Positions 1-64,000 of a DNA stretch of 64,000 bases are shown one piece after another. The stretch comes from an uncultured Porphyromonadaceae bacterium (GTDB taxonomy: Bacteria > Bacteroidota > Bacteroidia > Bacteroidales > Barnesiellaceae_A). The stretch is from NCBI GenBank assembly GCA_937891845.1, contig CALATP010000026.1, positions 26,429-90,428 of the forward strand. Direction: 5' to 3'. Numbering within the stretch: the stretch's first letter is position 1; the number at the start of each line of letters is the position of its first letter. Below the pieces are notes generated by a model, which saw only the letters and a program-made list of their open reading frames with translations, was not told the origin of the DNA and searched no databases. The translations under genes and the position numbers were made by a program.

Positions 1-57
1 AAGTGAAATCCTATAAATAAAAGAAATACTGTTTTTTTTGCATAAAATTCTTTCATA

Positions 58-984
58 ATGAAAACAGAGAAGATGCATATTGATATTATTGGAGCAGCTC
101 AGTCTTTGGGTTGTGGACGTGATGGTGTTCAATATGGCCCAGATTACTTGCGTAATAAGGGGCTAATTTCTAAATTACAGCAGTATGATTTATCGATTGC
201 AGATTTAGGAAATATATATAATGATTGTTCAATAATTTGTTCAACAAATGAAAAACTCAAAAATTATGAACAAATTGCCGATTTTAATGAGAGGTTGGCC
301 TCTGTTGTCTCTAACTCTGTTGAATGTGGTCATTTCCCATTAGTTCTAGGTGGTGATCATTCGTTAGGTATAGGGAGTGTTTCCGGTGTATCTAATGCAT
401 TAGGCGCTGAGAATTTATGTTTGATATGGGTTGATGCCCATACAGATATCAATATCGAAACGACAACTCCTACAGGCAATATACACGGAATGAGTATTGC
501 GTCCTTGCTTGGATATGGTTGTGATGAATTAGCTCGTATTTGTGGTAAAACTCCCAAAATATTACCTCAAAATATAATTTATGTTGCTTCTCGCGATATT
601 GACGAAGGTGAGGCCGAGATAATAAGTAATAATAATATTGCGGTTGTTCATATGAACGATATTGAAAGTAATGGTATCGATGTAGCTGTGGATAATTTGC
701 AAGAAATTATAAAAAAAATAACAGCTCCCCATATTTACTTGAGTATTGACATTGATGTACTTGATCCACAATATGCACCAGGAACTGGAGTCCCTGTACC
801 TAATGGTATCAATAAAGAGCAAGTTCTGAAATTTATAGATGCTATCGTCTGTTCAGGAAGAGTCGTTGGAGTTGAATTAGTTGAAGTAAATCCATTATTG
901 GATAATCAGAATAATTCAACTTCAAAAATAGCAATAGACATCATTGATTATGTGATAGATAATGTTGTAAAGAATTTATCTTGA
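58..984 (+). CDS. arginase/agmatinase/formiminoglutamase-family ureohydrolase
   Basis: 308-aa ORF. Arginase-fold metal-binding motifs are visible (GGDHSLGIG, WVDAHTDIN, SIDIDVLDP). Low GC and co-oriented with the polysaccharide genes. Confidence 0.8.
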   Translation: MKTEKMHIDIIGAAQSLGCGRDGVQYGPDYLRNKGLISKLQQYDLSIADLGNIYNDCSIICSTNEKLKNYEQIADFNERLASVVSNSVECGHFPLVLGGDHSLGIGSVSGVSNALGAENLCLIWVDAHTDINIETTTPTGNIHGMSIASLLGYGCDELARICGKTPKILPQNIIYVASRDIDEGEAEIISNNNIAVVHMNDIESNGIDVAVDNLQEIIKKITAPHIYLSIDIDVLDPQYAPGTGVPVPNGINKEQVLKFIDAIVCSGRVVGVELVEVNPLLDNQNNSTSKIAIDIIDYVIDNVVKNLS

Positions 985-1044
985 ATTGTGATGCGTTAGC
1001 AATATTAATCTAACAGTGTGATTTCAGACTTTGAATGTTATTTT

Positions 1045-2262
1045 ATGAATAGATATCTCAATAATTGTACTTTATATATGTTCCTTTGGGGATTATACTA
1101 TCTTCAAGGTACACTATACGCTACAGGAAGTATAGTATCGCAGGGAATTTTGGCTATACTATTGTGTTCGTCTCTCTTTTATTGTTATAAGGTAAATGTA
1201 ACATATAAATTGCCTACTTTTTTCAAGGCTCTTAATGCATTTTTAATTATGGCTACTATATATGGAGTCATTTTAATGCTAAGTCCTACACAAATATATT
1301 TATTTAATATATTGAGCAATCCAATCTCTAAAATGACGTTCCTAAAGTCTATATATATATCGTTACTACCGATATATGTCTTTTATTATTTTGGCAAAAC
1401 AAATAAATTGAATGGAGACATAATTCGCCTATTTACAATATTTTGGTTAGTAGTGGTTATTTTCTCCTTTGTGAGGCATTTTAGAACGATTGAGACATTA
1501 ATGTTAGATAATGGTTATACTGAAGATGTTGAAATTACCAATAATATTGCATACGAATTTCTCGCATTATTCCCTTTGCTTTTCTTTTGGAATCGTAGAC
1601 CATTAGTACAATATGCATTAATTTTTGTGCTTATAGCCTTTATCTTTTCTGGAATGAAACGCGGTGCTATATTTATAGGGGTAATATGTTTTATCTGGTT
1701 CTTGTTTAGAGTTTTTAAATCTTCTAAAGGGAAAAAACGAATAGGAATAGTTTTGATGTCTATAATTATTTTGTCTGTTAGTATAAATTATGTAATAAAT
1801 ATGTATGAAACGAGTCTGTATTTCCAGTTGCGTATAGAACAGACTTTGGATGGAAACTCTAGCGGTAGGGATACTATATTTTCAACTTTGTGGAATCACT
1901 ATAAAGAAGAACTTTCTTTAATGAAATTTTTATTTGGTAATGGCGCCTATTATACTGTTGCCGTTGCCGGAATTTTTGCCCATAATGATTGGTTAGAATT
2001 GCTTATAAATCAAGGCTTATTGGGTGCCAGCATATATGCATCAATGTATTTATCATTGATATATACATTATTTCGTATAAAGAAAAATGAATTTGTATTT
2101 AGTATACTTATGATGGTTGTAATAATTATGTTCGCATCATCTTTATTTTCAATGTTGTATGGAAGTTTAGGCTTGCCACTCTCTGTCGCATTAGGCTATT
2201 GTTTGGTTCAAGAAAATAAGAAATCCAATATGACCGCATATAATAACAATATAACACAATAA
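1045..2262 (+). CDS. O-antigen/capsule repeat-unit polymerase (Wzy / O-antigen ligase-like membrane protein)
   Basis: Polytopic hydrophobic protein of about 405 aa with a late AHNDWLELLINQGLLG-type loop typical of the Wzy_C family. Lies in a glycosyltransferase locus. The ORF opens at GTG 1018; ATG 1045 was chosen as the start. Confidence 0.65.
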   Translation: MNRYLNNCTLYMFLWGLYYLQGTLYATGSIVSQGILAILLCSSLFYCYKVNVTYKLPTFFKALNAFLIMATIYGVILMLSPTQIYLFNILSNPISKMTFLKSIYISLLPIYVFYYFGKTNKLNGDIIRLFTIFWLVVVIFSFVRHFRTIETLMLDNGYTEDVEITNNIAYEFLALFPLLFFWNRRPLVQYALIFVLIAFIFSGMKRGAIFIGVICFIWFLFRVFKSSKGKKRIGIVLMSIIILSVSINYVINMYETSLYFQLRIEQTLDGNSSGRDTIFSTLWNHYKEELSLMKFLFGNGAYYTVAVAGIFAHNDWLELLINQGLLGASIYASMYLSLIYTLFRIKKNEFVFSILMMVVIIMFASSLFSMLYGSLGLPLSVALGYCLVQENKKSNMTAYNNNITQ

Positions 2263-2360
2263 TAAACGTCATTGTATAGTGAAAATAGAAAAATAGCCAT
2301 TCCACTGTGCATCTGTTTAAGAGTAAGCCAACGTTGTTAAAGAAGATATATTTAGTCGAA

Positions 2361-3533
2361 ATGGAGTATAGAAATAACAAAATGGTTGTCATTGCCGACA
2401 ACTATCCTTCTTTGGGTAGGCCTGTAAATGTTTTTGTACAACAATTTGTTGAGCAGATTGTTGATATGGGAATTGATGTAAGTGTTATTGCACCACAAAG
2501 TGTCACGAATTCTTTTATAAGAGGTAATAAACTAAGAGAAAAAATGGCTGTAGTTATTACTTCTCAAGGCAACAGATACAATGTTTTCCGCCCTTATACT
2601 TTTACTACTGGAAATAAGATAAAAATACTGGATAAGATATTTAACTTTTTCCTTCGAAAGTCGCTCGCTAATATTATAAAGCGCATAAATCCCAATGTTA
2701 TTTATGGGCATTTCTGGCAATCGGCTCACAATGCCTATCAGATTGCAAAAAAATGTAATATCCCGATATTTGTTGCTTCTGGAGAGTCTTCAATAAGAAT
2801 AGATTGCAGTGATAAAAAGGGTATCAAAGAATTTGCTGATTATGTGGCTGGTGTGATATGTGTATCTACAAAAAATAAAAACGAAAGCGTTGCACTAGGA
2901 TTGACTATTCCCGAGAAATGTATTGTTATTCCTAATGCTATAGACCCAAGTAAATTTTATAAAAAGGATAAAATACAAGTTCGAGAGCATTTAGGTATTG
3001 CTAAAGATGATTTTGTAATTGCTTTTGTAGGTAGTTTTATAGAACGCAAAGGTTCGAATCGAGTGGCGGCTGCTATAAAACAGTTGAATAATCCTGCCAT
3101 AAAATCTATATTTATTGGTAAACCGATGTCTAATGATAACCGATTTATTCCAGAATGCGATGGTATTTTGTTTAGAGGAACCTTGGAGCATAACAAGATT
3201 GCAGATTATCTCAATGCTGCTGATGTTTTTGTATTACCAACATTGCACGAAGGATGTTGTAATGCTATCGTTGAAGCTATGGCTTGTGGACTGCCAATAA
3301 TATCTTCTGATAGAGACTTTAATTATGATATACTAAATAGTAATAATTCTATACTCGTAGATCCCAATAATATAGACTGTATATGTCAAGCTATTGAAAA
3401 GTTATATAATGACAAAAAGCTAAGAGATAAAATGTCAAGAATAGCTTTAGAAACAGCATTTAATCTAAATATTGGAAATAGAGCCTCATTGATAATAGAA
3501 TTTATACAATCAAAAATTGCAAATAGATTATAA
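2361..3533 (+). CDS. glycosyltransferase family 4 (GT-B)
   Basis: C-terminal EGCCNAIVEAMACGLPIISS motif (the E-x7-E region of GT4). Start is ambiguous (GTG 2307, ATG 2361 or ATG 2382). Confidence 0.8.
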   Translation: MEYRNNKMVVIADNYPSLGRPVNVFVQQFVEQIVDMGIDVSVIAPQSVTNSFIRGNKLREKMAVVITSQGNRYNVFRPYTFTTGNKIKILDKIFNFFLRKSLANIIKRINPNVIYGHFWQSAHNAYQIAKKCNIPIFVASGESSIRIDCSDKKGIKEFADYVAGVICVSTKNKNESVALGLTIPEKCIVIPNAIDPSKFYKKDKIQVREHLGIAKDDFVIAFVGSFIERKGSNRVAAAIKQLNNPAIKSIFIGKPMSNDNRFIPECDGILFRGTLEHNKIADYLNAADVFVLPTLHEGCCNAIVEAMACGLPIISSDRDFNYDILNSNNSILVDPNNIDCICQAIEKLYNDKKLRDKMSRIALETAFNLNIGNRASLIIEFIQSKIANRL

Positions 3534-3544
3534 AAATAAGCAAT

Positions 3545-4642
3545 ATGAATCTTTGCATCATATATAATTTCGCAGCACATTACCGTCAAGGCATCTTTAA
3601 ACTGATGGACAATACATTCGATTGTGTGTGGTATTTTGGGAAAACCAATCAAGACATTAAGAAAATGGATTATTCTATTTTTAAAGGTGCTATAACGGAA
3701 TTAGATACTAAAAGATTTGGCGGTTTAACTTTCCAACAAGGGGTACTATCGTTACTTGGCAAGTATGACCGATTCCTGATGTTGGGCGATTCACGTAGTG
3801 TTAGTACTTGGCTATTCCTCATTTGTTCCAAGTTCATGCCCCGTAAGAAAGTTTATTTGTGGAGTCACGGTTTTTATGGGAAGGAATCGTGGTTAGAAGA
3901 TCTGGTGAAAAAAGCGATATTTAAACTTGCCGATGGCATTTTCTTATATAACAACTATGCCCGAGATATGATGTTGAAAAAAGGTTTCAATGTCTCAAAA
4001 CTTTTTGTTATTCATAATTCCCTCAATTATGATGAACAATTAAGTATTAGAAAAAACATTATACCGTCAAATATCTATCGTGAGCATTTCAGAAACAATA
4101 ATCCCATTCTTATTTTTATAGGTCGTCTTACCAAAGTGAAAAAATTGGATTTGTTACTTGATGCTGTAAAGCTATTGAGTAAACAAGGTAAGAACTATAA
4201 TGTTGTTTTTGTGGGTGACGGAGTCGAGCGACAATCATTAGAAAAGAAAACCAAAGAATTAGCTCTGGAAAATAGTGTGTGGTTCTATGGAGCTTGTTAC
4301 GATGAAAAAACCAATGCCGAACTGATATACAATGCAGACCTTTGTGTAGCTCCCGGAAACGTGGGACTTACGGCTATGCACACGATGGTGTTTGGTACCC
4401 CAGTGTTGACACACAATGACTTTAAATGGCAGATGCCCGAATTTGAGGCTATTATCCCTAACAAAACAGGTGATTTCTTTCTGCGCGACAATGTTGATGA
4501 CCTTGCTGCGAAAATTAAATATTGGTTTGATGTAGTTGGTAGCGACAGAGATGCTGTTAGAAAAGCTTGTTTTGATGAAATAGATACTTCTTGGAATCCA
4601 CAGTTCCAATTAGAGGTTTTAATGAACGGTATGCATTTATAA
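3545..4642 (+). CDS. glycosyltransferase (GT4-like)
   Basis: 365-aa ORF with a GT-B C-terminal half (FIGRLTKVKKLDLLLDA, GLTAMHTMVFGTPVLT). Tightly packed within the operon. Confidence 0.7.
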   Translation: MNLCIIYNFAAHYRQGIFKLMDNTFDCVWYFGKTNQDIKKMDYSIFKGAITELDTKRFGGLTFQQGVLSLLGKYDRFLMLGDSRSVSTWLFLICSKFMPRKKVYLWSHGFYGKESWLEDLVKKAIFKLADGIFLYNNYARDMMLKKGFNVSKLFVIHNSLNYDEQLSIRKNIIPSNIYREHFRNNNPILIFIGRLTKVKKLDLLLDAVKLLSKQGKNYNVVFVGDGVERQSLEKKTKELALENSVWFYGACYDEKTNAELIYNADLCVAPGNVGLTAMHTMVFGTPVLTHNDFKWQMPEFEAIIPNKTGDFFLRDNVDDLAAKIKYWFDVVGSDRDAVRKACFDEIDTSWNPQFQLEVLMNGMHL

Positions 4643-4651
4643 TATTACACG

Positions 4652-5302
4652 ATGAATCATTTTATTAAAGGTTGGTTTAAAAATTTGCGAAATAAAAAAA
4701 TATCAAACATCGCTTTTATATCTTCTACGAATATTTTAAGTTCCAAGGCTCGTATATGTCGTTGGGTAAAGATTAAGCATTCGCAAGTAGGTGATTATTC
4801 TTATATAGGACCAAGTTGTGATATTACACATACAACAATTGGGCGTTTCTGTTCAATTGCCGATAATTGTCGTATATGTACACCATCTCATACATTGAGT
4901 CTAATTTCTTCATCCCCAATTTTTACGTTACGCAATAATGGGACTGGTACGACGTGGGTTGCTAATAACGTAGGGCATAAAGAGATGCAACCGGTATGTA
5001 TAGGTAATGATGTTTGGATAGGCTCTCGTGTTATTATAAAAGATGGAATTACCATTGGCGATGGTGCGGTTATTGGTGCAGGTGCTGTAGTTACGAAAGA
5101 TGTACCACCTTATGCTATTGTAGGTGGAGTGCCTGCTAAGGTAATAAAATATCGTTTTGAGCATTCAATCATTGATAAACTTCTTGAAATAAAATGGTGG
5201 AGTGCCGATGATCAGAAATTAAGAAATAATATAAAATTCTTTCAAACCGAGAATATTACAATGGATAATCTGAAAAAATTAGAAAATATAATAAATACCT
5301 AA
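4652..5302 (+). CDS. hexapeptide-repeat sugar O-acetyltransferase (CatB/Vat-like)
   Basis: Left-handed beta-helix repeats ([49 protein letters not shown]). Confidence 0.8.
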
Positions 5303-5308
5303 CATATA

Positions 5309-6355
5309 ATGTCCATATTCAAAGACAAAGTCCTGTTAATTACAGGCGGTACAGGTAGTTTTGGAAACGCCGTACTCAATCGCTTTTTGCGTACAGATAT
5401 TAAAGAAATCAGAGTATTCTCACGCGATGAGAAAAAACAAGACGATATGCGTCACGATTTTCAGGCCCGTATGCCTGAGGTGGCTCATAAAATCAAATTT
5501 TTTATCGGTGACGTGCGCGACTTACAGTCTTGTCGCAATGCAATGCCGGGAGTCGATTATATCTTCCACGCAGCAGCACTCAAGCAAGTACCCTCTTGCG
5601 AGTTCTTCCCTATGGAGGCCGTGAAGACCAATGTGATAGGTACCGACAACATCCTTACCGCGGCTATCGAGCATAAGGTAAAATCAGTTATCTGCCTCTC
5701 TACCGACAAGGCTGCCTATCCCATCAATGCTATGGGTATTACCAAGGCTATTGAAGAAAAGATTGCTGTTGCTAAGTCTCGATATTCGGGTGATACAAAA
5801 ATATGTTGCACACGCTATGGCAATGTGATGTGTTCGCGTGGCTCGGTTATTCCTTTGTGGATTGATCAAATCCGCAATGGTAACCCCATCACACTGACCG
5901 AGCCCTCAATGACACGTTTCATTATGTCGCTTGAGGAAGCGGTCGATCTTGTCCTTTTTGCTTTCGAACACGGACAAAATGGCGATATCCTTGTGCAGAA
6001 AGCTCCTGCTTGTACTATTCAAACACAAGCCGAAGCCGTATGCGAACTCTTCGGTGGAAAGAAAGAAGATATCAAGGTAATCGGTATTCGTCACGGTGAA
6101 AAGATGTACGAAACACTTCTTACCAACGAAGAGTGTGCCAAGGCCGAAGATATGGGCGATTTCTATCGTGTACCGGCCGATAATCGAGGTCTCAATTACG
6201 ACAAATTCTTTAAAGAAGGTGAAGCCGAGCGTAATTTACTTACCGAGTTCAACTCCAATAACACTCGTATGCTTACTGTTGAAGAGACCAAAGCCAAGAT
6301 TGCGGCTCTTACTTATATCCAAAATGAACTCTCCGGAGTGGGTAATTTAGTGTAA
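5309..6355 (+). CDS. fnlA: UDP-N-acetylglucosamine 4,6-dehydratase/5-epimerase (FnlA/CapE/WbjB type)
   Basis: N-terminus KVLLITGGTGSFGNAVLNRFL and overall CapE-like sequence. Followed by CapF- and CapG-type genes. Confidence 0.85.
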   Translation: MSIFKDKVLLITGGTGSFGNAVLNRFLRTDIKEIRVFSRDEKKQDDMRHDFQARMPEVAHKIKFFIGDVRDLQSCRNAMPGVDYIFHAAALKQVPSCEFFPMEAVKTNVIGTDNILTAAIEHKVKSVICLSTDKAAYPINAMGITKAIEEKIAVAKSRYSGDTKICCTRYGNVMCSRGSVIPLWIDQIRNGNPITLTEPSMTRFIMSLEEAVDLVLFAFEHGQNGDILVQKAPACTIQTQAEAVCELFGGKKEDIKVIGIRHGEKMYETLLTNEECAKAEDMGDFYRVPADNRGLNYDKFFKEGEAERNLLTEFNSNNTRMLTVEETKAKIAALTYIQNELSGVGNLV

Positions 6356-6359
6356 ATAT

Positions 6360-7562
6360 ATGAAAATTCTCGTTACAGGTGCCCATGGTTTTGTTGGTCG
6401 CAACCTTGTGGCACAACTCAACAATATAAAAGATGGCAAGGCCAAGTTCTATGGAGATATAGTTATCGACGATGTTTTCGAATACGATATTGATTCAACA
6501 CTAGACGAGCTGGATAAATATTGTAGCAAAGCCGATTTCGTATTCAACCTGGCAGGTGTTAATCGTCCGCAGAATCCTGAGGAATTTATGCAAGGCAATT
6601 TTGGCTTTGCATCCACGTTGCTCGACACATTGCGTCGACACAATAACACCTGTCCGGTAATGCTCAGCTCATCTATTCAAGCCACCCTGGCAGGCCGTTT
6701 CGGAACAAGCGAGTATGGCAAGAGCAAGAAAGCCGGAGAGGAACTTTTCTTCGATTATGCCAAGGCTACAGGAGCACGTGTGTTGGTATACCGTTTCCCC
6801 AATTTATTCGGGAAATGGTGCCGTCCTAACTATAACTCGGCTGTCGCCACATTCTGCAACAATATAGCCAATGATCTCCCCATTACAGTCAATGATCCAA
6901 CAACCGAGCTAGAGCTACTTTATATCGACGATCTTGTTGATGAAATGATAGCTACATTGCGTGGTGAAGAACATCATTGCGAGTTTGAGGGAGTAGAAAC
7001 AATCCTTACCTCTCAAGGTAGATATTGTGCAGTACCTGTAACGCATAAAGTAACCTTGGGCGAAATTGTCAATCTGCTTGAAGAATTCCGCGCCCAACCA
7101 CAGTCGCTTACAATCCCCAATATTCCGGATGGCTCCTTTGCCAAGAAACTATATTCAACCTATCTTTCATATTTGCCCAAGGAAAAAGTGGCATTCCCAT
7201 TGAAGATGAACATTGATGACCGTGGCAGTTTCACCGAGTTATTACGTACTCGCAACAACGGTCAAGTGAGTATCAATATTTCTAAGCCCGGCATTACAAA
7301 AGGGCAGCATTGGCACAATACAAAGTGGGAATTCTTTATGGTTGTAGCAGGGCACGGACTCATACAGATGCGTCGTGTAGATAGTGAAGAAATACTCAAT
7401 TTTGAAGTTTCTGGTGATAAAATTGAGGCTGTTCATATGTTACCCGGATATACTCACAATATCATAAACCTATCCGACACCGATGACCTTGTTACCGTAA
7501 TGTGGTGTAACGAATGTTTCGATCCCAATCGCCCTGATACATATTTCTTACCTGTAGAATAG
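6360..7562 (+). CDS. fnlB: bifunctional reductase/epimerase of the UDP-L-FucNAc pathway (FnlB/CapF type; SDR domain plus C-terminal cupin)
   Basis: MKILVTGAHGFVGRNL Rossmann N-terminus plus a C-terminal cupin-like region (GITKGQHWHNTKWEFFMVVAG). Located between the fnlA-like and fnlC-like genes. Confidence 0.8.
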   Translation: MKILVTGAHGFVGRNLVAQLNNIKDGKAKFYGDIVIDDVFEYDIDSTLDELDKYCSKADFVFNLAGVNRPQNPEEFMQGNFGFASTLLDTLRRHNNTCPVMLSSSIQATLAGRFGTSEYGKSKKAGEELFFDYAKATGARVLVYRFPNLFGKWCRPNYNSAVATFCNNIANDLPITVNDPTTELELLYIDDLVDEMIATLRGEEHHCEFEGVETILTSQGRYCAVPVTHKVTLGEIVNLLEEFRAQPQSLTIPNIPDGSFAKKLYSTYLSYLPKEKVAFPLKMNIDDRGSFTELLRTRNNGQVSINISKPGITKGQHWHNTKWEFFMVVAGHGLIQMRRVDSEEILNFEVSGDKIEAVHMLPGYTHNIINLSDTDDLVTVMWCNECFDPNRPDTYFLPVE

Positions 7563-7574
7563 AACTAATAATAT

Positions 7575-8756
7575 ATGGAACTAAAACTCGACTACTCAAC
7601 CGTAAATTTCAAAAACGACGGTCGTCTCAAGCTCCTTATTATAGTAGGAACTCGACCCGAAATTATACGTCTTGCGGCAGTAATAAATAAGTGTCGCAAA
7701 TACTTCGATACAATATTAGCTCACACCGGGCAAAACTATGATTACAATCTCAATGGTATCTTCTTCCGAGACTTAAAACTCGAAACTCCTGAAGTATATA
7801 TGGATGCCGTCGGTGATGACCTCGGTGCTACTATGGGCAACATTATCAATGCATCATACAAGTTAATGGTGCAATGTAAACCCGATGCAGTTCTCGTATT
7901 AGGCGACACAAATAGTTGCCTATCTGTTATCGGTGCCAAGCGCCTTCACATCCCCATCTTCCATATGGAAGCAGGTAACCGTTGTTTCGACGAATGCCTC
8001 CCCGAAGAAACCAATCGTCGCATAGTTGATATAATCTCAGACGTCAACCTATGTTACTCCGAGCACGCACGACGTTATCTCAATGCATCGGGAGTGGCCA
8101 AAGAACGTACTTATGTAACAGGCTCGCCTATGGCCGAGGTACTACACGAAAACCTTGCCGACATCGAAGCAAGCGATATACACGCTCGTTTAGGACTTGA
8201 GAAAGGTCGTTACATACTCCTTTCTGCACACCGCGAAGAGAATATCGACACCGAGCGTAACTTCACAAGCCTCTTTACAGCTATCAACCGTATGGCCGAG
8301 AAGTACGATATGCCCATACTCTACTCGTGCCACCCTCGCAGTCGCAACCGTCTTGCTGCAAGCGGTTTCAAGCTCGACCCTCGTGTTATCCAACACGAGC
8401 CTCTTGGTTTTCACGACTACAATTGTTTGCAGATGAATGCCTTTGCAGTAGTGAGCGATAGCGGAACTCTTCCCGAAGAAAGCTCATTCTTTACATCAGT
8501 CGGACATTCATTCCCCGCAGTGTGCATACGCACCAGCACCGAACGCCCCGAAGCACTTGACAAAGGATGTTTCATCCTTGCCGGTATTGACGAGCACTCG
8601 TTACTTCAAGCGGTAGATACCGCCGTAGAGATGGTACGTAACAATGATAACGGTATACCCGTACCCAACTATACCGATGAAAACGTATCAACCAAAGTTG
8701 TCAAACTCATCCAATCCTACACCGGAGTAGTAAACAAAATGGTGTGGAGAAAATAA
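7575..8756 (+). CDS. fnlC: UDP-N-acetylglucosamine 2-epimerase, non-hydrolysing (FnlC/CapG type)
   Basis: IVGTRPEIIRLA, LGDTNS and HMEAGNRCFD motifs of the Epimerase_2 family. Confidence 0.85.
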   Translation: MELKLDYSTVNFKNDGRLKLLIIVGTRPEIIRLAAVINKCRKYFDTILAHTGQNYDYNLNGIFFRDLKLETPEVYMDAVGDDLGATMGNIINASYKLMVQCKPDAVLVLGDTNSCLSVIGAKRLHIPIFHMEAGNRCFDECLPEETNRRIVDIISDVNLCYSEHARRYLNASGVAKERTYVTGSPMAEVLHENLADIEASDIHARLGLEKGRYILLSAHREENIDTERNFTSLFTAINRMAEKYDMPILYSCHPRSRNRLAASGFKLDPRVIQHEPLGFHDYNCLQMNAFAVVSDSGTLPEESSFFTSVGHSFPAVCIRTSTERPEALDKGCFILAGIDEHSLLQAVDTAVEMVRNNDNGIPVPNYTDENVSTKVVKLIQSYTGVVNKMVWRK

Positions 8757-8766
8757 GAGATAAGAA

Positions 8767-9987
8767 ATGAATGTGCTGTTTTTGACAATGTCGCCCGGTA
8801 TGGCCAATATCGAGACTAGTGGTATTTATACCGATTTGATGCGCAAATTTCGAGACGAAGGACACATCTTGTATATTGTATACCCCAACGAAAGGCGATT
8901 GGGTATACCAACGCAAGTACGCACGCAAGGGAGTGTACATATATTAGGTGTAAAAACCTTAAACGTTACCAAAACCAATGTTATCGAAAAGGGCATAGGA
9001 CAATTGTCGTTAGAAGTATTATTTATGAATGCGCTGAAAAAATATTTTGGTGATGTAAAATTTGATATAATACTCTACTCAACGCCCCCTATAACCTTTA
9101 CGAAGGTAATACAATATGCAAAGAAACAAAATCCTCTAGCAATGACCTATCTATTGCTTAAGGACATATTCCCTCAGAATGCTGTAGATGTAGGAATGAT
9201 GACCAAGACGGGTATAAAAGGATTGTTGTATAAATTTTTCCGTGCTAAAGAAGAAAAGTTATACAAAATTTCCGATTACATAGGTTGTATGAGCCCGGCC
9301 AATGTGCAATATGTATTAAAGCACAACCCCTATGTAAATCCTGCAATAGTAGAAGTCGCACCTAATAGCTATAATATTCCTAGTGTTAAAATAGAAAAAA
9401 CGGTGTCGGATGCAGCTGAAATAAGAGCAAAATACAATTTACCGGTGGACAAACCCATATTTTTGTATGGAGGTAATATGGGCCGACCTCAAGGTATACC
9501 ATTCCTTATTGAATGTATGAAAGCTGTAAAAGATCGCACCGACTGCCATTTTCTTATCGTTGGTGACGGTACCGAATATCATAAAATAGAGGCATTCATA
9601 AAAGAATATGCGCCCAAGGCTGTGTCGCTTTTCAAGAGTTTGCCCAAAGCCGATTATGATATGTTGGCAAGTGTATGCGATGTAGGACTTATTTTTCTAG
9701 ATTATAGATTTACAATACCTAACTATCCAAGCCGGTTGTTGCCATACTTAATGGAGAAAAAACCTATAATCGCTGTTACCGATCCCAATTGTGATACAGG
9801 AACAATAGCCGAAAAAAATGGATATGGATTCTATTGCCCGAGCAATTCGGTAGGAGCTTTTGTCGATGTTATTGATAAGATGCTTCAATCTGATATTTGC
9901 ACTATGGGAGAGAACGGATACCAATTCTATCTCGATAACTATACCACCAATCATACATATAATACAATAATGAAGCATTTAAATTAA
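8767..9987 (+). CDS. glycosyltransferase family 4, WbuB-like (probable L-FucNAc transferase by position)
   Basis: 406-aa GT-B protein immediately after the fnlABC-type genes, which is the usual WbuB position. Confidence 0.7.
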   Translation: MNVLFLTMSPGMANIETSGIYTDLMRKFRDEGHILYIVYPNERRLGIPTQVRTQGSVHILGVKTLNVTKTNVIEKGIGQLSLEVLFMNALKKYFGDVKFDIILYSTPPITFTKVIQYAKKQNPLAMTYLLLKDIFPQNAVDVGMMTKTGIKGLLYKFFRAKEEKLYKISDYIGCMSPANVQYVLKHNPYVNPAIVEVAPNSYNIPSVKIEKTVSDAAEIRAKYNLPVDKPIFLYGGNMGRPQGIPFLIECMKAVKDRTDCHFLIVGDGTEYHKIEAFIKEYAPKAVSLFKSLPKADYDMLASVCDVGLIFLDYRFTIPNYPSRLLPYLMEKKPIIAVTDPNCDTGTIAEKNGYGFYCPSNSVGAFVDVIDKMLQSDICTMGENGYQFYLDNYTTNHTYNTIMKHLN

Positions 9988-9994
9988 GAACATT

Positions 9995-10627
9995 ATGTAC
10001 AAACATTTTTTTAAACGCTTTTTTGATTTCTGGATAGCTCTGATTGCTTTATTAATCATTTGGCCTATCCTACTGTTAATTACCATTTGGTTGCACTTTG
10101 CCAATAAAGGAGCTGGCGCGTTTTTTGTTCAAGAGCGTCCCGGTAAAGATGGTAAAATATTCAAGCTATTAAAGTTCAAATCTATGACTGATGAACGTGA
10201 TGCCGATGGAAATCTGTTGCCCGATGCGCAGCGTATAACAAAAATTGGTATATTTGTACGTTCAACATCCATAGACGAACTACCGCAACTGCTCAACGTA
10301 CTTAAAGGTGATATGTCTTTCATTGGCCCAAGACCTTTACTTCCTGAATATTTACCATTATATTCACCCGAGCAAGCTCGTCGTCATGAAGTGCGTCCTG
10401 GCATAACCGGTTGGGCACAAGTTAATGGTCGTAATTTTTTGCCATTTAGTAAAAGATTTGAATTGGATGTGTGGTATGTTGATAATTTAAATTGTCTAAT
10501 AGATTTAAAAATAATCCTATTGTCAATTAAGAATGTTTTTTTGAAAAAAGATGTTGCAAATGTAAGTGTAGAAAAAACTAATTCTGACGATTTGGGTTTT
10601 GTTAAATATATAAATAAAAAGAAATGA
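9995..10627 (+). CDS. undecaprenyl-phosphate sugar-phosphate transferase (small PglC/WcfS-type initiating transferase)
   Basis: 210 aa with one N-terminal membrane helix. Carries the Bac_transf motifs KFKSM, DELPQLLNVLKGDMSFIGPRP and RPGITGWAQVNGR. Confidence 0.85.
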   Translation: MYKHFFKRFFDFWIALIALLIIWPILLLITIWLHFANKGAGAFFVQERPGKDGKIFKLLKFKSMTDERDADGNLLPDAQRITKIGIFVRSTSIDELPQLLNVLKGDMSFIGPRPLLPEYLPLYSPEQARRHEVRPGITGWAQVNGRNFLPFSKRFELDVWYVDNLNCLIDLKIILLSIKNVFLKKDVANVSVEKTNSDDLGFVKYINKKK

Positions 10628-11256
10628 AGCATTTAATTATTATTGGAGCCGGTGGCATGGGTCGTTCTATTTGTTCTATTGCTAAAGGTTGTATTGGTTA
10701 TGATATAGACTTCTCTTTGAAAGGATTTATTGATGACGATTCATTAGCGTTAGAAGATTTTGAAAATTATCCGCCTTATTTAGGAAGTATTAAAGACTAT
10801 GTAATTCAGCCTAATGACGTATTTATTTGTTCAATTGGTAATACTCATACAAAACGTACTGTGTGTGAATACTTAAAAACAAAAGGTGCAAAATTTTATA
10901 CTCTCATTCATAAACTTGCTGTTATAAGGCAAAATGCCAAAATAGGAGAAGGTTCTTTAGTTGCAGAATATGCTTCTGTTGGTGTTGATGCCATTGTTGG
11001 AGAAAACTCATTGGTACAATCTTTTGCAACAGTAGCTCACGATTGTCGAATTGGCGACTATGTGCGAATAGATACGCATTGTACTTGTGTGGGAGGTGTA
11101 ATTGTAGAAGATAATGCAATGATTCATACCGGTGCAATCATTAGTCACAATGTTGTTGTTGGTAAAGATGCTCATGTCGGAGCTGGAAGTTTTGTAATAA
11201 AGAAAGTAAAAGCGGGAACAACTGTTTTTGGTAGCCCTGCTAGATATTTAAAATAA
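10624..11256 (+). CDS. NeuD/PglD-family amino-sugar N-acyltransferase (hexapeptide)
   Basis: LIIIGAGGMGRS Rossmann-like N-domain plus a left-handed beta-helix C-domain. 4-nt overlap with the upstream transferase. Confidence 0.8.
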   Translation: MKHLIIIGAGGMGRSICSIAKGCIGYDIDFSLKGFIDDDSLALEDFENYPPYLGSIKDYVIQPNDVFICSIGNTHTKRTVCEYLKTKGAKFYTLIHKLAVIRQNAKIGEGSLVAEYASVGVDAIVGENSLVQSFATVAHDCRIGDYVRIDTHCTCVGGVIVEDNAMIHTGAIISHNVVVGKDAHVGAGSFVIKKVKAGTTVFGSPARYLK

Positions 11257-11263
11257 AATTAAT

Positions 11264-12199
11264 ATGAAGGCTTTTATATTTCCTGGACAAGGTTGCCAGA
11301 AACAAGGAATGGGAAAAGAATTATATGATAATTTCCCGTTAGCAAAAGAATTGTTTGAGCAGGCAAATGAATACTTCGGTAGAAGAATTTCGGATGTGAT
11401 GTTTTATGGTGATGAAAATGAATTAATGGAAACTATAAACACGCAACCTGCAGTGTTTTTATACGAGGTTATTTTGGCTTCTGTTCAGAAAGAAGTTAAT
11501 CCGGATGTCGTTGCTGGGCATTCTTTAGGAGAGTTTGCTGCTTTGGTTGTTAGTGGTGCTATTAATTTTGAGGATGGACTAAATCTTGTTCTTAACCGCG
11601 CAGTGATAGGACAAAAAGCCTGTGAAAAGCATAAAACAAGTATGGGTGCTGTCATTGGGCTGTCAGATGAATATGTTGCTCGCAGAATAAAAGAAATTTG
11701 GGATGAAACTGGTGAGCCAATTTATTTCGCAAATTATAATGGTCCAGGTCAAGTTGTAATATCCGGATCTAAAAAAGGAGTTAGATTAGCTTGTAAAGCT
11801 TTTATGAAAGAAGGTGCAAAGAAGGCTGTCCCTCTATTAATTGGTGGTAGTTTTCATACACCTTATATGAATGAAGCTCGCGAGGAATTAGGTGTTATTA
11901 TTAAAAATACTGAGTTTAAAACACCTCGTATCCCAATTTATCAATGTGTAGATGCAAAACCTCATACCAATCCTGAGAAAATTAAAGAAAATTTGATACA
12001 ACATATTACCCATCCTGTTTTGTGGACAGATATGACACTTAATATGCAAAGGGATGGAGTAAATGAATTTTATGAAGTTGGTACAGATGATACTTTGCAA
12101 AAGATAGTAGCTCGTATGTGTCCAGAAAAAATAGTAACTTCAATATGGAATATTCCAACCTATAATAATATTAATCCATTAAAAAACAATTCGCTATGA
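11264..12199 (+). CDS. ACP S-malonyltransferase (FabD-like)
   Basis: FPGQGCQKQGMG N-terminus and the GHSLGEFAAL active-site motif. Confidence 0.85.
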   Translation: MKAFIFPGQGCQKQGMGKELYDNFPLAKELFEQANEYFGRRISDVMFYGDENELMETINTQPAVFLYEVILASVQKEVNPDVVAGHSLGEFAALVVSGAINFEDGLNLVLNRAVIGQKACEKHKTSMGAVIGLSDEYVARRIKEIWDETGEPIYFANYNGPGQVVISGSKKGVRLACKAFMKEGAKKAVPLLIGGSFHTPYMNEAREELGVIIKNTEFKTPRIPIYQCVDAKPHTNPEKIKENLIQHITHPVLWTDMTLNMQRDGVNEFYEVGTDDTLQKIVARMCPEKIVTSIWNIPTYNNINPLKNNSL

Positions 12200-12423
12200 C
12201 ATTAGATGATTTTGTACAATTGGTGGCGGAACAATTTGATGATACACCGGCAGAGCAATTTACTGCTGACACAAATTTCCGCTCTTTAGAAGAATGGGGT
12301 TCATTAGTTGCTTTATCTATTATTTCAATGGTAGATGAAGAATTTGAAAAACGTGTTACAGGGGCCGAATTAAAATCTTGTGATACTATAGAGCAACTTT
12401 TTCAACTAATAGAATCTAAGTAA
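12196..12423 (+). CDS. acyl carrier protein
   Basis: 75-aa acidic helical protein with a candidate phosphopantetheine serine (EEWGSLVALSII). 4-nt overlap with the fabD-like gene. Confidence 0.7.
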   Translation: MTLDDFVQLVAEQFDDTPAEQFTADTNFRSLEEWGSLVALSIISMVDEEFEKRVTGAELKSCDTIEQLFQLIESK

Positions 12424-12571
12424 ACCAATTTAGTGTGTCAAAATTATAGTTGTATTTAGTCATATGACTCCAATCTATTAATAGCTTTATATATTTTTGT
12501 TAGTAGTAGTAAATAGGATTTCGAAAGACTAAATATATATAATTTTGATACACCTTTTTATTAATATTATT

Positions 12572-13642
12572 ATGGCATATATAAATATTAAAAATGTAAA
12601 AATTCGAGGAATGGCAGCGTGTGTTCCCGAAAGAGTTGAGGAGAATAGAGATTATCCATTATTGTCAAAGGAAGAAATAGAAAAATATATTTCTGCTACA
12701 GGCGTTGAGCGTCGCCATTGTGCTGTCCACGATGGAAGTATTTGTACTTCTGATTTATGTATGAAAGCTGCAGAGAAGCTTATTGAAGAGTTGAAATGGG
12801 ATAAGTCTGAAATTGATTTGCTCATCTTTGTTTCGCATACAACAGATTATAAACTTCCGGCAACTGCAATTGTACTCCAGGATAAAATGGGGTTATCGAA
12901 AAAATGTTTAGCATTTGATATAACGTTAGGATGTTCTGGATATATGGTAGGAATGGGTGTCATTGGCAATATGATGTCTTCGGGTACTTTTAGAAAAGCC
13001 TTACTGATGGTAGGAAATACGCAATCTGAGTATGCCAGTTTTGAAGATAGAAGTATGTATTTGTTGTTAGGTGATGCTGGCACGGTATCTGCGTTAGAAT
13101 ATAATCCTAACGAGTATGATGAAATGGACTTTTGTTATATGAGTGATGGTAACGGTCGTAATTTTGTAATACTTCCAGACGGAGGATCGCGTAATCCTGT
13201 TAATGAAAAGTCTTTTATTATGGAAGATTGTGGAGATGGTATTAGACGCTCTCGTTTGCACGAAAAGATGGAAGGTGTTGAAGTCTTTTCATATGCGATG
13301 TCAAATGTTCCCAAATGCTATAAAGAGCTTTTAGAGAGAACAAATCTTCTACCGGAAAATATAGATTATTACCTATTGCATCAAGCAAACAAATTCCTGT
13401 GTGAAAAATTGCGTAAGAAGTTGAATGCTCCTATAGAGAAAGTTCCATATAATATTTCAGAGTTTGGTAATACAAGTGGTGCTACCATCCCTCTGTTAAT
13501 GGTCACTAACTTGGGTAAAGAAATGGGAACGAAACCATTAGAGTTGGCTATGGCTACAATAGGAGTGGGTTTTTCATTGGCGACGGGTCGTATTAAATTA
13601 TCTCAAGGCGATTTTGTTTGTCCTCCATTATTAACATTATAA
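12572..13642 (+). CDS. 3-oxoacyl-ACP synthase III (FabH-like KAS III)
   Basis: Candidate Cys/His/Asn triad contexts (LGCSGYMVG, LLHQANKF, GNTSGATIP). ATG 12572 preferred over the TTG at 12545. Confidence 0.85.
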   Translation: MAYINIKNVKIRGMAACVPERVEENRDYPLLSKEEIEKYISATGVERRHCAVHDGSICTSDLCMKAAEKLIEELKWDKSEIDLLIFVSHTTDYKLPATAIVLQDKMGLSKKCLAFDITLGCSGYMVGMGVIGNMMSSGTFRKALLMVGNTQSEYASFEDRSMYLLLGDAGTVSALEYNPNEYDEMDFCYMSDGNGRNFVILPDGGSRNPVNEKSFIMEDCGDGIRRSRLHEKMEGVEVFSYAMSNVPKCYKELLERTNLLPENIDYYLLHQANKFLCEKLRKKLNAPIEKVPYNISEFGNTSGATIPLLMVTNLGKEMGTKPLELAMATIGVGFSLATGRIKLSQGDFVCPPLLTL

Positions 13643-13653
13643 AATTTAAGAAG

Positions 13654-14397
13654 ATGTATAATCCTTTTTCATTAGAAGGTAAAACAATTTTGGTTACTGG
13701 CGCATCTTCCGGATTAGGGAAAGGTATTGCTATTGATTGTTCTAAAATGGGTGCTAATGTCTATATTACTGCTCGAAATGAGGAACGATTAAAAGAAACA
13801 CTTGCTTTGATGGATGGTGTAGAAAATAGACATATAATTGCTGATATGTCTACTGAAAAAGATATTGATTTAATTGTTGATTCTTTACCAATAGTTGATG
13901 GTGTTGTATTATGTGCTGGAATTATTAAAACGATGCCTGTGAAAAATATTACAGATAGTGCTGTTCAAGAGATATTTGATGTTAATATAATGTCGAATAT
14001 AAAGCTTTTAAGTCGTTTGCTAAAAAAGAAAAAATTATCGAGGGGGGCATCTGTAGTTTTTATTTCATCTGTATCAACGTTTAATGTTAAAGTTGGTAAT
14101 TCTTTATATTCTGGAACGAAAGGAGCTGTTAACTCGTTTGCTAAAGCGATGGCGTTAGAAGTTGCGAAACAAAATATGAGAGTAAATTGTATTCAGCCTG
14201 GTTTTGTACCATCAAAGATATTGGATAATAGTGGTATTGAGTCTGATGATATTTTAAATTGGTATAAAGAGCGCCATCCGCTTGGTTTTGGTACACCATC
14301 AGATATAGCTAATGGTTGTATATATCTTTTGTCTGATGCGTCTCGGTGGGTTACTGGTAGTATATTTACCATTGATGGTGGTTATACTTTGCAATAA
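13654..14397 (+). CDS. SDR-family oxidoreductase (FabG-like 3-oxoacyl reductase)
   Basis: TGASSGLGKG cofactor motif and the YSGTKGAV (YxxxK) catalytic motif. Confidence 0.85.
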   Translation: MYNPFSLEGKTILVTGASSGLGKGIAIDCSKMGANVYITARNEERLKETLALMDGVENRHIIADMSTEKDIDLIVDSLPIVDGVVLCAGIIKTMPVKNITDSAVQEIFDVNIMSNIKLLSRLLKKKKLSRGASVVFISSVSTFNVKVGNSLYSGTKGAVNSFAKAMALEVAKQNMRVNCIQPGFVPSKILDNSGIESDDILNWYKERHPLGFGTPSDIANGCIYLLSDASRWVTGSIFTIDGGYTLQ

Positions 14398-15035
14398 TGA
14401 AAGTTGAAAGAATCATAAATTCACCTCTCCCATCAAATGCATACGTTATTTGGAATGAGAGTAATCGTCAGTGTATCATAATAGACCCAGGAACACCTCA
14501 CCCATATAAAATAATAGATTTATGTGATAAATTTAATTTAAAACCTGAGGCTATTATATTGACTCATTTTCATTTTGATCATGTTTGGGGGGCTAATTGT
14601 TTAAGAGAAAAATATGACTGCTCAATAATTTGTTCTCAAAGGTGTGCAGAAAAACTAATGATACCACAAAACTATTTTAATTTATTATATTTTAATGATG
14701 AATCTATGTTTTCCATTGAGAATATAGATGTAATTATAAATGATAATATTGAGATGGATATTGCCGGTATTATGCTTAAATTTCTTATGACACCAGGACA
14801 TACAGATTGTTCATTATGCATTTGTATTGATAATATGATTTTTACAGGAGATACTATTATGAATGGTTATAAGCCTATAATAAAGGCTAAACATGGTGGT
14901 AGTAAAGAAGACTTTAGTAATACTTTGAAAGAATTTTTTATGAGCCAAGATTTAAATAGTATAATATACCCGGGACATGATGATTGTTTTGTATTGTCTG
15001 AAGTGAAAAGTTTTTATGAAATATATATAAAATAA
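14397..15035 (+). CDS. MBL-fold metallo-hydrolase
   Basis: HFHFDHVWG (HxHxDH) plus downstream TPGHT and GHDD. Start overlaps the stop of the SDR gene. Confidence 0.8.
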   Translation: MKVERIINSPLPSNAYVIWNESNRQCIIIDPGTPHPYKIIDLCDKFNLKPEAIILTHFHFDHVWGANCLREKYDCSIICSQRCAEKLMIPQNYFNLLYFNDESMFSIENIDVIINDNIEMDIAGIMLKFLMTPGHTDCSLCICIDNMIFTGDTIMNGYKPIIKAKHGGSKEDFSNTLKEFFMSQDLNSIIYPGHDDCFVLSEVKSFYEIYIK

Positions 15036-15041
15036 AGCTTT

Positions 15042-16286
15042 ATGCAAAATCGCATCTATCTCTGCCTTGCGCATATGAGTGGCAATGAGCAGAAGTTTAT
15101 ACAAGAGGCCTTTGATACCAATTGGGTTGTGCCTCTAGGTCCTAATGTTAATGGTTTTGAGGCCGATCTTGAGGCCTTTGTCGGTCAAGACAAGAAGGTT
15201 GTTGCTCTTTCGGCCGGTACAGCGGCTGTGCATCTTGCGCTTATTGCGTGCGGGGTAGGACAGGGCGATGAGGTTATATGTCAGTCATTTACCTTCTGTG
15301 CTTCGGCCAATCCTATTACCTATCTCGGTGCAACTCCGGTTTTTGTCGATTCCGAGCGTGACACCTGGAACATCGATCCCGTTTTGCTCGAAGAGGCTAT
15401 TGTAGACCGCATCGCCAAGACAGGACGTAAGCCCAAAGCCATCATACCCGTCTATCTTTACGGTATGCCCGCCAAGATTGATGAGATTATGGCCATAGCC
15501 AACAAGTACGACATTCCTGTCATTGAGGATGCCGCCGAAGGCTTTGGTTCGCGCTACAAAGGACAAGTTTGTGGCACATTTGGTAAGTATGGCATCTTAT
15601 CGTTCAATGGCAACAAGATGATTACCACATCAGGTGGTGGAGCAATGATATGTCCCGACGATGCTGCCAAACGCGAAATTATGTTCTTTGCCACACAAGC
15701 TCGCGAGGCATATCCCTACTATCAGCACGAGCACATTGGGTACAATTATCGTATGAGTAACATTTGTGCCGGTATTGGTCGCGGACAGATGACTGTGGCC
15801 GACGAACACATCGAGCATCATCGTCACGTATGTAATCTATACAAGGAGTTGCTGGCCGATGTCGAGGGCATCACACTACACGAAAATCCGTCACCCGACT
15901 TCGATAGTAACTATTGGCTCAACACCATTTTGTTGCATCCTGCATTGCGTGTCAAAGGTCAGGAAAATGCATATAAGGCTGCTATACAAGGTGCAGTAGG
16001 TGGAGCTGCCGGTGTCACACACGAAGCATCTTCGCTACACACCGATTGCGAACCCAATGCCAACGTTGAGGCTATGCGTATTGCTCTCGATGCAGCCGGT
16101 ATCGAGGCACGCCCTTTATGGAAACCAATGCACCGTCAACCGGTTTTTGCCACTGCACCGGCCTATGTGAATGGTGTGAGCGAAGACCTTTTTGCCCAAG
16201 GTCTCTGTTTGCCCAGTGGCCCCTGCGTTACCGACGACGATGTTCGTTACGTCGTAGAGCAAATCAAGGCAAATATCGTTCGATAA
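15042..16286 (+). CDS. DegT/DnrJ/EryC1/StrS-family PLP-dependent sugar aminotransferase
   Basis: N-terminal MSGNEQKFIQEAFDTNWV and FNGNKMITTSGGG (catalytic Lys). Clearly higher GC than the genes upstream. Confidence 0.85.
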   Translation: MQNRIYLCLAHMSGNEQKFIQEAFDTNWVVPLGPNVNGFEADLEAFVGQDKKVVALSAGTAAVHLALIACGVGQGDEVICQSFTFCASANPITYLGATPVFVDSERDTWNIDPVLLEEAIVDRIAKTGRKPKAIIPVYLYGMPAKIDEIMAIANKYDIPVIEDAAEGFGSRYKGQVCGTFGKYGILSFNGNKMITTSGGGAMICPDDAAKREIMFFATQAREAYPYYQHEHIGYNYRMSNICAGIGRGQMTVADEHIEHHRHVCNLYKELLADVEGITLHENPSPDFDSNYWLNTILLHPALRVKGQENAYKAAIQGAVGGAAGVTHEASSLHTDCEPNANVEAMRIALDAAGIEARPLWKPMHRQPVFATAPAYVNGVSEDLFAQGLCLPSGPCVTDDDVRYVVEQIKANIVR

Positions 16287-16311
16287 GTTTTTATTTCTGA
16301 ATAGTTATTGT

Positions 16312-16348
16312 GAGGCTGAGTCAAAATGATAAATTTTGGCGCAGCCTC
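16312..16348 (+). terminator. hairpin downstream of the polysaccharide operon
   Basis: gaggctgagtcaaaat / attttggcgcagcctc nearly continuous stem (one mismatch, one wobble) with a 5-nt loop. Sits 26 nt after the stop at 16286 and is followed by tcttatt. Confidence 0.5.
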
Positions 16349-16692
16349 TCTTATTATGTAAAAAAATACTTAATACAAAGTTTGGATATTAAGGCCAAAG
16401 AAGTGCAACGTTGCGCCGGTCTGTGTCATAACATCAATAACAACGAAATATTTTGCCAATTGTCATTCACAGCTGTTTTTAATATTACGATAATTCACAA
16501 TCACAATGCTCACTCCCAGCAATACACAATAGTCTAAATATCACAAAGAGTCAGCGCATATCACATTTTATACATCATCCCATTTCTTAATTTAAGTTAC
16601 CGATTGGCCAAAAACTTTTTACTTCGTTTCGTTATCCGCAAAACTCTCTGTATCTTTACACTCGATTTCAGAAAAAGACCTTTTTTATCATT

Positions 16693-17247
16693 ATGACACC
16701 CATATATAACGAAGAGATTGTCATCGAGAAACTGCAAAATCCGCGCACTGCACGTGAGGCTTTCGGACAGGTTGTCGAGCATTATGGCGAGCGCATTTAT
16801 TGGCAGATTCGTAAGATGGTTGTTTCGCACGAAGATGCCGATGACCTCTTACAGAACACCTTCCTCAAAGCCTGGAACAGCATCGAATTCTTTCGCGGCG
16901 AGGCTCGTCTATCTACTTGGCTCTACCGTATTGCTGTCAACGAGACCATCACTTTCCTCAATCGCGAGCGGCAACGCAACAACATATCCATCGATAGCGA
17001 CGACAGTTTTCTGCTCAACAACATCGAGGCCGACGAGTGGTTCGATGGTGACGACTTGCAACTACGCTTGCAACGTGCTATTGCGCTATTGCCTGAGAAA
17101 CAACGACTTGTATTCAATATGCGATACTTCGATGAGATGAAATACGAGCAAATTTCCGAAATTCTTGGCACATCGGTAGGAGCGCTTAAAGCATCATACC
17201 ATCACGCGGCCAAAAAAATTGAAGAATATTTGTTATCTCACGATTAA
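16693..17247 (+). CDS. RNA polymerase ECF-type sigma-70 factor
   Basis: Region 2 (DADDLLQNTFLKAW, STWLYRIAVN) and region 4 (LPEKQRLVFNMRYFDEMKYEQISEILGTSVGALKASYHHA). Confidence 0.9.
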   Translation: MTPIYNEEIVIEKLQNPRTAREAFGQVVEHYGERIYWQIRKMVVSHEDADDLLQNTFLKAWNSIEFFRGEARLSTWLYRIAVNETITFLNRERQRNNISIDSDDSFLLNNIEADEWFDGDDLQLRLQRAIALLPEKQRLVFNMRYFDEMKYEQISEILGTSVGALKASYHHAAKKIEEYLLSHD

Positions 17248-17294
17248 ACCATTTATACATTTTGGTGTCAAAGCAATGTAAATACACTCAAAAG

Positions 17295-17657
17295 ATGAAA
17301 AAGAAGGAAGATATACTACAACAAATAGGCGGCAAATCGGGATTTAAAGTTCCCGATGGTTACTTCGAGCAGCTATCTTCGCGCATTACCGAGCAGTTGC
17401 CCGAGCGCGAAATTCCCGAACCCGAGGTTATTACCACTTGGCAACGTTTGCGCCCATATATCTATATGGCCGCTATGTTTGCCGGTATATGGCTTATGGT
17501 ACAAGTTTTTGTAGCTCCTCACGTTCAGCCCGAACAGGCTCTCACTGCCGATGCTCAGGAGGCCACAACCGAGATGGATGAAGAGTTAGAAGACTATCTC
17601 ATCTATTCGATGGACGAGTACACAATCTTCGAGACGCTTTATGCCGATAGCGAATAA
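17295..17657 (+). CDS. putative anti-sigma factor / single-pass membrane protein
   Basis: About 120 aa with one central hydrophobic helix (YIYMAAMFAGIWLMVQVFV). Immediately downstream of the ECF sigma gene. The function is assigned from position only. Confidence 0.45.
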   Translation: MKKKEDILQQIGGKSGFKVPDGYFEQLSSRITEQLPEREIPEPEVITTWQRLRPYIYMAAMFAGIWLMVQVFVAPHVQPEQALTADAQEATTEMDEELEDYLIYSMDEYTIFETLYADSE

Positions 17658-17681
17658 CAAACAAAATAATACAATAGCATT

Positions 17682-18140
17682 ATGAAAAAATACATAGCAC
17701 TTATCATTTTCTCCATCGCATTGCTCACTCCCATTACCTCGATGGCACAACGTGGCGATGATCGTTCTGCGGCACGTCATCAACGTTGGGAACAATTCCG
17801 ACAAGAAAAGCACGAGTTCTATGCTCGTATGTTGGAGCTTACCGACGAGCAAGCCGCTCAATTCTTCCCACTTTTCGACGAGATGGAGAAGAAGAAGTTT
17901 GAAGCTGCTCGTGAAGTTCGTCGCGAAGCTCGCACCATTTCCGAGAGTGAAAACGTTACCGACGAGCAGTACAAAGCAGCTGCCGACCGTGCCGCCGCTC
18001 TTGCCGCGCGTGAATTGGCTATCGAGAAAGAGTATTACGCCAAGTTCTGCCAGATACTCACCCCTCGCCAGCAGTTCCTATACCACCGCTGTGACCACGA
18101 GTTCCAAAAACATCTCATCAATAAGAAAAAAGGTAAATAA
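17682..18140 (+). CDS. periplasmic LTxxQ-motif (Spy/CpxP-like) protein
   Basis: Signal peptide (ALLTPITSMAQ), helical charged protein with two LTxxQ motifs (LTDEQ, LTPRQ). Confidence 0.6.
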   Translation: MKKYIALIIFSIALLTPITSMAQRGDDRSAARHQRWEQFRQEKHEFYARMLELTDEQAAQFFPLFDEMEKKKFEAAREVRREARTISESENVTDEQYKAAADRAAALAARELAIEKEYYAKFCQILTPRQQFLYHRCDHEFQKHLINKKKGK

Positions 18141-18163
18141 TTACAATCCTAGTCGATTGTCCG

Positions 18164-18197
18164 CGCGGGAGCAACTCTGTCAAGAGTTACTCCCGCG
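18164..18197 (+). terminator. intrinsic terminator-like hairpin
   Basis: cgcgggagcaactct-gtca-agagttactcccgcg (15-bp stem, one mismatch) followed by ttt. Sits 24 nt after the stop at 18140. Confidence 0.6.
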
Positions 18198-18361
18198 TTT
18201 GATATAATCATTTCAATAAAAATACACGTCAACAAATTGTGACCGATTTTACTCCGAAGTATATGGGTAATCTCCACACAAAAAGGCCGTTGCATTGCAA
18301 CAGCCCCTATGCCATTATATTACGTCAAGACGAATATTGCTTCACTATCAATATTACACTC

Positions 18362-18907
18362 TTACTCCTCGGGTCGCACAAAGAACGTAAAGTTCACGCT
18401 GCCATACACCCGATGTTCGGCAAACCATCGATGGCTCGTAAAGTCATTGTTGCGCGAATGCTCAAGTACAAACAAGCCACCCGGGCGCAACAAGCAGTTC
18501 TCATCAAGCACTCGTTGTGGTATACTCTCCAATTGAGGCAAGTCGTAGGGTGGGTCGGCAAAGATAAAGTCATATTGCTCGCCACACGATGCCACAAACT
18601 TCAACACATCTCCTCGCACAATGTTGAGGTTATCATCCCCCAGCATCTTCTGCACCTTAGAGATGAAATTATATTGTGTGGGATGTTTCTCTACGCACAC
18701 CACACGTGGGCACCCGCGTGACAACAGTTCAAAACTTATTGCACCCGTTCCCGCAAACAAGTCCAAGGCATTGGTCTCCTCAAAGTCCAAGCGATTTTCC
18801 AATACATTAAACAAGTTCTCTCTGGCAAAATCGGTCGTAGGTCGTGCCTTTATATTGTTCGGCACATCAAATCTGCGACGGCCATATTTCCCTCTTATAA
18901 TTCGCAT
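18362..18907 (-). CDS. rsmD: 16S rRNA (guanine966-N2)-methyltransferase
   Basis: RIIRGKYGRRR, RPTTDFARENLFN, DLFAGTGAISFE and FADPPY motifs. Confidence 0.85.
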   Translation of the reverse strand: MRIIRGKYGRRRFDVPNNIKARPTTDFARENLFNVLENRLDFEETNALDLFAGTGAISFELLSRGCPRVVCVEKHPTQYNFISKVQKMLGDDNLNIVRGDVLKFVASCGEQYDFIFADPPYDLPQLESIPQRVLDENCLLRPGGLFVLEHSRNNDFTSHRWFAEHRVYGSVNFTFFVRPEE

Positions 18908-19707
18908 AACGATAAAGCTGTTAAGTCAAACGGTATTTGCATCGCGCTACTGCCCAGTACGTGACAGTTCGACGGAAAAATCACAGGAACAACCGTGAGT
19001 ATATAGTTACGCAGTATCGTCGACAGCTCCTTGCGCAACTCTCCATCACCTGCTATATGCACCTCGTCGGCACGTTGATCCAGGCTCAATTGTTTCCACA
19101 CATTCAGCACGTGGTAAGCCACATCATTGGCCGTACGGTAGGCATAGCTGTTGGCCAGCAACAACCCTTCTCGGCTGTAGCATACAACATCTGCACTGCC
19201 ATTATACAAGTGTACATACACTTTGCGCTGATTGCCCATACGACTCTTTCGGTAGAAGTATTCGCACAAAGCCGACAATGGATGCAGTAGAGTAGGGCGG
19301 TCAAAGGTTCTATACACAAAGCGTACCAACTCCTCATTGGCACCCGACAGCATCACAGCTCCCGTATATGGCATTCTGCACTCAACAATGGTCTCATTGC
19401 TTTCGGCATACACACTTTTGTAGTACACACTGTTATCATCGCTGGTGGCCACCTCGCTAGGCACCAGAAGATGATGTTTCGATGGTAAAACCACGTACAC
19501 TCGGCGGAACGATTGCAATAGCACAGCTCGCTCATATACAACCTCCTCGACAGCGCGCGACAGCGAGTCGGTATAGTGCAATGCTATACGTTCGCTCACC
19601 ATCGAGTCATCCTCGGCCGGATGGTAGTACACATAAGTCAACTCATTGTCCGTTATGCGCAACATCAGCACATATTGGCTCGTATCTATTGTTTCACTGC
19701 GTTCCAT
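18895..19707 (-). CDS. DUF3822-family protein
   Basis: 270-aa ORF overlapping the rsmD start by 13 nt. I recall this pairing as common in Bacteroidota, but the family assignment is from memory. Confidence 0.5.
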   Translation of the reverse strand: MERSETIDTSQYVLMLRITDNELTYVYYHPAEDDSMVSERIALHYTDSLSRAVEEVVYERAVLLQSFRRVYVVLPSKHHLLVPSEVATSDDNSVYYKSVYAESNETIVECRMPYTGAVMLSGANEELVRFVYRTFDRPTLLHPLSALCEYFYRKSRMGNQRKVYVHLYNGSADVVCYSREGLLLANSYAYRTANDVAYHVLNVWKQLSLDQRADEVHIAGDGELRKELSTILRNYILTVVPVIFPSNCHVLGSSAMQIPFDLTALSLCEL

Positions 19708-19925
19708 ATTGCAAAGATAATGAAAGGCCGGTGAAGAACAAAATCAACTTACCCCGATTTTTCTCTCATACAACAACACATCGTTTTTCTTTCCCCATAC
19801 GACTTATTCTCATTCCCTGCGCCACCCTTTTTCAATATCCTTACACGCTATTTTTTCCCGACAATCCATTCACAACTCATATCTTTTATCTACTTTTGCA
19901 AGTATATAATATATCCGACGATTTT

Positions 19926-21365
19926 ATGCTCTACGATGCACTGGCAGCACAAGCCATCCGACACTTACCCTATACCCCCAACGAGCAGCAGAGTGAGTTG
20001 CTCACACGACTTTCTCGTTTTGTACTCAATGGTCGTGACACCGAGTTGTTTCTTCTCACAGGCTATGCCGGTACGGGTAAGACCTCTTTGGTTGGCGCAT
20101 TAGTCAAGGCACTCGACGAGCTCAAGTTCAAGACCGTCTTGCTGGCTCCTACCGGCCGGGCTGCTAAGGTTTTCTCGCGCTACGCATCGCATCCGGCATT
20201 CACCATCCATCGCAAGATATATCGCCAACAACGATACTCGCCCGATATGAGCGGATTTCTTGCCGGTAACAACACCCATCGCGACACACTCTTTATCGTC
20301 GATGAGGCATCAATGATAGCCAATACACCCGGCGATGCGGGGCTATATGGTTCGGGGCGACTGCTCGACGACCTCATCGAGTATGTCTATGGCGGTGACA
20401 ATTGCCGATTATTGTTGTTAGGCGACAATGCTCAGTTACCCCCCGTAGGGCAACCATTCAGCCCGGCTCTCTCTCCCGAGCTGCTTCGGGCGCAAGGTAT
20501 GGATGTTACGGCTTTCGAGCTCAATCTTGTTGCTCGACAAGATACCGACAGTGGTATTCTGTTCAATGCCACACGCCTGCGACATATTATGGCGCAATGC
20601 ACCGACGCGGTTATGCCACCACCTCAATTGCGGTTCGATGCTTTCCCCGATGTTATCAACCTCAGTGGCGAATACCTTGTTGAGACCATATCCGACTCTT
20701 ACGACTCGGTAGGACTCGACGACACCATTATTATTACCCGCTCCAACAAGCGAGCCGGTATCTTCAATCAAGGCATCCGCAATCAGATTTTATATCGCGA
20801 GGAGTTGCTGACAGCAGGCGATATGCTGCTTGTTGCCAAGAATAACTATTATTGGGGAAAGGAATATAAAGAAGTCGATTTCATTGCCAATGGCGATATA
20901 GCGCGTGTCGTGCGCGTGCGCAAGACCTATCAGATGTACGGTTTTAACTTTGCCGATGTCCAATTACAATTCCCCGATCTCGATGTCGAACTCGAAGCTC
21001 GCATCCTGATCGACACGCTCACTAGTGATGCACCCGCTCTCTCGCGTGAGCAGAACGAGCAGCTATACACTGCCATCCTTGCCGATTATGCACACATTTC
21101 TACACAACGCGAGAGGTTGCAACGTCTCAAGGCCGACCCTTGGTTCAATGCGTTGCAAGTCAAGTATGCCTATGGTGTAACTTGTCACAAGGCTCAAGGA
21201 GGACAGTGGAAGCACGCCTACATCGATATGGGATATATCGACCCAACGACACTCTCCATCGACTTCTATCGTTGGCTATACACTGCCATTACACGTGCCA
21301 CTGAGCGCGTATATTTCATCAATACAGCCCCTCATTTCATCGAAGGGGCAACAGAAAATGACTAG
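19926..21365 (+). CDS. RecD/TraA-like superfamily-1 DNA helicase (AAA_30 plus UvrD_C_2 type)
   Basis: Walker A LTGYAGTGKTS, Walker B LFIVDEASM, and C-terminal YAYGVTCHKAQGGQW. ATG 19926 was chosen because the longer ORF overlaps the opposite-strand gene. Confidence 0.8.
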   Translation: MLYDALAAQAIRHLPYTPNEQQSELLTRLSRFVLNGRDTELFLLTGYAGTGKTSLVGALVKALDELKFKTVLLAPTGRAAKVFSRYASHPAFTIHRKIYRQQRYSPDMSGFLAGNNTHRDTLFIVDEASMIANTPGDAGLYGSGRLLDDLIEYVYGGDNCRLLLLGDNAQLPPVGQPFSPALSPELLRAQGMDVTAFELNLVARQDTDSGILFNATRLRHIMAQCTDAVMPPPQLRFDAFPDVINLSGEYLVETISDSYDSVGLDDTIIITRSNKRAGIFNQGIRNQILYREELLTAGDMLLVAKNNYYWGKEYKEVDFIANGDIARVVRVRKTYQMYGFNFADVQLQFPDLDVELEARILIDTLTSDAPALSREQNEQLYTAILADYAHISTQRERLQRLKADPWFNALQVKYAYGVTCHKAQGGQWKHAYIDMGYIDPTTLSIDFYRWLYTAITRATERVYFINTAPHFIEGATEND

Positions 21366-21382
21366 CTGAATGTGATTGATAA

Positions 21383-22576
21383 TTAGAACGCTTCCGACAT
21401 CCCAAACACAATACCGCTCGTGCCTTTACCAAATCCGTAGTCTACCCGCACATTTACATTGTGTTTGAACTCAAATCGCAAACCTATACCATAGTTGATG
21501 AGTAAGTCATCTCCTTTCAGTTCCTTGAACGACGGGAATACAGTGCCACAGCCCACCCAAGCCACAGCTCCCAAGCGTTTATATACTCTTTGGCGCAATT
21601 CTATCTGACCACTCATTATGTTATTGTCTATATAACGGCCGGCGTAGTAGCCTCGCATTCGCGCGCCTCCCGCTCCCAGCTCGGCTCGCAACGGCCACGG
21701 CACATCTGTACCGTTATACTGCCCATACAGGTCTAGTGCCATTACCGAGCCTTTCCACAAGCGTTGGTAATAATTGGCTGTCAGGGTAGTAGAGAATATA
21801 TTCTGTCCGCTTGTTCCCAATGGACGTGGATAATAAACCTCTTTCAGCATTATATAAAATCCTCGTTGCGGATTGGGTATAAAATCGCGTGTATCATACA
21901 CTATAGATGCACCTATTCCGGTAAAGAAATACGACGTCTCTTGTCCTTGCAGGTACGATAAGTTGTCTATTTTCGATAAGAATGTGTACCGTAAATTTAG
22001 GGCGGCTCCTATATGAAAGTGTGGCGTTATCTTATATACATAGTCACTCTCTAGTTTCAGGTGACGGCGTGTATATTTGCTCTTTTCGTTTATGGCGCAA
22101 GCATCATACGAGATACCCCAAAAGTCCAATGGCTTGTTTTGGAAGGCAAGGTCATAAGTCAGTCGCGCCCGGTCGCGCTTGAAAAGGTGATTTCCCTTGA
22201 AGATAAAACTATATTGTCCTGTCAGAGATATGTTGGCAAATATCTGTGCATCGGATGGCGACATCAACGAATCGGTGCGATCCGTTCTATACAATCCTGT
22301 CACCATTCCTCCTATTCCGAAACTCGCCTCTCGTGAATATGAGGGAAGGATGGCAAAACTTATATCCAGCGGTTTTTCAAACGTTTTATCCTTATGACCG
22401 CCTATCAACTGCTTGATAAACTTTTGGAAGATGTTATCTTTCTTTACCGTGATACTGTCTGTGACTATACTGTCGCTCAAAGCCGAGGTCGGCTCTGTGA
22501 TAACCATACCGTAGCCGGGGCAGTATGCAATTACAGTCAATATAAGAAATATTATTATAAGTAGTTGTCGCTTCAT
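21383..22576 (-). CDS. Omp85/BamA-TamA-family outer-membrane beta-barrel protein
   Basis: Signal peptide, alternating beta-strand pattern, and a C-terminal aromatic end (GIVFGMSEAF). Confidence 0.65.
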   Translation of the reverse strand: MKRQLLIIIFLILTVIAYCPGYGMVITEPTSALSDSIVTDSITVKKDNIFQKFIKQLIGGHKDKTFEKPLDISFAILPSYSREASFGIGGMVTGLYRTDRTDSLMSPSDAQIFANISLTGQYSFIFKGNHLFKRDRARLTYDLAFQNKPLDFWGISYDACAINEKSKYTRRHLKLESDYVYKITPHFHIGAALNLRYTFLSKIDNLSYLQGQETSYFFTGIGASIVYDTRDFIPNPQRGFYIMLKEVYYPRPLGTSGQNIFSTTLTANYYQRLWKGSVMALDLYGQYNGTDVPWPLRAELGAGGARMRGYYAGRYIDNNIMSGQIELRQRVYKRLGAVAWVGCGTVFPSFKELKGDDLLINYGIGLRFEFKHNVNVRVDYGFGKGTSGIVFGMSEAF

Positions 22577-22828
22577 TCCACGTTCCTATTATCCTATTGA
22601 GATTTTACAATCTGTTATAAAACGTCATTTCTATTATTATATTGTGTTGCCGGACTATTTTGATTACCCGTTTTGCAACTTTTGTGTGATTTTTAAACAT
22701 ATTTTATAGTATTAATTCTATTCCCTATGCACCTTTGCTATATTACTTTACAGCTATTATCATATCATTAATACCCGCTTGAGATGATTGCGACTCATTC
22801 ATAAGTTGTAAATCCCAATTATTTTCTT

Positions 22829-22836
22829 TATATTTG
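22829..22836 (+). promoter_or_regulatory. Bacteroidota -7 promoter box (TATATTTG)
   Basis: Exact match to the TAnnTTTG consensus, 238 nt upstream of the portal-like ATG. No plus-strand gene lies upstream. Confidence 0.45.
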
Positions 22837-22923
22837 CACAATAAAATTTGATGTTATGTAAGGGAACATTGTTCCCGCAAAGATATTCCCCTCCCTAATT
22901 TATGGGAACACTCTCAATGAGTG

Positions 22924-22968
22924 GACAGTGCCGATCCTCTGTGAAGACCGTCGGCATTGTTTTTTTTA
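22924..22968 (+). terminator. intrinsic terminator inside the portal-gene leader
   Basis: gacagtgccgat / gtcggcattgtt stem (12 bp including 2 G-U) with a 14-nt loop, running into T7-8 (tttttttt). Plus-strand orientation only. Confidence 0.6.
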
Positions 22969-23073
22969 TATGACTGTTGATACATACGTTTGCCGCTTCT
23001 CGTTTCTCTCTATCGCACAATTGTGTTATATATCGATGTTTATTTTGCAGCGGTAAACCATTAAAATTCTATT

Positions 23074-24993
23074 ATGAAATCCAATGACTTTATGAAGCCT
23101 CACTATCAAGCCTTGCTGCAGTCCGACCGTAGCAATGCCGATGTGGCGGGCACCTTTATGCAACAAGATAATGAATTGCTCAACAAGGCACACGATGCGT
23201 GGAATGCTATGGCAACTTATAGGCAATGTCGCACACGCAATCGCAATTATACCTACGGAAAACAGTGGGTCGATCCCATCTCACTTGCCGATGGTCGCGT
23301 GCTTTCGGAGGAACAATATCTTCGCGAACAAGGCAAAGTGCCGCTCAAAAACAACCTCATCCGGCAGCTTGTCAAGAGTGTAATAGGACAGTTTAGAAGT
23401 GCCCAGACCGAGCCGGTGTGTATCTCTCGCGAACGCAAAGAACAATCATTGGGCGAAATTATGAGTGTCGTTATGCAATATGCCTATCAGCACAATCGGC
23501 TCTATGAACTCGACAGCCGCTCGCTCGAAGAGTTTCTCATTTCTGGTTCTTGTTTCCATAAGATTGGCTACGGAAATCGTCGCGGAAAAACCGATGTGTG
23601 GATAGATGCCGTACAACCTTCTCGTATCTTCTTCAACACGATGGAAGATTGTCGCCTGTGGGATTGCAATCTCATTGGCGAGTTGCACGATATGACTCTC
23701 AATGACGTTATAGCACGTTTTGCCGGTGGTAGCCCGCAGAAGGCTCGACACCTCCGACAAATATTTGGAGATGCAACCGATGTCAGTCATTACAACTCTA
23801 TCGACACTGCTTCGGCTCAACGTTTTGATTCAATTAACTTTTTTGTACCCGACAATTCTCACCATTGTCGCGTTATTGAGCTATGGACACTCGATAGTCG
23901 TGAGATGTTGCGTTGTCACGATACTATGTCGGGACAATTCTACAAAGTTGATGTTGCACTCGCACACGACGTAGAAAAAGAAAACCAACGTCGTAGGGAT
24001 GAAGCTGCATCGCGAGGTATCGAGGCCGCTCAAGTGCCCATTATCGAGACCGAATGGTTTCTGGAGAACTATTGGTACTACCGTTTCTTCTCTCCATTGG
24101 GACATATTCTTGATGAAGGCGAGTCGCCCTATTGGCACGGTGAACATCCTTATTCGTTGCGCCTTTACCCTATGATCGATAGTGAAATTCACTCCTTTGT
24201 CGAAGATGTCATTGACCAACAACGATATGTCAATCGACTCATTACTATGATCGACTTCATTATGGGTAGCAGTGCCAAGGGTGTACTATTATTCCCCGAA
24301 GACCAAATACCCGATGGAATGTCTCTCGATGATATCGCTACGGAGTGGACTCGTTGCAATGGTGTGATTCTCTTCCGGCCCAAGCCCGGTTGTGCTATGC
24401 CTCAGCAGATTGCTGTAAATGCAACTAATGTAGGTGCTTACGAACTATTATCCTTGCAGATGCGACTGCTCGAAGATATTTCGGGGGTACACAGTGCCAT
24501 ACAAGGCAAGGCTGTACCTTCGGGAACGGCATCTTCCCTATATGCTCAGCAAGTGCAATATTCGGCTGTCAATTTGCTCGACCTTTTTGAGTCCTTCAAG
24601 GCTTTTCGTGAGGAACGTGACACAAAGTTGATGAAAACTATTCAGCAATTCTACGACGAGAACCGTTACAAACTTATTGCCGGTGATGATAACTTCGATA
24701 CCGATAGTATCACACCCGAGAGAGTACGAAATGCCGAGTTCGATATTGTTATTGCCGAGTCGGCGTCTGCCCCTGCTTTCCGTCAGATGTCTAATGATTT
24801 TCTTTTGGAACTTTTCCGTTCTGGCCACATTTCGTTGCAAGCGCTACTCGAAACAGGCACTTTCCCTTTTGCCGACAAACTTTTACAATATGTCAACTCC
24901 GAGCAACAGCAACAAATGCAAATGATGGCTGCTCTCTCGCAGCAACAAGCTCCCGGTTCTTCATCACCGACAGCTCAACCTGCACAACTTTAA
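23074..24993 (+). CDS. phage portal (head-tail connector)-like protein
   Basis: 639 aa. N-terminal RNRNYTYGKQW-type motif, then a long alpha/beta core and a Gln-rich C-terminal tail (SEQQQQMQMMAALSQQQ). Overall resemblance to podovirus-type portals, judged by eye only. Confidence 0.6.
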   Translation: MKSNDFMKPHYQALLQSDRSNADVAGTFMQQDNELLNKAHDAWNAMATYRQCRTRNRNYTYGKQWVDPISLADGRVLSEEQYLREQGKVPLKNNLIRQLVKSVIGQFRSAQTEPVCISRERKEQSLGEIMSVVMQYAYQHNRLYELDSRSLEEFLISGSCFHKIGYGNRRGKTDVWIDAVQPSRIFFNTMEDCRLWDCNLIGELHDMTLNDVIARFAGGSPQKARHLRQIFGDATDVSHYNSIDTASAQRFDSINFFVPDNSHHCRVIELWTLDSREMLRCHDTMSGQFYKVDVALAHDVEKENQRRRDEAASRGIEAAQVPIIETEWFLENYWYYRFFSPLGHILDEGESPYWHGEHPYSLRLYPMIDSEIHSFVEDVIDQQRYVNRLITMIDFIMGSSAKGVLLFPEDQIPDGMSLDDIATEWTRCNGVILFRPKPGCAMPQQIAVNATNVGAYELLSLQMRLLEDISGVHSAIQGKAVPSGTASSLYAQQVQYSAVNLLDLFESFKAFREERDTKLMKTIQQFYDENRYKLIAGDDNFDTDSITPERVRNAEFDIVIAESASAPAFRQMSNDFLLELFRSGHISLQALLETGTFPFADKLLQYVNSEQQQQMQMMAALSQQQAPGSSSPTAQPAQL

Positions 24994-25025
24994 TATTTAC
25001 ACCGATGATGGGGCGGTTTTTCAAG

Positions 25026-25059
25026 AGGCTGTATCAAAATGAAAATTATGGTACAGCCT
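25026..25059 (+). terminator. intrinsic terminator after the portal-like gene
   Basis: aggctgta / tacagcct stem (extendable with one wobble) followed by ttttctggttt. Sits 33 nt after the stop. Confidence 0.55.
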
Positions 25060-25223
25060 TTTCTGGTTTCTATGGCTTGACATAATTCAGGGCGTGTGTG
25101 CATTACGGCATCCTGCACTTTTCTGCTATATACGTTGCTCTTTACCATTATGCATCTTTCTCAATATATAATGTCAATATCTTAAATATTTACAAAACGT
25201 TACTCTCTCTCAAAAAAATAAAC

Positions 25224-25231
25224 TAAATTTG
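25224..25231 (+). promoter_or_regulatory. -7 promoter box (TAAATTTG)
   Basis: TAnnTTTG match 32 nt upstream of ATG 25263. Confidence 0.4.
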
Positions 25232-25262
25232 TTCCCTAATATTTAATATATTACATTACAAT

Positions 25263-26129
25263 ATGAAAAAGATTATCATCTCGCTATCACTTCTTTTCAC
25301 AGTGATATTTACTTCGCAGGCCATCAACCCCGACAGTGTACGTTATAAACATCAATCTACCGATACAGCGCGTATCACAGAGGTTCTCAATGCCACTCGC
25401 AATGCGCAATTGCAATCTCCTGCCGATCGTATTACATTTATTGCCGGTCAATTCTTGGGCACTCCCTATGTTGCTGCTACACTCGAAGGCGAACCCGAGA
25501 TGCTCACTGTCAATACATCCGAGTTTGATTGCACAACATTTGTCGAGACCGTTATTGCTTTGGCTCTCACTGCGGATGTCGATTCGACTACATATCTCGA
25601 TTTTATCGACAACCTTGCCGCTTTGCGTTATCGCAACGGAGTGGTGGACGGATATGCATCACGCCTGCACTATGTGACCGACTGGATAGCTTGTAATTCC
25701 GAACGTAATATCTTTACCGAAATTACCAATCAAAATCCTCGTGTGGCTCACAAAAAAATCTCGTTGAATTATATGTCAAAGCACCGTCGTAGCTATCCCG
25801 CTTTGGCTTCCAACAACGAGGCTTATAATGCCATTCTCGATGTTGAGAAACCTTTCCTCAATTATAATATGCCCTACATCCCTAAGGCCGCTGTGGGGAC
25901 ACCGCAATGTAGCAAATGGCTCAAAAATGGTGATATCGTTTTTATTACCACATCTTTACAAGGTCTCGATGTAACGCATATGGGTATCATCGTATTTCAA
26001 CGAGGTATGCCATACCTCTTGCACGCATCATCAAAGGGCAAGCAAGTTATCGTCGATCCGCAACCCCTTAGCAACTATTTGCAGTCCAACAGCAATGCTA
26101 TCGGCATTCGTGTCGTAAGGCTCAACTGA
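25263..26129 (+). CDS. DUF1460 / N-acetylmuramoyl-L-alanine amidase-like secreted protein
   Basis: Signal peptide, then FIAGQFLGTPYVAATLEG...EFDCTTFVETVIALAL and a THMGIIV region typical of DUF1460. Confidence 0.6.
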   Translation: MKKIIISLSLLFTVIFTSQAINPDSVRYKHQSTDTARITEVLNATRNAQLQSPADRITFIAGQFLGTPYVAATLEGEPEMLTVNTSEFDCTTFVETVIALALTADVDSTTYLDFIDNLAALRYRNGVVDGYASRLHYVTDWIACNSERNIFTEITNQNPRVAHKKISLNYMSKHRRSYPALASNNEAYNAILDVEKPFLNYNMPYIPKAAVGTPQCSKWLKNGDIVFITTSLQGLDVTHMGIIVFQRGMPYLLHASSKGKQVIVDPQPLSNYLQSNSNAIGIRVVRLN

Positions 26130-26224
26130 TTTTGATTTATTCACCTATCGAAAACTTCCCGCAACATATCGTTGTTCTATCTGCGTAGAACACACTTTTA
26201 TGTACATTAAATTTTATATATAAT

Positions 26225-27589
26225 ATGTATTCCGATTTGCTTCGTCGCCAACGACTCTTTTATCTCGAACACATCACACGTGAGATTCCTTATCGTCTCA
26301 CGGCTCTCGACCGTTTGCGTGAGGGTATCATCGATCACGAAAAGGAGTTGACCGAAGCACTGCATAGCGACTTGGGTAAATCGGATTTCGAGAGCTACAC
26401 AACCGAGATAGGCATAATTCTCAGCGAAATAACCTATATGCAGCGCAATTTGCAACGATGGGCTGCTCAACGCTCGGTCTTTACCCCCATATCGCTCTTT
26501 GGTTCGCGCAGTAAGATTCATTATGAGCCACGAGGCGTGGTTCTCATCATTGCGCCTTGGAACTACCCGTTACAGCTGGCTTTTGCTCCGCTTATCGGTG
26601 CTATTGCCGCCGGAAACTGTGCCGTTGTCAAGCCCTCTTCTCAGTCGCCGCATACAGCCGCTGTAATGAAAAAGATTATTGACGAATGTTTTGAGGATGA
26701 GTATATTGCGCTTGTCGAACCCGTCGAAAAATCCTCTGATGAATTGCTCAAGTTGCAGTGGGATTACATTTTCTTTACCGGCGGTTCTACCCACGGTCGC
26801 AATGTGATGCAAGCCGCTGCCAAATATCTCACACCCGTTACGCTCGAATTGGGTGGTAAGAGTCCCTGCATTGTCGACCAAGATGCCGACCTACGCATCG
26901 CTGCTCAACGCATTGTGTGGGGTAAATTGATTAATTGCGGACAGACTTGCGTAGCTCCGGATTATCTCTTTGTCCACTCCGACGTGCGCGACCTACTCAT
27001 AGAGTTGATGAAAGAAGAGATTACCGCGCAATATGGTAGCAACCCGCTTCTCAGCCCCGACTACCCCCGTATTGTCAACACCAAGCACTTCGACCGATTG
27101 GTTGCTATGCTCACCGACGGTAATATTATCTATGGCGGGCAATATGACGCATCACAACGTTATATTGCTCCTACACTCATATACAACATTTCGCAAGACT
27201 CGCGCTTGTTGTCCGACGAAATTTTCGGCCCCATACTTCCTATCATCCCATTCAGCGATATAGACGATTGTGTCGAGCATATCAACAATCATCCTACACC
27301 GTTAGCACTATATTATTTCACCGGTAGTAAGAAAAAAGCGCAATATATCATCAATCATACTCAATCGGGTGGGGTATGTATCAACGATACCATCATACAC
27401 GTTGCCAATGCTCACCTGCCTTTTGGTGGTGTGGGAGCTAGCGGTATGGGACAATATCACGGCCGATATAGTTTTGAAACTTTCAGTCACGCCAAGGCGG
27501 TTGTTTCTACAACCACCAAGCTATACCTCGACATCAAGTTGGCTCCTTTTGGTAACAAACTCAAATGGGTCAAAAAACTACTCAAATAG
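26225..27589 (+). CDS. aldehyde dehydrogenase (class 3-like)
   Basis: ELGGKSPCIV and GQTCVAPDY (catalytic Cys) motifs. 454 aa. Confidence 0.9.
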   Translation: MYSDLLRRQRLFYLEHITREIPYRLTALDRLREGIIDHEKELTEALHSDLGKSDFESYTTEIGIILSEITYMQRNLQRWAAQRSVFTPISLFGSRSKIHYEPRGVVLIIAPWNYPLQLAFAPLIGAIAAGNCAVVKPSSQSPHTAAVMKKIIDECFEDEYIALVEPVEKSSDELLKLQWDYIFFTGGSTHGRNVMQAAAKYLTPVTLELGGKSPCIVDQDADLRIAAQRIVWGKLINCGQTCVAPDYLFVHSDVRDLLIELMKEEITAQYGSNPLLSPDYPRIVNTKHFDRLVAMLTDGNIIYGGQYDASQRYIAPTLIYNISQDSRLLSDEIFGPILPIIPFSDIDDCVEHINNHPTPLALYYFTGSKKKAQYIINHTQSGGVCINDTIIHVANAHLPFGGVGASGMGQYHGRYSFETFSHAKAVVSTTTKLYLDIKLAPFGNKLKWVKKLLK

Positions 27590-27652
27590 AAACAGCATAC
27601 ATCCCCGAGTGCCAAACTTTTTTCTTATCTTTGTTCCCTTAATTGTATTATA

Positions 27653-29992
27653 GTGGAACAAGAACTTCTCAAACATCTCAATACCGCACAGCGTGAGGCT
27701 GTGACATACACCGAGGGACCTCAGCTTGTCATTGCTGGTGCCGGTTCGGGAAAGACTCGTGTACTCACATACAAGATTGCATATCTGCTCTCTTTGGGTT
27801 ACGAGCCGTGGCGCATTCTTGCTCTCACTTTTACCATTAAGGCTGCCAATGAAATGAAAGAGCGTATTGCCGCACTGGTTGGTAAAGAAACGGCTTCTAG
27901 GTTGTGGATGGGTACTTTCCACTCTATCTTCTCTCGCATCTTGCACGCCAATGCCGACCGCATTGGATTTCGACACGATTTCACTATTTACGACACGGCC
28001 GATTCGCGTTCTCTCATCAAAACTATCATCAAGGAGATGCAACTCGACGACAAGATATACAAGCCGGCCACTGTGCAGAGCATTATTTCCAATGCCAAGA
28101 ATGCACTCATCACCCCCGGTGCCTATGCCGCCAATGCCGAGTTGCGCGATATGGATTATAAGCAGAAACGTCCGCTCGTGTACAACATTTATCGCACCTA
28201 TTGGGAGCGTTGTTTTCGTGCCGGTGCGATGGACTTCGACGACCTTCTGTTATACACCAATATTCTCTTTCGCGATCACCCCGACGTGGCACAGAAGTAT
28301 CGCGACCTATTTCGCTTTGTCCTTGTCGATGAGTACCAAGATACAAACTTCTCACAGCATCTCATTGTCAATCAGCTGTGCAGTCAGCACGGCCGGCTTT
28401 GTGTCGTAGGCGATGATGCTCAGAGTATATACTCTTTTCGCGGTGCCAATATTGGCAACATACTCAATCTCAAGAATGAATACAAAGGACTTCGCATCGA
28501 CAAGTTGGAGCAGAACTATCGCTCTACACAGAACATCGTCGATGCAGCCAACAGCCTCATAAAGAAAAATACCGAACAGATACCCAAGCGCGTATTCTCC
28601 GAGAAAGAGCGTGGCAGTAAAATTACGATATACTCATCATACAGCGACTTTGAAGAGGGTGCGCTCGTAGCCAATCGCATCAAGGAGATGCACCTGCTCA
28701 ATAGTCATCCTTACAACGACTTTGCCATCCTGTATCGCACCAATGCACAGTCGCGTGTTCTTGAGGAAGCTCTACGCAAGCGCAATATGCCTTATCGCAT
28801 CTATGGCGGGCTCTCTTTCTATCAACGCAAAGAAATCAAAGATGCCGTTGCATACTTCCGTCTCACCATAAACTCCGACGATGAAGAAGCTCTCAAGCGT
28901 GTCATCAACTATCCGGCACGCGGCATTGGAGAAACTACCGTTGGCAAGCTGTTGGCTTGTGCCCACACACACGACACCGGGGTGGGTAAGGTATTGAGTG
29001 ACCCCATTCAATACAACTTGCAAGTCAATGCCGGCACTCGTGCCAAGTTGTTGGCTTTCAATGAGCTGATACAGAGTTTTACTGCCGAGTCTCAGCGTCT
29101 GACCATTACCGAGTTGGTCGAGATGATTATCCGTCGGTCGGGTATCATCAGCGATATATATTCCGACTCAACACCCGAGAATATTGCACGTCAAGAAAAC
29201 ATTCAAGAGCTGCTCAATGCTGTACAAGAATTCTTTACTATGCGACAAGAAGCCGGTGATGAAAACTGCTCATTGGCCGATTTCCTTGCCGAGATTTCTC
29301 TCCTTACCGACCAAGATAAGGGCGATGAATTGCAGCAAGACAAAGTAACGCTTATGACTATTCACTCCGCCAAAGGATTGGAATTTCGTAACGTATTCAT
29401 CACCGGTTTGGAAGAGGATCTTTTCCCTTCTGCTATGTGCGTCGAGAGTCTGCAACAGATTGAGGAAGAGCGCAGGTTGCTATATGTTGCTATTACTCGC
29501 GCTCAAGAAAATTGTCTCCTCACGTATGCCCAGACTCGTTTTCGCAACGGAAAGACCAATACCTGTCGCCCCAGTCGTTTTATCAAGGATCTTGACACGA
29601 GGTATGTTACTCTTCCCGACAATGCCGCGCAAGCATCTGCCTCGACATCATCACATTTCGATGCTCCGTGGACGGTCAGATTTCATAACACCGACACTTT
29701 CGATACAAAACCTCGTCGTGAATTTAAAGACCCTCAAAAAACATCACAGCTCAAGCCCCTTGCCGGTTCGCGTCGTGTCGTGAGCAGTAACGCACCATCC
29801 TCTATGCGCGATAATGTTCAATCTCCGGCCGGCACTCTGCGACCCGGTACACGCATCCGTCACGACCGCTTTGGGTTTGGTACGATACAATCTATCGAAG
29901 GGGTAGGTGATAATTGCAAGATCGGAGTCGAATTTGACAACGTCGGTCACAAACAATTACTACTCAAATTTGCTAAGTTTACTATTGTCTAG
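27653..29992 (+). CDS. uvrD: UvrD/PcrA/Rep-family ATP-dependent DNA helicase
   Basis: LNTAQREAV, AGAGSGKTRVLT, VLVDEYQDTN, NYRST, IHSAKGLEF and RRLLYVAITRA motifs. GTG start. Confidence 0.9.
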   Translation: MEQELLKHLNTAQREAVTYTEGPQLVIAGAGSGKTRVLTYKIAYLLSLGYEPWRILALTFTIKAANEMKERIAALVGKETASRLWMGTFHSIFSRILHANADRIGFRHDFTIYDTADSRSLIKTIIKEMQLDDKIYKPATVQSIISNAKNALITPGAYAANAELRDMDYKQKRPLVYNIYRTYWERCFRAGAMDFDDLLLYTNILFRDHPDVAQKYRDLFRFVLVDEYQDTNFSQHLIVNQLCSQHGRLCVVGDDAQSIYSFRGANIGNILNLKNEYKGLRIDKLEQNYRSTQNIVDAANSLIKKNTEQIPKRVFSEKERGSKITIYSSYSDFEEGALVANRIKEMHLLNSHPYNDFAILYRTNAQSRVLEEALRKRNMPYRIYGGLSFYQRKEIKDAVAYFRLTINSDDEEALKRVINYPARGIGETTVGKLLACAHTHDTGVGKVLSDPIQYNLQVNAGTRAKLLAFNELIQSFTAESQRLTITELVEMIIRRSGIISDIYSDSTPENIARQENIQELLNAVQEFFTMRQEAGDENCSLADFLAEISLLTDQDKGDELQQDKVTLMTIHSAKGLEFRNVFITGLEEDLFPSAMCVESLQQIEEERRLLYVAITRAQENCLLTYAQTRFRNGKTNTCRPSRFIKDLDTRYVTLPDNAAQASASTSSHFDAPWTVRFHNTDTFDTKPRREFKDPQKTSQLKPLAGSRRVVSSNAPSSMRDNVQSPAGTLRPGTRIRHDRFGFGTIQSIEGVGDNCKIGVEFDNVGHKQLLLKFAKFTIV

Positions 29993-30017
29993 ACATCAAA
30001 TACAACTACAATATATT

Positions 30018-31151
30018 ATGTTGCAACAAGTTCCATCACCCTGTTATGTTCTCGAAGAGGCTCTCTTGCGTCGCAACTTGGCTCTCATCAAGTCGGTCAA
30101 AGAGCGTGCCGGAGTCGAAATAATTATGGCGTTCAAGGCATTTGCCTTGTGGGAAGCATTCCCCATTGTTCGCCAATATATTCCCACCTCTACGGCTAGT
30201 TCTATACACGAGGCGCGTTTGGCTTTCGAGGAGTTGGGCTGTTTGGCTCACACATACTCTCCTGCCTACACCGACGCAACTTTCGACGATATATTGCGTT
30301 ACAGCAGCCATATAACCTTCAATTCGCTTTCGCAATTCAATCACTTTGCCGAGCGTGTGGCTGCATACGACCGACACATTTCGTGTGGCCTGCGCATCAA
30401 TCCCGAGTTCTCCGATGTTGAGACCGACCTTTACAACCCTTGTGCGCCCGGCTCTCGTCTGGGTGTCATTGCCGACCAATTACCTCCCACGTTGCCCGAC
30501 GGTATCGAAGGTCTGCACTTTCACACACTGTGCGAATCCTCTTCCTACGACCTGCAACGCACGCTCGCTGTCGTTGAAGAACGATTTGAACCTTGGCTCA
30601 AACAGGTCAAGTGGCTCAATATGGGTGGCGGGCATCTTATGACTCGCAAGGACTACGATGTGGAGCATCTTATTTCCACTCTCATCGAGTTCCGCAACCG
30701 TCATCCTCACCTCAAGATTATTATGGAACCCGGTAGTGCTTTTGCTTGGCAGACAGGCACTCTTGTCACTACCGTTGTCGATATTGTCGAGAATCACGGC
30801 ATTCGCACCGCTATACTCGATGCCTCTTTTGCCTGCCATATGCCCGATTGTCTCGAAATGCCATACAAGCCTGCCATTCGTGGCGCAAAAGAGCGAGATG
30901 AGTTACCCTACAACTACCGTATGGGTGGTAATTCGTGTCTCAGTGGCGATTTTGTAGGCGACTGGTCTTTCGATCACGAACTGCAAGTAGGAGAGCGCAT
31001 CATCTTCGAAGATATGATTCACTATACCATTGTCAAGACCACAATGTTCAATGGTGTGCCACACCCCTCTATTGCCTGTATCCATAGCGATGGCTCGTTA
31101 GAGGTGTGGAAACAATTCACATATTCCGATTATCGCAATAGAATGGGGTAG
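30018..31151 (+). CDS. nspC: carboxynorspermidine decarboxylase
   Basis: PSPCYVLEEALLRRNL N-terminus, GLRINPEFS and NMGGGH motifs. ATG 30018 avoids overlap with the helicase gene. Confidence 0.85.
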   Translation: MLQQVPSPCYVLEEALLRRNLALIKSVKERAGVEIIMAFKAFALWEAFPIVRQYIPTSTASSIHEARLAFEELGCLAHTYSPAYTDATFDDILRYSSHITFNSLSQFNHFAERVAAYDRHISCGLRINPEFSDVETDLYNPCAPGSRLGVIADQLPPTLPDGIEGLHFHTLCESSSYDLQRTLAVVEERFEPWLKQVKWLNMGGGHLMTRKDYDVEHLISTLIEFRNRHPHLKIIMEPGSAFAWQTGTLVTTVVDIVENHGIRTAILDASFACHMPDCLEMPYKPAIRGAKERDELPYNYRMGGNSCLSGDFVGDWSFDHELQVGERIIFEDMIHYTIVKTTMFNGVPHPSIACIHSDGSLEVWKQFTYSDYRNRMG

Positions 31152-31174
31152 TCGATACATAACTAGAAACATCG

Positions 31175-31214
31175 CAAGGGGCTATGCTCAATTTTTATTG
31201 AGCATAGCCCCTTG
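31175..31214 (+). terminator. intrinsic terminator (perfect 18-bp stem, tttt loop)
   Basis: caaggggctatgctcaat-tttt-attgagcatagccccttg, 24 nt after the nspC stop. Confidence 0.7.
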
Positions 31215-31431
31215 GGTTTGTCAGTGATGACATAACTACTCGTAACTTCTAAATCATAATACACAGCCTTGCATTTGTAATATCCCGATATAAACAATCC
31301 AATCAAATTTATTTTGTTGTTTTTGCTCTATTTCTGGCACATTTTTGTAGTAAAAGAATGAAAATATTTTAAAAAAATGGCATATATTATGTTTATGCTG
31401 TTATTTTATGGAAATTTTATTTAAATTTGCA

Positions 31432-31439
31432 CTATGTGT
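31432..31439 (+). promoter_or_regulatory. -7 promoter box (TAAATTTG) for the efflux operon
   Basis: TAnnTTTG match in an AT-rich spacer, 83 nt upstream of ATG 31522. Confidence 0.4.
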
Positions 31440-31521
31440 GTAGATTGTCGTTAACACGTCAACAATACAACAATTTATTAAACTAAACCGAATTAAAAAA
31501 TTTATAAATTTATTATTGATA

Positions 31522-32925
31522 ATGAAAAAGTTAGCCGCTTCTTTATGTCTGATGTTTGTCGCATTCTCTGCTTTGGCGCAATCGTCTCCCGATAAGTATC
31601 TGGCGCAACCTATGCCCCAACAATGGATGGCCGACTCTCTGATGACCAACCTATCGCCGGCCGACGATATGTGGTGGAATGCCTTTGGTGACACCTGTCT
31701 CACTGCTCTTATTGAGCAAGCTGTTGCCGACAACCACAATCTTATGGCTGCCGCTCAACGTGTTCAAGTTGCCAAGTCTATGTATAATAGCGCGTTGGCC
31801 GGATATTCTCCTATTATTGCACTCAATGGAGCTTGGGTCAACGACCAATCTAGTGGCAATCTCGCCTCTCAATCTACCGACCCTTCGTTGGTGCGATACC
31901 TCGAAGCCGGTATTTCTTTCAATTGGGAAATAGACCTCTTTGGTAAGATATATTTCCGAGCCAAAGAAGGCAAAGAACAATACAATGCTACTCGCGAAGA
32001 ATACAATGCGGTGATGATTTCGCTTTGCGCTCAACTCGCCTCGCAATACATCACATTGCGCACTTATCAAGCACAGATGTCGGTTGCACTCACACATATT
32101 GTTTCGCAACAAGCCATCCTCGATATTACCGAGGCACGATTTGAAACCGGTTTGGCTTCGGCTCTCGATGTGGCTCAAGCCAAGACTGTTTACTTCAACA
32201 CGCGGGCTTCTATTCCCGCATTACAGGCTGCCATCGACAACCAAATCAATGTGATAGCTGTACTTCTTGGCAAGTATCCTGCCGATATTTATCAACGTTT
32301 GTCCGCTCCGGCTCCGCAAGTCGAGTATTTACAATTGGTCAGCGTTGGTATTCCTTACGACCTGTTGCGTCGTCGTCCCGACTTGCGACAAGCCGAGTAC
32401 AACATCGCTGCTCAAGCTGCGGCTGTGGGCATTGCTATCACCGATTTTCTCCCTTCTCTATCGCTCAATGGTAGTGTCGGATTGGCTTCGCACGACCCCG
32501 CGCGTTTCTTCGACAATAGCAGTCTTACATTCAATATCACCCCCACATTCAAGTGGACTCTTTTCAACGGTACTCAGCGTTTCCAAGCTCGCAATGCTGC
32601 CAAAGCTCAAATGCAAGCTGCTGTCGATACCTACAACAATACTGTTCTATTGGCGGTGCAAGAGGTTGAGAGTGCTATGTCTTCTTACAAGAACACTGTT
32701 AAGCAACTCGTTTTCTTGAGAGAACTGGTCAATCAAGGACAGACTACGCTCGACCTCTCTATCGAGCTTTATAAGAATGGTCTCATCGATTTCCAAACCG
32801 TCCTCGATGCTCAACGTCAGATGCTATCGTATCAAAACACGCTAGAGTCTACCCGTGGCTCTTCTGCTATTGCTCTTGTCAATCTTTACCAAGCACTAGG
32901 TGGTGGTTGGAATAATGCCGAATAA
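31522..32925 (+). CDS. efflux transporter outer-membrane factor (TolC/NodT family)
   Basis: Signal peptide, two OEP repeats, C-terminal LYQALGGGW. Confidence 0.9.
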   Translation: MKKLAASLCLMFVAFSALAQSSPDKYLAQPMPQQWMADSLMTNLSPADDMWWNAFGDTCLTALIEQAVADNHNLMAAAQRVQVAKSMYNSALAGYSPIIALNGAWVNDQSSGNLASQSTDPSLVRYLEAGISFNWEIDLFGKIYFRAKEGKEQYNATREEYNAVMISLCAQLASQYITLRTYQAQMSVALTHIVSQQAILDITEARFETGLASALDVAQAKTVYFNTRASIPALQAAIDNQINVIAVLLGKYPADIYQRLSAPAPQVEYLQLVSVGIPYDLLRRRPDLRQAEYNIAAQAAAVGIAITDFLPSLSLNGSVGLASHDPARFFDNSSLTFNITPTFKWTLFNGTQRFQARNAAKAQMQAAVDTYNNTVLLAVQEVESAMSSYKNTVKQLVFLRELVNQGQTTLDLSIELYKNGLIDFQTVLDAQRQMLSYQNTLESTRGSSAIALVNLYQALGGGWNNAE

Positions 32926-32947
32926 TAATCCTATAAAATATACAATT

Positions 32948-34057
32948 ATGAACATTCGTAATGTTGTGGCGGTATTCATCACCGCACTCCTTTTCTTAAG
33001 TTGTCAAAATAAAGATACTGCCGGAGATACTGCCTCGGTTGCACCGTCTATTTCGGTCGCTCAGGCGCTCGAAGACTCTGTAACTCTTTTCGCTTCATAT
33101 CCCGGATATCTCGAAGCTGCCGATTATGTCGATCTCGTTGCTCGTGTCAGTGGCTATCAAGAGGCCTCTAGATATGTCGCCGGTGGTCGTGTCAGCAAGG
33201 GCGATACGCTTTTCATTATCGAGCCGGCTCAATATATCGATGCTGTTGCTCAAGCCGAGGCCGCTCTCGCTACTGCTCAAGCCGAGTTTTACTATGCCGA
33301 GAACAACTTCAAGCGTATGAAAGATGTGCAGAATAGCAACGCTATCAGCGAGATTGACCTCATTCGTGCCGAGGCGGCATACTATCAGTCCGAGGCGGCC
33401 ATCAAAACTGCCGAGGCTGCATTGCAATCGGCTCGCACTCAACTCAGCTACTGCTATGTTGTAGCTCCATTCTCCGGTCGTCCCACTTCTTCTACTTATG
33501 GCAATGGCGACTATTTGCGTGCCGGTGAGAAGTTGGCTACACTCTATCGTGATAACAAAATGTTTGCCTATTTCAGCATCGATGATGCTCAATATATGAG
33601 ACTTATCCAAAATCTTAAAAACGACCGAACCAAACTTGCCGCCGACGATGTTCGTCTCACTTTCAGCGAGCCTCTTCCGCACGATTATATCGGTCACATC
33701 GATTATGTAGCTCCCAATCTCGACCTCAACACCGGTACTTTGCGTATTCGTGTGCTCGTCGACAACCCTTATGGCGAGCTCAAGCACGGTATGTTCACAA
33801 CTGTACATATGCCTTACTCGCGTCGCGAGAAAGCTATTATGGTACGTGATGCTTCTATTGGTACCGACCAAGTAGGTAAGTATATCTTCGTCGTTAATGA
33901 CTCTAATCGTGTCGAGATGCGACACATCGAGATTGGCGAGGCTTATCAAGACTCTATGCGCATTGTCACTTCAGGACTCCAACCTGGTGAGATGTACGTA
34001 ACTCGTGCATTGCAAAAGGTACGCGAGGGTATGACCATCAACCCCGTTGTAGAATAA
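32948..34057 (+). CDS. efflux RND periplasmic adaptor (membrane fusion protein)
   Basis: Lipoprotein-like N-terminus (FLSC), a coiled-coil hairpin (AEAALATAQAEF...AEAALQSARTQLSY) and beta-barrel domains. Confidence 0.9.
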   Translation: MNIRNVVAVFITALLFLSCQNKDTAGDTASVAPSISVAQALEDSVTLFASYPGYLEAADYVDLVARVSGYQEASRYVAGGRVSKGDTLFIIEPAQYIDAVAQAEAALATAQAEFYYAENNFKRMKDVQNSNAISEIDLIRAEAAYYQSEAAIKTAEAALQSARTQLSYCYVVAPFSGRPTSSTYGNGDYLRAGEKLATLYRDNKMFAYFSIDDAQYMRLIQNLKNDRTKLAADDVRLTFSEPLPHDYIGHIDYVAPNLDLNTGTLRIRVLVDNPYGELKHGMFTTVHMPYSRREKAIMVRDASIGTDQVGKYIFVVNDSNRVEMRHIEIGEAYQDSMRIVTSGLQPGEMYVTRALQKVREGMTINPVVE

Positions 34058-34091
34058 TGTTTTTACCTAACTTCGACTAATAGATAAACTT

Positions 34092-37000
34092 ATGTTATCG
34101 AAATTTTTTGTTAAGCATCCCATATTTGCCACCGTATTAGCGTTGGTTATGGTACTGGCCGGTGGTATCACGATGTTTACCCTGCCCATTGCACAGTACC
34201 CCGAGATTACGCCTCCTACTGTACAAGTTACGGCGATTTATCCCGGTGCCGATGCCGAGACTATTGCCGAAACGGTGGGTGTACCCATTGAGCAACAAGT
34301 CAATGGTGTTGAAGGTATGATATATATGAGTTCTGTGTCTTCTTCTACCGGACAGTACAACCTTACCATTACTTTTGAGGTCGGTACCGACATCGATATG
34401 GCTACGGTTTTGGTGCAGAATCGTGTCAGTACAGCACAAAACTCACTCCCGCAAGCCGTTATCGAGCAGGGTATTACTACGCAAAAGCAATCTACTAGTA
34501 TCGTGCTTTTCGTTGCTTTGCGTTCTGACAAGCCCGAGTATGATGGCCTTTATCTCTCTAACTATGCCAAGCTCAAAGTGACCGACGAGTTATCACGTCT
34601 TCCTGGCGTGGGTAGTGTTTCGGTTTTTGGTGCCGACGAGTACAGTATGCGTGTTTGGCTCAAGCCCGACGTGATGCAGATGCGCGGTATTACCGCTGCC
34701 GAGGTTTACAATGCCATTGCAGCACAAAACGTCGTGTCGCCCGCCGGTAGTGTGGGTCAACAACCTGTTTCTATGCCCGAGGCTTTCCAATTTACACTCA
34801 AAACGGAGGGTATGATGAACGATGTTTCGCAATTTGGCGACATCATTCTGCGTTCCGATGGTAAGGGCGGTTATTTGCGCCTCAAAGATGTGGCCGATAT
34901 TGAGTTGGGTAGTGCCGCTTATAATATCAACTCTAAACTCAATGGTGAAGAAACAGCGGCTATCGGTATCTATCAGCTACCGGGTTCTAATGCGCTCGAT
35001 GTTGCTAGCAACGTTCGCGAAAAGATGGACGAGCTCAAGCAATACTTCCCCGACGGAGTCGACTATGAAGTCGTCTTGGATACTACCGAGTTTGTTACCG
35101 CATCTATCGAGGAGGTACTCATCACATTTGTCGAAACAACACTTATTGTGATGCTCGTTATCCTTCTCTTCTTGCAGAACTTCCGTGCCGTTATCATTCC
35201 TTCGCTCACCATTCCTGTTTCGCTTGTAGCCACTTTTGCCGTTATGCAAGTGATGGGATTTTCTATCAACACGCTCACTCTCTTCGGTCTTGTATTGGCT
35301 ATTGCCATTGTAGTAGATGATGCTATTGTGGTGGTTGAGAATGCCACACGTCTGCTCGACACAGGGCAGTACACACGTCAGGAAGCTGTTATCAAGGCAA
35401 TGGACGAGATTACCGGGCCTGTTATCGGTGTGGTTTTGGTGCTTTTGTCTGTATTTGTTCCCACAGCCTTTATCAGTGGTATTACCGGTGTGTTATACAA
35501 GCAATTTGCCCTCACTATTGCCGTTGCCACAATCTTTAGTGGTCTCAATTCGCTCACCCTCACACCCGCTTTGTGTGCTTTGTTCTTGCAACCCACTCGC
35601 GAGACCAAGTTCTTTATTTATCGTGGATTTAACAAGGCTTTCGATGTGACTCTATCGGGATATGTTGCACTTATTACCAATATGATCAAGAAACCGGTCA
35701 TTGCAATGATTATTTTTGCCGCTTTGGCCGTTGCCGGTTTTTATGGTTATATGAAGTGGCCTACATCATTCATTCCGGCCGAAGATTTGGGCTATCTCAT
35801 CACTTCGGTTCAGTTGCCCAATGCATCATCGCTCGACCGTACTGAAGATGTTACCGAACGATTGCAAAAGACTATCTCGCAATATCCCGAGGTGGAGAAT
35901 GTTCTCGTTATCAACGGTTTCTCTTCTCTGTTTGGTTCACAGTCGTCCAACTTGGCAACCTTCTTTGTCGTTCTCAAGCACTGGCACGAGCGACCCGGTG
36001 AAGAACACAGTTCCGACGCTGTCGTAGCCCGCATCAACCGCGATGCCGCGGTCATCGAAGATGCCATTATATTTGCCGTTAATCCGCCTTCTATTCAAGG
36101 TCTTGGTACAACAGGTGGTCTCGAATGGCAACTCGAAGACATCAACAACCAAGGGGTTACAGGTATCGAGTCGGCATTGCGAACAATGCAGGCTAATATC
36201 AAAGACTATCCCGCTTTGGCATCTCTTACATCTTTCTTCGAGGGTGCCACTCCTCAATATTTCATACAGTTCGACCGTAGCAAAGTTGAACTGATGGGTG
36301 TCAATATAAGTGATGTATTCAAGGCTCTGGCCTTCCAGATGGGTGCTAGTTATGTCAATGACTTTACCGACTTTGGTCGCGTATATCAAGTGAAAATCAG
36401 TGCCGAGGCGCAAGCTCGTGCCAACATCGATGATGTTCTCAAACTCACCGTTAAGAACAAGAATGGTGAGATGGTTCCCTTTGCTGCCTTTACCAATGTC
36501 AAGTCGGTTATGGGTCAAAACTTGGTTACTCGTTACAATATGTACCCATCGGCCTCTATTACTTGTATTCCTGCTGCCGGTGCTAGCTCGGCGCAAGGTA
36601 TTGCACAGACCGAAGAAATGGTACAAAGCACGCTCGGTAAGAACTATGCACTCAGTTGGACGGGTATGGCTCAGCAAGAAAAAGAGTCGGGCTCTTCCGT
36701 AACAATCGTTTTTGCCCTGGCTATCATTCTCGTTATCTTTGTGTTGGCTGCGCAATACGAAAGTTGGACCGATCCTATTGCCGTAATTTTATCATTGCCT
36801 ACTGCACTGCTCGGTACAGTGGCCGGATGTTGGATTATGGGCGAGTCGGTGAGTATCTATACACAGATTGGTGTTATCCTGCTCATTGCACTCTCGGCCA
36901 AGAATGCCATCCTCATTGTCGAGTTTGCTCGCGACTACCGCAAGGAGGGTATTCCCATCAAAAAAGCCGCTATCGATGCCGGTCGTTTGCGCTTGAGACC

Positions 37001-37250
37001 CATTCTTATGACATCTTTGGCATTCATCATTGGTGTATTACCCTTGCTCTTTGCATCGGGTGCCGGTGCTGCTAGCCGTATCTCGCTAGGTGCTGCTGTG
37101 GTATTCGGTATGCTTGCCAATACTCTGTTGGGTACACTTTTCATCCCCAACTTCTGGGTGATGATGCAATCGTTCCAAGAGAAATATCTGGCCGGTATCT
37201 TCTCCGAGGATAAAGAAAAGAAAAATAAGAAGAAAGAAATTCAAGAATAA
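34092..37250 (+). CDS. RND efflux permease (AcrB/HAE1 family)
   Basis: 1052 aa, 12-TM architecture. Starts [13 protein letters not shown] and contains [11 protein letters not shown]. Confidence 0.95.
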
Positions 37251-37307
37251 CAACAACCTGTTTCGGCTAGTCGTTAAGGCCGGGCGATAGGGGAGATATA
37301 TTCCGTT

Positions 37308-37340
37308 AGAGACCACATCCATTGTCGGGGTGTGGTCTCT
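37308..37340 (+). terminator. intrinsic terminator after the RND operon
   Basis: agagaccaca / tgtggtctct 10-bp stem with a 13-nt loop, followed by ttctgttg. Confidence 0.6.
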
Positions 37341-37548
37341 TTCTGTTGTACAACAATCCTTCTACAACACAAGTAGCAAGCTATTACATCACACACTCCG
37401 CTACATACTGCTTTTCCACCGGTCAATGCATCGTCTGGGCACCACCTCTTTTCATTCATCGAGTTGTTGAGGAATGTTGCGGAATTTATTCCTTCACGTC
37501 ACTCTTTATTTCAATTTTCAGCCTATTGCATTTACCAATTTCTTTAGC

Positions 37549-37556
37549 TAACTTTG
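37549..37556 (+). promoter_or_regulatory. -7 promoter box (TAACTTTG) upstream of rfbA
   Basis: TAnnTTTG match 147 nt upstream of ATG 37703. Confidence 0.35.
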
Positions 37557-37702
37557 TAACCTATAATACACCAACGCTCCTCGATATATGACACCGAGGA
37601 ACGCGAAGCGCGCCCTGATCTATCCTGCGCGTGGGTAAAGGCGCTGATACACTGTGTGTTATAATAATTTGTTGTTGCATATTATTTAGTCCCCGAATAT
37701 CT

Positions 37703-38611
37703 ATGAAAGGCATTGTATTGGCCGGTGGTAGTGGTACACGTTTATATCCTATTACCAAAGGGGTAAGTAAGCAATTACTACCCATTTACGACAAACCTAT
37801 GGTATATTATCCCATATCGGCACTGATGTTGGCCGGTATTCGCGACATACTCATCATTTCCACACCCGACGATTTGCCTGCATTCCGCCGTCTTTTGGGG
37901 GATGGTAGTGATTACGGTGTACACTTTGAGTATGCCGAGCAGCCATCGCCCGATGGCTTGGCTCAAGCCTTCATCATTGGCGAAGAGTTTATCGGTGACG
38001 ATGCCGCTTGTTTGGTGCTTGGCGATAATATCTTTCACGGTGCCGGTTTTTCTCAACTCTTGCAACAAGCTGTCGTAGATGCCGAACAGAACAACAAGGC
38101 TACTGTCTTTGGTTATTGGGTCGATGACCCCGAGAGATACGGTGTCGCCGAGTTCGATGCACAAGGTAATTGTTTGTCTATCGAGGAGAAGCCCCAAAAT
38201 CCCAAGTCCAATTATGCAGTCGTAGGCCTATATTTCTATCCCAACAGGGTGGTCGACATTGCCAAGAATATCAAGCCTTCTGCACGTGGTGAGTTGGAAA
38301 TTACTTCTGTCAATCAGCAATTTCTAGCCGATGCACAGCTCAAAGTACAAACACTCGGACGTGGTTTTGCTTGGCTCGATACTGGTACACACGACTCTTT
38401 GGCCGAGGCTTCCATATTTGTTGAGGTTATTGAGAAACGTCAGGGTCTCAAAATAGCCTGTCTCGAAGGTATTGCCTACCGTCGTGGATGGATTGACAAA
38501 GAAAAGATGACACGATTGGCACAACCTATGCTCAAGAACCAATACGGACAATACTTGCTCAAGGTTATAAACGAGGTTGAGCACAACTCTATTCACCCCG
38601 ATTGCGGTTAG
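37703..38611 (+). CDS. rfbA: glucose-1-phosphate thymidylyltransferase
   Basis: [18 protein letters not shown], and YDKPMVYYP. Confidence 0.95.
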
Positions 38612-38642
38612 CATCTACTCACACGTTAATAGTACTTTTATA

Positions 38643-39197
38643 ATGGAAGTAATAAAAACCTCAATAGAAGGGCTGTTCATCATCGAGCCTCGCATCTTTG
38701 CCGACGACCGAGGTTATTTCTTCGAGTCCTTTTCGCAGCGAGAGTTCGACGAGAAAGTTGCCCCCATACGTTTTGTTCAAGACAACGAGTCCAAGTCGGT
38801 ATTTGGTGTTGTTCGTGGGTTGCATTTTCAACGGCCTCCCTATGCACAAAGCAAGCTTGTCAGGGTCATAAAGGGTAGGGTGCTTGATGTGGCTGTCGAC
38901 ATTCGTCGTGACTCGCCCACTTATGGCAAGCACGTTGCCGTAGAGTTGTCCGAGGAAAATCACCGCCAATTCTTCATCCCTCAAGGATTTGCTCACGGTT
39001 TTGCTGTCCTCAGCAACGAAGCGATTTTTCAGTATAAATGCGATAATTTCTATGCTCCCGAAAGCGAAGGTGCCATCGCTTGGAACGACCCTCAATTGGG
39101 CATCGATTGGAAAATTCCTGCCGATAAAATTATCCTTTCGCACAAAGACCGGCTCAACCCACCATTCACTCTGTTATCCGACAATCCGTCTTTCTAG
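38643..39197 (+). CDS. rfbC: dTDP-4-dehydrorhamnose 3,5-epimerase
   Basis: IEGLFIIEPRIFADDRGYFFESF, RGLHFQ, and KLVRV. Confidence 0.95.
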   Translation: MEVIKTSIEGLFIIEPRIFADDRGYFFESFSQREFDEKVAPIRFVQDNESKSVFGVVRGLHFQRPPYAQSKLVRVIKGRVLDVAVDIRRDSPTYGKHVAVELSEENHRQFFIPQGFAHGFAVLSNEAIFQYKCDNFYAPESEGAIAWNDPQLGIDWKIPADKIILSHKDRLNPPFTLLSDNPSF

Positions 39198-39228
39198 TAT
39201 CTTCATTCTGTAATTATATCTTTACGTT

Positions 39229-40095
39229 GTGAATATCCTTATTACAGGTGCCAACGGACAACTAGGCACCTCTTTGCAGCAAATTCCCGCTCCCGAGGGC
39301 GACAAATACATATACACCGATGTCGAGCAGCTCGACATCACTTGTCGTGACAAAGTATTTGATTGTGTCATTGGCAACAAAATCGATGTTATCATCAACT
39401 GTGCCGCCTATACCAACGTCGACCGTGCCGAAGACGAGCCGCAGCTTGCCAATCTCATTAACAATATTGCGGTCGAAAATTTGGCTTTGGCTTCAGCCAA
39501 GGCCTCGGCCACACTCATCCACATCTCTACCGACTACGTCTTTGGTGGCAACACTCACAATACTCCTTGCAACGAGTTGGTCGATGTTCATCCCACGAGC
39601 GTATACGGGGCTACCAAGTTGGCCGGTGAGCAAGCCATTCTTCGTTCCGGCTGTCAACACATCATCATCCGCACCGCGTGGTTATACAGCCCTTATGGCA
39701 AGAACTTCCTCAAAACAATGCTCAACCTCACAGCCGAGAGAGAGCAAGTATCTGTCGTGTTCGACCAAGTTGGCACACCCACATACGCCGCTCATTTGGC
39801 CGCGGCCATACGTTACATAGTCGATACGCGACAACTTCACAAAACAGGCCTTTATCATTACAGCAATCAAGGTGTATGCTCGTGGTACGATTTTGCTCAC
39901 GCTATCGCTTCATTGGCCGGTCACACACAATGCAAGGTCAATCCCTGTTACAGCTCTCAATTCCCCTCAAAGGTGGTAAGACCTGCTTATTCTGTTTTAG
40001 ACAAAACTAAGATTACAAATACTTTCGGCATTGACATACCTCACTGGTTCGATGCCCTCAAAGAGTGTATGTTACAGATACAATCTCAGTGCTAA
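39229..40095 (+). CDS. rfbD: dTDP-4-dehydrorhamnose reductase
   Basis: ILITGANGQLG, STDYVF, YGATKLAGE. GTG start. Confidence 0.9.
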   Translation: MNILITGANGQLGTSLQQIPAPEGDKYIYTDVEQLDITCRDKVFDCVIGNKIDVIINCAAYTNVDRAEDEPQLANLINNIAVENLALASAKASATLIHISTDYVFGGNTHNTPCNELVDVHPTSVYGATKLAGEQAILRSGCQHIIIRTAWLYSPYGKNFLKTMLNLTAEREQVSVVFDQVGTPTYAAHLAAAIRYIVDTRQLHKTGLYHYSNQGVCSWYDFAHAIASLAGHTQCKVNPCYSSQFPSKVVRPAYSVLDKTKITNTFGIDIPHWFDALKECMLQIQSQC

Positions 40096-40116
40096 CCCTT
40101 TCAACTTTCTCTTACA

Positions 40117-41178
40117 ATGAATATTCTCATTACCGGTGGTGCCGGGTTTATAGGTAGTCACGTTGTACGACTCTTTGTCAACCGTTACCCGCATTACAAC
40201 ATCATAAATCTCGACAAGCTCACTTACGCTGGCAACCTTGCCAATTTATCCGATGTCGAAGGTAAACTGGGTTATAGATTTCATCGTGTCGATATTTGCG
40301 ACTATGACGAGGTATATTCCATCATTGCACACTACCACATCGATGGCATCATACATTTGGCTGCCGAGAGCCACGTCGATCGTTCCATTCGCGACCCATT
40401 TGCCTTTGCACGCACCAATGTGTTAGGAACACTCACGCTATTGCAAGCTGCACGAGCCTATTGGGAGTCTTTGCCCGAGCGTTACGAGGGTAAGCGTTTT
40501 TATCACATCTCTACCGATGAGGTATACGGTGCCTTGCAGTTCGATGACACCCTTTTTACCGAGGATACTCGTTACAACCCTCACAGCCCATATTCGGCTA
40601 GTAAGGCCGCCAGCGATCACTTTGTTCGTGCCTATCACGACACGTATGGTATGCCCACAATTGTTACCAACTGTTCCAATAATTATGGCCCATACCAATT
40701 CCCTGAGAAACTGATACCTCTCTTTATCAACAATATTCGTCATCGCAAGCCGCTGCCTGTATACGGAAAGGGCGAGAATGTGCGCGATTGGTTGTATGTC
40801 GAAGACCACGCTCGTGCCATTGACACGATTTTCCACAACGGTCGCATCAACGAGACATACAATATTGGTGGCTTCAACGAGTGGCGCAACATCGACCTCA
40901 TCAAAGTACTCATTGCCACTGTCGATCGACAATTGGGCAATCCCGATGGATACTCTCTCGACCTCATTACATACGTTACCGACCGCCCGGGACACGACCT
41001 GCGGTATGCTATCGACTCCTCCAAGTTGAAAAACGAGTTGGGTTGGGAGCCTTCTTTACAATTTGAAGAAGGCATCGACCGCACAGTCGCGTGGTATCTC
41101 AACAACCAACAATGGCTCGACAACGTTACCTCCGGCGATTATATGAAATATTATGATCAGATGTACAACAATCGATAA
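40117..41178 (+). CDS. rfbB: dTDP-glucose 4,6-dehydratase
   Basis: ILITGGAGFIGSH, ISTDEVYG, YSASKAASDH. Confidence 0.95.
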   Translation: MNILITGGAGFIGSHVVRLFVNRYPHYNIINLDKLTYAGNLANLSDVEGKLGYRFHRVDICDYDEVYSIIAHYHIDGIIHLAAESHVDRSIRDPFAFARTNVLGTLTLLQAARAYWESLPERYEGKRFYHISTDEVYGALQFDDTLFTEDTRYNPHSPYSASKAASDHFVRAYHDTYGMPTIVTNCSNNYGPYQFPEKLIPLFINNIRHRKPLPVYGKGENVRDWLYVEDHARAIDTIFHNGRINETYNIGGFNEWRNIDLIKVLIATVDRQLGNPDGYSLDLITYVTDRPGHDLRYAIDSSKLKNELGWEPSLQFEEGIDRTVAWYLNNQQWLDNVTSGDYMKYYDQMYNNR

Positions 41179-41190
41179 TTGACATTATCA

Positions 41191-41928
41191 ATGTTCTATT
41201 TCCTGTCTCGCATATTCGCTTGGGTTGCCGAACCGTTGGCCTATATTTTCATCTGTTTTATATTGGCAGTTTTCTTGCCGGCCAAGTTCAAGCGTACAAA
41301 GCTATTTTTGGCTATTATTGCCATTGCTATGTCGCTCATATTCTCCAACCCTATGCTATACACGTATGCCGAGCGTAGTTGGTGTCCCACCGATATGAGT
41401 CAGTCCGACACGACACACTACGATTACGGTGTCGTATTGGGTGGTTTTGGTCATTACGACAACAATACTGGCAATATCGACTATCATCGTGCCATCGACA
41501 GGCTATTTACGGCTGTGCGATATTACCGACAAGGACGCATCGATTATATCTTGCTTACGGGCGACGGTCTCACTACCGATAGTGCTACATTCTATCGCGA
41601 GATGCAGCAACTATTTGCCATCCCTCCGCAAGCCCTCATTCGCGAGCCTTTGGCTCGTTCTACTCGCGAGAATGCTCAATATACCGCCCGATTGTTGCAA
41701 CAACACAACGATGCTCGCATAGCGGTCTTTACGTCTGCTATACATATGCCTCGTACACAACTTACATTCAGTCAAGAAGGTGTGTCGGCTACATACATCC
41801 CTTGCGATTTTCGTTCGCGTAGCAACAACTTTTTTGCTATGTGGTTCCCTTCTCCCAAGGTGTTGGCCGACTGGGGCGATCTCATACACGAGTGGGTGGG
41901 TTGTGTCGTTTATCGATTGTTTCACTGA
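41191..41928 (+). CDS. YdcF/ElyC-family (DUF218) membrane-associated protein
   Basis: N-terminal TM helices, then a DUF218-like core (VVLGG...ILLTGDG...STRENA). TTG 41179 is an alternative start. Confidence 0.65.
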   Translation: MFYFLSRIFAWVAEPLAYIFICFILAVFLPAKFKRTKLFLAIIAIAMSLIFSNPMLYTYAERSWCPTDMSQSDTTHYDYGVVLGGFGHYDNNTGNIDYHRAIDRLFTAVRYYRQGRIDYILLTGDGLTTDSATFYREMQQLFAIPPQALIREPLARSTRENAQYTARLLQQHNDARIAVFTSAIHMPRTQLTFSQEGVSATYIPCDFRSRSNNFFAMWFPSPKVLADWGDLIHEWVGCVVYRLFH

Positions 41929-42006
41929 GTTTTTATGCCGTTCGATAATTATTAATAAACCGATTATAAATCTGTACTTCCTGTAAGTACCCTATAAATA
42001 TTCATT

Positions 42007-43056
42007 ATGAAAACACAAAATCACCTTGTAATAATGGCCGGTGGCATTGGCAGCCGTTTTTGGCCGATGAGTACTCCCGAGTGTCCCAAACAATTTATCG
42101 ATGTGATGGGCTGTGGTCGTTCTCTCATTCAGCTCACTGTCGACCGCTTTCGTGGCATCTGTGACCCCGACCACGTGTGGGTTGTTACCTCTCAACAGTA
42201 TGTTGCTATTGTCAAAGAGCAGCTCCCCGATGTCCCTGCCGATAATATTTTGGCCGAGCCGTGCCGTCGCAACACAGCTCCTTGTATTGCCTACGTCGCT
42301 TGGAAAATACAACAACGCTTTCCCGATGCCAACATCGTCGTTACGCCTAGCGATGCACTGGTGCTAGACACTGACGAGTTCCGTCGTGTCATCTCTCAAG
42401 CACTCGATTTTACTACACAAGCCGGTCGCATCGTTACAATTGGTATCAAACCATCACGACCCGAGACAGGTTACGGTTACATTGCCGCAGGCAATGCCAT
42501 TGCCGATAGCGAGATTTGCAAGGTCGAGCAATTCAAGGAAAAACCCAATCTCGATACGGCAAAGTCTTATTTGGCTGCTGGTAACTACTTCTGGAATGCC
42601 GGTATTTTTGTGTGGAATGTCGACACTGTGGTCAATGCTATACGTAATTATCAGCCCGATTTGGCCGAGATTTTCGATAACATTGCTCCGGCAATGTACT
42701 CCGATGACGAGGCTGCAGTTATTGCCAACCTTTTCCCCACTTGTCCCAACATATCCATCGACTATGCTGTGATGGAAAAATCACCCGATATATATGTTCA
42801 TCCTGCCGACTTCGGCTGGAGCGACTTGGGTACGTGGGGTTCTTTGCACACTCACTTGGCGCACGATGAGCAAGGCAATGCCACTGTGGGCAACGTTAGT
42901 CTGTTCGATAGTACCAATTGTATCGTTCACGTGCCTCAAAATCGTCGTGTCGTTGTGCAAGGTCTGGATGGATATATTGTTGCCGAGAAAGACAACACCT
43001 TGCTTATCTGTCGTTTGGCCGATGAGCAACGCATCAAAGACTTTTCTGCCGAGTAA
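42007..43056 (+). CDS. manC: mannose-1-phosphate guanylyltransferase
   Basis: IMAGGIGSRFWPMS, GYGYI, NYFWNAGIFVW. Confidence 0.9.
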   Translation: MKTQNHLVIMAGGIGSRFWPMSTPECPKQFIDVMGCGRSLIQLTVDRFRGICDPDHVWVVTSQQYVAIVKEQLPDVPADNILAEPCRRNTAPCIAYVAWKIQQRFPDANIVVTPSDALVLDTDEFRRVISQALDFTTQAGRIVTIGIKPSRPETGYGYIAAGNAIADSEICKVEQFKEKPNLDTAKSYLAAGNYFWNAGIFVWNVDTVVNAIRNYQPDLAEIFDNIAPAMYSDDEAAVIANLFPTCPNISIDYAVMEKSPDIYVHPADFGWSDLGTWGSLHTHLAHDEQGNATVGNVSLFDSTNCIVHVPQNRRVVVQGLDGYIVAEKDNTLLICRLADEQRIKDFSAE

Positions 43057-43120
43057 TCTCCGATTTCTCCCTTTTATATTCAATCGGTAATATTGTATAA
43101 CCTTCGTAATAAGCCTCTCT

Positions 43121-44086
43121 ATGCGCATACTCATCACCGGCATACACGGTTTTGTTGCTTCGCATCTCATTAAGGTTTTATGGCAACGACACGTTATTTA
43201 CGGTTTGTCTACTTCATTACAACCTATCAAGTTTGTCGAGCGTATATACCTTTGGGACGAGATACAACAACTCCCGCAGGTCGATGTCGTGATACACTTG
43301 GCTGCCATAGCTCACGATGTCAACAATAATGCCCGTGCAGGACTCTATAAAGAGGTCAATCACACACTCACTTGTCGCATTTACGATTGGTTTGAAAAGT
43401 CGACTGCTACTAAGTTTATCTTCTTCTCTTCTGTCAAGGCTGTTGTCGATGCCCCCGGAGATGATGTTGTGACCGAAGAAACAATTCCTTCTCCTGTTGG
43501 CAACTACGGTAAGACCAAGCGTGAGGCCGAAGAATATCTGATTAGCAAGTCGCATATGTTAGATACTCCCGTTGCTGTACAGTCATCCGATAAGTTGGTA
43601 TACATACTGCGCCCATCTATGATATATGGCGAGGGCAATAAAGGTAATCTCAATTTGCTATACAACATTGTTCGTCGAGGCATTCCCTATCCGTTGGGTG
43701 CATTTTCCAACAATCGCACATTTACAGCCATCGAGAATGTTACCTTTGTCGTCGACCAACTTATTTCCCATTTTATACCCTCCGGTATATATAATGTATG
43801 CGACGACGATAGCATTTCTACCAACCGTTTGGTCGAGATTATGTGTCAAGTGTTGAGAAAGAAACCGTGTATATTATATTGGGACAAGGAGAGAGTGAGG
43901 TGCTTGGCTCGTTGGGGTGGTTGGCTTCATTTGCCACTCAATCCCAATCGACTCAGTAAACTCACCGAGAACTATCGCGTGAGCAACAAAAAAATTTTGC
44001 AAGCATTGGAAATTGACTCTATGCCTGTTTCGGTATTCGAGGCGATGGCAAGAACCATACAAAGTTTTGAAAACAATAACAAATAG
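43121..44086 (+). CDS. NAD-dependent epimerase/dehydratase-family protein
   Basis: [14 protein letters not shown] Rossmann motif and YGKTKREAE (YxxxK). Substrate unknown. Confidence 0.75.
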
Positions 44087-44091
44087 ATGAT

Positions 44092-45165
44092 ATGAAGAAA
44101 GCTCTTATTACAGGAATTACAGGACAAGACGGATCGTTTTTGGCCGAATTCTTGTTGGAAAAAGGTTACGAAGTACACGGACTTTTACGACGTAGCTCCT
44201 CTTTCAATACGGCTCGCATCGAGCATCTTTACCTCGATGAGTGGGTAAGAGATATGAAAAAACAACGTCTCATCAATCTTCATTATGCCGATATGACCGA
44301 CTCTTCGTCGCTCATTCGTGTCATACAAATGATTAAGCCCGACGAAATATATAACCTCGCTGCTCAAAGCCACGTGAAGGTGAGTTTTGATGTGCCCGAG
44401 TACACCGCAGAGGTCGATGCTGTCGGTACACTGAGGTTGCTCGAAGCTGTGCGTATTCTTGGCCTCGAACATAAGTGCCGCTTATATCAAGCATCTACAA
44501 GCGAACTGTTTGGTAAGGTTCAAGAAGTACCTCAAAAGGAGACTACGCCTTTCTATCCCCGCTCTCCCTATGGCGTGGCTAAGCAGTATGGCTTTTGGAT
44601 TACAAAGAACTATCGTGAAGCCTATGGTATGTTTGCTGTCAACGGTATTCTATTCAATCACGAGAGTGAGCGACGTGGTGAAAATTTTGTTACTCGTAAG
44701 ATTACTTTGGCGGCTGCTCGCATTGCGCAAGGTTATCAAGACAAGCTATATTTGGGAAATCTCAACTCCCTGCGCGACTGGGGATATGCGCGTGATTATG
44801 TCGAGTGTATGTGGCTTATGTTGCAACACGAGACTCCCGAGGACTTTGTCATTGCTACCGGCGAGTATCATACCGTTCGTGAATTTTGCGCTTTGGCCTT
44901 TAAGCACGTAGGTATTGAACTGCGTTGGGAAGGCGATGGCGTCGACGAAAAAGGTATTGATTGTGCTACCGGAAAGGTTCTAGTCGAGGTTGATCCCCGT
45001 TTCTTCCGTCCCACCGAGGTCGAGCAATTATTGGGCGATCCTACCAAAGCCAAGACTTTGCTAGGTTGGAATCCCTGCAAAACTCCCTTTGAAGAGTTGG
45101 TGCGCATTATGGTGATGCACGATATGAAGTTTGTCAAGAAATTGCATAATAAAGACAACTGCTGA
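44092..45165 (+). CDS. gmd: GDP-mannose 4,6-dehydratase
   Basis: [41 protein letters not shown]. Confidence 0.95.
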
Positions 45166-45166
45166 A

Positions 45167-46246
45167 ATGGATAAAAATGCCAAAATTTACGTTGCCGGGC
45201 ATCGTGGACTTGTTGGTTCGGCTATTTGGAACAATCTGTTGAGCAAGGGATATACCAACCTCGTTGGTCGCACTCACTCCGAGCTCGATTTGCTCGATGC
45301 GGTCGCAGTTCGTAACTTCTTCGATGAACAGCTACCCGAATATGTTATTCTGGCCGCTGCTCACGTCGGTGGCATTATGGCCAATAATACATACCGTGCC
45401 GACTTTATTTACGAAAACCTTCAGATTCAACAGAATGTGATAGGGGAGAGTTTCCGTCACAATGTCAAGAAACTGCTTTTTCTGGGCAGTACCTGCATAT
45501 ATCCCCGCGAAGCTCCCCAACCTATGAGCGAAGATACACTGCTCACATCGCCACTGGAATATACCAACGAGCCCTATGCCATTGCCAAGATTGCAGGTCT
45601 CAAACTTTGCGAAAGTTTCAACATCCAGTATGGTACCAACTATATTGCAGTGATGCCCACCAACCTCTATGGCCCGCGTGACAATTTTCATCTCGAAAAC
45701 AGTCACGTCTTGCCGGCAATGATTCGTAAAATTCATCTCGGACAACAACTCTTTGCCGGCAATTGGGATGCCGTTCGTGCCGACCTCAATCTGCGTCCTG
45801 TCGAGCAAGTTGACGGCTCAGCTTCGCAAGACGATATTATACGCATCCTAGCCAAGTATGGCATCACTTCTTCAGCTGTCACTCTATGGGGGACAGGCAC
45901 TCCGGTGCGTGAATTCCTTTGGAGTGAAGAGATGGCCGATGCGTCAGTTTTTGTGTTGGAAAATGTCAACTTCTCCGACACCTATTCTCCTCTACAACGC
46001 GAGGTTCGCAACTGTCATATCAATATCGGTACCGGCAAGGAAATCTCTATTCGTGATGTTGCCAACCTCATTGTCAGCACAATAGGTTATCAAGGCGAGT
46101 TACGTTTCGATGCATCGAAACCCGATGGTACAATGCGCAAGCTCACCGATGTATCCAAGTTGCACCGACTGGGATGGCATCACTCTATCGAAATTGAAGA
46201 TGGTGTAGAGCGACTGTATAAGTGGTATTTACAAGGCGAAATATAA
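45167..46246 (+). CDS. fcl: GDP-L-fucose synthase
   Basis: IYVAGHRGLVGSA, LFLGSTCIYP, YAIAKIAG. Confidence 0.95.
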   Translation: MDKNAKIYVAGHRGLVGSAIWNNLLSKGYTNLVGRTHSELDLLDAVAVRNFFDEQLPEYVILAAAHVGGIMANNTYRADFIYENLQIQQNVIGESFRHNVKKLLFLGSTCIYPREAPQPMSEDTLLTSPLEYTNEPYAIAKIAGLKLCESFNIQYGTNYIAVMPTNLYGPRDNFHLENSHVLPAMIRKIHLGQQLFAGNWDAVRADLNLRPVEQVDGSASQDDIIRILAKYGITSSAVTLWGTGTPVREFLWSEEMADASVFVLENVNFSDTYSPLQREVRNCHINIGTGKEISIRDVANLIVSTIGYQGELRFDASKPDGTMRKLTDVSKLHRLGWHHSIEIEDGVERLYKWYLQGEI

Positions 46247-47166
46247 TATCCTACTTTCTAGGCAATCTTTTTATTAACACACAAAATCATCAAACTTTGG
46301 CCTACATTACACTACTTCGCCCGCAACAATGGTGCAAAAACCTCTTCATCTTTTTGCCCATATTTTTTGCTCAAGCCATTACCGATTACAATCGTTTGTT
46401 GGCTTGTGTGATAGCGTTTGTCGCTATGTGTATGATTAGTAGCAGTATATACATTCTCAATGATATCTGCGATCGCGATTACGACCGACTGCATCCGGTC
46501 AAGTCGCAACGACCCATCGCATCAGGACGTGTTTCGTTACCCGGTGCGTGGTGTATGTATACCTTCTTGTTGATTTTGGCTGTTGCACTTGTCGCCGCTT
46601 TTATTCCCAAGCAGTCTCTCATTGTCACGTTCTTGATATATTGGGTACTCAATCACGCTTACTCGTTATGGCTCAAGCATATAGCACTGCTCGACGTAAT
46701 GATTGTTGCGATAGGTTTTGTCTTGCGCATTCTGGTTGGAGCTTTTGCCGCCGATGTCACTCCCTCTCATTGGATTATCATTATGACCTACCTGTTGGCG
46801 CTATTTTTGGTTCTTGCCAAGCGACGTGATGATGTTATCAAATACGAGCAATCGCAGACCTCTCTACGACGCAATGTGCAGTATTACAACCGAGCTTTTC
46901 TCGACAACGCCATTACATTGGTTGCTGCTGTCACACTTGTCAGTTACATAATGTACACAGTCGATGATGCAATCATTGAACGATTTGATTGTCATTATGT
47001 TTATGCCACTGCCATATTTGTTTTGGCCGGATTACTCCGCTATCTCCAACTCACCATCGTTGAAGAAAACAGCGGTAGCCCCACTAAAATCATCATTCGC
47101 GATCGCTTTATGCGACTTTGTGTCATCGGGTGGATTTTACTCTTTGCATTCATTATATATGGATAA
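46222..47166 (+). CDS. UbiA-family prenyltransferase, decaprenyl-phosphate phosphoribosyltransferase-like
   Basis: Polytopic membrane protein with the NDICDRDYDRLHPVKSQRPIASG motif. Start is uncertain (GTG 46222 overlaps fcl; an in-frame TTG lies near 46294). Confidence 0.7.
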   Translation: MVFTRRNIISYFLGNLFINTQNHQTLAYITLLRPQQWCKNLFIFLPIFFAQAITDYNRLLACVIAFVAMCMISSSIYILNDICDRDYDRLHPVKSQRPIASGRVSLPGAWCMYTFLLILAVALVAAFIPKQSLIVTFLIYWVLNHAYSLWLKHIALLDVMIVAIGFVLRILVGAFAADVTPSHWIIIMTYLLALFLVLAKRRDDVIKYEQSQTSLRRNVQYYNRAFLDNAITLVAAVTLVSYIMYTVDDAIIERFDCHYVYATAIFVLAGLLRYLQLTIVEENSGSPTKIIIRDRFMRLCVIGWILLFAFIIYG

Positions 47167-47788
47167 ACCCACACTTGCACTTTTCGACTTCGACGGGACT
47201 CTCACACTTTCCGACACACTCCCGCTCTTTATGCGGCACGCTACCGGATGGGGAGGAATGTTATGTTCTATGCTGTCGGTCTTGCCGGCGATGTCTATTC
47301 TGGCTTGCAACGGTTGGAAGTCGATAGGTAATATCAGTGCCGGAGCAACCAAAGAAAAACTCCTGCATCGTTGTTTCAAGGGCAAGGCGCTGCAAGAGGT
47401 CGAGCCTATATGTACATCCTTTGCATCCACAATCGATACCGTCGTTGCACGTTCGGTATACGACTCTATGTTGAGTCACATCGAGCAAGGACACACCGTA
47501 GTCATTGTGTCGGCAAGTGTCGACAAGTGGATATTACCGTGGGCTTCACAGCTGGGAGTAAGCGAAGTGATAGCCACACAACTACAAGTTGTCGACGACA
47601 AGTACACTGGCCGATTTATGGGTAAAAACTGCAACGGCGAAGAAAAAGTACGTCGCATTGCCGAGCGATACTCTCCACACGATTATCACATCATTGCCTA
47701 CGGTAATAGCAGTGGTGACTATCCAATGTTCGATTTTGCTCACCAAGCATTCCTTTGTAACAAAGGGAACATCACACAATACAAGTAA
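47159..47788 (+). CDS. HAD-IB-family phosphatase
   Basis: LFDFDGTLT motif I, VVIVSAS, GNSSGD. ATG overlaps the stop of the UbiA-like gene. Confidence 0.75.
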   Translation: MDKPTLALFDFDGTLTLSDTLPLFMRHATGWGGMLCSMLSVLPAMSILACNGWKSIGNISAGATKEKLLHRCFKGKALQEVEPICTSFASTIDTVVARSVYDSMLSHIEQGHTVVIVSASVDKWILPWASQLGVSEVIATQLQVVDDKYTGRFMGKNCNGEEKVRRIAERYSPHDYHIIAYGNSSGDYPMFDFAHQAFLCNKGNITQYK

Positions 47789-47790
47789 TT

Positions 47791-48774
47791 ATGCAAGCAC
47801 AACTATATCTCCCCATACTTATACTCACACTCTTCATCATCGAAGAGTGCTACTTCCTCATTGCGCATAAGTTCAACATCAATGATCGTATCACACAACG
47901 CGGGTCAAACAACAACATCATAATCTGTGGTGGAGGTATTATATTTTGGATTGCAACGCTATTCTATTACCTCGCTAATGTCGAGACATTGGCTGCGAAT
48001 AGTTACTTTTTCATTGCCCTTACACTCATCAGTGCAGTAAGTTTCATCGACGATATTAAAGAAGTACGATATATATACAGGCTTGTTGTTCAGTTTATTG
48101 CGGTAGCATTGCTCTTCTTGCAGTGGCAACTTCCCGACATTATCCAATGGTGGTATATACTTCCGCTGTTCATCGTGGCAGTAGGTATTATCAATGCATA
48201 CAACTTTATGGACGGTGTAAACGGTATGACAGCAGCCTATTCAATACAGCTGCTTGTTACACTCTCATACATCAATCAGTTCAGGCTCGATACACCCTTT
48301 ATTGACCCCACACTGCTACACACCATAACCTTTGCAGTACTCGTCTTTGCATTTTACAACTTCCGCACCAATGCACGATGCCTTGCCGGTGATGTAGGTT
48401 CCATATCCATTGCCTTCATCATACTATACCTATTGGGTACACTCATCATCACGACAGGCAACTTTGCCTACATTGCGTTACTCTTGGTATATGGCATCGA
48501 TACAGTACTCACCATCATACACCGACTTATACTGCGCGAAAACATATCACAACCACATCGCAAGCACATATATCAAATACTCGCCAACGAGCTGCATTGG
48601 AAGCATCTCGCAGTAGCGACACTCTACGCATCCATTCAGCTGCTCATCACAGTAGGGCTGCTCACCATACCCGCGCAATACACGTACATATACCTTGCGG
48701 CAACAACCATCATCCTATCAGCTGCCTACATCTTCTTCATCCGCAAGTACTTCCACCTGCACACACAACGCTAG
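47791..48774 (+). CDS. MraY/WecA-family polyprenyl-phosphate sugar-1-phosphate transferase (GT4 membrane family)
   Basis: About 10-TM protein with the NAYNFMDGVNGM motif. Starts 3 nt after the HAD gene stop. Confidence 0.8.
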   Translation: MQAQLYLPILILTLFIIEECYFLIAHKFNINDRITQRGSNNNIIICGGGIIFWIATLFYYLANVETLAANSYFFIALTLISAVSFIDDIKEVRYIYRLVVQFIAVALLFLQWQLPDIIQWWYILPLFIVAVGIINAYNFMDGVNGMTAAYSIQLLVTLSYINQFRLDTPFIDPTLLHTITFAVLVFAFYNFRTNARCLAGDVGSISIAFIILYLLGTLIITTGNFAYIALLLVYGIDTVLTIIHRLILRENISQPHRKHIYQILANELHWKHLAVATLYASIQLLITVGLLTIPAQYTYIYLAATTIILSAAYIFFIRKYFHLHTQR

Positions 48775-48997
48775 TCCATCATTAATCATTAGTTATCTTC
48801 ATCTTCCCTCTATATCCACCGGGTATTGAGGGGTGTTTTGTCACATCCATTCCTCTCATAGTGGCAATTCAAGTTCCCATTTCATTTCCTTTTTTACTAT
48901 ATATTCCCTTTATTAACTATATTCTCTTATATCGTTGATAATCAATAAAAAATCCAATCGCAATAGATATATTTAATTATTTCGTAACTTTGAAAAA

Positions 48998-49260
48998 GTT
49001 ATATTTATTCCATTAGTTTCTGGCAAAGGATAAATCATAATTATAGCAACTGATTTTATAAACCCCATTGGGGCATAATCCAATGTTGATGAGTTGGGTA
49101 TGCGTGAGATGCAACTAGTGTTAAATAAAATTACGTTGATTGAGAAAGTTTAAGAAGGCATACTATGATGTAACACTGCACGCGCTGATAACAGAAGAGT
49201 CGTGTCATATACACTCAAAGGGCTAGCCCCGGCTGTATTGGTCTAGCCCTTTGATGTTTT
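48998..49260 (+). ncRNA. candidate orphan non-coding transcript (class unknown)
   Basis: TAACTTTG -7 box at 48985-48992 and a plus-oriented hairpin plus T-tract at 49215-49260. The roughly 260 nt between them contains no ORF of 60 codons or more. Confidence 0.25.
49215..49254 (+). terminator. intrinsic terminator-like hairpin
   Basis: tcaaagggctag / ctagccctttga 12-bp perfect stem with a 16-nt loop, followed by tgttttcaattt on the plus strand. It could also stop the convergent minus-strand gene. Confidence 0.55.
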
Positions 49261-49334
49261 CAATTTAAGATTTTATTGTGGATTTTTGTCCACATTACCT
49301 ATTTTTGAGATAGACTAATAGTTTTACTATCGGT

Positions 49335-49706
49335 TTACTCAAATATAAGTTGGCCTTTGATGTCGCCTTTGATGTTGTTGATAACCATTGTGATGGCGCG
49401 TTTCGAGGCTTCTTCTTCACACTCTTCTACTTCTATGTATAGCTTGGCAAGGAAGGCTTTGCTCTCGATGCAATAAAGATTATCGGCCACTCGGGTAGCA
49501 TTTACTTCATAACTGCGAGCGCGTACTTGTGCGGGCAATAGAGTCATCTTCACACCGCATACCTTGTTGTCACTGGTTACCACACGCCACGTCGATGGGG
49601 TGTTTTCTCTTGCATCGTGATATACACCGATGATGTTGTAGGCTGTTTGGGCATTCACTGCAAAGCATCCTAGGAGGAGTGTTGCAATAATAAGTAATTT
49701 TTTCAT
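49335..49706 (-). CDS. small secreted hypothetical protein
   Basis: 123 aa with a signal peptide (MKKLLIIATLLLGCFAVNAQ). No recognisable motif. Confidence 0.55.
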   Translation of the reverse strand: MKKLLIIATLLLGCFAVNAQTAYNIIGVYHDARENTPSTWRVVTSDNKVCGVKMTLLPAQVRARSYEVNATRVADNLYCIESKAFLAKLYIEVEECEEEASKRAITMVINNIKGDIKGQLIFE

Positions 49707-49802
49707 CTCTCTAATATTTGCTATTTGTTATTGATTTCTAGTGTGTTATGATTTGTGTTTCTCTCGGCTTGTCACTGTGGGGTGTGCTTGTAGCATTTTT
49801 TT

Positions 49803-50549
49803 CTATCGCTTTATTTTTATCTCATCCAGCGAGGTATCTCCACAAAGAGTGTTGAGGTCGACATCACCTTTTATGCCGTTGATGCGTCCGCGGCAGCTGT
49901 ATTGCCATATTGTGAGCGGATGTTTGTCGTGCAGGCGAGGGGTGAGTTTCAATTTGAATATCCCATATCTTGCTATCCACAGGTTGTTATTATTGAGTGT
50001 TCCTTTGAAAACGTCGTTGTAGAAACCTTGATGGGTGTAAATGATGGGAACTACGTTCCAATTGCGACTAATGATTTCGACAAACTTCTGCACGCTGTCG
50101 CGTATTTGTTTGTTGGTCATTTTGGACTTTTCTTCCACATCTATTACCGGTATGAGGTCTTGTGTAGAACGATTTACAACACTCATAAAGTTGCGATATT
50201 GTTTCTCTACCGGTATGTTGGGGTGGAAGTAGTGGTAGCTGCCTATGGGAATGCCAGCGGCTCGGGCTTGCATCACGTTGCGTTGGTACAAGGGGTCGTG
50301 ATAACTTTCTCCCTCGGTAGCCTTGATGTAAGCATACTTTACATTACCCTCTTGAGCTATGGCAATCCAGTCAATGTCACCTTGATGATGCGAAATGTCT
50401 ATGCCTTGTTTTTCCCAGTTGCCACAATCGCCTATGTTGTCACCCCGCAAGAAAAATATCACAGTGACAGCCACAAGTATAGCGATGGCAATAAATGCTA
50501 TCGTGTAGATGTGAGTCTGCTTCTTTTTATTTTTCTTTCTTTTTTTCAT
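49803..50549 (-). CDS. glycoside hydrolase family 25 lysozyme (muramidase) with N-terminal membrane anchor
   Basis: GIDISHHQGDIDW...YAYIKATEG...GSYHYF GH25 motifs. Lys-rich N-terminus plus one TM helix. ATG 50582 is an alternative start. Confidence 0.8.
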   Translation of the reverse strand: MKKRKKNKKKQTHIYTIAFIAIAILVAVTVIFFLRGDNIGDCGNWEKQGIDISHHQGDIDWIAIAQEGNVKYAYIKATEGESYHDPLYQRNVMQARAAGIPIGSYHYFHPNIPVEKQYRNFMSVVNRSTQDLIPVIDVEEKSKMTNKQIRDSVQKFVEIISRNWNVVPIIYTHQGFYNDVFKGTLNNNNLWIARYGIFKLKLTPRLHDKHPLTIWQYSCRGRINGIKGDVDLNTLCGDTSLDEIKIKR

Positions 50550-50618
50550 TGTTATATAGGGTTGTGACTGAGCAGAAGGCAATGTAGTGGTGTCGGCTGT
50601 CGTAATTCTATACAGCCT

Positions 50619-51047
50619 TTACGAGCAGAGGTTGTCTATCGTAATGGTGCGCGAGTTGTCATCGTTGACAGTGATGCGCACCGCAACGGTGTCGTCAGGC
50701 AGTAGCGAGTCGATATTCTCGGGCCATTCTATAAAGCACACATTACCACTATCAAAGTAGTCTTGACAGCCCATATCCAGAGCCTCGACAATCTTGTTGA
50801 TGCGATAACAGTCAAAGTGATATATCGTGTCGCCTTGTCCGGTCATATACTCGTTGACAATGGCAAATGTAGGGCTGTTGATGACATCTTCTACGCCCAA
50901 TTCTTCACACACAGCCTTGATGAAAGTTGTCTTTCCGGCTCCCATATTGCCATAAAAAGCAAAGATGGTATTATTGCCGATGATATCGATAAACTCTCGG
51001 GCTGCTTGTTGTATGTGGTCGATATTTTTTATTTCTATGGTGTGCAT
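50619..51047 (-). CDS. tsaE: tRNA t6A37 biosynthesis ATPase TsaE
   Basis: [16 protein letters not shown]-loop, [16 protein letters not shown]. Confidence 0.9.
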
Positions 51048-52594
51048 TATTTCTTGGGTGTGAGGGTTACAAGCGGTATCATCATTTCTTCAAGCGAGAT
51101 ACCACCGTGCTGGAATGTGTTTTTATAATAGCCTACATAATAATTATAGTTATTGGGGTAGGCAAAGAAGTCACGATTGGTGGCAAACACGTATGTAGAG
51201 CTGATATTGGGCGAGGGTAGGCCGTAGAGTTTGGGATTTTTTATCTCATACACCTGCTTGGTGTTGTAACTGAGCGATTTGCCTACTTTATATCGCAAGT
51301 TGGTGTTGGTGTTGCGATCGCCTATCACTTTGATGGGGTTATCTACGTGTACCGTACCGTGGTCGGTTGTGAGAATGACTTTATAACCGCTATCGGCTAT
51401 TTTCTTGAATAGGTCGATGGCCGACGAGTGGCGGAACCACGACTCGGTAAGGGAACGATAAGCCGCCTCGGTCGATGCCAATTCGCGTATCATCTTCGAC
51501 TCGGTGCGTGCGTGCGAGAGCATATCAATAAAGTTGAGTATGCACACGTTGAGGGGTTTCTCGGTGAGTCGCCCGAAGTTTTGCAGCATTCGTTCACCGT
51601 ACGCATTTTCGTTTATTTTGTTGTATGTAAACTCATATCTCTTGCGGTAACGATCGAGCTGAGTCTGTATCAAAGGTTCTTCGTTGAGGTTTTTTCCCTC
51701 TTCTTCATCTTCATCTACCCACAAGTTGGGAAACATTTCGGCTATCTTATTGGGCATTAAGCCCGAGAAGATAGCATTGCGGGCATATTGGGTTGCTGTG
51801 GGCAGAATACTGCAATATAACTCTTCCTCGGCAGTGAAGTAGTTGCTGATAATAGGCTGTATGATGCGCCATTGGTCCAGACGGAAATTATCAATGAGGA
51901 TAAAAAAGAGTTTCTCACCATTGTCGAGCATTGGGAATACACGCTTTTTGAAAATCTCGTGACTCATAAGCGGGTGTTGCTCGGTCGTAATCCACTCCTC
52001 ATAGTTTTTCTTGACAAACTTGGTAAAAGCCGCGTTGGCTTCTATCTTTTGCATCCTCAGCAATTCGTCCATATTGGTTGTCTCGGCGTGGGTTATTTCC
52101 ATATCCCAGAATACCAACTTGCGGTATACTTCATTCCAATCTTCCCACGATGCCGAGTCGTTGATGAGCATACCGATACGGTTGAATTCCTGCTGATAGT
52201 TGCTGGTTGTCTCGTCCGAGATGATTTCGCGACTATGCAGATTTTTCTTTATCGAAAGAAATATCTGATTGGGGTTGACCGGTTTGATGAGATAATCGGC
52301 TATTTTGTTACCGATAGCTTGGTTCATAATATCTTCTTCCTCGCTTTTGGTAATCATAATTACCGGTATCTCGGGTCGAGTCTCCTTGATGCGACTGAGG
52401 GTTTCCAATCCGCTCAGTCCGGGCATATTCTCGTCGAGGATAATAAGGTCAAAGAGTTGCGTCTCGCACAGCTCGAGGGCATCCAATCCACTCGAAACAG
52501 TCGTGAGGTCATATCCTTTCTGTGTGAGAAAAAGGATGTGCGGCTTGAGTAGGTCTATCTCGTCGTCAGCCCACAATATCGTCGGTCTCTTCAT
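51047..52594 (-). CDS. porX: response regulator with PglZ (alkaline-phosphatase-like) output domain, PorX-like
   Basis: Receiver domain ([11 protein letters not shown]...[12 protein letters not shown]...IMITKS) followed by a PglZ-type domain ([14 protein letters not shown]). ATG 52594 overlaps the upstream gene by 29 nt. Confidence 0.75.
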
Positions 52595-55370
52595 CGTTGT
52601 CGGGGTTGTAGTAGTTATTAAAAAATTCAAAGTACTCTTCCAATGTATGGCCTTGCAAAAGCAGGTCGTAGTTGGTTGTACTTATCATCACCGGACGTAC
52701 TCCGTCGGGGATGACAAAGTCGGTTTCATTTGTCATAACCGAGCGGTAGTGTATTAGTTCGTCAAAGTTATTAAAACCTTTGACAACAAGAATAGATATT
52801 TCGTTAAATGTGTTTATCTCCAAGTCAAAATCTTTGACAAGGAAGTGCGAGAAGTTCATACGAGCTACCTCAAAGAGGAGTTGATTGCTCGACACTTCAC
52901 GGTTGTTGAAAACAAACAAGAAGTAGTGTTCGCTCTCGGGTTGATGTGTAAATTGCTTGGTACTGTCGGCTACTGCTGTCGAGTCGTTTCCGAGTCGTGT
53001 ACTCCATATCATACCACGAGCGTTACCGCTACCTTCAATGGTGCGACCTTGTGTAAGGCCTTTAAGGATGTTGCCGGCATAGTCGCTTACATCGGCTTGC
53101 GGATAGCGTTCGAGCAACAGTTGAACGCCTTCTTTAAATTTATCGTAATTCTTGTCACCGATATATGCCATCGCATCGAGGAATAGGAATTTGTGCATAA
53201 TATCGGCCAATGGGTATTCTTGTTGTACGTATGTTACATTGTTGTGTACAGTGCTGTTGTCGTTGGCCAAATATGCTGCGTATGTAGCACGGTATATCGA
53301 GTCTTGTTTGGCACCTGCCGAACGTCTTTTTTCGATATACAATGGGTCTTTGAGTGCAACGGCATATTCACTGTCGCCAAAGTCGGTGAGAATGCGCGTG
53401 CGGTATGTCTCGGCTTTGTGCAGTTCATTGCTACGCATATACATCAGGTAGCGGTTGTAGTGCATTTCGAGCATATAAGGGTTGTTGGGAAATCGTTGTT
53501 CCAGCTCGCTGAATGTGGCCTCGGCAGCCTCGTAATCTTCCAAGTCGTTCTTGAGTATCAGACCCATATTGAACAGACCCTCGGCAATTATTTCATTCGA
53601 TACCGCCAACTCGTCGGGAGTGAGAGGTATCTGTTTGAGATAGTATTCTATCTTGTGAGGATCTTCGGCATTGGCCAGTGCAAGGCTGTCTTGAGGAGTG
53701 GTTTCGCCATCGCCATCACCCATAGCTGTAGATGTGCTATCGGCTGTTGCATCGGTTGCTGACTGTTCTCCGAAGTCGCTCGATGAGAAGCCCGATTTGT
53801 TGCGTCGTCGCCAATCGTCTTCCAATTTTCGAGAGCCCCATTTTTTCTGGAACTCCGATTTACCGGCATTTATAAGTGTCTGATTATAAAAATACCACGA
53901 ACCGTCACCTGCCATAGTTCCTACTGTGGGTTGGTTGGCACTTCCTTGCATACCGGGTTGTGCCATACCCTCTTGTTGAGCCAAATATTCTTCGCGATCG
54001 CGAGCCTCGGCTTCTTTCTTTTCTTGTTCGATGAGGTCATCAATAATCTTCTGTATAGCGGCTGTACGTTCTTCTTCGCTCATTGCTGCCAATACTTGCA
54101 AGCTGTCTTGTAACTCGACATTCTCGGCATAAACTACCAGCTTGTCCAATACGGCCGAGCGGCGGGTAAGTAACTTGTAGTTGGGGTAGTCCTCTTTGAG
54201 TAGAGGGATAGCCTCGGAGTAGCAGGGTTGAGCATCGACATACTCTCGACGACCAAAGTACAATTCGCCCAATGTGATTTGACATACTGCTTTTTCGATG
54301 CCGTTGCGAGTGCTTTCCGATACGGCTTTGCGGTAGTTGTCCATTGCATTGAGGGTATCTTGTCGCGATAGATATAGGTTGCCTATTGCGTAGTATATCT
54401 GATCCAAATAGTCTTTGTTGGCACCTCTTGTAGTCATACGTCGCAAGGATTTTACTTCTTTCTCGATATCGCTACCCATAAAGACCTCGCTCATCTTGAT
54501 GCGTGCATTGAACTGTGTGCGATAGGTCGGATTCATATTTATCACACGCTTGTAAGCGTCGTATGCTTTTTGAGGCTCGTTGTTGAGAGCATAAAGCTGA
54601 CCTAACAAGAATGTAAGTCGGGCGCGTTGTGCTTTGCGAGGCTCTTTCTTGATGGCTTGTTCGAGGTAGGGTATGGCTTTGGTGGGTTGTCCGCTGTTGA
54701 TGAGGTAGTCGGCATTGACCCAAGCAAAATCTCCCGCTAACTCGGGTGGAAGACTGTCGTTGTTGAGCTTGTATATGATGTCTTCGGCTTCATATATCCA
54801 ATCGAGTGCTGTGTAACTGCGAGCTTGCCATAGACGTGCTTCGGCTACAATTTTAGGCAACCACGTAAAGTGTTGTGAGATGTAAGAGAATGTCGATGCA
54901 GCTGCCAAGAAATCACCTTTGTTGTATTGAGCTTTACCCATCAGCATCCACACGTTGTGCATAAAAGGGTTGTACTCTTCGCGTTTGAGAAAGGCTTTGT
55001 ATTCGGGGTTACGACTCTTTCCGGGCTTGCGTTTGGGGCGAGCCTTGATACTGTGTGACTGTATAGCCTTTTGGCATTTCTCTATTGTGATGTCGAAAGA
55101 ACCTTGAGGTTGAGGGTCTTTGGGGTCGTTGTAGGCCTGAGCCGGTGACATATATAGCAGGTCGGTGTAGTTGTCTTCGTATTTTTCCTCTTGCAACTTG
55201 AGCTGCTCCAAATAGTTCTGCTCGGCATTGAAATAGATGTTATATCGGGTGGTGAGCGATTGATAAAATCTAGTCCAACCTGTATTTTTGGAGGTAGAAC
55301 AAGCCGATAGCAGTATTACGGATAGTAACACAGCTACGCTACAATATTTCGATTTTATTCTCATTCTCAT
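52566..55370 (-). CDS. TPR-repeat lipoprotein, possibly PorW/SprE-like type IX secretion component
   Basis: Lipobox (LLSACS), N-terminal TRYNIYFNAEQ-type segment, many TPR-like repeats, 934 aa. The PorW assignment is from remembered N-terminal similarity only. Confidence 0.5.
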   Translation of the reverse strand: MRMRIKSKYCSVAVLLSVILLSACSTSKNTGWTRFYQSLTTRYNIYFNAEQNYLEQLKLQEEKYEDNYTDLLYMSPAQAYNDPKDPQPQGSFDITIEKCQKAIQSHSIKARPKRKPGKSRNPEYKAFLKREEYNPFMHNVWMLMGKAQYNKGDFLAAASTFSYISQHFTWLPKIVAEARLWQARSYTALDWIYEAEDIIYKLNNDSLPPELAGDFAWVNADYLINSGQPTKAIPYLEQAIKKEPRKAQRARLTFLLGQLYALNNEPQKAYDAYKRVINMNPTYRTQFNARIKMSEVFMGSDIEKEVKSLRRMTTRGANKDYLDQIYYAIGNLYLSRQDTLNAMDNYRKAVSESTRNGIEKAVCQITLGELYFGRREYVDAQPCYSEAIPLLKEDYPNYKLLTRRSAVLDKLVVYAENVELQDSLQVLAAMSEEERTAAIQKIIDDLIEQEKKEAEARDREEYLAQQEGMAQPGMQGSANQPTVGTMAGDGSWYFYNQTLINAGKSEFQKKWGSRKLEDDWRRRNKSGFSSSDFGEQSATDATADSTSTAMGDGDGETTPQDSLALANAEDPHKIEYYLKQIPLTPDELAVSNEIIAEGLFNMGLILKNDLEDYEAAEATFSELEQRFPNNPYMLEMHYNRYLMYMRSNELHKAETYRTRILTDFGDSEYAVALKDPLYIEKRRSAGAKQDSIYRATYAAYLANDNSTVHNNVTYVQQEYPLADIMHKFLFLDAMAYIGDKNYDKFKEGVQLLLERYPQADVSDYAGNILKGLTQGRTIEGSGNARGMIWSTRLGNDSTAVADSTKQFTHQPESEHYFLFVFNNREVSSNQLLFEVARMNFSHFLVKDFDLEINTFNEISILVVKGFNNFDELIHYRSVMTNETDFVIPDGVRPVMISTTNYDLLLQGHTLEEYFEFFNNYYNPDNDEETDDIVG

Positions 55371-55398
55371 CTTTACCTATAACGTATTATTGTGTGGT

Positions 55399-56223
55399 TT
55401 ATTGTGTAATGTCGGATGTGTGTGGTTGTAGCATACTTTTGATACAATGAGCTATAACATATATTACTGCCAGAGTCACAACGATACCGGCTCCGGTTGG
55501 GATGGCTATCATTGTAGAGATGATGAGTCCTGTAAGCGATGCAAGCAGGCATATCGCTCCCGAAAGCAGTATGAGGTTGCTGAATTTATGAGTAAAATTC
55601 TCGGCAATGATTTGGGGGAGCGTGAGAACCGATATGAGCAACATAATGCCTATAAGTTGGATAGAGAGTACAATGGCAAGTGCAATGAGTAGTGTCATAC
55701 AGGTGTTTATGGTGTCTACCTTGATACCTCGAGTGCGAGCGAAGTCACCATCGAATGCGGCATATAGTATGGGCTTGTAGAAGATAATGAAGAAAAGTAA
55801 GGCCGGGAAGGTAAAAGCAGCAAACGTAATGAGGTCGGTGTGGGTAATGGTAAGAATGTTGCCAAAAAGGAATTCGGTGAGCCCGGGTGTATATCCGGGG
55901 GTGAGGTAAATAAAGATGATACCTATGGCCATACCCAGAGCCCAAAAAACGGCAATTGCCGAGTCGGGTCGGATGTTTCCTCGGTGCGAGAGATGCTCTA
56001 TGCCAAGAGCCGAGAGGATGGCAAAGATTGCAGCTGACAGGGTGGGCGATATACCTGCGAAGTATCCAATGCCCAGTCCACCAAATGACGCGTGAGTGAT
56101 GCCACCGGCGATGAAAGTCATACGTCGAGTAACGATGTATGTGCCGATAAATGCTGTCACAATTGACATAAGCAAGATGGCTATGAGTGCATTTTGGAAA
56201 AATGTGTATTGCAGTATATCCAT
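55399..56223 (-). CDS. metal (Zn/Mn) ABC transporter permease, ABC-3 family
   Basis: 274 aa, about 8 TM helices, typical ZnuB/TroC-like sequence (TFIAGGITHASFGGLGIG). Confidence 0.85.
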   Translation of the reverse strand: MDILQYTFFQNALIAILLMSIVTAFIGTYIVTRRMTFIAGGITHASFGGLGIGYFAGISPTLSAAIFAILSALGIEHLSHRGNIRPDSAIAVFWALGMAIGIIFIYLTPGYTPGLTEFLFGNILTITHTDLITFAAFTFPALLFFIIFYKPILYAAFDGDFARTRGIKVDTINTCMTLLIALAIVLSIQLIGIMLLISVLTLPQIIAENFTHKFSNLILLSGAICLLASLTGLIISTMIAIPTGAGIVVTLAVIYVIAHCIKSMLQPHTSDITQ

Positions 56224-56254
56224 TGGGTTGTGTAGGGGTAGTTAATATATTGTA

Positions 56255-56677
56255 TCAGTTGATATTACGTCTTTCGCCAACGATGAGTATAACTTCGTCT
56301 TTCAAATCGTCGGGTAACTCGATGCCGCGAAGTTGCAGGCTGCGCACCCATCCGGCTACCTCGTGGCTTCGCATCGTGTAGAGTATATCGCGAAACGTAG
56401 CGCACTGTTCGGGAGTGTAGTTGTCGGAGGGGGTTCCTTTCCACTTGTCCAGTTCTTCATCGTCGTAGTATTCTATATCTTGACTTACAGCGGCCAATAG
56501 GCTGTCGCGTTCACATACTTCGTGTTGTCCGCAGCACTCCTCGGGGATGTCGGGAGCCGGAGGCTCGGGAGGAAGTCCCAACTTCAAGGCACGTTGTGTC
56601 TTGTATTGATGCAAAGCGTATGTAATGCTACCTGTCAGTATCAGTATGGCTATGATTATTATCACAACAGTTGTCAT
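56255..56677 (-). CDS. membrane-anchored hypothetical protein
   Basis: 140 aa with an N-terminal TM helix, then a CC-x4-C segment and an acidic domain. 4-nt overlap with aroA. Confidence 0.5.
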   Translation of the reverse strand: MTTVVIIIIAILILTGSITYALHQYKTQRALKLGLPPEPPAPDIPEECCGQHEVCERDSLLAAVSQDIEYYDDEELDKWKGTPSDNYTPEQCATFRDILYTMRSHEVAGWVRSLQLRGIELPDDLKDEVILIVGERRNIN

Positions 56678-57918
56678 AGTTTTATCTCCTTTCCGTTGTT
56701 GTCGGTGATATTAAAACCTGCCATTGCCAGATGTTGCCAAAACTCGGGGTATGACTTCTCAACGACCGATGGATGCAGGATGCATATCTCCTTGTGGGTG
56801 ATGGCTGCCGGCGCGAAGGTCATTGCAATGCGATGGTCGTTGCACGTGTCGATAACGATGGGATGTGTGATGTCGCACATATCACCACTCCATCTGATAG
56901 AGCCGTTGTGCGGTTGTGTGAGGATGTATCCCAACTTGCGTGCTTGTTGAATGGTGTCGGTAATGCGGTCGGTCTCTTTGATGCGCAGGTTGTGCAAGCC
57001 TTCGAAGCAGAAGTGTTGCCCTTTGAGCAGGCAACCTACTATAAGGGGTTGCGCCAAGTCGGGGCAGTGTGATAGATTGAGTAACCACTCTTGTTGGGTA
57101 ATAGAGTGTTGGCAAGGTGCAATGCGAGTGCCGTTGGTGCCGGGCTGTGTGGTTACACCCAATTTTTCGAAATATCGTGCTGCAATGGCATCACCTTGTA
57201 TGCCGGTTGTGGTGAGTTGATTGAGGTCGAATGATTGTTGCGACAACAGTGTTATCAGATACCAAAATGCCGCAGCCGACCAGTCACGCTCGATGTGGGG
57301 TGTGGTGTAACGATAGGATGAAGGTGGAATGCTTATTGTGTTGTCTTTTTGTATGACATTGATGCCATATTGTTGCATCAATGCCAAAGTCATATCGATG
57401 TATGGTCTTGATGTTATGTGACCTTGCAGTGTGAGCTGTACTCCTTGTGTTGTGTAGGGAGCTATGAGCAGTATGGCCGAAATAAATTGAGAGCTGATAT
57501 GAGCCGGAATGGTGACAGCTCCCCCCTTAAGGGTGTTGCCATTGATGCGTAACGGAGGAAATCCTTCTTGTCCTATGTATGCAATGTCGGCTCCTATATC
57601 ACGTAGTGCATCGACGAGCGGAGCAATGGGTCGTTGCAGCATACGAGGCGATCCTGTGAGGATGCGTGAGCCCGGTTGTGTGGCAAAATAGGCTGTGAGA
57701 AATCGCATTGCAGTGCCGGCATTGTCGATGTTGATGGTGGTGTTGTCGGTAGCCAGAGCCTCTAGCATAACAGATGTGTCGTCGCAATGAGCCAATCCTT
57801 CGGGCGGATACACCGATTGAGCGAGTGCGTTGATGATGAGCACTCGATTGCTTATACTCTTAGACCGAGGGAGGTCGATAGAGCAGTTGTGTAATGTGGG
57901 AGCTGTAATGCGATACAT
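56674..57918 (-). CDS. aroA: 3-phosphoshikimate 1-carboxyvinyltransferase (EPSP synthase)
   Basis: KSISNRVLI, NAGTAMRFL, MLQRPIAPLVDALRDIGA. Confidence 0.9.
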   Translation of the reverse strand: MYRITAPTLHNCSIDLPRSKSISNRVLIINALAQSVYPPEGLAHCDDTSVMLEALATDNTTINIDNAGTAMRFLTAYFATQPGSRILTGSPRMLQRPIAPLVDALRDIGADIAYIGQEGFPPLRINGNTLKGGAVTIPAHISSQFISAILLIAPYTTQGVQLTLQGHITSRPYIDMTLALMQQYGINVIQKDNTISIPPSSYRYTTPHIERDWSAAAFWYLITLLSQQSFDLNQLTTTGIQGDAIAARYFEKLGVTTQPGTNGTRIAPCQHSITQQEWLLNLSHCPDLAQPLIVGCLLKGQHFCFEGLHNLRIKETDRITDTIQQARKLGYILTQPHNGSIRWSGDMCDITHPIVIDTCNDHRIAMTFAPAAITHKEICILHPSVVEKSYPEFWQHLAMAGFNITDNNGKEIKL

Positions 57919-57948
57919 CTATGTAGTGAGTAGCAATGAATGGTAGCT

Positions 57949-58299
57949 TTATTGGTTTTCGGAGCGACGTGTACCCAACAGTTCCATAACATCGGCTACA
58001 ATCTCGGTGCGTTGGTGTGTAACACCGGCTTGGTCGTTCCATTGGTTGGTACGTAGCTTGCCTTCGATATACAATTGAGTGCCTTTGCGTACGTATTTTT
58101 CGGCAATCTCGGCCAATCCACGCCACAGAACGATGTAGTGCCATTCGGTACGGTCGGGAACTTGAGTGCCATTGGCAGCGGTGTATCCACGCTCGGTAGT
58201 AGCCATTCGTAGGCGAGCTACACATACACCTTTTTCGAGGTATCTAATTTCGGGGTCGGCTCCTACGTGACCAACCAAGATTACTTTGTTTACAGACAT
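57949..58299 (-). CDS. ssb: single-stranded DNA-binding protein (short form)
   Basis: VNKVILVGHVGADPEIRY OB-fold start, and W...HYIVLWRGLAEIAEKYVRKGTQLYIEGKLRTNQW. 116 aa, with no acidic C-terminal tip. TACCTTTG -7 box on the minus strand at 58324-58331. Confidence 0.85.
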   Translation of the reverse strand: MSVNKVILVGHVGADPEIRYLEKGVCVARLRMATTERGYTAANGTQVPDRTEWHYIVLWRGLAEIAEKYVRKGTQLYIEGKLRTNQWNDQAGVTHQRTEIVADVMELLGTRRSENQ

Positions 58300-58449
58300 A
58301 ATAATATAGTATGAAATGAAAAACAAAGGTAGTGATTATGTGTTTAACTCGCAATGATTTTTTTGATTTTTAGCGTGTGTTGCAATTCAAGATTTGGGCA
58401 GTAAACAGTATCATTTTTTCATAATGGTTGGAGCTGTGGATCGTTGTGT

Positions 58450-60429
58450 CTAGAACGAGGCTTCGTTGATGATATTGTTGTGTCGTGTGTATGTGATAAC
58501 GGCGGTAGGTTCTTGTTGTGCAACGTATAGTCCGATGCATCGAGTAATGAGTATGTCGTCGTGTTCGCCTTCTTGTGCGCCATAACTGCCGTTGGGCTTG
58601 CGTTCAAACACGTCAAACTCGTGACAAGCCATCTCGTCGTGTTCGATGTAGTTGTTGTTGCGCAGAGCATTTATCATCGTATTGATGATGATGTTCTTGG
58701 TGTTGCGATTCATATGAAACCCCCATCTTGTCGGTGCCGAGAGTGCTATTTCGTCGCCGGTCATCTGTCGGGCATATAGATTGTTGTAGTGTCGTGCAAT
58801 GGTGTCGAGGATGTAGAACGGACGTGCATCGTCGTGCTCGGTCTCGAGTGTATTACTTTCGATGACCAACAGAGCTTTGTTGTAGAATGTTGCTATCTGA
58901 GCAGCTTTCCACGCCAAAAGGTCGTGGTCGATGTGTCCGCGCCATTGGGCTACCAGCTCTATTGTGTTGTCGATGTTGAGTCGAGAACGGTCAAATACGG
59001 CGATGACCGAAAAATCGGCTTTGCTTGAGCGTCCGCCAATGTCTACGGCAACGATGTATTGGTTGCGAATGATACGTGACGGTTGAGGCATTTGCCATAT
59101 TTTTAGGAGTCCTGTCGATTCTTGTCGGAAGTCGATGCCTGATAGTGCTTTATGTCCGGTTATGTCGTTGGCTACGAGCTCGCCCACAGCGATGGGAGTA
59201 GAACAGTTGTCGCGCAGTCGTTGTATGGCAATCGGGTCGAAAACTCGTTCGAGAGAATGAGCAAAGGCTTCGGTCTCGTCGGATGGATATTCGGCCATCA
59301 TATCGGCATGGTGGGAGTATTCTCGTAGTTTGGCACGATACCACGCAATGGCTTCGAGAGTAGCCCCCATCTGCCATAGCCACTTTTCGTATCGGTTGAG
59401 AGAAGAAGCAAATGCGTGATAGTCGTCGATGGGTTGGCTATACATCTCTATTTCGTACCAGGGAACAAAAATAGCAGTTTTGTCGCTCTCGTTGCGCTTG
59501 GCTCTGAGGTACTCGCGATGGAAGTAACCACCAGTTCCATTGGCAGTGCTTTCTATTACAACGATAGAGTGCGGCAATAGTGCAATACTGCCGTAAATGG
59601 ATCGGATGAGACTCTCGGGCGTATGAGCCGGAGTGTTGCTCCAGAATGCAGCCTCACTGAGGTGTGCCATTGCGATGTCGTTGCCACGAATGGCTTCGGG
59701 CGACTCGGCCGAGCATATTGTGACTTTGCAATTGCGTTGAGCTATCAATGAGGTGTTGGAAGAGCGTTCAAATGGTTGAAAATGTGGTGTGTCCGGTGCG
59801 CCAATGAGCCACGCCGGATAGTTGCTGAGTAGCTTTGTGTACATACCCTTGATGTTGGCAGCAGCATCTTTGAGGTGGGCGCAGATGATGCTGTTCCAGT
59901 TGTGTAGGTGAACGAGTTGTATCCAGGCCATATACACTTGAGTGAGTGTAGAACCACCCCATTGTCTGGCCTTGAGCATAATGATGCGTATGGGCTTGTG
60001 TGCGCAACGTTGCGTTTCGAGCAACTCGAGGTATCGTCGTTGAGGCCGGTTGAGGATGAAAGGAACGTCGTCTTGTCCCATTTTGTCTTTGATCTTGACA
60101 AACATAGCAGCCCAAAACTCAAAGTCGTGTAGAATACGCTCTTTTATCCATAATGACCAGATGTCGCTGCGCAGTCGCCTTGAAGGGCGTTTTTTGAGAT
60201 GTCGAGAAATAAAAGTGTCGATGCTGCCGGCTTCGACCAAAAGCCTAACCCAATTGCAGCTGTCGAGCATAGTATGTGGAATGTATTGCTCGGTGATGGG
60301 AGCATCGGAAAGAGTAACAAGAGTGCGTTGCGCACCACACCCTTCGCCCGTAGCGGGGTTGTAGGTGTGGTGAGAGGCACTTTTGCGACGATTGTTCTCG
60401 GAAATAATGTCGTTGATGTCTTGTAGCAT
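58450..60429 (-). CDS. terL: phage terminase large subunit-like protein
   Basis: ATPase motifs LKARQWGGST (Walker A-like), IAMAHLSEAAFW (Walker B position) and VIESTANG (motif III). C-terminal RNase H-like nuclease signature (VAVDIGGRS...DFSVIAV, EGEHDDILITR). Confidence 0.7.
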   Translation of the reverse strand: MLQDINDIISENNRRKSASHHTYNPATGEGCGAQRTLVTLSDAPITEQYIPHTMLDSCNWVRLLVEAGSIDTFISRHLKKRPSRRLRSDIWSLWIKERILHDFEFWAAMFVKIKDKMGQDDVPFILNRPQRRYLELLETQRCAHKPIRIIMLKARQWGGSTLTQVYMAWIQLVHLHNWNSIICAHLKDAAANIKGMYTKLLSNYPAWLIGAPDTPHFQPFERSSNTSLIAQRNCKVTICSAESPEAIRGNDIAMAHLSEAAFWSNTPAHTPESLIRSIYGSIALLPHSIVVIESTANGTGGYFHREYLRAKRNESDKTAIFVPWYEIEMYSQPIDDYHAFASSLNRYEKWLWQMGATLEAIAWYRAKLREYSHHADMMAEYPSDETEAFAHSLERVFDPIAIQRLRDNCSTPIAVGELVANDITGHKALSGIDFRQESTGLLKIWQMPQPSRIIRNQYIVAVDIGGRSSKADFSVIAVFDRSRLNIDNTIELVAQWRGHIDHDLLAWKAAQIATFYNKALLVIESNTLETEHDDARPFYILDTIARHYNNLYARQMTGDEIALSAPTRWGFHMNRNTKNIIINTMINALRNNNYIEHDEMACHEFDVFERKPNGSYGAQEGEHDDILITRCIGLYVAQQEPTAVITYTRHNNIINEASF

Positions 60430-60435
60430 ACGTGA

Positions 60436-60687
60436 TTAGAGTTTTTTGAGTTGTTTTTCGATCTCGGCAATGCGATTGAGTGTATCGCTGAAAGCATCTT
60501 GTTTGTTGCCGTTGGGAGCCATCAGTGCTGCCATATCCTTGCGAATAATCTCAATGCACTTGATGAGTACTGTTTCGTTGGTTGTTTCGCGCAAAACGTC
60601 GAGCAGACGGTCGTAACAGATGTGAATGGCTTCGTTCTGCTTGGCGAGTAGTGACGCGATGTCGTTCAAATTGAAAATTTCTGTCAT
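60436..60687 (-). CDS. small helical hypothetical protein (in the position of a small terminase subunit)
   Basis: 83 aa from ATG 60687. Its stop lies 6 nt before the terL start. No motif, so the suggestion rests on position only. Confidence 0.4.
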   Translation of the reverse strand: MTEIFNLNDIASLLAKQNEAIHICYDRLLDVLRETTNETVLIKCIEIIRKDMAALMAPNGNKQDAFSDTLNRIAEIEKQLKKL

Positions 60688-60743
60688 AAATATTAAAAAT
60701 TTAAAGTGTTGAAATGTGCGATACCTTTTATCGCATCGAGATG

Positions 60744-60751
60744 CAAAGTTA
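60744..60751 (-). promoter_or_regulatory. -7 promoter box (TAACTTTG on the minus strand) for the terminase operon
   Basis: The reverse complement of caaagtta matches TAnnTTTG, 57 nt upstream of ATG 60687. Confidence 0.4.
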
Positions 60752-60757
60752 GAGCGC

Positions 60758-60769
60758 GATATTTGCACA
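60758..60769 (+). promoter_or_regulatory. near-consensus -7 box (GATATTTG) for the divergent plus-strand genes
   Basis: One mismatch to TAnnTTTG. Shares the 11-mer ATATTTGCACA with the portal promoter at 22830-22840. Sits 40 nt upstream of ATG 60806. Confidence 0.3.
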
Positions 60770-60805
60770 GCGATGCTATAAAATGACTAACAAAAAATTT
60801 TTTTT

Positions 60806-61351
60806 ATGCTTAATGAAATGTTTAATTGGGCGTATGATTACGCCTTTAAGAGTTACTCAAACAAGAAAAAGAGAGACTCGTATAACGAGTTGTATAACAA
60901 ACAGCTACAACATTACAACACTCGTCTGGGTGCAGCTACATCGTTGTTCAATCACGCCTATTATCGTAACTATCTTGATACTCCCAATGCCCGTAATATG
61001 CTGAAACGGGTGCGAGAGCAACTCTCGGAGCAAACACGCAAGTTGCGTAATGCCGGTGTCGTAACCGGTGCTACAAGTGAAGCGATAGCAGCACAACAAA
61101 AGAATAATAATAAGTTGATAGATAATGTGATAGGAACACTTGCCAATGCCGATGCTGCTCGAAAAGATCGCGCGTTGGAGAATTATGCCAATGAGCGAAG
61201 TCGCTTGTCCGATTATTTGTTTCAGGCCGATATAAATCGTTATGGCAAGTTGTATGAGTTGGAGCAGGAGGAGCTGATGGATAATGCAAAATTCTGGAAA
61301 CCTATTGCTTCAATGTTTTCGCAAAGAATAGAAGATTTGATCAATAAATAG
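60806..61351 (+). CDS. coiled-coil hypothetical protein (phage-associated by context)
   Basis: 181 aa, Asn/Lys/Arg-rich helical sequence. First gene of the plus-strand unit divergent from terL. Confidence 0.5.
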   Translation: MLNEMFNWAYDYAFKSYSNKKKRDSYNELYNKQLQHYNTRLGAATSLFNHAYYRNYLDTPNARNMLKRVREQLSEQTRKLRNAGVVTGATSEAIAAQQKNNNKLIDNVIGTLANADAARKDRALENYANERSRLSDYLFQADINRYGKLYELEQEELMDNAKFWKPIASMFSQRIEDLINK

Positions 61352-61353
61352 AA

Positions 61354-61677
61354 ATGATGAGTGAGAGAAATTGTAAAGCCGGCTCGATGCAAGGCGTGGG
61401 CGAGGCAGGTGCAACCGGTGTTGCAGAAAGAGAGTGTGGGGTGGCCGGCAATGATGTGCTGAATGAGTTGCAAGAGATGTGCCGATGTGTGAGTCGCGGA
61501 AGAAGATGTGGCATGCACAACGGTGTGTCAGCCTTGTTGCGCTCGTGGTATATGCCACGTGATGTGTATGATGTCGAGTGTTACAAGCGACGTTTCTATG
61601 TGTTACGTGGGTTGCAAGCTATATTAAGTGAGATATTGAACAAACAAAAAAAAGGTGGAAATGAAACAGAACATTGA
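61354..61677 (+). CDS. small Cys-rich hypothetical protein
   Basis: 107 aa with 7 Cys. Starts 3 nt after the previous stop and overlaps the next gene by 23 nt. Confidence 0.4.
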   Translation: MMSERNCKAGSMQGVGEAGATGVAERECGVAGNDVLNELQEMCRCVSRGRRCGMHNGVSALLRSWYMPRDVYDVECYKRRFYVLRGLQAILSEILNKQKKGGNETEH

Positions 61678-63910
61678 AGATAGAGATTACGAAGAGAATA
61701 ATCTGTTGGAATATTTGCCTCGACATATGTGGGGAGGAGATGTAAAAAAGGTTATTGAAGAAAATGACCTGTATAGAGGCAATCCCAATGCTCTTACGAC
61801 TTTGGAATATCGTAGTCCGATATATAGACCCGAAGAGCGTACGATGCCGAGTTATGTGATGAGATTTTTGTTGGAAAAGTCACAGAGGACAGCAACGGAT
61901 TTTGGTGCAAATTTGATGAGAAGATTGATGCAATATCAAAATTCGACATCGCATTTGCAAGAAGATGAGTCGTATTTAGAACCTTTGAGTCACTCGTTGA
62001 GATTTCCTCATCGACGAGACGATATGCCACCGATGGCAATGCCCGAGACGGGAACTGTGAGTGTGGGTGCGCCGGGTAATGATGGCAAACCGGTGAGCAG
62101 TGCGACTCCATCGAGTGCCGGGGGTGTAGAATCGGGTGCCACAGAAACTTCTCCTACGTACAATCATAAAACAACAGATGGCGAAGAGAATGTCGTGAAA
62201 CGATTTGATGAAGGTGTGCAGACCGCCTTCAATCAGATAGAGTTGTCGTGGGACTATCTGATGAAGAATGTAGAGAAGTTTTTTACCAAAGATCCGGCGA
62301 AACGGCAAAGTCTGGACTACAAATTGTACGAGATAGGGCAAAAGTATGCCGCCATACCCAAGACACTGGGAGCAGCGACAGTGGGAAACATAGGTACTAA
62401 TATAGTGGCAGGAGCATTGCCCGTAGCTATAGCCGGAGTGGTGGGAGGTACGTCGGGAGCTGCCGTTGCCGGAGGTGCAATGGCTGTTACCGATATAGCC
62501 AATACTATAGCAAGTGCCAATTTGGAAATGGATGGTTATGAGAGCGCAACGGGTGAGAAGTTGTCGGGTGCTACACGTTCGGCGTATGTTATATCGTCGG
62601 TTGCGTCGGGACTGATTATGGATGCAATTATGGTATTACCTTTTATGAAAAAACTCACTCCGTCCTTGCGTAAAGACGTGAACAAGCAGTTGCAACAAGC
62701 CATTTTCAATAATCCTGTTTCACAGCGGGAGTTTAATGTGATGACCCAGCAAGTGTTGCGCAATGAGTTGCCCTATTGGAATAAGGTACTGATGGGAAAT
62801 GCATTGGAGTCGGGTGTAGGCGGAGGCTTGTCGGCCGGATTGCAAGAGGCGAGTCGCAGTATCTATACACGTGAGGCACCTGAATTGTCGCAAATAGTCA
62901 CTTCAACATTGACCGGAGTGGCAGTGGGTGCAACGCAAGGTACGTTGGGTACGGCAGTGAAACGATATAATTTGTCGCAAGAGCGCGCCGGTAGTGACGA
63001 AACCTTCTATGTGAGCAACCAATTCCGAAAGTCGAGTACAGGGCAGGAGATAGCCGAGTTGCGACCTACTGCGATAGAGCAGTCGGACAGCGGAGAGACT
63101 TATGTAAAGGGTCATATTGTCAATCCCGGCGGTGATATTGAAGCCGAGCAGGTATTTCCGATAGAGAATGTTTCGGTGGGGTCGTATCGAGGTGCGCAAG
63201 AGTCGGGTGCTACTAATGTGACTTGGAAAGACTTGTATAAGATACCGGATGAGCGCATAAAGATGTATAATGACAAGTGGAATGAAGCTCGTATCAAGTA
63301 TGATGATGAAGCCAGACGTGAGGAGGCCTATGCCGCGCAGAGTGATATTGTGCAGGGTATAGCGCAAGAGATGGGTATTCCTGTGACTGTGTATGCCAAA
63401 CTGGAAGACTTGCCAAAGGAATTGCAGAATAATCCGGAGGTGATAAATTCGTATGCAGTGACTGTGGAAGATGATGAAATCTTGTTGGTATTAGATCAAT
63501 GTCAGGGCTTGACCGCCGACAATATAGCAGCCGTTCTTCGTCACGAGGCAATAGGTCACTATGGTTTGCCCAAATTGTATGCCGACAATGCCGATTATAA
63601 TAAAGTAATCTATGACTTGGGAAAGAAGATTCTCAAATCGAAGAAACCTACTATGGTGTTTGATGATAATAATGCGGCCAGACGCCAGCATATTATGGAG
63701 GTGGTGGAGGAGTATATATCGCGTAATGCCGAGCCGCGACCGTATAATGCGGCCCACTTGCAACACAATCCATATGACTTGGTATATGATATGTTGGTGC
63801 GCAGTGACAAGAACTTGTTGAATATGACTATGAATGAGAAGCGTAAGAGAGCCAGGATGGCCGGTAAGCCAATGCCTCGTCTTTTGGGTAACAGTCCGTA
63901 TTTTGATTGA
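61655..63910 (+). CDS. large phage-associated protein (internal/minor-head or polyvalent-type; function unknown)
   Basis: 751 aa. Gly/Ala-rich hydrophobic tract (GAATVGNIGTNIVAGALPVAIAGVVGGTSGAAVAGGAMAV), HEAIGH segment, charged C-terminus. Confidence 0.5.
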   Translation: MEMKQNIEDRDYEENNLLEYLPRHMWGGDVKKVIEENDLYRGNPNALTTLEYRSPIYRPEERTMPSYVMRFLLEKSQRTATDFGANLMRRLMQYQNSTSHLQEDESYLEPLSHSLRFPHRRDDMPPMAMPETGTVSVGAPGNDGKPVSSATPSSAGGVESGATETSPTYNHKTTDGEENVVKRFDEGVQTAFNQIELSWDYLMKNVEKFFTKDPAKRQSLDYKLYEIGQKYAAIPKTLGAATVGNIGTNIVAGALPVAIAGVVGGTSGAAVAGGAMAVTDIANTIASANLEMDGYESATGEKLSGATRSAYVISSVASGLIMDAIMVLPFMKKLTPSLRKDVNKQLQQAIFNNPVSQREFNVMTQQVLRNELPYWNKVLMGNALESGVGGGLSAGLQEASRSIYTREAPELSQIVTSTLTGVAVGATQGTLGTAVKRYNLSQERAGSDETFYVSNQFRKSSTGQEIAELRPTAIEQSDSGETYVKGHIVNPGGDIEAEQVFPIENVSVGSYRGAQESGATNVTWKDLYKIPDERIKMYNDKWNEARIKYDDEARREEAYAAQSDIVQGIAQEMGIPVTVYAKLEDLPKELQNNPEVINSYAVTVEDDEILLVLDQCQGLTADNIAAVLRHEAIGHYGLPKLYADNADYNKVIYDLGKKILKSKKPTMVFDDNNAARRQHIMEVVEEYISRNAEPRPYNAAHLQHNPYDLVYDMLVRSDKNLLNMTMNEKRKRARMAGKPMPRLLGNSPYFD

Positions 63911-64000
63911 CCGTCGGGTTGTACAGCTGTGTGACTGACGGTAGATAGTTCGTAACAGGAGGGCGGGGCAGAGTAGTGCTTTATATTTTACTTATTATGC

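Follow-up and report, generated by a model that had tools for sequence, protein, structure and literature searches.

A FabD-ACP-KAS III-ketoreductase-metallohydrolase module in Bacteroidales polysaccharide loci, predicted to supply the N-acyl group of an amino sugar

Why a surface-polysaccharide locus should carry its own enzymes for the start of fatty-acid synthesis, together with a small metallo-hydrolase, is the question raised by the window, a stretch of 64,000 nucleotides from an uncultured Porphyromonadaceae bacterium (contig CALATP010000026.1). A first-pass annotation had described a five-gene module between PglC- and PglD-like genes and a DegT aminotransferase gene. This arrangement was confirmed: eight tightly packed genes were found at 9995-16286, all on the + strand, and family matches were obtained for every product. 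Together with the genes upstream they are:

5309..9987, +, FnlA/FnlB/FnlC-like genes (UDP-L-FucNAc pathway) and a GT4 glycosyltransferase gene (Polysacc_synt_2, Epimerase + Polysacc_synt_C, Epimerase_2, Glycos_transf_1)
9995..10627, +, PglC-type small polyprenyl-phosphate phosphoglycosyl transferase, 210 aa (Pfam Bac_transf, E 1.8e-59)
10624..11256, +, PglD/NeuD/VioB-family left-handed beta-helix N-acyltransferase, 210 aa (Pfam PglD_N + Hexapep)
11264..12199, +, malonyl-CoA:ACP transacylase, dedicated FabD paralogue, 311 aa (Acyl_transf_1; TIGR00128 fabD 286.8, cut-off 260.9)
12196..12423, +, dedicated acyl carrier protein (ACP), 75 aa (PP-binding 30 bits, cut-off 20.8)
12572..13642, +, KAS III-type ketosynthase, 356 aa from the probable ATG at 12572; the ORF opens with TTG at 12545 (ACP_syn_III + ACP_syn_III_C)
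13654..14397, +, FabG-like SDR ketoreductase, 247 aa from the probable ATG at 13654; the ORF opens with TTG at 13618 (adh_short_C2, E 1e-45, + KR domain)
14397..15035, +, small MBL-fold (glyoxalase-II/YcbL-like) di-metal hydrolase, 212 aa (Lactamase_B, E 3.5e-21)
15042..16286, +, PglE-like PLP-dependent sugar 4-aminotransferase, 414 aa (DegT_DnrJ_EryC1, E 2e-93)

The PglC/PglD and FabD/ACP pairs overlap by 4 nt and SDR/MBL by 1 nt; the remaining junctions are 7-12 nt wide, with the exception of a 148-nt AT-rich gap ahead of the KAS gene. The locus is low in G+C (0.32-0.39 vs 0.45-0.49), and its proteins were found on one contig each, compared with up to 13 contigs for flanking genes. The GT4 gene lies directly upstream of the PglC-like gene, and the FnlABC/GT4 order is matched in Odoribacter laneus (L005) with 56-85 % identity. 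The region is probably the 3' part of a Wzy-dependent, capsular surface-polysaccharide locus, the label capsular being limited by the fact that a locus start of UpxY/UpxZ type would fall outside the window. The start of the window cuts the locus, and no PglF-type 4,6-dehydratase gene is visible within it. One aminotransferase gene is visible in the locus, and a second hexapeptide acyltransferase is encoded at 4652-5302.

For the sugar enzymes, the best solved relative of the PglC-like protein is Campylobacter PglC (8g1n/8e37, 220 bits), and those of the aminotransferase are C. jejuni PglE structures (1o61, 298 bits; 4ztc, 295 bits). The PglD-like protein scored 175.7 with TIGR03570 (NeuD/PglB/VioB; cut-off 160.8). 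Its best PDB relatives are WeeI (4m9c), VioB (7txp) and PglB-ATD (4m98), and the catalytic histidine context VAHDC is retained. Acetyl-CoA is the donor for all solved members of this family. No obvious ACP-docking domain was detected in the PglD-like protein.

The expected catalytic residues are complete in all eight proteins, and the motifs quoted in the first-pass annotation (GHSLGE of FabD, LTHFHFDH of the MBL protein, the Cys/His/Asn contexts of the KAS) were all recovered. Within the cassette the catalytic positions are kept in at least 95 % of homologues: FabD Q9, S87 (in GHSLGE), R112 and H198, ACP S36, KAS C121, H270 and N300, and PglD H139-D140. The ACP serine lies in an E-W-x-S-L motif conserved in 24 cassette ACPs, and the score of this protein is far under the NCBIfam AcpP model. 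FabD belongs to a family of more than 120 protein clusters at 74 % identity or higher; the sole cluster with examined context, Butyricimonas P0322, is in a polysaccharide-locus cassette. The KAS, the only condensing enzyme of the window cassette, remained below the NCBIfam FabH equivalog cut-offs. In the PDB its closest relative is 4efi (215 bits). LGCSGY, LLHQAN and FGNTSGA align to the FabH Cys/His/Asn triad, which is conserved across a set of 41 KAS proteins from such cassettes. In the tree of cassette KAS proteins it was placed in clade A. Primer choice and iterative use are not readable from the sequence of a KAS. For the SDR, TGxxxGxG, R41, N111, S139 and K156 are conserved. The module consists of FabD, ACP, KAS III and ketoreductase, and contains no dehydratase or enoyl reductase; FabF/FabB, FabZ and FabI are likewise missing alongside the cassette genes, and no acyl-CoA or acyl-AMP ligase is encoded in the window's locus.

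A comparative search for the same cassette in other polysaccharide loci had been suggested by the first-pass annotation. The gene set was found in more than 30 independent loci and is therefore no chance juxtaposition. In all 27 loci retrieved via the MBL protein, the MBL gene follows the KAS III and SDR genes on the same strand, and in 23 of these FabD-ACP heads the set. This was also the case for loci retrieved via the KAS (L041-L044), via a distant MBL protein (L046) and via FabD (Butyricimonas L048-L050). As a module, the FabD-ACP-KAS/KR-MBL set is widespread among the polysaccharide loci of the Bacteroidales. In every locus examined it is embedded in amino-sugar and other glycan genes, and in most of them it is flanked by an N-acyltransferase candidate, whose family varies (PglD-like, GNAT or FemAB-like). 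In L003, L005, L006, L013, L018, L027, L029 and L043, a PglD-like gene is separated by 5-61 nt from the FabD gene downstream of it. The amino-sugar partners vary too and include PglE-like 4-aminotransferases, FdtA/FdtB-like 3-amino genes and NeuB. These are the sugar classes known to bear N-hydroxyacyl groups, as in QuiNAc4NHb, Leg5Ac7R and Pse5Ac7R of Acinetobacter baumannii (PMC9676051). The number of KAS genes ranges from one to two or more and that of KR genes varies as well, longer variants gaining both; in one KAS pair the sizes (350 and 333 aa) match wfpE and wfpC of Flavobacterium psychrophilum. Related cassettes with FkbH and a second ACP, or with an AMP-ligase and an ACP, clearly appear, by their gene content, to make more elaborate groups. 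Minimal relatives without MBL and FabD were detected in the glycan loci L034 and L035, and the two genes are mostly co-present or co-absent.

We propose, with a probability of roughly 0.6, that the N-acyl group of a sugar of the bacillosamine type is provided by a type II FAS-like module complete in itself, and that the MBL protein edits the ACP in trans. FabD would transfer malonate from malonyl-CoA to the dedicated 75-aa ACP. The single KAS III would condense an acyl-CoA primer, in the simplest case acetyl-CoA, with malonyl-ACP to acetoacetyl-ACP, which the SDR would reduce to 3-hydroxybutanoyl-ACP. The chain would end as a 3-hydroxy acid because dehydratase and enoyl reductase are absent. 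A 4,6-dehydratase not seen among the genes of the window and the PglE-like aminotransferase would form the UDP-4-amino-4,6-dideoxy-HexNAc, onto whose nitrogen the PglD-like enzyme is predicted to move the hydroxyacyl group, with the ACP and not CoA as putative donor. By passing the sugar-1-phosphate to undecaprenyl phosphate, the PglC-like enzyme would place this N-acylated 4-amino sugar at the start of the repeat unit, and the neighbouring GT4 would add L-FucNAc next.

The supply of an N-acyl group by an ACP-based system within the locus is an already published concept. Cisar et al. (2019, PMC6519341) proposed it for the O-antigen of F. psychrophilum with wfpC-G, which include two KAS III genes, an ACP, a ketoreductase and a PglD homologue; the residue was identified by NMR as QuiNAc4N-(3,5-dihydroxyhexanoyl). 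In that proposal, the acyl group is assembled on the ACP before it is moved onto UDP-QuiNAc4N, a pathway that was predicted and not reconstituted. In the R1 group, wfpB-wfpG cluster the same kinds of genes as in the window (PglC-like, KAS III, 76-aa ACP, FabG-like ketoreductase, PglD-like). L-FucNAc and D-Qui2NAc4NR both occur in this O-polysaccharide, for which the gene table gives a transferase that links alpha-L-FucNAc 1-3 to D-Qui2NAc4NR; the window also carries FnlABC and a GT4. Differences are the position of the PglD-like gene, after the cassette in F. psychrophilum and before it in the window, and the published gene list, which holds neither FabD nor MBL; the term lactamase is absent from both the article and its supplement. 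Furthermore, two KAS III and a C6 dihydroxy acyl group in F. psychrophilum stand against a single KAS in the window. One KAS and one KR fit a C4 3-hydroxyacyl group, and the predicted group is thus 3-hydroxybutanoyl. A comparable product, an N-(3-hydroxybutanoyl) 4-amino-4,6-dideoxy-HexNAc or nonulosonic acid, is made by A. baumannii modules (qhbC/qhbB/gdr for D-QuiNAc4NHb; lgaH/I and psaG/H for Leg5Ac7R and Pse5Ac7R) in which the acyltransferase is swapped in an otherwise standard amino-sugar module (PMC9676051). In contrast to the window, these modules contain no ACP, KAS, ketoreductase, FabD or MBL; the acyl donor presumably comes from general metabolism, which is not stated in that paper.

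The first-pass annotation had suggested just such an acylation of a 4-amino-4,6-dideoxy sugar with a 3-hydroxyacyl group made in situ. The PglE, PglC and NeuD-family relatives, the FabD-ACP-KAS-KR set lacking dehydratase and enoyl reductase, and the F. psychrophilum precedent agree with it; the 4,6-dehydratase is the part that the visible locus does not provide. In general, its interpretation is supported and all of its elements are consistent with our findings.

The role of an MBL hydrolase in such cassettes had been regarded as uncharacterised, and our literature search likewise found no published role. The protein carries the full metal-ligand set (H57xH59xD61H62, H135, D152, H194), invariant in 32 homologues. 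Its AlphaFold model has a pLDDT of 94.9, and the best Foldseek matches were BLEG-1, S. aureus GloB and YcbL (TM 0.80-0.85). In both sequence and fold it is closest to small glyoxalase II/YcbL enzymes; with glyoxalase II, including the short YcbL/GloC type, it shares all seven metal ligands and a similar length. Hydrolysis of thioesters is the known chemistry of the glyoxalase II family. However, identity is only about 21 %, the score with the GloB equivalog is 66.6 (cut-off 200.8), the family-specific invariant residues S13, Y16, W64 and C141 set the protein apart, and it is encoded within an ACP module and not in a setting of methylglyoxal detoxification. Most likely it is a trans-acting thioesterase that would clear or release thioesters of the dedicated ACP and so return ACP blocked by dead-end or incorrect acyl groups to its holo form. 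It would do the job of the type II thioesterases of PKS and NRPS, which regenerate mis-acylated carrier proteins, with another fold; these alpha/beta-hydrolases are unrelated, and the likeness is a functional analogy. Stand-alone hydrolases of the MBL fold that have an HxHxDH site are also known beside discrete or modular KS/ACP genes (ActIV, MrqD, NftF1, fungal MbL-type thioesterases and NCBIfam SolJ), where cleavage of ACP thioesters was shown or proposed. As cited in PMC10265476, ActIV and MrqD act on discrete ACPs of type II PKS. The window protein is outside these families, being smaller (212 aa), YcbL/glyoxalase-II-like and only a weak match to SolJ (60, cut-off 350), and the pathway proposed here would end as an amide on a sugar and not in a released polyketide.

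Alternatively, the MBL protein could be an obligatory release enzyme, which hydrolyses 3-hydroxyacyl-ACP and so makes the acyl group available, as free acid or via CoA, to a CoA-type PglD-like or GNAT transferase, or which catalyses aminolysis onto the amino sugar. Its gene is mostly the last of the FAS-like set, as for a terminal thioesterase, its presence is mostly linked to that of FabD, CoA thioesters are the usual substrates of PglD and GNAT relatives, and ActIV and MrqD are release enzymes (cited in PMC10265476). We nevertheless consider this unlikely. The window's locus has no acyl-CoA or acyl-AMP ligase, an acyltransferase candidate adjoins the cassette in most loci examined, and the MBL protein evolves faster than the core enzymes (44-47 % identity to its counterparts in L003 and L005, compared with 64-80 % for its neighbours). 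Moreover, F. psychrophilum acylates its glycan with a published gene list lacking MBL (PMC6519341), and L034 and L035 are MBL-less as well; the acyl group can thus be made and transferred in the absence of the enzyme. An acyl group other than 3-hydroxybutanoyl, arising from a different primer (propionyl-, isobutyryl- or hydroxyacyl-CoA) or from iterative use of KAS and ketoreductase (e.g. 3,5-dihydroxyhexanoyl, 3-hydroxypentanoyl), also seems rather improbable. The KAS is no FabH equivalog, clade A enzymes occur in two-KAS cassettes and in the F. psychrophilum-like L035, and the FkbH- and ligase-containing relatives point to other products; against this, two KAS genes go with two condensations in the sole system of known structure, and longer variants have extra KAS and KR genes instead of using one of them repeatedly.

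That the PglD-like enzyme is no more than an N-acetyltransferase that uses acetyl-CoA and leads to diNAcBac, with the cassette product used for O-acylation, another sugar, a lipid or another metabolite, is very doubtful. It would agree with the acetyltransferase activity of all solved relatives, with the second hexapeptide acyltransferase upstream, and with Butyricimonas, in which a 57 % identical PglD-like protein is encoded away from the cassette, adjoining PglC; a PglD-like sequence is therefore no marker of acyl-ACP specificity. However, at least eight loci have the PglD-like gene immediately next to FabD, the window cassette has no further N-acyltransferase candidate at its side, only one aminotransferase is visible, and the cassette always lies within amino-sugar genes. 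The PglD homologue of F. psychrophilum varies together with the cassette, strains without the latter having different homologues (PMC6519341). Housekeeping genes of fatty-acid synthesis placed next to a polysaccharide locus by chance are scarcely conceivable: FabD does pass its equivalog cut-off, but FabF/FabB, FabZ and FabI are missing, KAS and ACP fall short of the FabH and AcpP models, the region is a low-G+C, strain-variable locus, and the set lies within glycan genes throughout.

Hence, the proposed supply of the N-acyl group by an editable type II FAS-like module would extend the F. psychrophilum proposal by an own malonyl loader (FabD) and by a conserved metallo-hydrolase with a putative role. 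New is the occurrence of FabD-ACP-KAS/KR-MBL as a widespread module of the Bacteroidales, beside varying N-acyltransferases and amino-sugar pathways.

Positions 1-16286 of the window are low in G+C (0.32-0.39, compared with 0.45-0.49 further along), and all genes of this part are located on the + strand. According to Pfam and NCBIfam, the polysaccharide locus consists of an arginase-family gene, a Wzy-like gene, two GT4 genes, a Vat/CatB-like hexapeptide acyltransferase, FnlA/FnlB/FnlC-like genes for the L-FucNAc pathway, a further GT4 gene and the eight genes of the cassette region. An ECF sigma factor and ordinary chromosomal genes follow on the 3' side. The eight-gene set and the motifs described in the first-pass annotation were confirmed by ORF, Pfam, NCBIfam and motif checks:

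9995-10627, +, PglC-like phosphoglycosyl transferase
10624-11256, +, PglD/NeuD/VioB-family acyltransferase (TIGR03570 175.7, cut-off 160.8)
11264-12199, +, FabD (TIGR00128 286.8, cut-off 260.9)
12196-12423, +, ACP of 75 aa (PP-binding 30 bits, cut-off 20.8)
12572-13642, +, KAS III, ATG start (triad C121, H270, N300)
13654-14397, +, SDR ketoreductase, ATG start
14397-15035, +, MBL-fold protein
15042-16286, +, DegT aminotransferase (PglE-like)

These genes overlap or are separated by a few bases, with the exception of an AT-rich spacer of 148 nt ahead of the KAS gene. A small FAS-type module is thus placed between the PglD-like and the PglE-like gene. All ORFs in 9995-16286 were assigned; a ketoreductase is present, while a hot-dog (dehydratase) or enoyl reductase protein is absent. 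The scan for promoters and terminators in 9500-17000 gave nothing above shuffled controls. No PglF-type dehydratase was visible anywhere in the window; its gene may lie upstream or elsewhere in the genome. The ORF at 19482-21365 was considered for this function and rejected as a PglF/WbpM-type dehydratase; it encodes a helicase.

Two observations concern the surroundings. The low-G+C locus is opened by an arginase equivalog (58-984, +; TIGR01229 244 bits, cut-off 227.6; Pfam Arginase E 2e-65) immediately 5' of the Wzy-like gene, which is odd company for glycan genes. Genes for a P22-like portal protein (23074-24993, +, E 2e-38) and an AmiA-like amidase (25263-26129, +) sit amid chromosomal Omp85, aldehyde dehydrogenase and UvrD genes and may represent a prophage remnant.

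Conservation among the cassette homologues is at least 95 % for the catalytic positions. This applies to S36 of the ACP, to Q9, S87, R112 and H198 of FabD, to C121, H270 and N300 of the KAS, to N111, S139, K156 and the TGxxxGxG motif of the SDR, and to H139-D140 of the PglD-like protein, with H139 as catalytic His. In 24 cassette ACPs the phosphopantetheine-attachment serine S36 (E-W-x-S-L) is conserved. FabD passes the curated equivalog cut-off with its Gln/Ser/Arg/His active site intact. In alignments with FabH structures the Cys/His/Asn triad of the KAS is in place; its scores lie below both FabH cut-offs (TIGR00747 168.5 vs 292.1; NF006829 208.8 vs 249). The KAS is a member of the KAS III superfamily and not a FabH equivalog. 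Closest relatives are C. jejuni PglE for the aminotransferase (298 bits) and Campylobacter PglC for the phosphoglycosyl transferase (220 bits). The acyltransferase has the architecture PglD_N plus Hexapep (LbH), and WeeI, VioB, PglB-ATD and PglD are its nearest relatives. Thus, the locus holds PglC-, PglD- and PglE-like genes. Adjacency and identity did not discriminate between PglD homologues using acyl-ACP and those using acetyl-CoA.

Bacterial surface glycans frequently display N-hydroxyacyl amino sugars as immunodominant features. To our knowledge, the source of their acyl donor is rarely known. For the N-3-hydroxybutanoyl derivatives of QuiNAc4N, Leg and Pse in A. baumannii, only swapped acyltransferase genes were credited (PMC9676051). 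The closest precedent is the O-antigen locus of F. psychrophilum, with wfpB (PglC-like), wfpC and wfpE (KAS III, 333 and 350 aa), wfpD (ACP, 76 aa), wfpF (FabG-like) and wfpG (PglD-like) (Cisar et al. 2019, PMC6519341). In the proposal of these authors, a type II FAS-like route assembles the 3,5-dihydroxyhexanoyl group of D-Qui2NAc4NR on the ACP, and WfpG transfers it; strains lacking these genes have other PglD homologues. The window shares with the wfpC-G type a discrete ACP, the KAS III triad, a ketoreductase without dehydratase or enoyl reductase, and an adjacent PglD-like acyltransferase, PglE-like aminotransferase and PglC-like initiating transferase. Likewise, the polysaccharide of F. 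psychrophilum contains L-FucNAc linked to Qui2NAc4NR (PMC6519341), and in the window FnlABC and a GT4 gene adjoin the PglC-like gene. In contrast, F. psychrophilum has two KAS III, matching two condensations, and the window one. FabD and the MBL are found in the window and are not listed for F. psychrophilum (PMC6519341). Literature searches on Bacteroidales and Bacteroides capsule loci gave no description of a FabD-ACP-KAS-KR-MBL cassette.

A comparative search for the same five-gene cassette, suggested in the first-pass annotation, revealed its recurrence in polysaccharide loci. Scanning GTDB species genomes with the MBL yielded 31 loci, 27 with a close MBL and four with a distant one (L030-L033), the latter without a cassette around. 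In all 27 close-MBL loci, KAS III and SDR genes precede the MBL gene on the same strand. FabD-ACP heads the set in 23 of them; of the other four, two are cut at the edge and two (L009 and L022) are without FabD. The hosts are mostly Bacteroidales (Odoribacter, Prevotella, Muribaculaceae, Barnesiella, Paludibacteraceae and others), in addition to two Clostridia-labelled MAG contigs. Odoribacter laneus YIT 12061 (L005) shows full synteny with the window from FnlA through DegT. The same cassette was present in four loci found via the KAS (L041-L044), in one found via a distant MBL (L046) and in three Butyricimonas loci found via FabD (L048-L050), one of them a complete genome. Complete genomes among the carriers are AP025578.1, OW818699.1 and OY759982.1. 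At 74 % identity or more, over 120 protein clusters match the window FabD; the sole context examined, that of Butyricimonas P0322 (83 % identity; 384 blocks in the contig collection), is a polysaccharide-locus cassette. With the KAS of the window as query, a metagenome scan gave four loci and was informative only on minimal cassettes without FabD and MBL. Cassettes lacking FabD or MBL are represented by L034 (LbH-ACP-KAS-SDR) and L035 (KAS-ACP-KAS-SDR).

The architecture of the cassettes varies. KAS-SDR, as in the window, SDR-KAS, SDR-KAS(350 aa)-KAS(333 aa) and larger versions with a second SDR and KAS were observed; others include a MaoC-like protein, FkbH with a second ACP (TIGR01686 262.8, cut-off 146.65) or an AMP-ligase with ACP. 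The window and L005 have one KAS each; related loci include two-KAS versions, such as that of Butyricimonas L049 (AP025578.1), which adjoins FdtA/FdtB-like genes. The candidate N-acyltransferase next to the cassette is PglD-like, a GNAT (Acetyltransf_3/4/6/9) or FemAB-like. The accompanying sugar genes are PglE-like, FdtA plus FdtB-like (3-amino-3,6-dideoxyhexoses) or NeuB (nonulosonic acids).

Among the elaborated cassettes, L007, L014 and L015 carry an FkbH-like protein of 531-575 aa and an ACP-sized protein of 75-78 aa without Pfam match directly before the MBL; L008, L025 and L026 carry a second ACP (PP-binding), an adenylating AMP-ligase and an SDR before the MBL. Cassettes with FkbH or adenylating enzymes suggest that the glycans of Bacteroidales bear unusual N-acyl groups, glyceryl-derived or other. 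In some cassettes (L041, 9843-12722; L046, 5110-7994) two KAS/KR pairs enclose a PglD-like LbH gene together with a hot-dog protein of weak MaoC similarity; L044 (10422-14036) instead has a 599-aa Fer4/FrhB-hexapeptide fusion followed by an aldo-keto reductase. The cassettes on Clostridia-binned contigs, L003 (Lachnospiraceae MAG; 68 % nucleotide identity to the window from PglC to MBL) and L014 (Oscillibacter sp.), are due either to horizontal transfer from Bacteroidales or to binning error. Positions 1231-3123 of the metagenome contig L001 correspond to 13929-15821 of the window with 96.7 % nucleotide identity, comprising the 3' half of the SDR gene, an MBL identical to that of the window and the DegT gene up to nt 780 (~63 % of it). 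Upstream of the breakpoint are cas1-cas2, downstream a different sugar-gene set. Either recombination has made L001 a mosaic, or the contig is a chimera of the assembly. In L043 (9812-10444), the locus of the KAS P0137 (NCBI name Parabacteroides faecis), the gene caller gave an ORF of 142 aa after the SDR, and a single tblastn segment covered the MBL in full (residues 1-210, 38 % identity). The start may have been mis-called, or the gene may have been disrupted recently.

The evolutionary rates of the cassette genes are very uneven. Even between syntenic loci no member diverges more than the MBL, with 44-47 % identity between the window and L003 or L005, compared with 64-80 % for the neighbouring proteins. 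FabD is 70-83 % identical to that of the window in 16 of the 23 loci having one and 46-52 % in the other seven. High FabD identity extends to cassettes with KAS and MBL only 30-40 % identical to those of the window.

For the 212-aa MBL, the complete di-metal ligand set H57xH59xD61H62, H135, D152 and H194 is invariant in 32 homologues, as are the family-specific residues S13, Y16, W64 and C141. Small glyoxalase-II-like proteins (7ev5, 4ysb, 7l0b, 6rz0, 2xf4) were the best matches of its profile in the PDB. The AlphaFold model (pLDDT 94.9) has the alpha-beta/beta-alpha MBL fold and superimposes on BLEG-1, S. aureus GloB and YcbL (7ev5, 7l0b, 2xf4) with TM 0.80-0.85 at ~21 % identity. With 66.6 against the GloB equivalog TIGR03413 (cut-off 200.8), the MBL resembles the GloB/YcbL family without being an orthologue. 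Regarding the ActIV/MrqD type, represented by the SolJ model alone (NF041804), no family-level match was obtained (60.3, cut-off 350). An exhaustive profile search gave 498 clusters at E <= 1e-30, so the MBL belongs to a sizeable, unnamed subfamily; an early impression of rarity was dropped, the 44 matches of a word-indexed search being an under-sampling. The longer homologues P0264, P0217, P0260 and P0269 hold MBL domains only, and no domain fusion pointing to a partner was found among them. Persulfide dioxygenase (ETHE1), which occurs among the fold matches, was set aside on context only; the metal ligands cannot tell the two apart. A possible analogue, PqsE (the thioesterase partnering the KAS III-like PqsD), is absent from the top sequence and fold matches.

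The cassette is very unlikely to be part of housekeeping fatty-acid synthesis. It contains neither an elongating KAS I/II nor a dehydratase or enoyl reductase, KAS and ACP fail the cut-offs of the housekeeping models, and the surrounding locus is low in G+C and varies between strains. The DegT and PglD proteins of the window were each found on one contig, flanking genes on up to 13. The supply of a hydroxyacyl group within the locus for N-acylation of an amino sugar, as proposed from the first reading, is the best-supported model. Chain length would be set by one condensation per KAS gene, a rule resting on one genotype-structure pair, F. psychrophilum, and supported by the larger cassettes, which add KAS and KR genes instead of reusing them. 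With one KAS, 3-hydroxybutanoyl is predicted for the window.

The weakest step is the role of the MBL as a putative thioesterase. Fold, complete metal site and strict association with an ACP module point to this function, together with precedents from type II PKS: ActIV and MrqD are documented as MBL-fold thioesterases, and NftF1 is a proposed one (PMC10265476). Such enzymes are also known from fungi. Tentatively, we favour editing over obligatory release, since cassettes without MBL exist, F. psychrophilum makes its acylated glycan with a published gene list without MBL, the window locus has no ligase, most loci examined have an acyltransferase candidate beside the cassette, and the MBL diverges faster than the neighbouring genes. 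FabD and MBL tend to co-occur, which suggests that the two jointly insulate the dedicated carrier protein from the FAS of the host: FabD would load the ACP and the MBL would clear it. Speculatively, such insulation would suit a module moving between loci and hosts. A further-reaching alternative, which we regard as improbable, assigns to the MBL the role of a new carrier-protein-dependent enzyme and not of a mere editor. It would connect the ACP module with sugar N-acyltransferases of the CoA type, through thioester exchange or direct aminolysis for instance, and would form with FabD a host-independent, portable N-acyl decoration module, its chain length and hydroxylation programmed by KAS/KR number, that has spread through gut Bacteroidales capsule loci.

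The concept of an ACP-based acyl supply within the locus has already been published as a prediction. New are the variant with dedicated FabD and conserved MBL-fold protein, the modularity across sugar classes and the wide spread in gut Bacteroidales. The large MBL subfamily gains a defined biochemical context, and the cassette, being compact and reconstitutable, lends itself to the question whether sugar acyltransferases of the PglD and GNAT types accept acyl-ACP. Many Bacteroidales, cultured Odoribacter and Butyricimonas among them, carry a portable ACP-based supply module that is predicted to be insulated. The step from cassette gene count to predicted acyl group provides a genotype-to-structure rule for the prediction of gut-bacterial capsules.

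Follow-up and report, generated by a model that had tools for sequence, protein, structure and literature searches.

Phage genes that bacteria have domesticated are known in the form of entire clusters, as in GTAs, tailocins and contractile injection systems, and the terminase, portal, scaffold and capsid genes of known GTAs are held together in one head cluster. GTAs and viriforms such as RcGTA, BaGTA and FpGTA, the last represented by the Faecalibacterium FpGTA I/II operons (PMC12946183), are phage-derived, vertically inherited, maintained under purifying selection and devoid of replication and integration genes. Phage satellites (PICI, cf-PICI, P4-like and PLE) are another type of incomplete set, in which packaging or assembly genes need the shell proteins of another element. 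In addition, the polyvalent proteins of phages that encode a portal and terminase are believed to be packaged into capsids and then injected, and host-resident remnants of such proteins have been proposed as a possible means of defence (Iyer et al., PMC5512222). In the Bacteroides temperate phages BKO1-TP3, BS-TP4 and BF1-TP2, portal and terminase genes occur in one structural region with scaffold, SU10-type capsid and tail genes, and the genomes also carry lysis, replication and integrase genes (PMC12694917). A literature search for orphan portal or terminase genes in Barnesiella or the Bacteroidales returned no description.

The stretch of Barnesiellaceae DNA analysed here (64,000 nucleotides, hereafter the window) encodes a monocistronic portal protein homologue of 639 aa on the + strand (23074..24993). 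The first-pass annotation had proposed a full-length, portal-like gene with an N-terminal YTYGKQW motif and a Gln-rich C-terminal tail, and all of these features are present: the reading frame has zero internal stops, NYTYGKQW occupies residues 58-65, and the tail reads EQQQQMQMMAALSQQQ... The profile searches against portal families that it suggested were significant. The Pfam profile PF16510 (P22_portal) matched with E = 2.2e-38 and 132.6 bits against a cut-off of 26.1, aligning ORF residues 40-626 to positions 5-572 of the 594 in the profile, and PHROG 156 (portal) matched with 251 bits (E = 4e-74). Sequence searches also aligned the N-terminal R-x-R-x-Y-x-x-x-Q-W region and C-terminal stretches of the ORF to portal chains in the PDB. 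An AF2 model built from a 28-sequence alignment was of low confidence (mean pLDDT 51.9, pTM 0.37), so its Foldseek matches are used qualitatively only; the best 42 matches in the PDB were all podovirus portals, with E-values down to 2e-8 and TM-scores of only ~0.2, and the order of secondary-structure elements in the model is that of podovirus portals. By Pfam, PHROG, PDB sequence and Foldseek matches, the ORF is a genuine podovirus-type (P22/SU10-like) portal protein. It shares with P22-like and SU10-like portals (Pfam PF16510, with P22 gp1, Sf6 gp3, SU10, PhicrAss001, GP4 and Pan3 among the solved structures) a near full-length profile match, the R-x-R-x-Y-x-x-x-Q-W region and the C-terminal stretches. 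Unlike P22-like portals, however, it occupies a core-genome slot as a monocistronic gene, has no adjacent terminase, scaffold or capsid gene and evolves as host genes do. Identity to the portals of BKO1-TP3, BS-TP4 and BF1-TP2 is 41-47%, with BKO1-TP3 and BS-TP4 the closest phage relatives (46-47%), and the portal descends from the lineage of these temperate phages. No relative with more than 42% identity was found in IMG/VR.

As the first-pass annotation stated, the portal gene is placed among core genes. Upstream is a divergent Omp85 gene (21383-22576, - strand) and downstream an AmiA-like/DUF1460 amidase gene (25263-26129), followed by genes for an aldehyde dehydrogenase (Aldh) and UvrD/PcrA, and this Omp85, portal, AmiA, Aldh and UvrD slot is common to loci L001, L004, L005 and L062. 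The GC content of the portal gene (0.46) equals that of its surroundings. No tRNA, att site or replication genes were found at the locus, nor any integrase, capsid, scaffold or tail genes within 10 kb of the portal. The portal was intact in ~60 loci spanning genera, wherever the contig allowed, with no interrupted copies among them, and the subclades of the portal tree agree with genomic contexts. Its dN (0.20-0.23) is close to that of UvrD and Aldh (0.16-0.20), while dN/dS was 0.095 between shallowly diverged loci and 0.06-0.09 between deeply diverged ones, where divergence is saturated. The portal is therefore a resident, vertically inherited chromosomal gene of the Barnesiellaceae (Barnesiella, Coprobacter and relatives) that is subject to strong purifying selection and evolves at the rate of its core neighbours. 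The earlier view that the gene is maintained rather than decaying is upheld by the low dN/dS, the kept synteny and the intact copies; the slot is retained in several species, and the absence or pseudogenisation in close relatives that would have spoken against it was not seen. A decaying cryptic prophage was rejected, given the lack of frameshifts and stops, a dN/dS of at most 0.1 and a GC content like that of the surroundings.

We also consider it extremely improbable that the portal belongs to an active prophage or other mobile element with the rest of its genes beyond the flanks inspected. Related portals do occur in real prophages (L016, L037, IMG/VR contigs and the three isolated phages), but in the window the 33 kb that separates the portal from the large terminase gene consists of housekeeping genes (UvrD, NspC, RND efflux, rml/GDP-sugar genes, PorX-like, TsaE and AroA), the flanking genes co-diverge with the portal, and there is neither a GC deviation nor a tRNA. 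Furthermore, when 62.5 kb of the 65 kb of BKO1-TP3 was compared with the window, only the portal and terminase ORFs matched; that part of the phage integrase gene which fell within the compared sequence was unmatched.

The intergenic elements previously described around the gene fared differently on its two sides. Upstream, the proposed -7 box does exist as the string TATATTTG at 22829-22836, but it falls in a ~280-bp intergenic stretch that is missing from the syntenic loci L001, L004, L005 and L054, and the pattern TAnnTTTG is not enriched in the window (65 observed versus 52.8 expected), so the match at 22829 alone carries no weight. A GC-rich, terminator-like hairpin with a T8 tract on the + strand (22925..22967; z = -4.8 for the fold of 22836-23073), in the lineage-specific distal part of the intergenic region, stands between this box and the portal ATG. 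The simple long leader from 22829 that had been proposed is therefore unlikely, and no leader RNA was identified by Rfam in the whole window. Downstream, the hairpin plus T-tract reported after the gene is real. This intrinsic-terminator-like element (25023..25069, + strand) follows the portal stop codon and combines a 14-bp stem at ~25023-25062 with a U-rich tract (centroid energy -20.4 kcal/mol, z = -3.0 versus shuffles). It was missed by a simple terminator scanner because its loop exceeds 8 nt, and the scan for sigma-70 promoters and simple terminators (22500-25300) was uninformative for a Bacteroidota genome.

A homologue of the large terminase (TerL) is encoded elsewhere in the window, on the - strand among core genes (58450..60429, 659 aa; SSB and AroA nearby). 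It matched phrog_2 (terminase large subunit, E = 6.5e-24), with no match in Pfam, and is 44% identical (E = 4e-173) to BKO1-TP3 gp51, a protein annotated as 'tail spike' whose gene adjoins the portal of that phage. TerL aligns with T4 gp17 over the Walker B and nuclease (HDD) regions, and the KARQWGGST, HLSE, ESTA, VDIGG and HDD motifs are invariant between chromosomal and phage TerLs. By profile and by its intact ATPase and nuclease motifs, the product is a large terminase homologue, and the 'tail spike' label is thereby corrected in three recently published Bacteroides phages. Directly upstream of TerL and in the same direction is a gene for a c3-like small protein of 83 aa (60436..60687, - strand), whose position is kept in L061, L067 and L069. 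This protein had no family match, was not detectably homologous to the c3 proteins of the phage or the other clade, and may represent a candidate minimal small terminase or a regulator. Portal and TerL co-occur in Barnesiella sp. An55, and in a second (~40%) clade no TerL was found in the 10 kb around the portal.

Next to c3-TerL, and ~35 kb from the portal, is the c2-c7-c1 operon (60806-63910). The earlier statement that the portal gene sits alone thus holds for the nearest 10 kb but not for the window, where partner genes of the same phage module are found at 58.4-63.9 kb. The first gene encodes a c2-like protein of 181 aa (60806..61351, + strand) that is homologous to BKO1-TP3 gp57 (tblastn); in hhalign comparisons, it matched the second-clade c2 family, whose members have a hydrophobic N-terminus, with 97.8% probability (E = 1e-12) and the phage gp57 family with 97.7% probability. 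It is followed by a small protein of 107 aa at the c7 position (61354..61677, + strand), where L065, L067 and L069 also carry a gene. Homology of c7, as of c3, was undetectable between clades, and both are consequently treated as positional analogues only. The third gene encodes a c1-like protein of 751 aa (61655..63910, + strand) with a long Gly/Ala-rich hydrophobic region and an HEAIGH motif, and it matched the c1 family of the second clade with 99.1% probability (hhalign, E = 1e-18). Relatives of c1 in L008, L019 and L065 match residues 4346-4531 of BKO1-TP3 gp55, and the relative in L018 carries the Pfam domain LPD23. The c1 of the window itself had no Pfam match, a PDB sequence search gave nothing meaningful, and an exact look-up of the protein with two start codons returned no record. 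Searches of NCBIfam gave no matches. The operon evolves rapidly, with dN of ~0.6 for c1, c2 and c7; c1 is only 38.5% identical to its counterpart in L069, and in the second clade c1 ranges widely in length (1118-1887 aa).

By these similarities, c1 corresponds to the conserved core of gp55, a giant DarB-like polyvalent protein of the phage. With P1 Dar and other polyvalent proteins it shares homology to the DarB-like core, an HExxH motif, the LPD23 domain of a relative and an association with portal-terminase genes. In contrast to these proteins, it is a host-resident 751-aa core that has lost the effector domains and is placed behind a putative promoter specific to the host lineage. A full polyvalent protein, with multiple effector and LPD domains, was rejected as an identity for the window c1 in view of its lack of Pfam matches, and since it is homologous to the core of gp55, c1 is regarded as a derivative rather than a full member of the group. 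Overall, the window shares with BKO1-TP3, BS-TP4 and BF1-TP2 the portal, TerL (44%), a c2 homologue (gp57) and the C-terminal core of gp55 (PMC12694917). It differs from the phage module in that this subset is split over 2-3 loci among housekeeping genes, c1 has only ~750 aa and the promoter motif is different. The arrangement of the dispersed genes also varies among lineages. For example, the c3-TerL and c2-c7-c1 module is kept between core genes in L067 (Coprobacter fastidiosus) and L069, while in B. viscericola genes for ferritin and H+-PPase are interspersed among those for the portal and c2-c7-c1; c26, a 734-aa protein adjoining the portal in B. viscericola-type loci, was considered as a TerL candidate and proved to be an H+-pyrophosphatase.

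Although dispersed, these genes share promoter-like sequences. A bipartite motif, TATCGCA-N26-TTTGCA, occurs on the + strand at 23011..23049, ending 25 nt before the portal ATG, and again at 60729..60767, ending 39 nt before the c2-like ATG; these are the only two matches in the 64-kb window, against ~0.1 expected. The same motif with the same spacing precedes the portal in L062, L001, L004, L005, L054, L053 and L009, and in L069 the orthologous site is present and faces c2. With the slightly shorter form TATCGCA-N26-TTTG, all 12 of the 12 matches in 458 kb were directly upstream of portal, c2 or TerL. A sister lineage of the B. viscericola type uses CTGCCAYAA-N23-TTTGC in the same manner, with 0 matches elsewhere in 434 kb. 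As the motifs were defined after the sequences had been seen, these statistics are optimistic. The motifs are nevertheless conserved and co-vary by lineage among the dispersed genes, and scattered units with the same lineage-specific bipartite motif look like a regulon, so that portal, c3-TerL and c2-c7-c1 would be placed under a predicted common promoter. None of the three sequenced related phages has the chromosomal motifs; they share a motif of their own (GTAAAAAGATAAA), and trans-activation by those phages is therefore unsupported. The portal had been described as a self-contained transcription unit; it belongs instead to a dispersed, phage-derived set with a common lineage-specific promoter motif, and is physically alone but probably not functionally so.

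The same evidence bears on whether the genes could be an inert remnant of an old prophage, scattered by rearrangement, not yet degraded and without current function. The clear phage origin, the loss of most phage genes and the different fragmentation of the module in each lineage are what such a remnant would leave. Nonetheless, dN/dS of 0.06-0.095, ~60 intact loci across genera, invariant TerL motifs and co-varying promoter motifs strongly disfavour this explanation, which we regard as very improbable.

No shell genes were linked to these loci. Of 22 viral contigs from IMG/VR, all 22 had TerL no more than 10 kb from the portal, 20 had scaffold and 19 had MCP. By contrast, none of the 60 chromosomal portal loci had MCP or scaffold genes at this distance, and none of the 4 TerL loci had an MCP gene; the 21 portal loci of the Barnesiellaceae lacked TerL, MCP and scaffold alike over this range. 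Nor were head or tail genes detected among the hypothetical neighbours or elsewhere in the 10 kb around each module. When the SU10-type MCP of the phage was used as a query, the best 120 matches were all Bacteroides prophage proteins with at least 82% identity, and a search of 50%-representatives returned ~30 candidates at 40-57% identity, without names or context. As in GTAs and viriforms, the structural genes described here are phage-derived, vertically inherited and under purifying selection, lack replication and integration genes and occupy several separate, apparently co-regulated loci. Unlike in GTAs, no capsid or tail genes were found near the modules, portal and TerL can each stand alone, and the system is known from its genes alone. 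The incomplete packaging or assembly set, needing the shell proteins of another element, is reminiscent of phage satellites. However, the module has no integrase, att site or replication genes, and its distant, split loci lie in core flanks and are syntenic and vertically inherited across species, and thus not mobile, so a satellite of the PICI, P4 or PLE type was rejected.

The best explanation, to which we assign a probability of roughly 0.6, is a domesticated, co-regulated portal-terminase packaging module that acts on capsids encoded elsewhere; the identity and domestication of the genes, taken on their own, are highly probable. A dedicated regulator, for which c3, the nearby ECF sigma factor (16693-17247) and hyp246 are candidates, would fire the common promoter of three transcription units (portal, c3-TerL and c2-c7-c1). 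The portal would form the usual dodecameric ring, on which the TerL ATPase/nuclease would dock and pump DNA, and c1, c2 and c7, which are related to polyvalent proteins carried inside the capsid and injected, would be loaded via the portal or close by it. The module would thereby comprise a virion's whole portal vertex, motor and cargo, with the shell coming from elsewhere. If that shell were built from unlinked chromosomal capsid and tail genes, the system would be a GTA-like viriform with unusually dispersed loci, a tentative reading that is slightly favoured over shells from a resident or infecting related phage, which appear rather unlikely. Shell genes were never linked in ~64 loci, yet are adjacent in the ancestral phage type, which argues against their co-domestication, and because capsid, scaffold, adaptor and tail genes were not located, particle formation is purely inferred.

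One form of phage-supplied shell would make the module a helper-dependent packaging pirate or defence, in which portal, terminase and internal proteins enter the procapsids of an infecting or induced BKO1-TP3-like phage. Like an immobile satellite, it would either sabotage phage assembly (defence) or divert shells to host DNA (helper-dependent gene transfer). The kept subset is exactly portal vertex, motor and cargo, without linked shell genes although these are adjacent in the ancestral phage type, and two separate clades (the Barnesiellaceae and the ~40% clade) retain the same c2-c7-c1-portal subset. In addition, c1, c2 and c7 evolve fast, like conflict proteins, second-clade c1 varies greatly in size, the strong conservation of the SU10-type capsid across Bacteroides prophages would offer a stable target, and the defensive use of host-resident polyvalent remnants proposed by Iyer et al. 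(PMC5512222) is in keeping with this role. However, portal and TerL evolve slowly, as core genes do, are inherited strictly vertically and keep a stable synteny, all of which is unusual for a defence system or satellite; none of the six proteins (portal, TerL, c3, c2, c7 and c1) had a match in PADLOC-DB v2, integrase, att site and replication genes are absent, and the chromosomal promoter motifs do not occur in the three related phages. We also know of no Barnesiella phage with a matching shell, and on balance consider this alternative unlikely, though less so than any that dispenses with capsids altogether. Under that last alternative, the portal ring, the terminase ATPase/nuclease and the hydrophobic c1 and c2 would form a cell-envelope device for DNA or protein translocation. 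The absence of shell genes near every module, the hydrophobic stretch of c1 and N-terminus of second-clade c2, the retention of all TerL catalytic motifs and the putative dedicated promoter are consistent with such a function. However, no membrane or secretion signal has been added to the portal sequence, phage ejection proteins would be just as likely to have hydrophobic segments and, to our knowledge, no portal or large terminase functions outside capsids, making a capsid-independent role improbable.

For the packaging module favoured here, no earlier description was found of a portal and terminase long kept as separate, co-regulated host genes without a linked capsid. It is possible, though we propose it with reserve, that only the portal vertex, motor and injected-protein core became fixed, in the Barnesiellaceae and independently in another clade of Bacteroidales, as a capsid-less, dispersed regulon, which would commandeer phage shells (for defence or helper-dependent transfer) or serve capsid-independent translocation. 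If true, a portal-motor-cargo regulon without its own capsid would be a previously undescribed form of phage domestication. The common promoter motifs make the regulon directly testable in the cultivable Barnesiella and Coprobacter. Depending on the source of the shell, the module would represent either a new bacterial way to exploit or sabotage phage capsid assembly, or an undescribed GTA-like system in abundant gut Bacteroidales, with consequences for horizontal gene transfer in the microbiome.

The ORF at 23074..24993 (+) encodes an uninterrupted 639-aa protein with the residues NYTYGKQW at positions 58-65 and a glutamine-rich C-terminal tail; size, motif and tail are the features on which the first-pass annotation had called it portal-like. 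Profile searches place it within the P22-like portal family, with Pfam P22_portal matched along almost its entire length (E=2.2e-38) and PHROG 156 'portal protein' at E=4e-74, and its sequence could be aligned with those of solved podovirus portals. An AlphaFold model built with 28 homologues as input was of low confidence (pLDDT 52), and its best 42 PDB matches were podovirus portals only (Pan3, PhicrAss001, GP4, P22, Sf6 and SU10), giving qualitative support for the same identity. Similarity to portals, whose absence would have counted against the first-pass reading, was thus found at the profile level. The nearest portals in sequenced phages (41-47% identity) belong to BKO1-TP3, BS-TP4 and BF1-TP2, three isolated Bacteroides temperate phages (PMC12694917), and a search of IMG/VR returned no relative closer than 42% identity.

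As previously annotated, the portal gene is flanked by a divergent Omp85 gene (21383-22576, -) and by genes for an AmiA-like/DUF1460 amidase, an aldehyde dehydrogenase and UvrD/PcrA, while more distant genes encode an ECF sigma factor, RsmD, DUF3822, a RecD-like helicase, NspC, an RND efflux pump and dTDP-/GDP-sugar functions. At 0.46, the GC content of the portal is the same as in its surroundings, and no tRNA genes were found across the window. The ECF-type sigma factor and two small proteins (120 and 152 aa) without family match occupy 16693-18140, 5 kb upstream of the portal, a unit whose synteny is kept in the related loci L004, L005 and L062; the sigma factor is a candidate regulator of the non-canonical promoter. 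Positions 1-15000 hold a same-strand gene run of markedly low GC (0.30-0.36 versus about 0.46 elsewhere) that adjoins a DegT-type aminotransferase and looks like a horizontally exchanged surface-polysaccharide locus, and its L062 counterpart encodes glycosyltransferases, an ATP-grasp TupA and Bac_transf.

The hairpin and T-tract annotated downstream of the portal proved real (14-bp stem, about -20 kcal/mol, z = -3.0, U-rich tail). The proposed -7 box promoter at 22829 is unsupported, as TAnnTTTG is not enriched in the window (65 matches versus 52.8 expected), the box falls within an intergenic stretch missing from syntenic species, and the box is separated from the portal start codon by a strong + strand terminator (hairpin plus T8, about 22925-22967). 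Between Omp85 and the portal, the distal half of the intergenic region (22577-22990) is lineage-specific, has a strong predicted fold (z = -4.8) and closes with a textbook intrinsic terminator on the + strand, though no + strand gene lies upstream; it could represent a small RNA gene or an inserted element, and an Rfam scan of the whole window gave no match.

Relatives were sampled by a scan with one genome per species, yielding 58 loci. The slot Omp85|portal|AmiA|Aldh|UvrD is common to L001, L004, L005 and L054, where flank identity is 51-90% and portal identity 69-72%, and to the near-identical loci L062-L064. The portal differs from that of L062 by 23 nucleotides and 6 amino acids (dN/dS 0.095) and from those of L001 and L005 by dN of 0.20-0.23 with saturated dS (dN/dS 0.06-0.09), with dN and dN/dS on par with UvrD, Aldh and other core neighbours. 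No frameshifted or stop-interrupted portal copies were found, loci missed by a crude gene caller being contig truncations or caller artefacts, and close relatives therefore retain both the syntenic slot and an intact gene. The central idea of the first-pass annotation, a maintained portal gene outside any prophage, is thus upheld by synteny, dN/dS of 0.06-0.095 and core-like context. The same selection, synteny and context data make it improbable that the gene is an inert remnant, and highly improbable that it belongs to an active mobile element.

Clustering the flanking genes of all loci led to the recognition of a second chromosomal portal clade, which shares about 40% identity with the portal of the window and comes from ruminant and gut 'Bacteroidaceae' MAGs. 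Its module order is c3(-) | c2 c7 c1 portal(+), with the portal always the final gene (L015-L058, e.g. L018 4059-11887), and in many genomes the module is inserted between atpHAG and ligA/dapA. The giant c1 protein is highly variable in size (1118-1887 aa) and contains an HExxH motif and, in L018, the Pfam LPD23 'large polyvalent protein' domain. In the divergent promoter region, c2 is preceded by the long palindrome GGTTGCTGTAATGACA...TGTCATTACAGCAACC (16 bp, perfect), after which comes TTTCTTTTGCA. In some lineages a further gene of phage origin (cluster c20, 683-880 aa) adjoins the portal: in L006 (7324-9666) and L009 (upstream, - strand), as well as in L037, L047 and L049. It shares 27% identity (E=1e-64) with the uncharacterised BKO1-TP3 gp34 and may have been retained as an additional component.

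Searching the window with the partner genes of this clade revealed a second phage-derived locus at 58.4-63.9 kb (58450-63910), which shares a promoter motif with the portal, so that the earlier description of the portal as 'stand-alone' and 'self-contained' was wrong. The locus comprises a large terminase (TerL) homologue (58450-60429, -; 659 aa; phrog_2 E=6.5e-24; 44% identical to BKO1-TP3 gp51), a small c3-position gene directly upstream of it (60436-60687, -) and, divergent from these within 60806-63910 (+), a c2 homologue, a small c7-position gene and a c1 homologue (751 aa, HEAIGH). Profile-profile comparison between Barnesiellaceae and the second clade recovered homology for c2 (97.8% probability, E=1e-12), which extends to the phage protein, and for the c1 core (99.1% probability, E=1e-18), but none for c3 and c7, which are positional analogues only. 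In the 5553-aa 'DarB-like' protein of the phage, the counterpart of the c1 core is the HExxH region towards the C-terminus (residues ~4350-4530). None of the TerL catalytic motifs varies between the chromosomal proteins and those of real phages: a deviant Walker A (KARQWGGST), Walker B (HL(S/T)E), ESTA, VD(I/V)GG and HDD. TerL evolves slowly (75% identity to the related L069, dN 0.20), while c2, c7 and c1 have diverged rapidly (27-38% identity, dN about 0.6) yet are intact. Large terminases 44% identical to that of the window are labelled 'tail spike protein' in the three phages (BKO1-TP3 gp51, L059 22494-24608; BS-TP4 gp7, L070 20340-22436; BF1-TP2 gp60, L071 17818-19845), with secondary notes reading 'Terminase' or 'Terminase_6C'.

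The second locus is bounded by SSB/AroA and the window end, and its surroundings are housekeeping (SSB, AroA, a ZnuB-like permease, a PorX-like regulator and TsaE). The order c1<-c7<-c2 | c3->TerL is found again amid core genes, next to secA in Coprobacter fastidiosus and also in an L005-like species, where housekeeping DNA resumes past c1. In the complete B. viscericola genome, ferritin and H+-pyrophosphatase separate the portal from c2-c7-c1; Barnesiella sp. An55 has both portal and TerL. Further TerL genes are present in B. propionica, Ca. B. merdipullorum and Coprobacter spp., and an entirely solitary one in the 3.16-Mb genome L068. There (7028-12037) it lies directly downstream of a DpnII-type restriction-modification cassette of two methyltransferases and DpnII. 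A GH25 muramidase gene adjoining tsaE (49803-50549, -), about 8 kb from the window's TerL, has strong phage endolysin PHROG matches (E=2e-45), is syntenic in L069 and does not carry the promoter motif common to the portal and c2; it could encode a host autolysin or be one more gene of phage origin.

The defining genomic setting of the P22-like portal family is a virus or prophage with adjoining packaging and capsid genes, and this context was not found for the window's portal. In real phages the portal is accompanied by scaffold, SU10-type capsid, tail, lysis, replication and integrase genes; within 10 kb of the portal in 22 IMG/VR viral contigs, TerL was present in all 22, capsid in 19 and scaffold in 20. 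None of the three lay within 10 kb of any of 21 Barnesiellaceae or 39 second-clade portal loci, nor did capsid or scaffold genes lie within 10 kb of the four chromosomal loci found with TerL as query, and hypothetical neighbour proteins matched no phage structural families. A neighbour-joining portal tree contained two monophyletic chromosomal clades: the Barnesiellaceae clade, whose subclades agree with genomic contexts, groups as sister to the three isolated phages, and the second clade to the prophage-like loci L016 and L037, both with TerL and the former additionally with scaffold and capsid genes. On this phylogeny, the same phage gene subset seems to have been fixed at least twice.

Across species, conservation upstream of the portal is limited to the proximal part, where two boxes stand out, CTATCGCA around -60 and TTAYTTTG around -30. 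The bipartite motif TATCGCA-N26-TTTGCA has exactly two matches in the 64-kb window versus about 0.1 expected, a count reached in 0/100 shuffles and 0/300 first-order Markov randomisations, although such statistics are optimistic because the motifs were defined post hoc; the copies stop 25 nt short of the portal start codon and 39 nt short of that of c2. TATCGCA-N26-TTTG occurs 12 times in 458 kb of related loci, each immediately in front of a phage-derived gene and pointing towards it (portal in eight loci, c2 in the window and L069, TerL in Coprobacter L067). It is absent from the B. viscericola-type lineage, in which CTGCCAYAA-N23-TTTGC lies upstream of portal and c2 (L065, L066, L012), of c2 alone (L008, L013) and of the solitary TerL (L068), with no further match elsewhere in 434 kb. 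Replication across species, fixed spacing and within-lineage co-variation of the upstream box from one dispersed gene to the next form the pattern that a dedicated regulator and its regulon would produce.

The portal, the catalytically intact-looking TerL and the relatives of capsid-internal polyvalent proteins are host genes kept by selection, with a common promoter motif, and the sequence evidence suggests that the portal belongs, as one arm, to a dispersed portal-terminase-cargo regulon. Firing of the common promoter would lead the portal to assemble as a ring, on which TerL would dock and translocate DNA, while c1, c2 and c7 would be loaded as internal or ejection proteins; a shell would be needed. 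Loading of c1/c2/c7 is supported by knowledge of portal-terminase phages, including one case in which the HExxH region is needed for encapsidation (PMC5512222).

A shell encoded by unlinked chromosomal genes would make the set a GTA-like viriform, a reading consistent with its vertical, core-like evolution and to which we assign a probability of roughly 0.35. Against it, no module here has linked shell genes, whereas the head genes of known GTAs stay in one cluster. Multi-locus GTAs nevertheless have a precedent, for example in the FpGTA I/II operons (PMC12946183). It is slightly less likely that the shell is instead borrowed from a resident or infecting related phage, for defence by sabotage or helper-dependent gene transfer: exactly the shell-independent subset has been kept, twice, and c1/c2/c7 are fast-evolving, but turnover typical of defence systems was not seen and a PADLOC search gave no match. 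Moreover, neither chromosomal motif was found in BKO1-TP3, BS-TP4 or BF1-TP2, leaving trans-activation unsupported; these phages have their own common box, GTAAAAAGATAAA, before c2 and the scaffold/capsid operons. A capsid-independent role of the portal/TerL set is unlikely.

Taken as a whole, the set resembles GTAs and other viriforms in being domesticated, vertical, multi-locus and co-regulated, but differs in that no head/tail gene set was found near the modules. Like phage satellites it is an incomplete assembly gene set, but it has no integrase and is not mobile. No description of such a dispersed portal-terminase set was found in the searchable literature, and we classify it as domesticated phage structural genes in a form not previously described there, with a considerable chance, though below even, that it works in a way that is also not yet described.

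Follow-up and report, generated by a model that had tools for sequence, protein, structure and literature searches.

What is the role of a promoter-like sequence, a run of hairpins and an intrinsic terminator in front of an isolated phage portal gene in a gut Bacteroidales genome? The original prediction for this locus set two readings side by side, a free small RNA (sRNA) of ~125 nt and a conditional attenuator of the portal gene, and its title and argument leaned towards the latter. The window, that is, the whole stretch of DNA analysed, is 64,000 nt long (contig C26 of genome G000, positions 26429-90428) and comes from a Bacteroidales MAG of 2.39 Mb that is 94.6% complete; the RNA locus lies within its 497-nt spacer 22577-23073. 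Comparison with relatives and modelling of the fold indicate that the spacer very probably holds a stand-alone gene for a non-coding RNA of ~125 bases, with its own promoter and terminator. The fuller reading, in which ~22841-22967 of the plus strand is a self-contained gene for a trans-acting, non-coding sRNA of ~125 nt and the portal gene is a separate unit, is the one we regard as likely.

Anatomy of the spacer

The features of the locus, in window coordinates, are as follows:

21383-22576, minus strand: gene of the Omp85 family, on the 5' side of the spacer
22805-22808, plus strand: GTTG, a -33-like element exactly 20 nt upstream of the -7 box
22829-22836, plus strand: -7 box TATATTTG, which fits the Bacteroidota primary-sigma consensus TAnnTTTG
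22841-22967, plus strand: predicted sRNA transcript of ~122-127 nt, its 5' end placed from the -7 box and its 3' end from the T-tract
22862-22876, plus strand: hairpin 1 (GGGAAC-AUU-GUUCCC), which differs in sequence between lineages and keeps its position
22881-22907, plus strand: invariant core AGAUAUUCCCCUCCCUAAUUUAUGGGA, in which the five homologues differ only by a UU/AA switch and in U-run length
22888-22891, plus strand: unpaired run CCCC, with an unpaired probability above 0.9 in all five homologues
22892-22895 with 22904-22907, plus strand: small hairpin UCCC/GGGA inside the conserved core, with an A/U-rich loop
22909-22923, plus strand: hairpin 2 (CACUC-UCAAU-GAGUG), with 100% of cells paired
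22924-22967, plus strand: intrinsic terminator, made of an outer stem, an apical stem and T8
23010-23047, plus strand: portal promoter-like block CTATCGCA-N22-TTATTTTG, outside the sRNA and ending 26 nt before the ATG at 23074
23074-24993, plus strand: P22-type portal protein gene (Pfam P22_portal 2e-38; PHROG 156 4e-74)

Transcription of the RNA would start from a primary-sigma promoter of its own, GTTG-N20-TATATTTG. The pattern (T/C/G)TTG-N20-TAnnTTTG, with the spacing fixed at N20, is found in all five homologues, where the equivalents of the -7 box are TAAATTTG in G006, TAGCTTTG in G010 and G012, and TAACTTTG in G011; the published consensus for sigma-ABfr is TTTG / TAnnTTTG (PMC7366714). 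The working definition of a canonical intergenic Bacteroides sRNA asks for a transcription start together with an intrinsic terminator (PMC7366714). The present RNA has an own promoter in silico, with a predicted start, and a Rho-independent terminator at its 3' end, the stem of which covaries.

Bases 22840-22975 fold at -48.7 kcal/mol, compared with -26.0 +/- 3.4 kcal/mol for shuffled sequences (z -6.7, with 0 of 200 shuffles as good), and the predicted transcript alone folds at z -5.4. Separate folds of the five homologues give the same four-hairpin architecture each time (z -4.0 to -6.0). The elements that had been read from the letters beforehand, namely the -7 box, the gggaac-att-gttccc and cactc-tcaat-gagtg hairpins, and a stem running into a T-tract, are all present, and the gene upstream does lie on the minus strand, as had been stated; the fourth hairpin, UCCC/GGGA, was absent from that earlier list.

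The terminator hairpin (22924-22961) has an outer stem of 10-12 bp (22926-22935 with 22950-22959), followed by an internal loop and then a 3-bp apical stem (3-4 bp across the homologues) under a GUGA tetraloop at 22941-22944. The T8 tract (22960-22967) ends 106 nt before the portal ATG. By itself this hairpin folds at -19.9 kcal/mol, and those of all five homologues fall between -17.5 and -20.5 kcal/mol and are followed by U7-U8 (UUCUUUUU in G006), so strong a structure that it would be expected to end the transcript efficiently. Mean pair probability in the terminator is 0.98 in G000 and 0.94-0.98 in G000, G006 and G011 taken as a group; it is lower in G010 (0.69) and G012 (0.72) because extra A-U pairs between the 5' A-run and the U-tract are counted there. 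(A simple consensus terminator scan of the window gave no match at 22924-22967, because the loop limit of that scan is 8 nt.)

Conservation and distribution among relatives

Homologues of the RNA are present only in four other species of the same genus (G006, G010, G011 and G012), which is the one genus, with 14 species, of its GTDB family. When the spacer was compared by BLAST with 40 related genomes, only 22881-22968 aligned, and to G006 alone (82% identity); the copies in G010, G011 and G012 were found by inspecting portal-upstream regions across the genus. When 185,579 species genomes were scanned for exact matches to the invariant core, the four known relatives and one chance match inside an fmt gene were all that came up; in JGI metagenomes the single true copy had the same sequence as that of G011, beside unrelated marine repeats. 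With covariance models searched against the 14 genus genomes (the whole GTDB family) and 150 genomes of the order, the five members score 93-139 bits and everything else at most 31 bits, these weak matches sharing only a terminator-like hairpin with the sRNA. A model search run with filters off found no remnant of the RNA in the portal-upstream spacers of non-carriers (at most 15 bits). A search for further copies of the leader had been proposed with the original prediction; the RNA is single-copy, and its relatives are the four in the genus.

Among known sequences, a comparison with 50,697 phage records gave no DNA match. An Infernal search against Rfam 15, a check proposed with the original prediction, gave no match at gathering thresholds in the whole window, and a search of the spacer at E up to 10 gave nothing relevant, GibS and FopS included. 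The best sub-threshold match is to fstAT, on the minus strand (21.7 bits, E 0.35; gathering score 72 bits).

The carriers are deposited as 'Bacteroidaceae bacterium RGIG6483' (sheep rectum), 'Candidatus Barnesiella excrementipullorum', 'uncultured Barnesiella sp.' and 'uncultured Porphyromonadaceae bacterium UMGS48'; the source lineage belongs to the uncultured gut flora, with MAGs from sheep, chicken and human samples. The backbone of the portal tree is not resolved, and a single origin of the RNA followed by losses and several gains both fit it.

Two look-alikes came up in these scans. Terminator hairpins with a UCYGUGARGA cap, in which a short C/U-G/A stem carries a GUGA tetraloop, occur behind unrelated genes in several Bacteroidales genomes, and such terminators, at L035 (G003:C47:68674-68762) and L057-L061, are the source of the weak covariance-model matches; among the terminators of G000 the motif is not enriched. 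In addition, the 19-20-nt core pattern matches the repeat CCCCCTCCCTAATTTTATGGGGG on several contigs of Ga0114995, Ga0115001 and Ga0115007 (L043-L054); the likeness of this metagenome repeat to the sRNA is limited to the pattern, and the two are unrelated.

The segment that is invariant in all five homologues reads AGAUAWWCCCCUCCCUAAUU(U1-3)AUGGGA. Among G010-G012, identity is 85-91% over the RNA and 79-84% over the promoter, compared with 52-62% over the flanks (100 nt on each side). The flank value is background, and the RNA unit is an island of conservation with sharp bounds; between G000 and G006, BLAST aligns nothing beyond the RNA.

The stems themselves are kept by compensatory change. 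Hairpin 1 is represented elsewhere by CUGC/GCAG, CUUG/CAAG and UCUUAU/AUAAGA, five of its six pairs being changed on both sides, and the basal pairs of hairpin 2 are C-G/A-U in G000 and G006 versus A-U/G-C in G010-G012. Within the terminator, 94% of cells are paired, with four compensatory pairs in the structural alignment (A7), and the apical UCYGUGARGA is shared by all five, in contrast to the variable outer stem. Over the whole of A7, standard pairs fill 94% of the pair cells, and compensatory changes on both sides are seen in 11 of 25 pairs; controls with slid partners gave 29-43% paired and 2-3 compensatory pairs. None of 500 shuffles of A7 reached the observed value on four of five measures, and on the remaining one, further standard pair types, 3 of 500 did so. 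In effect the five sequences sample only three lineages, and A7 had been fitted to the modelled structure, so that these covariation statistics are tilted in favour of that structure. (A7 was obtained via a single-sequence model, R2, since the MAFFT alignments A1, A2 and A5 misplace hairpin 2.) G-U pairs fit on the plus strand only, and the structure is therefore one of plus-strand RNA. A promoter, hairpins and terminator that are conserved and covary in five species, within sharp bounds, uphold the first of the two original readings, that of a free sRNA of ~125 nt.

Candidate modes of action and known RNAs

The predicted RNA is laid out as a variable 5' hairpin, an invariant segment of 27 nt, a second hairpin and a terminator hairpin with a GUGA tetraloop; in all five homologues the unpaired part that precedes the small UCCC/GGGA hairpin ends in CCCC. 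Most likely it is a trans-acting regulator that would contact other RNAs, or possibly a protein, through its invariant exposed segment. By analogy with Bacteroides sRNAs, which pair with translation-initiation regions through exposed conserved segments (PMC7366714, PMC11697453), it presumably acts by base-pairing through the exposed C-rich core.

The closest points of comparison are two RNAs of the Bacteroidales. Like GibS (BTnc035) of B. thetaiotaomicron (Ryan et al. 2020, PMC7366714), the present RNA stands alone, with a TAnnTTTG promoter and a Rho-independent terminator, and it has an exposed conserved segment of the kind that GibS pairs with translation-initiation regions; like the high-confidence sRNAs of that species, it is ~100-150 nt long and non-coding. 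It resembles GibS neither in sequence nor by covariance model (Rfam 15), and it is set apart by its four hairpins, by a conserved segment that is internal rather than 5'-terminal, and by a core that is C-rich (CCCCUCCC) rather than A/U-rich. It also differs from the B. thetaiotaomicron sRNAs in being confined to one uncultured genus and known from sequence alone. With FopS (Ruttiger et al. 2025, PMC11697453) it shares a sigma-ABfr promoter, an origin in the Bacteroidales and an invariant seed-like segment with a terminator hairpin behind it. However, FopS RNAs are ~65-70 nt long, consist only of a single-stranded 5' seed and a terminator, are multicopy (14 per genome) and are bound by the RRM protein RbpB (PMC11697453), whereas the present RNA is single-copy and ~125 nt long with four hairpins, gives no match to the Rfam FopS model, and comes from a genome in which no RRM_1 protein was found.

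The RNA is thus a new and narrow sRNA family of an ordinary intergenic kind that is already known. It adds a well-delimited family backed by covariation to the very few regulatory RNAs catalogued outside Bacteroides sensu stricto, and its exposed C-rich core, unusual next to the A/U-rich sRNAs of Bacteroides, may point to a different class of target. The result is modest and descriptive. It establishes the anatomy, conservation and covariation of the unit and its independence from neighbouring genes; transcription, the ends of the transcript and its mode of action and targets are what we infer.

The target scans were crude, covering one genome (G000) and working without proper gene calls. Within that scope, exact complements of the core in G000 fell on the antisense strand of genes or ahead of promoters, and so did the 13 GGGAGGGG sites that lie beyond the sRNA. 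A seeded RNAduplex scan of the whole G000 genome placed its best sites in antisense to long ORFs or ahead of promoter boxes. A perfect 14-nt match at C1:18251 is antisense to an ORF of 252 aa, and pairing of the RNA with the start regions of the Omp85 and portal genes was no better than with shuffled sequences.

The lack of a credible complementary target in these scans would suit an alternative in which the free RNA binds or sequesters a protein, or has a structural or scaffolding role, instead of pairing with other RNAs. A protein would then recognise the invariant C-rich segment and the GUGA-capped hairpin; at 27 nt the segment far exceeds the usual length of a seed, and part of it is structured, and the terminator apex UCYGUGARGA is kept in all five homologues despite the variable outer stem. 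Against this, a failed target search in one genome with a crude scan is weak evidence, and no candidate protein partner has been identified: a search of the 94.6%-complete G000 genome for an RRM_1 protein of the RbpB type found none, and the only known partner protein of Bacteroides sRNAs seems to be absent there. On balance such a mode of action is unlikely, yet protein binding stays a live rival to base-pairing.

Relation to the portal gene

The portal gene of G000 is an orphan, surrounded by genes for a RecD/Dda-like helicase, a DUF3822 protein, an AmiA-like amidase, an aldehyde dehydrogenase, UvrD and Omp85. Intact copies, free of internal stops and 62-72% identical, occur in each of the 13 remaining genomes of the genus as well as in one genome of another family; some genomes have a second copy that is 46-51% identical. 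The protein is 41-47% identical to the portals of the temperate Bacteroides phages BKO1-TP3, BS-TP4 and BF1-TP2, and the gene looks like a domesticated phage gene.

A strong terminator close behind a promoter is the classic layout of antitermination switches. The RNA has this layout, and it is co-oriented with the portal gene and directly upstream of it in G000, G010, G011 and G012. It might accordingly be read as a conditional leader or attenuator of the portal gene, in which the stop at 22967 is overridden by a processive antiterminator (Q/N-like, or of the UpxY/LoaP type) or by a ligand. The resemblance to the tR' sites of lambda and P22 (acted on by Q), to HK022 put and to UpxY/LoaP leaders extends to a promoter and a strong terminator within ~130 nt, upstream of a phage-type structural gene in four of the five genomes.

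Gene order speaks against this reading. The order is Omp85 (minus strand), RNA, portal in G000 and NAD-dependent epimerase (minus strand), RNA, portal in G010-G012; in G006, however, it is helicase, Omp85 (minus strand), RNA, DUF3822, rsmD, and the portal gene is on another contig with a different neighbour. Because synteny breaks on both of its sides, the RNA travels as its own unit. In the portal-upstream regions of carriers, moreover, the portal promoter-like block lies downstream of the RNA terminator, and the block is kept throughout the genus, in G000 and its 13 fellow genomes, whether or not the sRNA is there (eight of the 13 have the block without the RNA). Its pattern is TATCGCA (TATTGCA or TATTACA in G010-G012), N22-27, TT(A/C)(C/T)TTTG, then 26-34 nt and the ATG. 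The portal-like gene would accordingly form a separate transcription unit with its own promoter. The stretch between the terminator and the portal promoter is not conserved in sequence and varies in length from ~40 to ~290 nt, and the distance from terminator to ATG varies from ~106 to ~310 nt.

The fold gives no sign of a switch either. In transcripts cut before the 3' arm of the terminator, a search for an antiterminator fold found the 5' arm pairing with nothing conserved upstream, and alternative antiterminator pairing is absent from the fold ensemble. The marks of an attenuator (no intervening promoter, linkage to the same gene and mutually exclusive folds) were looked for in the RNA and were not found. 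As to antitermination of the phage late-gene or UpxY type, which had been suggested for this spacer, the orphan portal sits among housekeeping genes, with no phage operon, late or otherwise, and no antiterminator gene at or next to the locus; this sets it apart from tR', put and the UpxY/LoaP leaders, as do the portal's own promoter-like block after the terminator, the position of the G006 RNA away from the portal and the eight portal-bearing genomes without the RNA. Related Bacteroides phages also have neither this RNA nor a comparable spacer; the gap before the portal gene of BS-TP4 is merely 65 nt. Conditional attenuation of the portal gene, the second of the original readings, finds no support in these results and now appears quite improbable, though there may be some read-through from the RNA promoter into the portal gene in four of the five genomes. 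For the annotation of the orphan portal gene, this replaces a switchable leader of 240 nt with a short promoter-proximal 5' region of its own.

With the RNA taken as an independent gene, a more specific role can be considered. The invariant CCCCUCCC run contains CCUCC, the anti-Shine-Dalgarno core, and the RNA might be a decoy or mask of Shine-Dalgarno-like sites; or else it might be a dedicated regulator of the orphan portal and TerL-like packaging genes, which would explain why it stays beside the portal gene in two deep lineages. Bacteroidota hardly use Shine-Dalgarno sites, and G-rich sites of this kind are rare; the list of such sites in G000 is too noisy to use, and a contig end truncates the stretch ahead of rpsU. 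Either role is very doubtful.

One element of the portal promoter block recurs elsewhere. Throughout the genus (G000 and the 13 others) the heptamer TATCGCA stands at a fixed distance before the -7-like box of the portal gene. It occurs again at 60717-60735 of the window, ~35 kb from the portal block, as a perfect palindrome (TGCGATA-N5-TATCGCA) directly after a TAACTTTG box and upstream of an operon of small ORFs and a TerL-like gene, and the portal promoter of G006 has GCGATAG-N11-CTATCGC. This element may be an operator common to the two orphan phage-packaging genes, portal and TerL-like.

Coding readings of the spacer fare worst. A 23-codon ORF does exist in G000 (22902-22973), as had been pointed out, and there is the weak fstAT match on the minus strand; however, the frame from the 22902 ATG collapses to 2 codons in G010-G012 (ATG GGA TAA) and 7 in G006, an upstream 15-codon frame is broken by TAA in G010-G012, the fstAT score is far under its gathering score, and the G-U pairs are consistent with plus-strand RNA only, so that a small-protein gene or a type I toxin-antitoxin element built on this or another short ORF is effectively refuted. 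A search for a conserved open reading frame across the five homologues found none, the other frames being interrupted as well. The translation-coupled control that had been suggested along with the 23-codon ORF is rejected because that ORF is not conserved.

Elsewhere in the same genome, a small membrane-protein gene follows an ECF sigma gene; its last ~30 nt, together with the ~70-nt 3' UTR and terminator (G000:C23:35851-35951), share 97% identity with their counterpart in G002, whereas identity over the preceding 300 nt of coding sequence is only 67%. G001 and G005 have the element too. Its terminator (TGCCGACGATTGTGAAACCGTCGGCATT) is similar to that of the sRNA from the portal spacer, and it is a candidate for an sRNA derived from a 3' UTR.

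Follow-up and report, generated by a model that had tools for sequence, protein, structure and literature searches.

Phage-derived packaging genes scattered among core genes of gut Barnesiellaceae: an apparent GTA-like system in Bacteroidota

In the gene transfer agent of Rhodobacter capsulatus, RcGTA (PMC5026251; PMC6854486), head and packaging genes of phage origin have a fixed place in the chromosome, are vertically inherited under purifying selection and are distributed over several loci. Integration and replication genes are lacking, so that the element cannot package itself, and a small protein is encoded upstream of the large terminase subunit (TerL) in the small-terminase position. The gene set described here resembles RcGTA in all these respects. 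However, RcGTA has a ~15-kb contiguous head-tail cluster of siphovirus origin, whereas here even the TerL and portal genes are separated, the presumed source is a podovirus-like phage with a P22-type portal and an SU10-type capsid, and the host phylum is Bacteroidota; moreover, the set is known from its genes alone and its capsid is unseen in the lineage. With FpGTA of Faecalibacterium (Nat Commun 2026, PMC12946183), which was recognized from the uniform packaging of host DNA in virus-like particles, it shares a gut-bacterial host, a relationship to short-tailed phages and an organization in two operons. In contrast to the present set, FpGTA I is a compact 10.5-kb operon that holds TerS, TerL, portal, scaffold and capsid together, belongs to Bacillota and has been confirmed by proteomics and imaging; the two are not related in sequence. 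The capsid-forming phage satellites (cf-PICI) and other PICIs likewise consist of a small chromosomal head/packaging gene set without tail genes, but they are contiguous, mobile and patchy, with an integrase and a replication module, whereas the set here is dispersed, immobile and conserved across genera.

In this study, we analysed a 64-kb stretch of Barnesiellaceae DNA (the window), for which a portal-like and a TerL-like gene had been predicted. The features of the set are the following:

22577-23073, plus strand: non-coding gap of 497 bp 5' of the portal gene, presumably with its own promoter and possibly a leader or small RNA
23074-24993, plus strand: portal gene, 639 aa, intact, P22-type; solitary, with an Omp85-like gene on one side and an AmiA-like amidase gene on the other
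58450-60429, minus strand: TerL gene, 659 aa, intact, with ATPase and RNase-H-like nuclease domains
60436-60687, minus strand: up83, conserved gene of only 83 aa, placed like a small-terminase gene 6 bp 5' of TerL
60725-60782, unstranded: conserved palindromic element, ~58 bp, where the divergent promoters of up83/TerL and the 181-aa gene lie
60806-61351, plus strand: 181-aa gene (p181), homologue of phage gp57
61354-61677, plus strand: poorly conserved 107-aa gene, the middle one of the 181/107/749-aa module, called in same-species contigs
61661-63910, plus strand: 749-aa gene (p751-type; ORF opening at 61655), related to the giant polyvalent/DarB-like head protein of the phages but reduced

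The predicted identity and coordinates of portal and TerL were borne out by family, profile and fold matches. The portal ORF matches Pfam P22_portal (PF16510, E 2e-38, profile positions 5-572 of 594) and PHROG 156 portal (E 4e-74), and its family profile matches solved portal proteins (8jov, E 6e-11). All 35 significant Foldseek matches of its model in the PDB are podovirus portals, the model itself being poor (pLDDT 54). The TerL ORF gave no match in a Pfam search and matches PHROG 2 TerL (E 6.5e-24); the TerL profile matches T4 gp17 (E 1e-11), and the top 32 PDB matches of the AlphaFold (AF2) model (pLDDT 80) by Foldseek are all large terminases, with T4 gp17 at E 2e-22. The motifs KARQWGGST (Walker A), HLSE and ESTANGTG and the nuclease motifs DIGGRS, ESNTxE and HDD are invariant, phage homologue included.

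As predicted, the ~33 kb between portal and TerL are filled with host genes of ordinary kind, with Pfam domains of aldehyde dehydrogenase, UvrD, Orn/DAP/Arg decarboxylase, OEP/HlyD/AcrB, rmlACDB-type, GMD and epimerase, UbiA, HAD, GT4, GH25, TsaE, PglZ, TPR, ABC-3, EPSP synthase and SSB proteins. The predicted absence of tRNA, integrase, repressor and capsid genes also held: a tRNA search of the window found none, and in tblastn with all ORFs of the related phage, including integrase, repressor and capsid genes, only TerL and portal matched. Capsid, scaffold, adaptor and tail genes were found neither in the window nor in the 10 kb beyond it, and no gp34-like gene was detected in the window either. 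The GC content of the portal and TerL genes (0.46-0.48) is like that of their neighbours (0.43-0.49), as had been judged by eye. Positions 1-16 kb of the window are a low-GC glycosyltransferase/capsule locus, which agrees with the earlier description.

The predicted list of packaging genes was correct for portal and TerL and incomplete otherwise, four more genes of the same set adjoining TerL (60436-60687 and 60806-63910). up83, which is also called as an 83-aa gene in contigs of the same species, has been retained in 14 Barnesiellaceae loci, where Cys24/Cys44 do not vary and a KCIE motif occurs, and is absent beside TerL in four Barnesiella-type loci (L006, L029, L032, L052). Neither gp49 nor gp50 of the phage is detectably related to it, and it has no match in 80 viral loci; the position of up83 suggests a small-terminase role. 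The core of the palindromic element, GCAAA-N17-TTTGC, corresponds to two divergent Bacteroidetes-type -7 boxes and is flanked by inverted arms that co-vary across lineages (TAGCATCG/CGATGCGA, TCACATCA/CGATGTGA, TAACATC/GATGTTA). In nhmmer searches the element occurs once per locus, matched on both strands, and it is a candidate regulator-binding site. It was not found in the gap upstream of the portal gene, and no shared operator joins the two promoters. This gap, as read from its sequence, contains a TATATTTG box, a hairpin and a GC stem with a T-run after it, and gave no match in Rfam.

Two of the three genes of the 181/107/749-aa module (60806-63910) have homologues in BKO1-TP3-type phages. 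p181 aligns with BKO1-TP3 gp57, the first gene product of a phage operon that ends with the portal gene, through common YY, G-T-E and Y motifs, and is 39% identical to a 169-aa gene near the Barnesiella viscericola portal; in the closest viral relatives p181-like genes lie directly 3' of TerL. The 107-aa gene has no family match (Pfam, PHROG) and tblastn matches of 26-42% at the same position in six relatives. The 749-aa protein has a Gly/Ala-rich hydrophobic core, hydrophobic segments at ~245-275 and 309-335 and a HEAIGH motif, the HExxGH of the p751 family being retained in some lineages and lost in others. It is 25% identical (E 4e-22) to a 774-aa gene product near the B. viscericola portal, which, like other p751 family members, matches residues ~4350-4530 of BKO1-TP3 gp55.

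The isolated temperate Bacteroides phages BKO1-TP3, BS-TP4 and BF1-TP2 (PMC12694917) carry TerL (43-44% identity) and portal (41-47%; 46% in BKO1-TP3) genes 1-3 kb apart. They also encode an SU10-type capsid, gp57, an integrase and a giant polyvalent protein that includes a p751-like region. Together with the IMG/VR and prophage type L099-L107 they share homologous TerL (43-51%) and gp57/p181 with the window; SU10 capsid and gp34-like protein are also common to these phages and Muribaculaceae. Unlike the window, the phages have contiguous 64-68 kb genomes with the capsid module adjoining TerL, and carry integrase, repressor, replication, DGR and lysis genes, all of which the chromosomal set lacks; the latter forms separate host-family clades. 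Against an active phage, the best of 598 IMG/VR TerL matches reach 50-51% identity and no viral contig exceeds 51%; in 74 of the 80 best viral loci a capsid gene lies within 10 kb. Viral portals of the isolated-phage collection or TerL-flanking viral loci are at most ~49% identical to the window portal, whereas chromosomal Barnesiellaceae homologues reach 59-73%.

Among 80 GTDB loci, 15 are true prophages with a capsid module adjoining TerL, and nearly all of the 65 others have full-length ORFs. In most of the 23 Barnesiellaceae loci the order is p751 < p181 <> up83 > TerL. In all 23, a capsid gene is lacking over a distance of 10 kb, and scaffold, adaptor or tail genes were likewise not found within 10 kb of TerL or portal. 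The Caccoplasma locus L028 has the order TerL-rplU-rpmA-DUF4919-portal-gp34-like, and matching gene clusters give the same order in Coprobacter (L023, L026, L027). Two unrelated prophage remnants, one of the ordinary explanations offered originally, are thus contradicted, because TerL and portal trace to one phage lineage and lie only 2.4 kb apart in Coprobacter/Caccoplasma. A single prophage split by rearrangement fails as well, because the 10 kb of contig past 64000 continue with host genes and hold nothing phage-like and no second portal, which in either case had been expected just beyond this position.

Synteny and dN/dS, proposed earlier as checks of domestication, both agree with it. TerL and portal occupy orthologous positions in close relatives and across genera, and the gene order around the portal is identical in a relative whose portal is 69.5% identical (flanks 50-91%). 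dN/dS is ~0.05 for both genes (TerL 0.04-0.12; portal 0.054 in a close species pair) and 0.02-0.13 for up83, vs 0.02-0.15 for flanking genes; the 181-aa (0.15-0.24) and 749-aa (0.17-0.38) genes have higher values. The dS of TerL equals that of its flanks, and TerL identity is 74-75% in relatives where the adjacent aroA reaches only 51-58%. In the phylogeny, host-family clans have 99-100% NJ bootstrap. With an outgroup included, a clade of Barnesiellaceae plus Muribaculaceae, separate from every viral TerL, was recovered in 145 of 200 replicates; for a single capture the NJ bootstrap does not exceed 72%.

Five examined loci of the type of the sister family, Muribaculaceae (L067, L093, L096, L101, L182), have a compact cluster of a small scaffold-like protein, SU10 capsid, a 171-221-aa protein and portal, in most cases followed by one or two small proteins; in Heminiphilus the two post-portal proteins adjoin TerL. 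Except for L067, these clusters are flanked by host genes (such as proBA, rpsT, polA-der-era-fabH, serS, SusCD, asnA). In three loci of the Muribaculaceae clade TerL lies 3' of one common seven-gene block, confirmed as ftsA-ftsZ in L077. Muribaculaceae hold a parallel set, probably identical by descent with that of Barnesiellaceae. No capsid relative for which a name or placement was obtained belongs to Barnesiellaceae. Many capsid-gene copies of Muribaculum intestinale are truncated or split; therefore, these bacteria may do without the capsid. Enrichment of Muribaculaceae (Duncaniella) DNA, evenly covered and of unexplained mechanism, in VLP fractions of the mouse gut (bioRxiv 10.64898/2026.07.08.737213) is a circumstantial point in favour of a GTA-like reading.

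Very probably, the genes go back to one phage source and were domesticated and passed down vertically in Barnesiellaceae under purifying selection. Portal, TerL and the four TerL-side genes are what survives of the head/packaging genes of a temperate podovirus-like Bacteroidales phage that was captured once, long ago. This phage was of the BKO1-TP3 type or of the related prophage type seen in L099, and rearrangements scattered its remaining genes among core genes. We propose that they still work jointly as a DNA-packaging head machine. The portal would form the dodecameric vertex of a capsid-like shell, and TerL, perhaps partnered by the 83-aa protein, would dock on it, cutting and pumping DNA with its nuclease and ATPase sites, which are both intact. 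The three proteins of the 181/107/749-aa module would descend from the portal-proximal internal-protein operon of the phage and be packed or ejected with the DNA. Since the set has no replication, integration or lysogeny genes and is not contiguous, it cannot package itself, and the product would be a GTA-like particle carrying host DNA. Such a particle would require a capsid gene elsewhere in the genome; none has been found yet in this lineage. For this whole reading, a domesticated, multi-locus, GTA-like head-packaging system including the particle mechanism, we consider the chances about even. Against it count the missing capsid gene, the differences in gene content among lineages, the lack of an operator common to portal and TerL, the broken capsid genes of M. 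intestinale and the limited bootstrap for one capture.

Three other readings have to be weighed against it. That the genes are functionless debris of one or two decaying prophages accords with their phage origin and with the loss of everything else, but is contradicted by the intact ORFs, the low dN/dS with dS equal to the flanks, a TerL more conserved than aroA, the kept synteny with core genes, the supported host-family clades and the host genes past 64000; we regard it as barely credible. Alternatively, the chromosomal portal, TerL and internal-protein genes might use capsid and tail proteins of a phage of their own type, either resident in the same cell or infecting it, and redirect packaging to host DNA or an unlinked, satellite-like element. 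The retained genes are indeed those that decide what is packaged (TerL, portal) plus the head-internal p181 and p751, no shell or tail genes lie nearby, and the phage relatives have the same module architecture. However, there is no integrase, replication module or att-like repeat, genes 33 kb apart are not mobilisable as a unit, no helper prophage occurs in the 74 kb examined, and Muribaculaceae have their own capsid gene. The portal is built into the procapsid at nucleation and must match the capsid of the helper, yet it is far from the viral portals compared above. We therefore judge such helper dependence improbable.

Exaptation without a capsid and without any particle of its own deserves more weight, although we still think it unlikely. 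Portal and terminase might interfere with infecting phages, poisoning procapsid assembly or mis-cutting concatemers of related phages, or might have another cellular DNA-handling role. This would fit the missing Barnesiellaceae capsid gene, the partly decayed capsid gene of M. intestinale, the variation in gene content between lineages (up83, p751 HExxGH) and the wide distribution of related temperate phages in Bacteroidales (the 15 prophages and 598 IMG/VR matches). Defence genes, however, are usually fast-evolving and patchy, whereas these have a dN/dS of ~0.05 and orthologous positions across genera; a decoy would not need both TerL catalytic centres invariant, and in Muribaculaceae the capsid, scaffold-like and portal genes have stayed together in core-gene surroundings.

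Of the original prediction of domesticated, dispersed and ameliorated packaging genes, the evolutionary part stands by family-wide vertical inheritance, selection, synteny, intact motifs and the distance of the IMG/VR relatives; its GTA or particle function is putative, capsid and tail genes having been found in neither the window nor its own lineage and the capsid-portal cluster only in Muribaculaceae. In summary, gut Barnesiellaceae and Muribaculaceae keep phage packaging genes scattered among core genes under housekeeping-level selection, and from its genes this chromosomal set looks like an undescribed GTA-like system in Bacteroidota.

Both packaging genes lie where the original prediction had placed them and are intact. 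The portal protein matched Pfam family PF16510 (P22_portal) with 132.6 bits (cut-off 26.1; E 2e-38; profile positions 5-572 of 594) and PHROG 156 ('portal') with an E-value of 4e-74, and a profile built from its homologues matched solved portal proteins in the PDB. All 35 Foldseek matches at E <=1e-3 were podovirus portals, among them Pan3, phicrAss001, P22 and Sf6, for an AF2 monomer that is a poor model (pLDDT 54) and gave TM-scores of at most 0.25. The large terminase, TerL, had no match in Pfam, but its sequence matched PHROG 2 ('terminase large subunit'; E 6.5e-24), and its profile search matched the ATPase domain of T4 gp17 (E 1e-11). The 32 best PDB matches of its AlphaFold model (pLDDT 80) were all large terminases, with T4 gp17 at E 2e-22, and the Foldseek matches included the RB49 gp17 nuclease domain (TMt 0.75). 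Across 47 homologues and the phage copy, there is no variation in the ATPase motifs KARQWGGST (Walker A), HLSE (Walker B-like) and ESTANGTG (coupling) or in the nuclease residues D463 (DIGGRS), E524/E529 (ESNTLE) and D624/D625 (HDD). TerL combines an N-terminal ASCE ATPase and a C-terminal RNase-H-like nuclease with acidic catalytic residues, the two defining traits of the family. Four genes beside TerL, up83 and the p181/p107/p749 module, were missing from the original gene list. The features discussed here are as follows.

23074-24993, + strand: portal gene, 639 aa
58450-60429, - strand: TerL gene, 659 aa
60436-60687: up83, a gene of 83 aa, six bases upstream of TerL
60806-63910: p181/p107/p749 module, genes of 181, 107 and 749 aa, divergent from up83
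60725-60782: palindromic element of 58 bp in the 118-bp gap between up83/TerL and p181, GCAAA-N17-TTTGC with inverted arms
22828-22968, + strand: features in the 497-bp gap upstream of the portal gene, namely a TATATTTG box, a hairpin with the sequence GGGAACATTGTTCCC, and a GC stem that leads into a T-run

In the isolated-phage collection, close relatives of both TerL (43-44% identity) and portal (41-47%) were found only in BKO1-TP3, BS-TP4 and BF1-TP2, which are temperate Bacteroides phages (PMC12694917). Their genomes also encode an SU10/DUF5309 capsid, a giant polyvalent protein, a DGR, an integrase and a repressor, and keep TerL and portal 1-3 kb apart. The portal and TerL of the window therefore come from one phage lineage and not from two elements, which contradicts the suggested alternative of two unrelated prophage remnants. 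Among 2.9 million viral contigs of IMG/VR, 598 TerL matches were detected, the best only 50-51% identical; a capsid gene lies within 10 kb of TerL in 74 of the best 80 viral loci and a portal gene in 67. The closest viral type is a common prophage (loci L099 and L100), in which a p181-like gene and a MuF_C/PolyVal giant protein come after TerL. On these comparisons, the window TerL does not belong to an active phage. The L099/L100 prophage, 50% identical to the window in TerL, is present on more than 300 contigs and very common in the gut; its giant protein (>3,800 aa) carries Kinase-PolyVal, ART-PolyVal and MuF_C domains, and it is useful as an outgroup phage type.

The 33 kb between portal and TerL had been described as host-like, and Pfam domains bear this out throughout the interval: aldehyde dehydrogenase, UvrD, Orn/DAP/Arg decarboxylase, a TolC/HlyD/AcrB pump, EPSP synthase and SSB; rmlACDB-type sugar genes, GMD and epimerase, GT4 and GH25; UbiA, HAD, TsaE, PglZ, TPR and ABC-3. 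The absence of integrase, repressor, capsid gene and tRNA from the 64 kb was likewise confirmed, by tblastn with the BKO1-TP3 ORFs for the first three and by a tRNA search of the window, and the GC content of portal and TerL falls within the range of the surrounding genes, as had been judged by eye. Past position 64000, four metagenome contigs of the same species (93-132 kb) continue with host genes (thiamine pyrophosphokinase, PnuC, TatD, polyprenyl synthase, two proteins of unknown function and glutamate dehydrogenase, gdh), so a contiguous prophage at this end was rejected. A second portal, expected just beyond 64000 if the genes were ordinary prophage remains, is absent from these contigs, as is any prophage. 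Therefore, the two ordinary explanations of the original prediction, unrelated remnants or a prophage split by rearrangement, fall as stated.

Several other features of the region were observed. The supposedly foreign low-GC capsule locus is indeed a glycosyltransferase/capsule locus occupying the first 16 kb (1-16000; GC 0.31-0.35), with Wzy-like, GT1/GT4 and epimerase genes as well as acyltransferase and KAS III-like genes, which are unusual there; its appearance suggests a surface-polysaccharide or lipid locus gained by lateral transfer. The UbiA-like ORF (46222-47166) and the HAD-like ORF (46964-47788, +) overlap by about 200 bases as listed, and the HAD gene probably starts downstream of 46964. 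The SSB gene adjoining TerL (57949-58326, -) encodes 116-125 aa, apparently without the usual C-terminal tail, and also matches the phage SSB family PHROG 44; this adjacency is kept only in the window's own lineage. The portal-TerL interval contains two cell-wall hydrolase genes. One, for an AmiA-like amidase (25263-26129, +), lies directly 3' of the portal gene and has a counterpart of 50% identity at this position in a relative; the other encodes a GH25 muramidase (49803-50582, -). Both may simply be housekeeping genes, or they may provide lysis for a particle system. Small ORFs near the portal (17262-18140) were considered as head-cluster homologues and rejected, since they resemble LTXXQ/Spy-type proteins. 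About 7 kb beyond the window end, near the TerL module, a conserved 763-aa protein without a Pfam match is encoded (locus L008, 16988-19279, -); its dN/dS is about 0.15 in relatives, and a search for a link to the phage-derived set found none.

Comparison with related Bacteroidales, one of the checks originally proposed, revealed conserved positions. In a relative whose portal is 69.5% identical, twelve neighbours are 50-91% identical and the gene order is kept all the way from an ECF sigma gene to the RND pump. In Barnesiella viscericola DSM 18177 (CP007034), a solitary portal gene is flanked by miaA/OMP genes on one side and ferritin/H+-PPase on the other, a context that recurs in a second Barnesiella species. 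In the nearest other species, TerL is 74-75% identical, compared with 51-58% for the adjacent aroA. The proposed dN/dS analysis, restricted to species pairs with unsaturated dS, indicated purifying selection on both packaging genes; within a pair, the dS of TerL equals that of its flanking genes.

Table. dN/dS of the phage-derived families and of flanking host genes (p751, the family of p749; gp34-like, homologues of BKO1-TP3 gp34)
TerL: 0.04-0.12
portal: 0.054
up83: 0.02-0.13
gp34-like: 0.10-0.24
p181: 0.15-0.24
p751: 0.17-0.38
most flanking host genes: 0.02-0.15

Full-length ORFs were found in nearly all of the 65 chromosomal loci. Together with the low dN/dS of TerL and the kept positions, this led us to reject a cryptic or decaying prophage remnant. 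We show that the window contains six genes that derive from a phage as one set. They became fixed long ago, have descended vertically and now lie rearranged between core genes, with selective constraint at the level of housekeeping genes.

Scanning a single genome of each GTDB species brought up more than 567 TerL relatives, and the best 80 loci sort into three classes. Fifteen are true prophages (44-45% identity) of Bacteroides, Parabacteroides, Prevotella, Alistipes, Porphyromonas and Butyricimonas, in most of which capsid module, TerL, portal and polyvalent gene are contiguous. Another 23 belong to Barnesiellaceae (55-75% identity); none has a capsid gene within 10 kb, and most share the gene order p751 < p181 <> up83 > TerL. 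In a Caccoplasma locus, TerL is followed by rplU, rpmA, DUF4919, the portal gene on the opposite strand and a gp34 homologue of about 890 aa; matching gene clusters indicate this order for three more related loci, Coprobacter among them. The remaining 42 are mostly from Muribaculaceae (46-50% identity); 29 have a tandem gp34-like/TerL pair with variable flanks, and in three one shared block of seven genes, confirmed for L077 as ftsA-ftsZ, precedes TerL. The gp34-like proteins (about 800 aa) match PHROG 32516, a family without assigned function; weaker matches are to virion structural, internal virion and tail-appendage families. They adjoin TerL or portal in relatives and were not found in the window; by sequence, this putative virion protein is the only candidate tail or delivery component. 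In a Barnesiella-like contig of 3.16 Mb (L006, 7028-9803), a solitary TerL lies directly 3' of a DpnII-type restriction-modification system with two methyltransferases.

Two of the genes beside TerL also have phage counterparts. The p181 family aligns with gp57 of BKO1-TP3, and the p749/774-aa family matches residues ~4350-4530 of gp55, a DarB-like 'polyvalent' protein of 5,554 aa; in this phage, gp57-gp56-gp55-portal form one operon. Four kb downstream of its portal gene, B. viscericola has a 169/166/774-aa module, whose 169-aa gene is homologous to p181 (39% identity) and whose 774-aa gene is homologous to p749 (25% identity, E 4e-22). Therefore, which of the two packaging genes the module accompanies differs between lineages: TerL in one, the portal in the other. 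The core of the p749 family is a conserved Gly/Ala-rich hydrophobic region, and its HExxGH motif is present in the window lineage and lost in others. The gp34-like, p751 and p181 families contain no Pfam domains and have weak PHROG matches, and profile searches with gp34-like and p751 against PDB sequences found nothing. Derivation of up83 from gp49/gp50, the phage genes upstream of TerL, was unsupported (hhalign probability <1%). The palindromic element contains two divergent Bacteroidetes-type -7 boxes between inverted arms, in which lineage changes co-occur on both sides, and nhmmer detected one copy per locus. From its sequence, it is most likely the site of a dimeric regulator. A shared operator for portal and TerL was rejected because nhmmer found no copy upstream of the portal. 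The features at 22828-22968 would suit a small RNA or a terminated leader; an Rfam scan of the whole window, including this gap, had no match, and for a Bacteroidetes genome such as this, scanning for sigma-70 promoters and terminators gave no useful information.

For Barnesiellaceae, no capsid gene was found in the window, in the TerL and portal loci or among the profile-search relatives that were looked up. In tblastn with BKO1-TP3 ORFs and Muribaculaceae head-cluster proteins, only TerL, portal and polyvalent protein matched the window and the Barnesiellaceae loci, the last through the gp55 region within p751-like genes. At locus L067, in an isolate genome of the Muribaculaceae clade, an SU10-type capsid gene and the gene of a short portal lie 5 kb from TerL. 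This capsid has more than 2,000 homologues; identity falls gradually from 88% to 52% among the best 120, and the homologues with a name belong to Muribaculaceae. The same compact head cluster occurs in five independent contexts (L067, L093, L096, L101 and L182): a 72-140-aa protein (weakly scaffold-like in L093), the capsid gene, a 171-221-aa protein (in L067 called as an overlapping ORF of 273 aa) and a portal of 427-494 aa, in most cases with one or two small proteins 3' of the portal. Apart from L067, the clusters are flanked by host genes (proB/proA, rpsT, polA-der-era-fabH, serS-queG, SusC/D, asnA). In Heminiphilus, the two small post-portal proteins lie directly 3' of TerL. The shared cluster among host genes and this adjacency therefore join the loci as parts of a single scattered system. 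When the Muribaculaceae capsid was used in an exhaustive profile search, 910 representatives were obtained; for the 20 best, leaving out those used for training, named cluster members were Muribaculaceae only, and the genomic context of three representatives gave one prophage (L099) and two Muribaculaceae-type head clusters. Many copies of the Muribaculum intestinale capsid (cluster P0375) are truncated or split (297 aa on 197 contigs; adjacent ORFs of 210 and 195 aa in one isolate), and the gene may be decaying in part of this species.

In a neighbour-joining tree, the TerLs of Barnesiellaceae and of Muribaculaceae form separate clans with 99-100% bootstrap each. The unrooted three-clan tree was rejected as uninformative proof of a single capture, and a tree with a distant podovirus TerL as outgroup was used instead; it placed the two families in one clade apart from all prophage and viral TerLs in 145 of 200 replicates. 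This moderately supports one capture before the two families split. Portal and gp34-like identities place Barnesiellaceae nearer to the phage than to Muribaculaceae, which would also fit two captures, or a higher evolutionary rate in Muribaculaceae.

The closest known kind of system is the gene transfer agent (GTA), notably the multi-locus RcGTA (PMC5026251); FpGTA of Faecalibacterium is a podovirus-related example (PMC12946183). The window set shares their evolutionary traits: its phage-derived structural genes are chromosomally fixed, vertically inherited and under purifying selection, lack integration, replication and lysogeny functions, and are arranged such that the full set cannot itself be packaged. 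PICI and cf-PICI satellites, in contrast, are contiguous mobile islands with integrase, replication module and att sites, whereas the window genes are dispersed between core genes without an integrase; a phage satellite was therefore rejected. Of the proposed domesticated, dispersed GTA-like genes, vertical descent and purifying selection have held up, while the head set as found in the window lineage is incomplete, with portal and TerL; the capsid/scaffold-like/portal cluster is found in Muribaculaceae. Potentially, the six genes still work together as a packaging machine, in which the portal would be the vertex, TerL the motor and nuclease and p181/p107/p749 head-internal proteins. A GTA-like particle would require a capsid gene encoded elsewhere in the genome. 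Since the set is non-contiguous and without replication and integration functions, a GTA-like product would be expected. We rank GTA-like packaging first, mainly because the sister family Muribaculaceae has a capsid gene, and regard its chances as evenly balanced.

A rival reading is an exaptation without a capsid, e.g., for interference with related phages, which we consider unlikely, though a serious contender. A helper-dependent system, in which missing components would come from elsewhere, appears improbable, and functionless debris is contradicted by the selection data and hardly credible. Returning to GTA-like packaging, it is tempting to speculate that Barnesiellaceae and Muribaculaceae share an ancient multi-locus GTA from a podovirus-like temperate phage, the first in Bacteroidota, with genes dispersed among core genes such as ftsZ, rplU-rpmA and aroA. 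Such a system would enclose host DNA in small capsids and could explain Muribaculaceae DNA in gut virus-like particles; this broader proposal is tentative and somewhat more likely wrong than right. Unexplained, uniformly covered Muribaculaceae (Duncaniella) DNA was reported in such particles (preprint, bioRxiv 10.64898/2026.07.08.737213), which we take as a lead, not as evidence.

As the original prediction supposed, the literature searched describes no such system in Bacteroidota, neither a conserved chromosomal terminase/portal/capsid set nor any GTA. Virus-detection tools likely mis-score these loci as prophage fragments. If no particles are made, a capsid-less TerL and portal under housekeeping-level constraint would represent a new kind of packaging-motor exaptation. 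If particles are made, they would constitute a new GTA lineage, independently evolved from a short-tailed phage and useful for testing GTA maintenance. In the mammalian gut, Bacteroidales are dominant and their rates of gene exchange are high; to our knowledge, only conjugative elements and ordinary transduction have been described as their routes of DNA exchange. Particle production would give two major gut families, Barnesiellaceae and Muribaculaceae, a new way to exchange DNA that is under host control.
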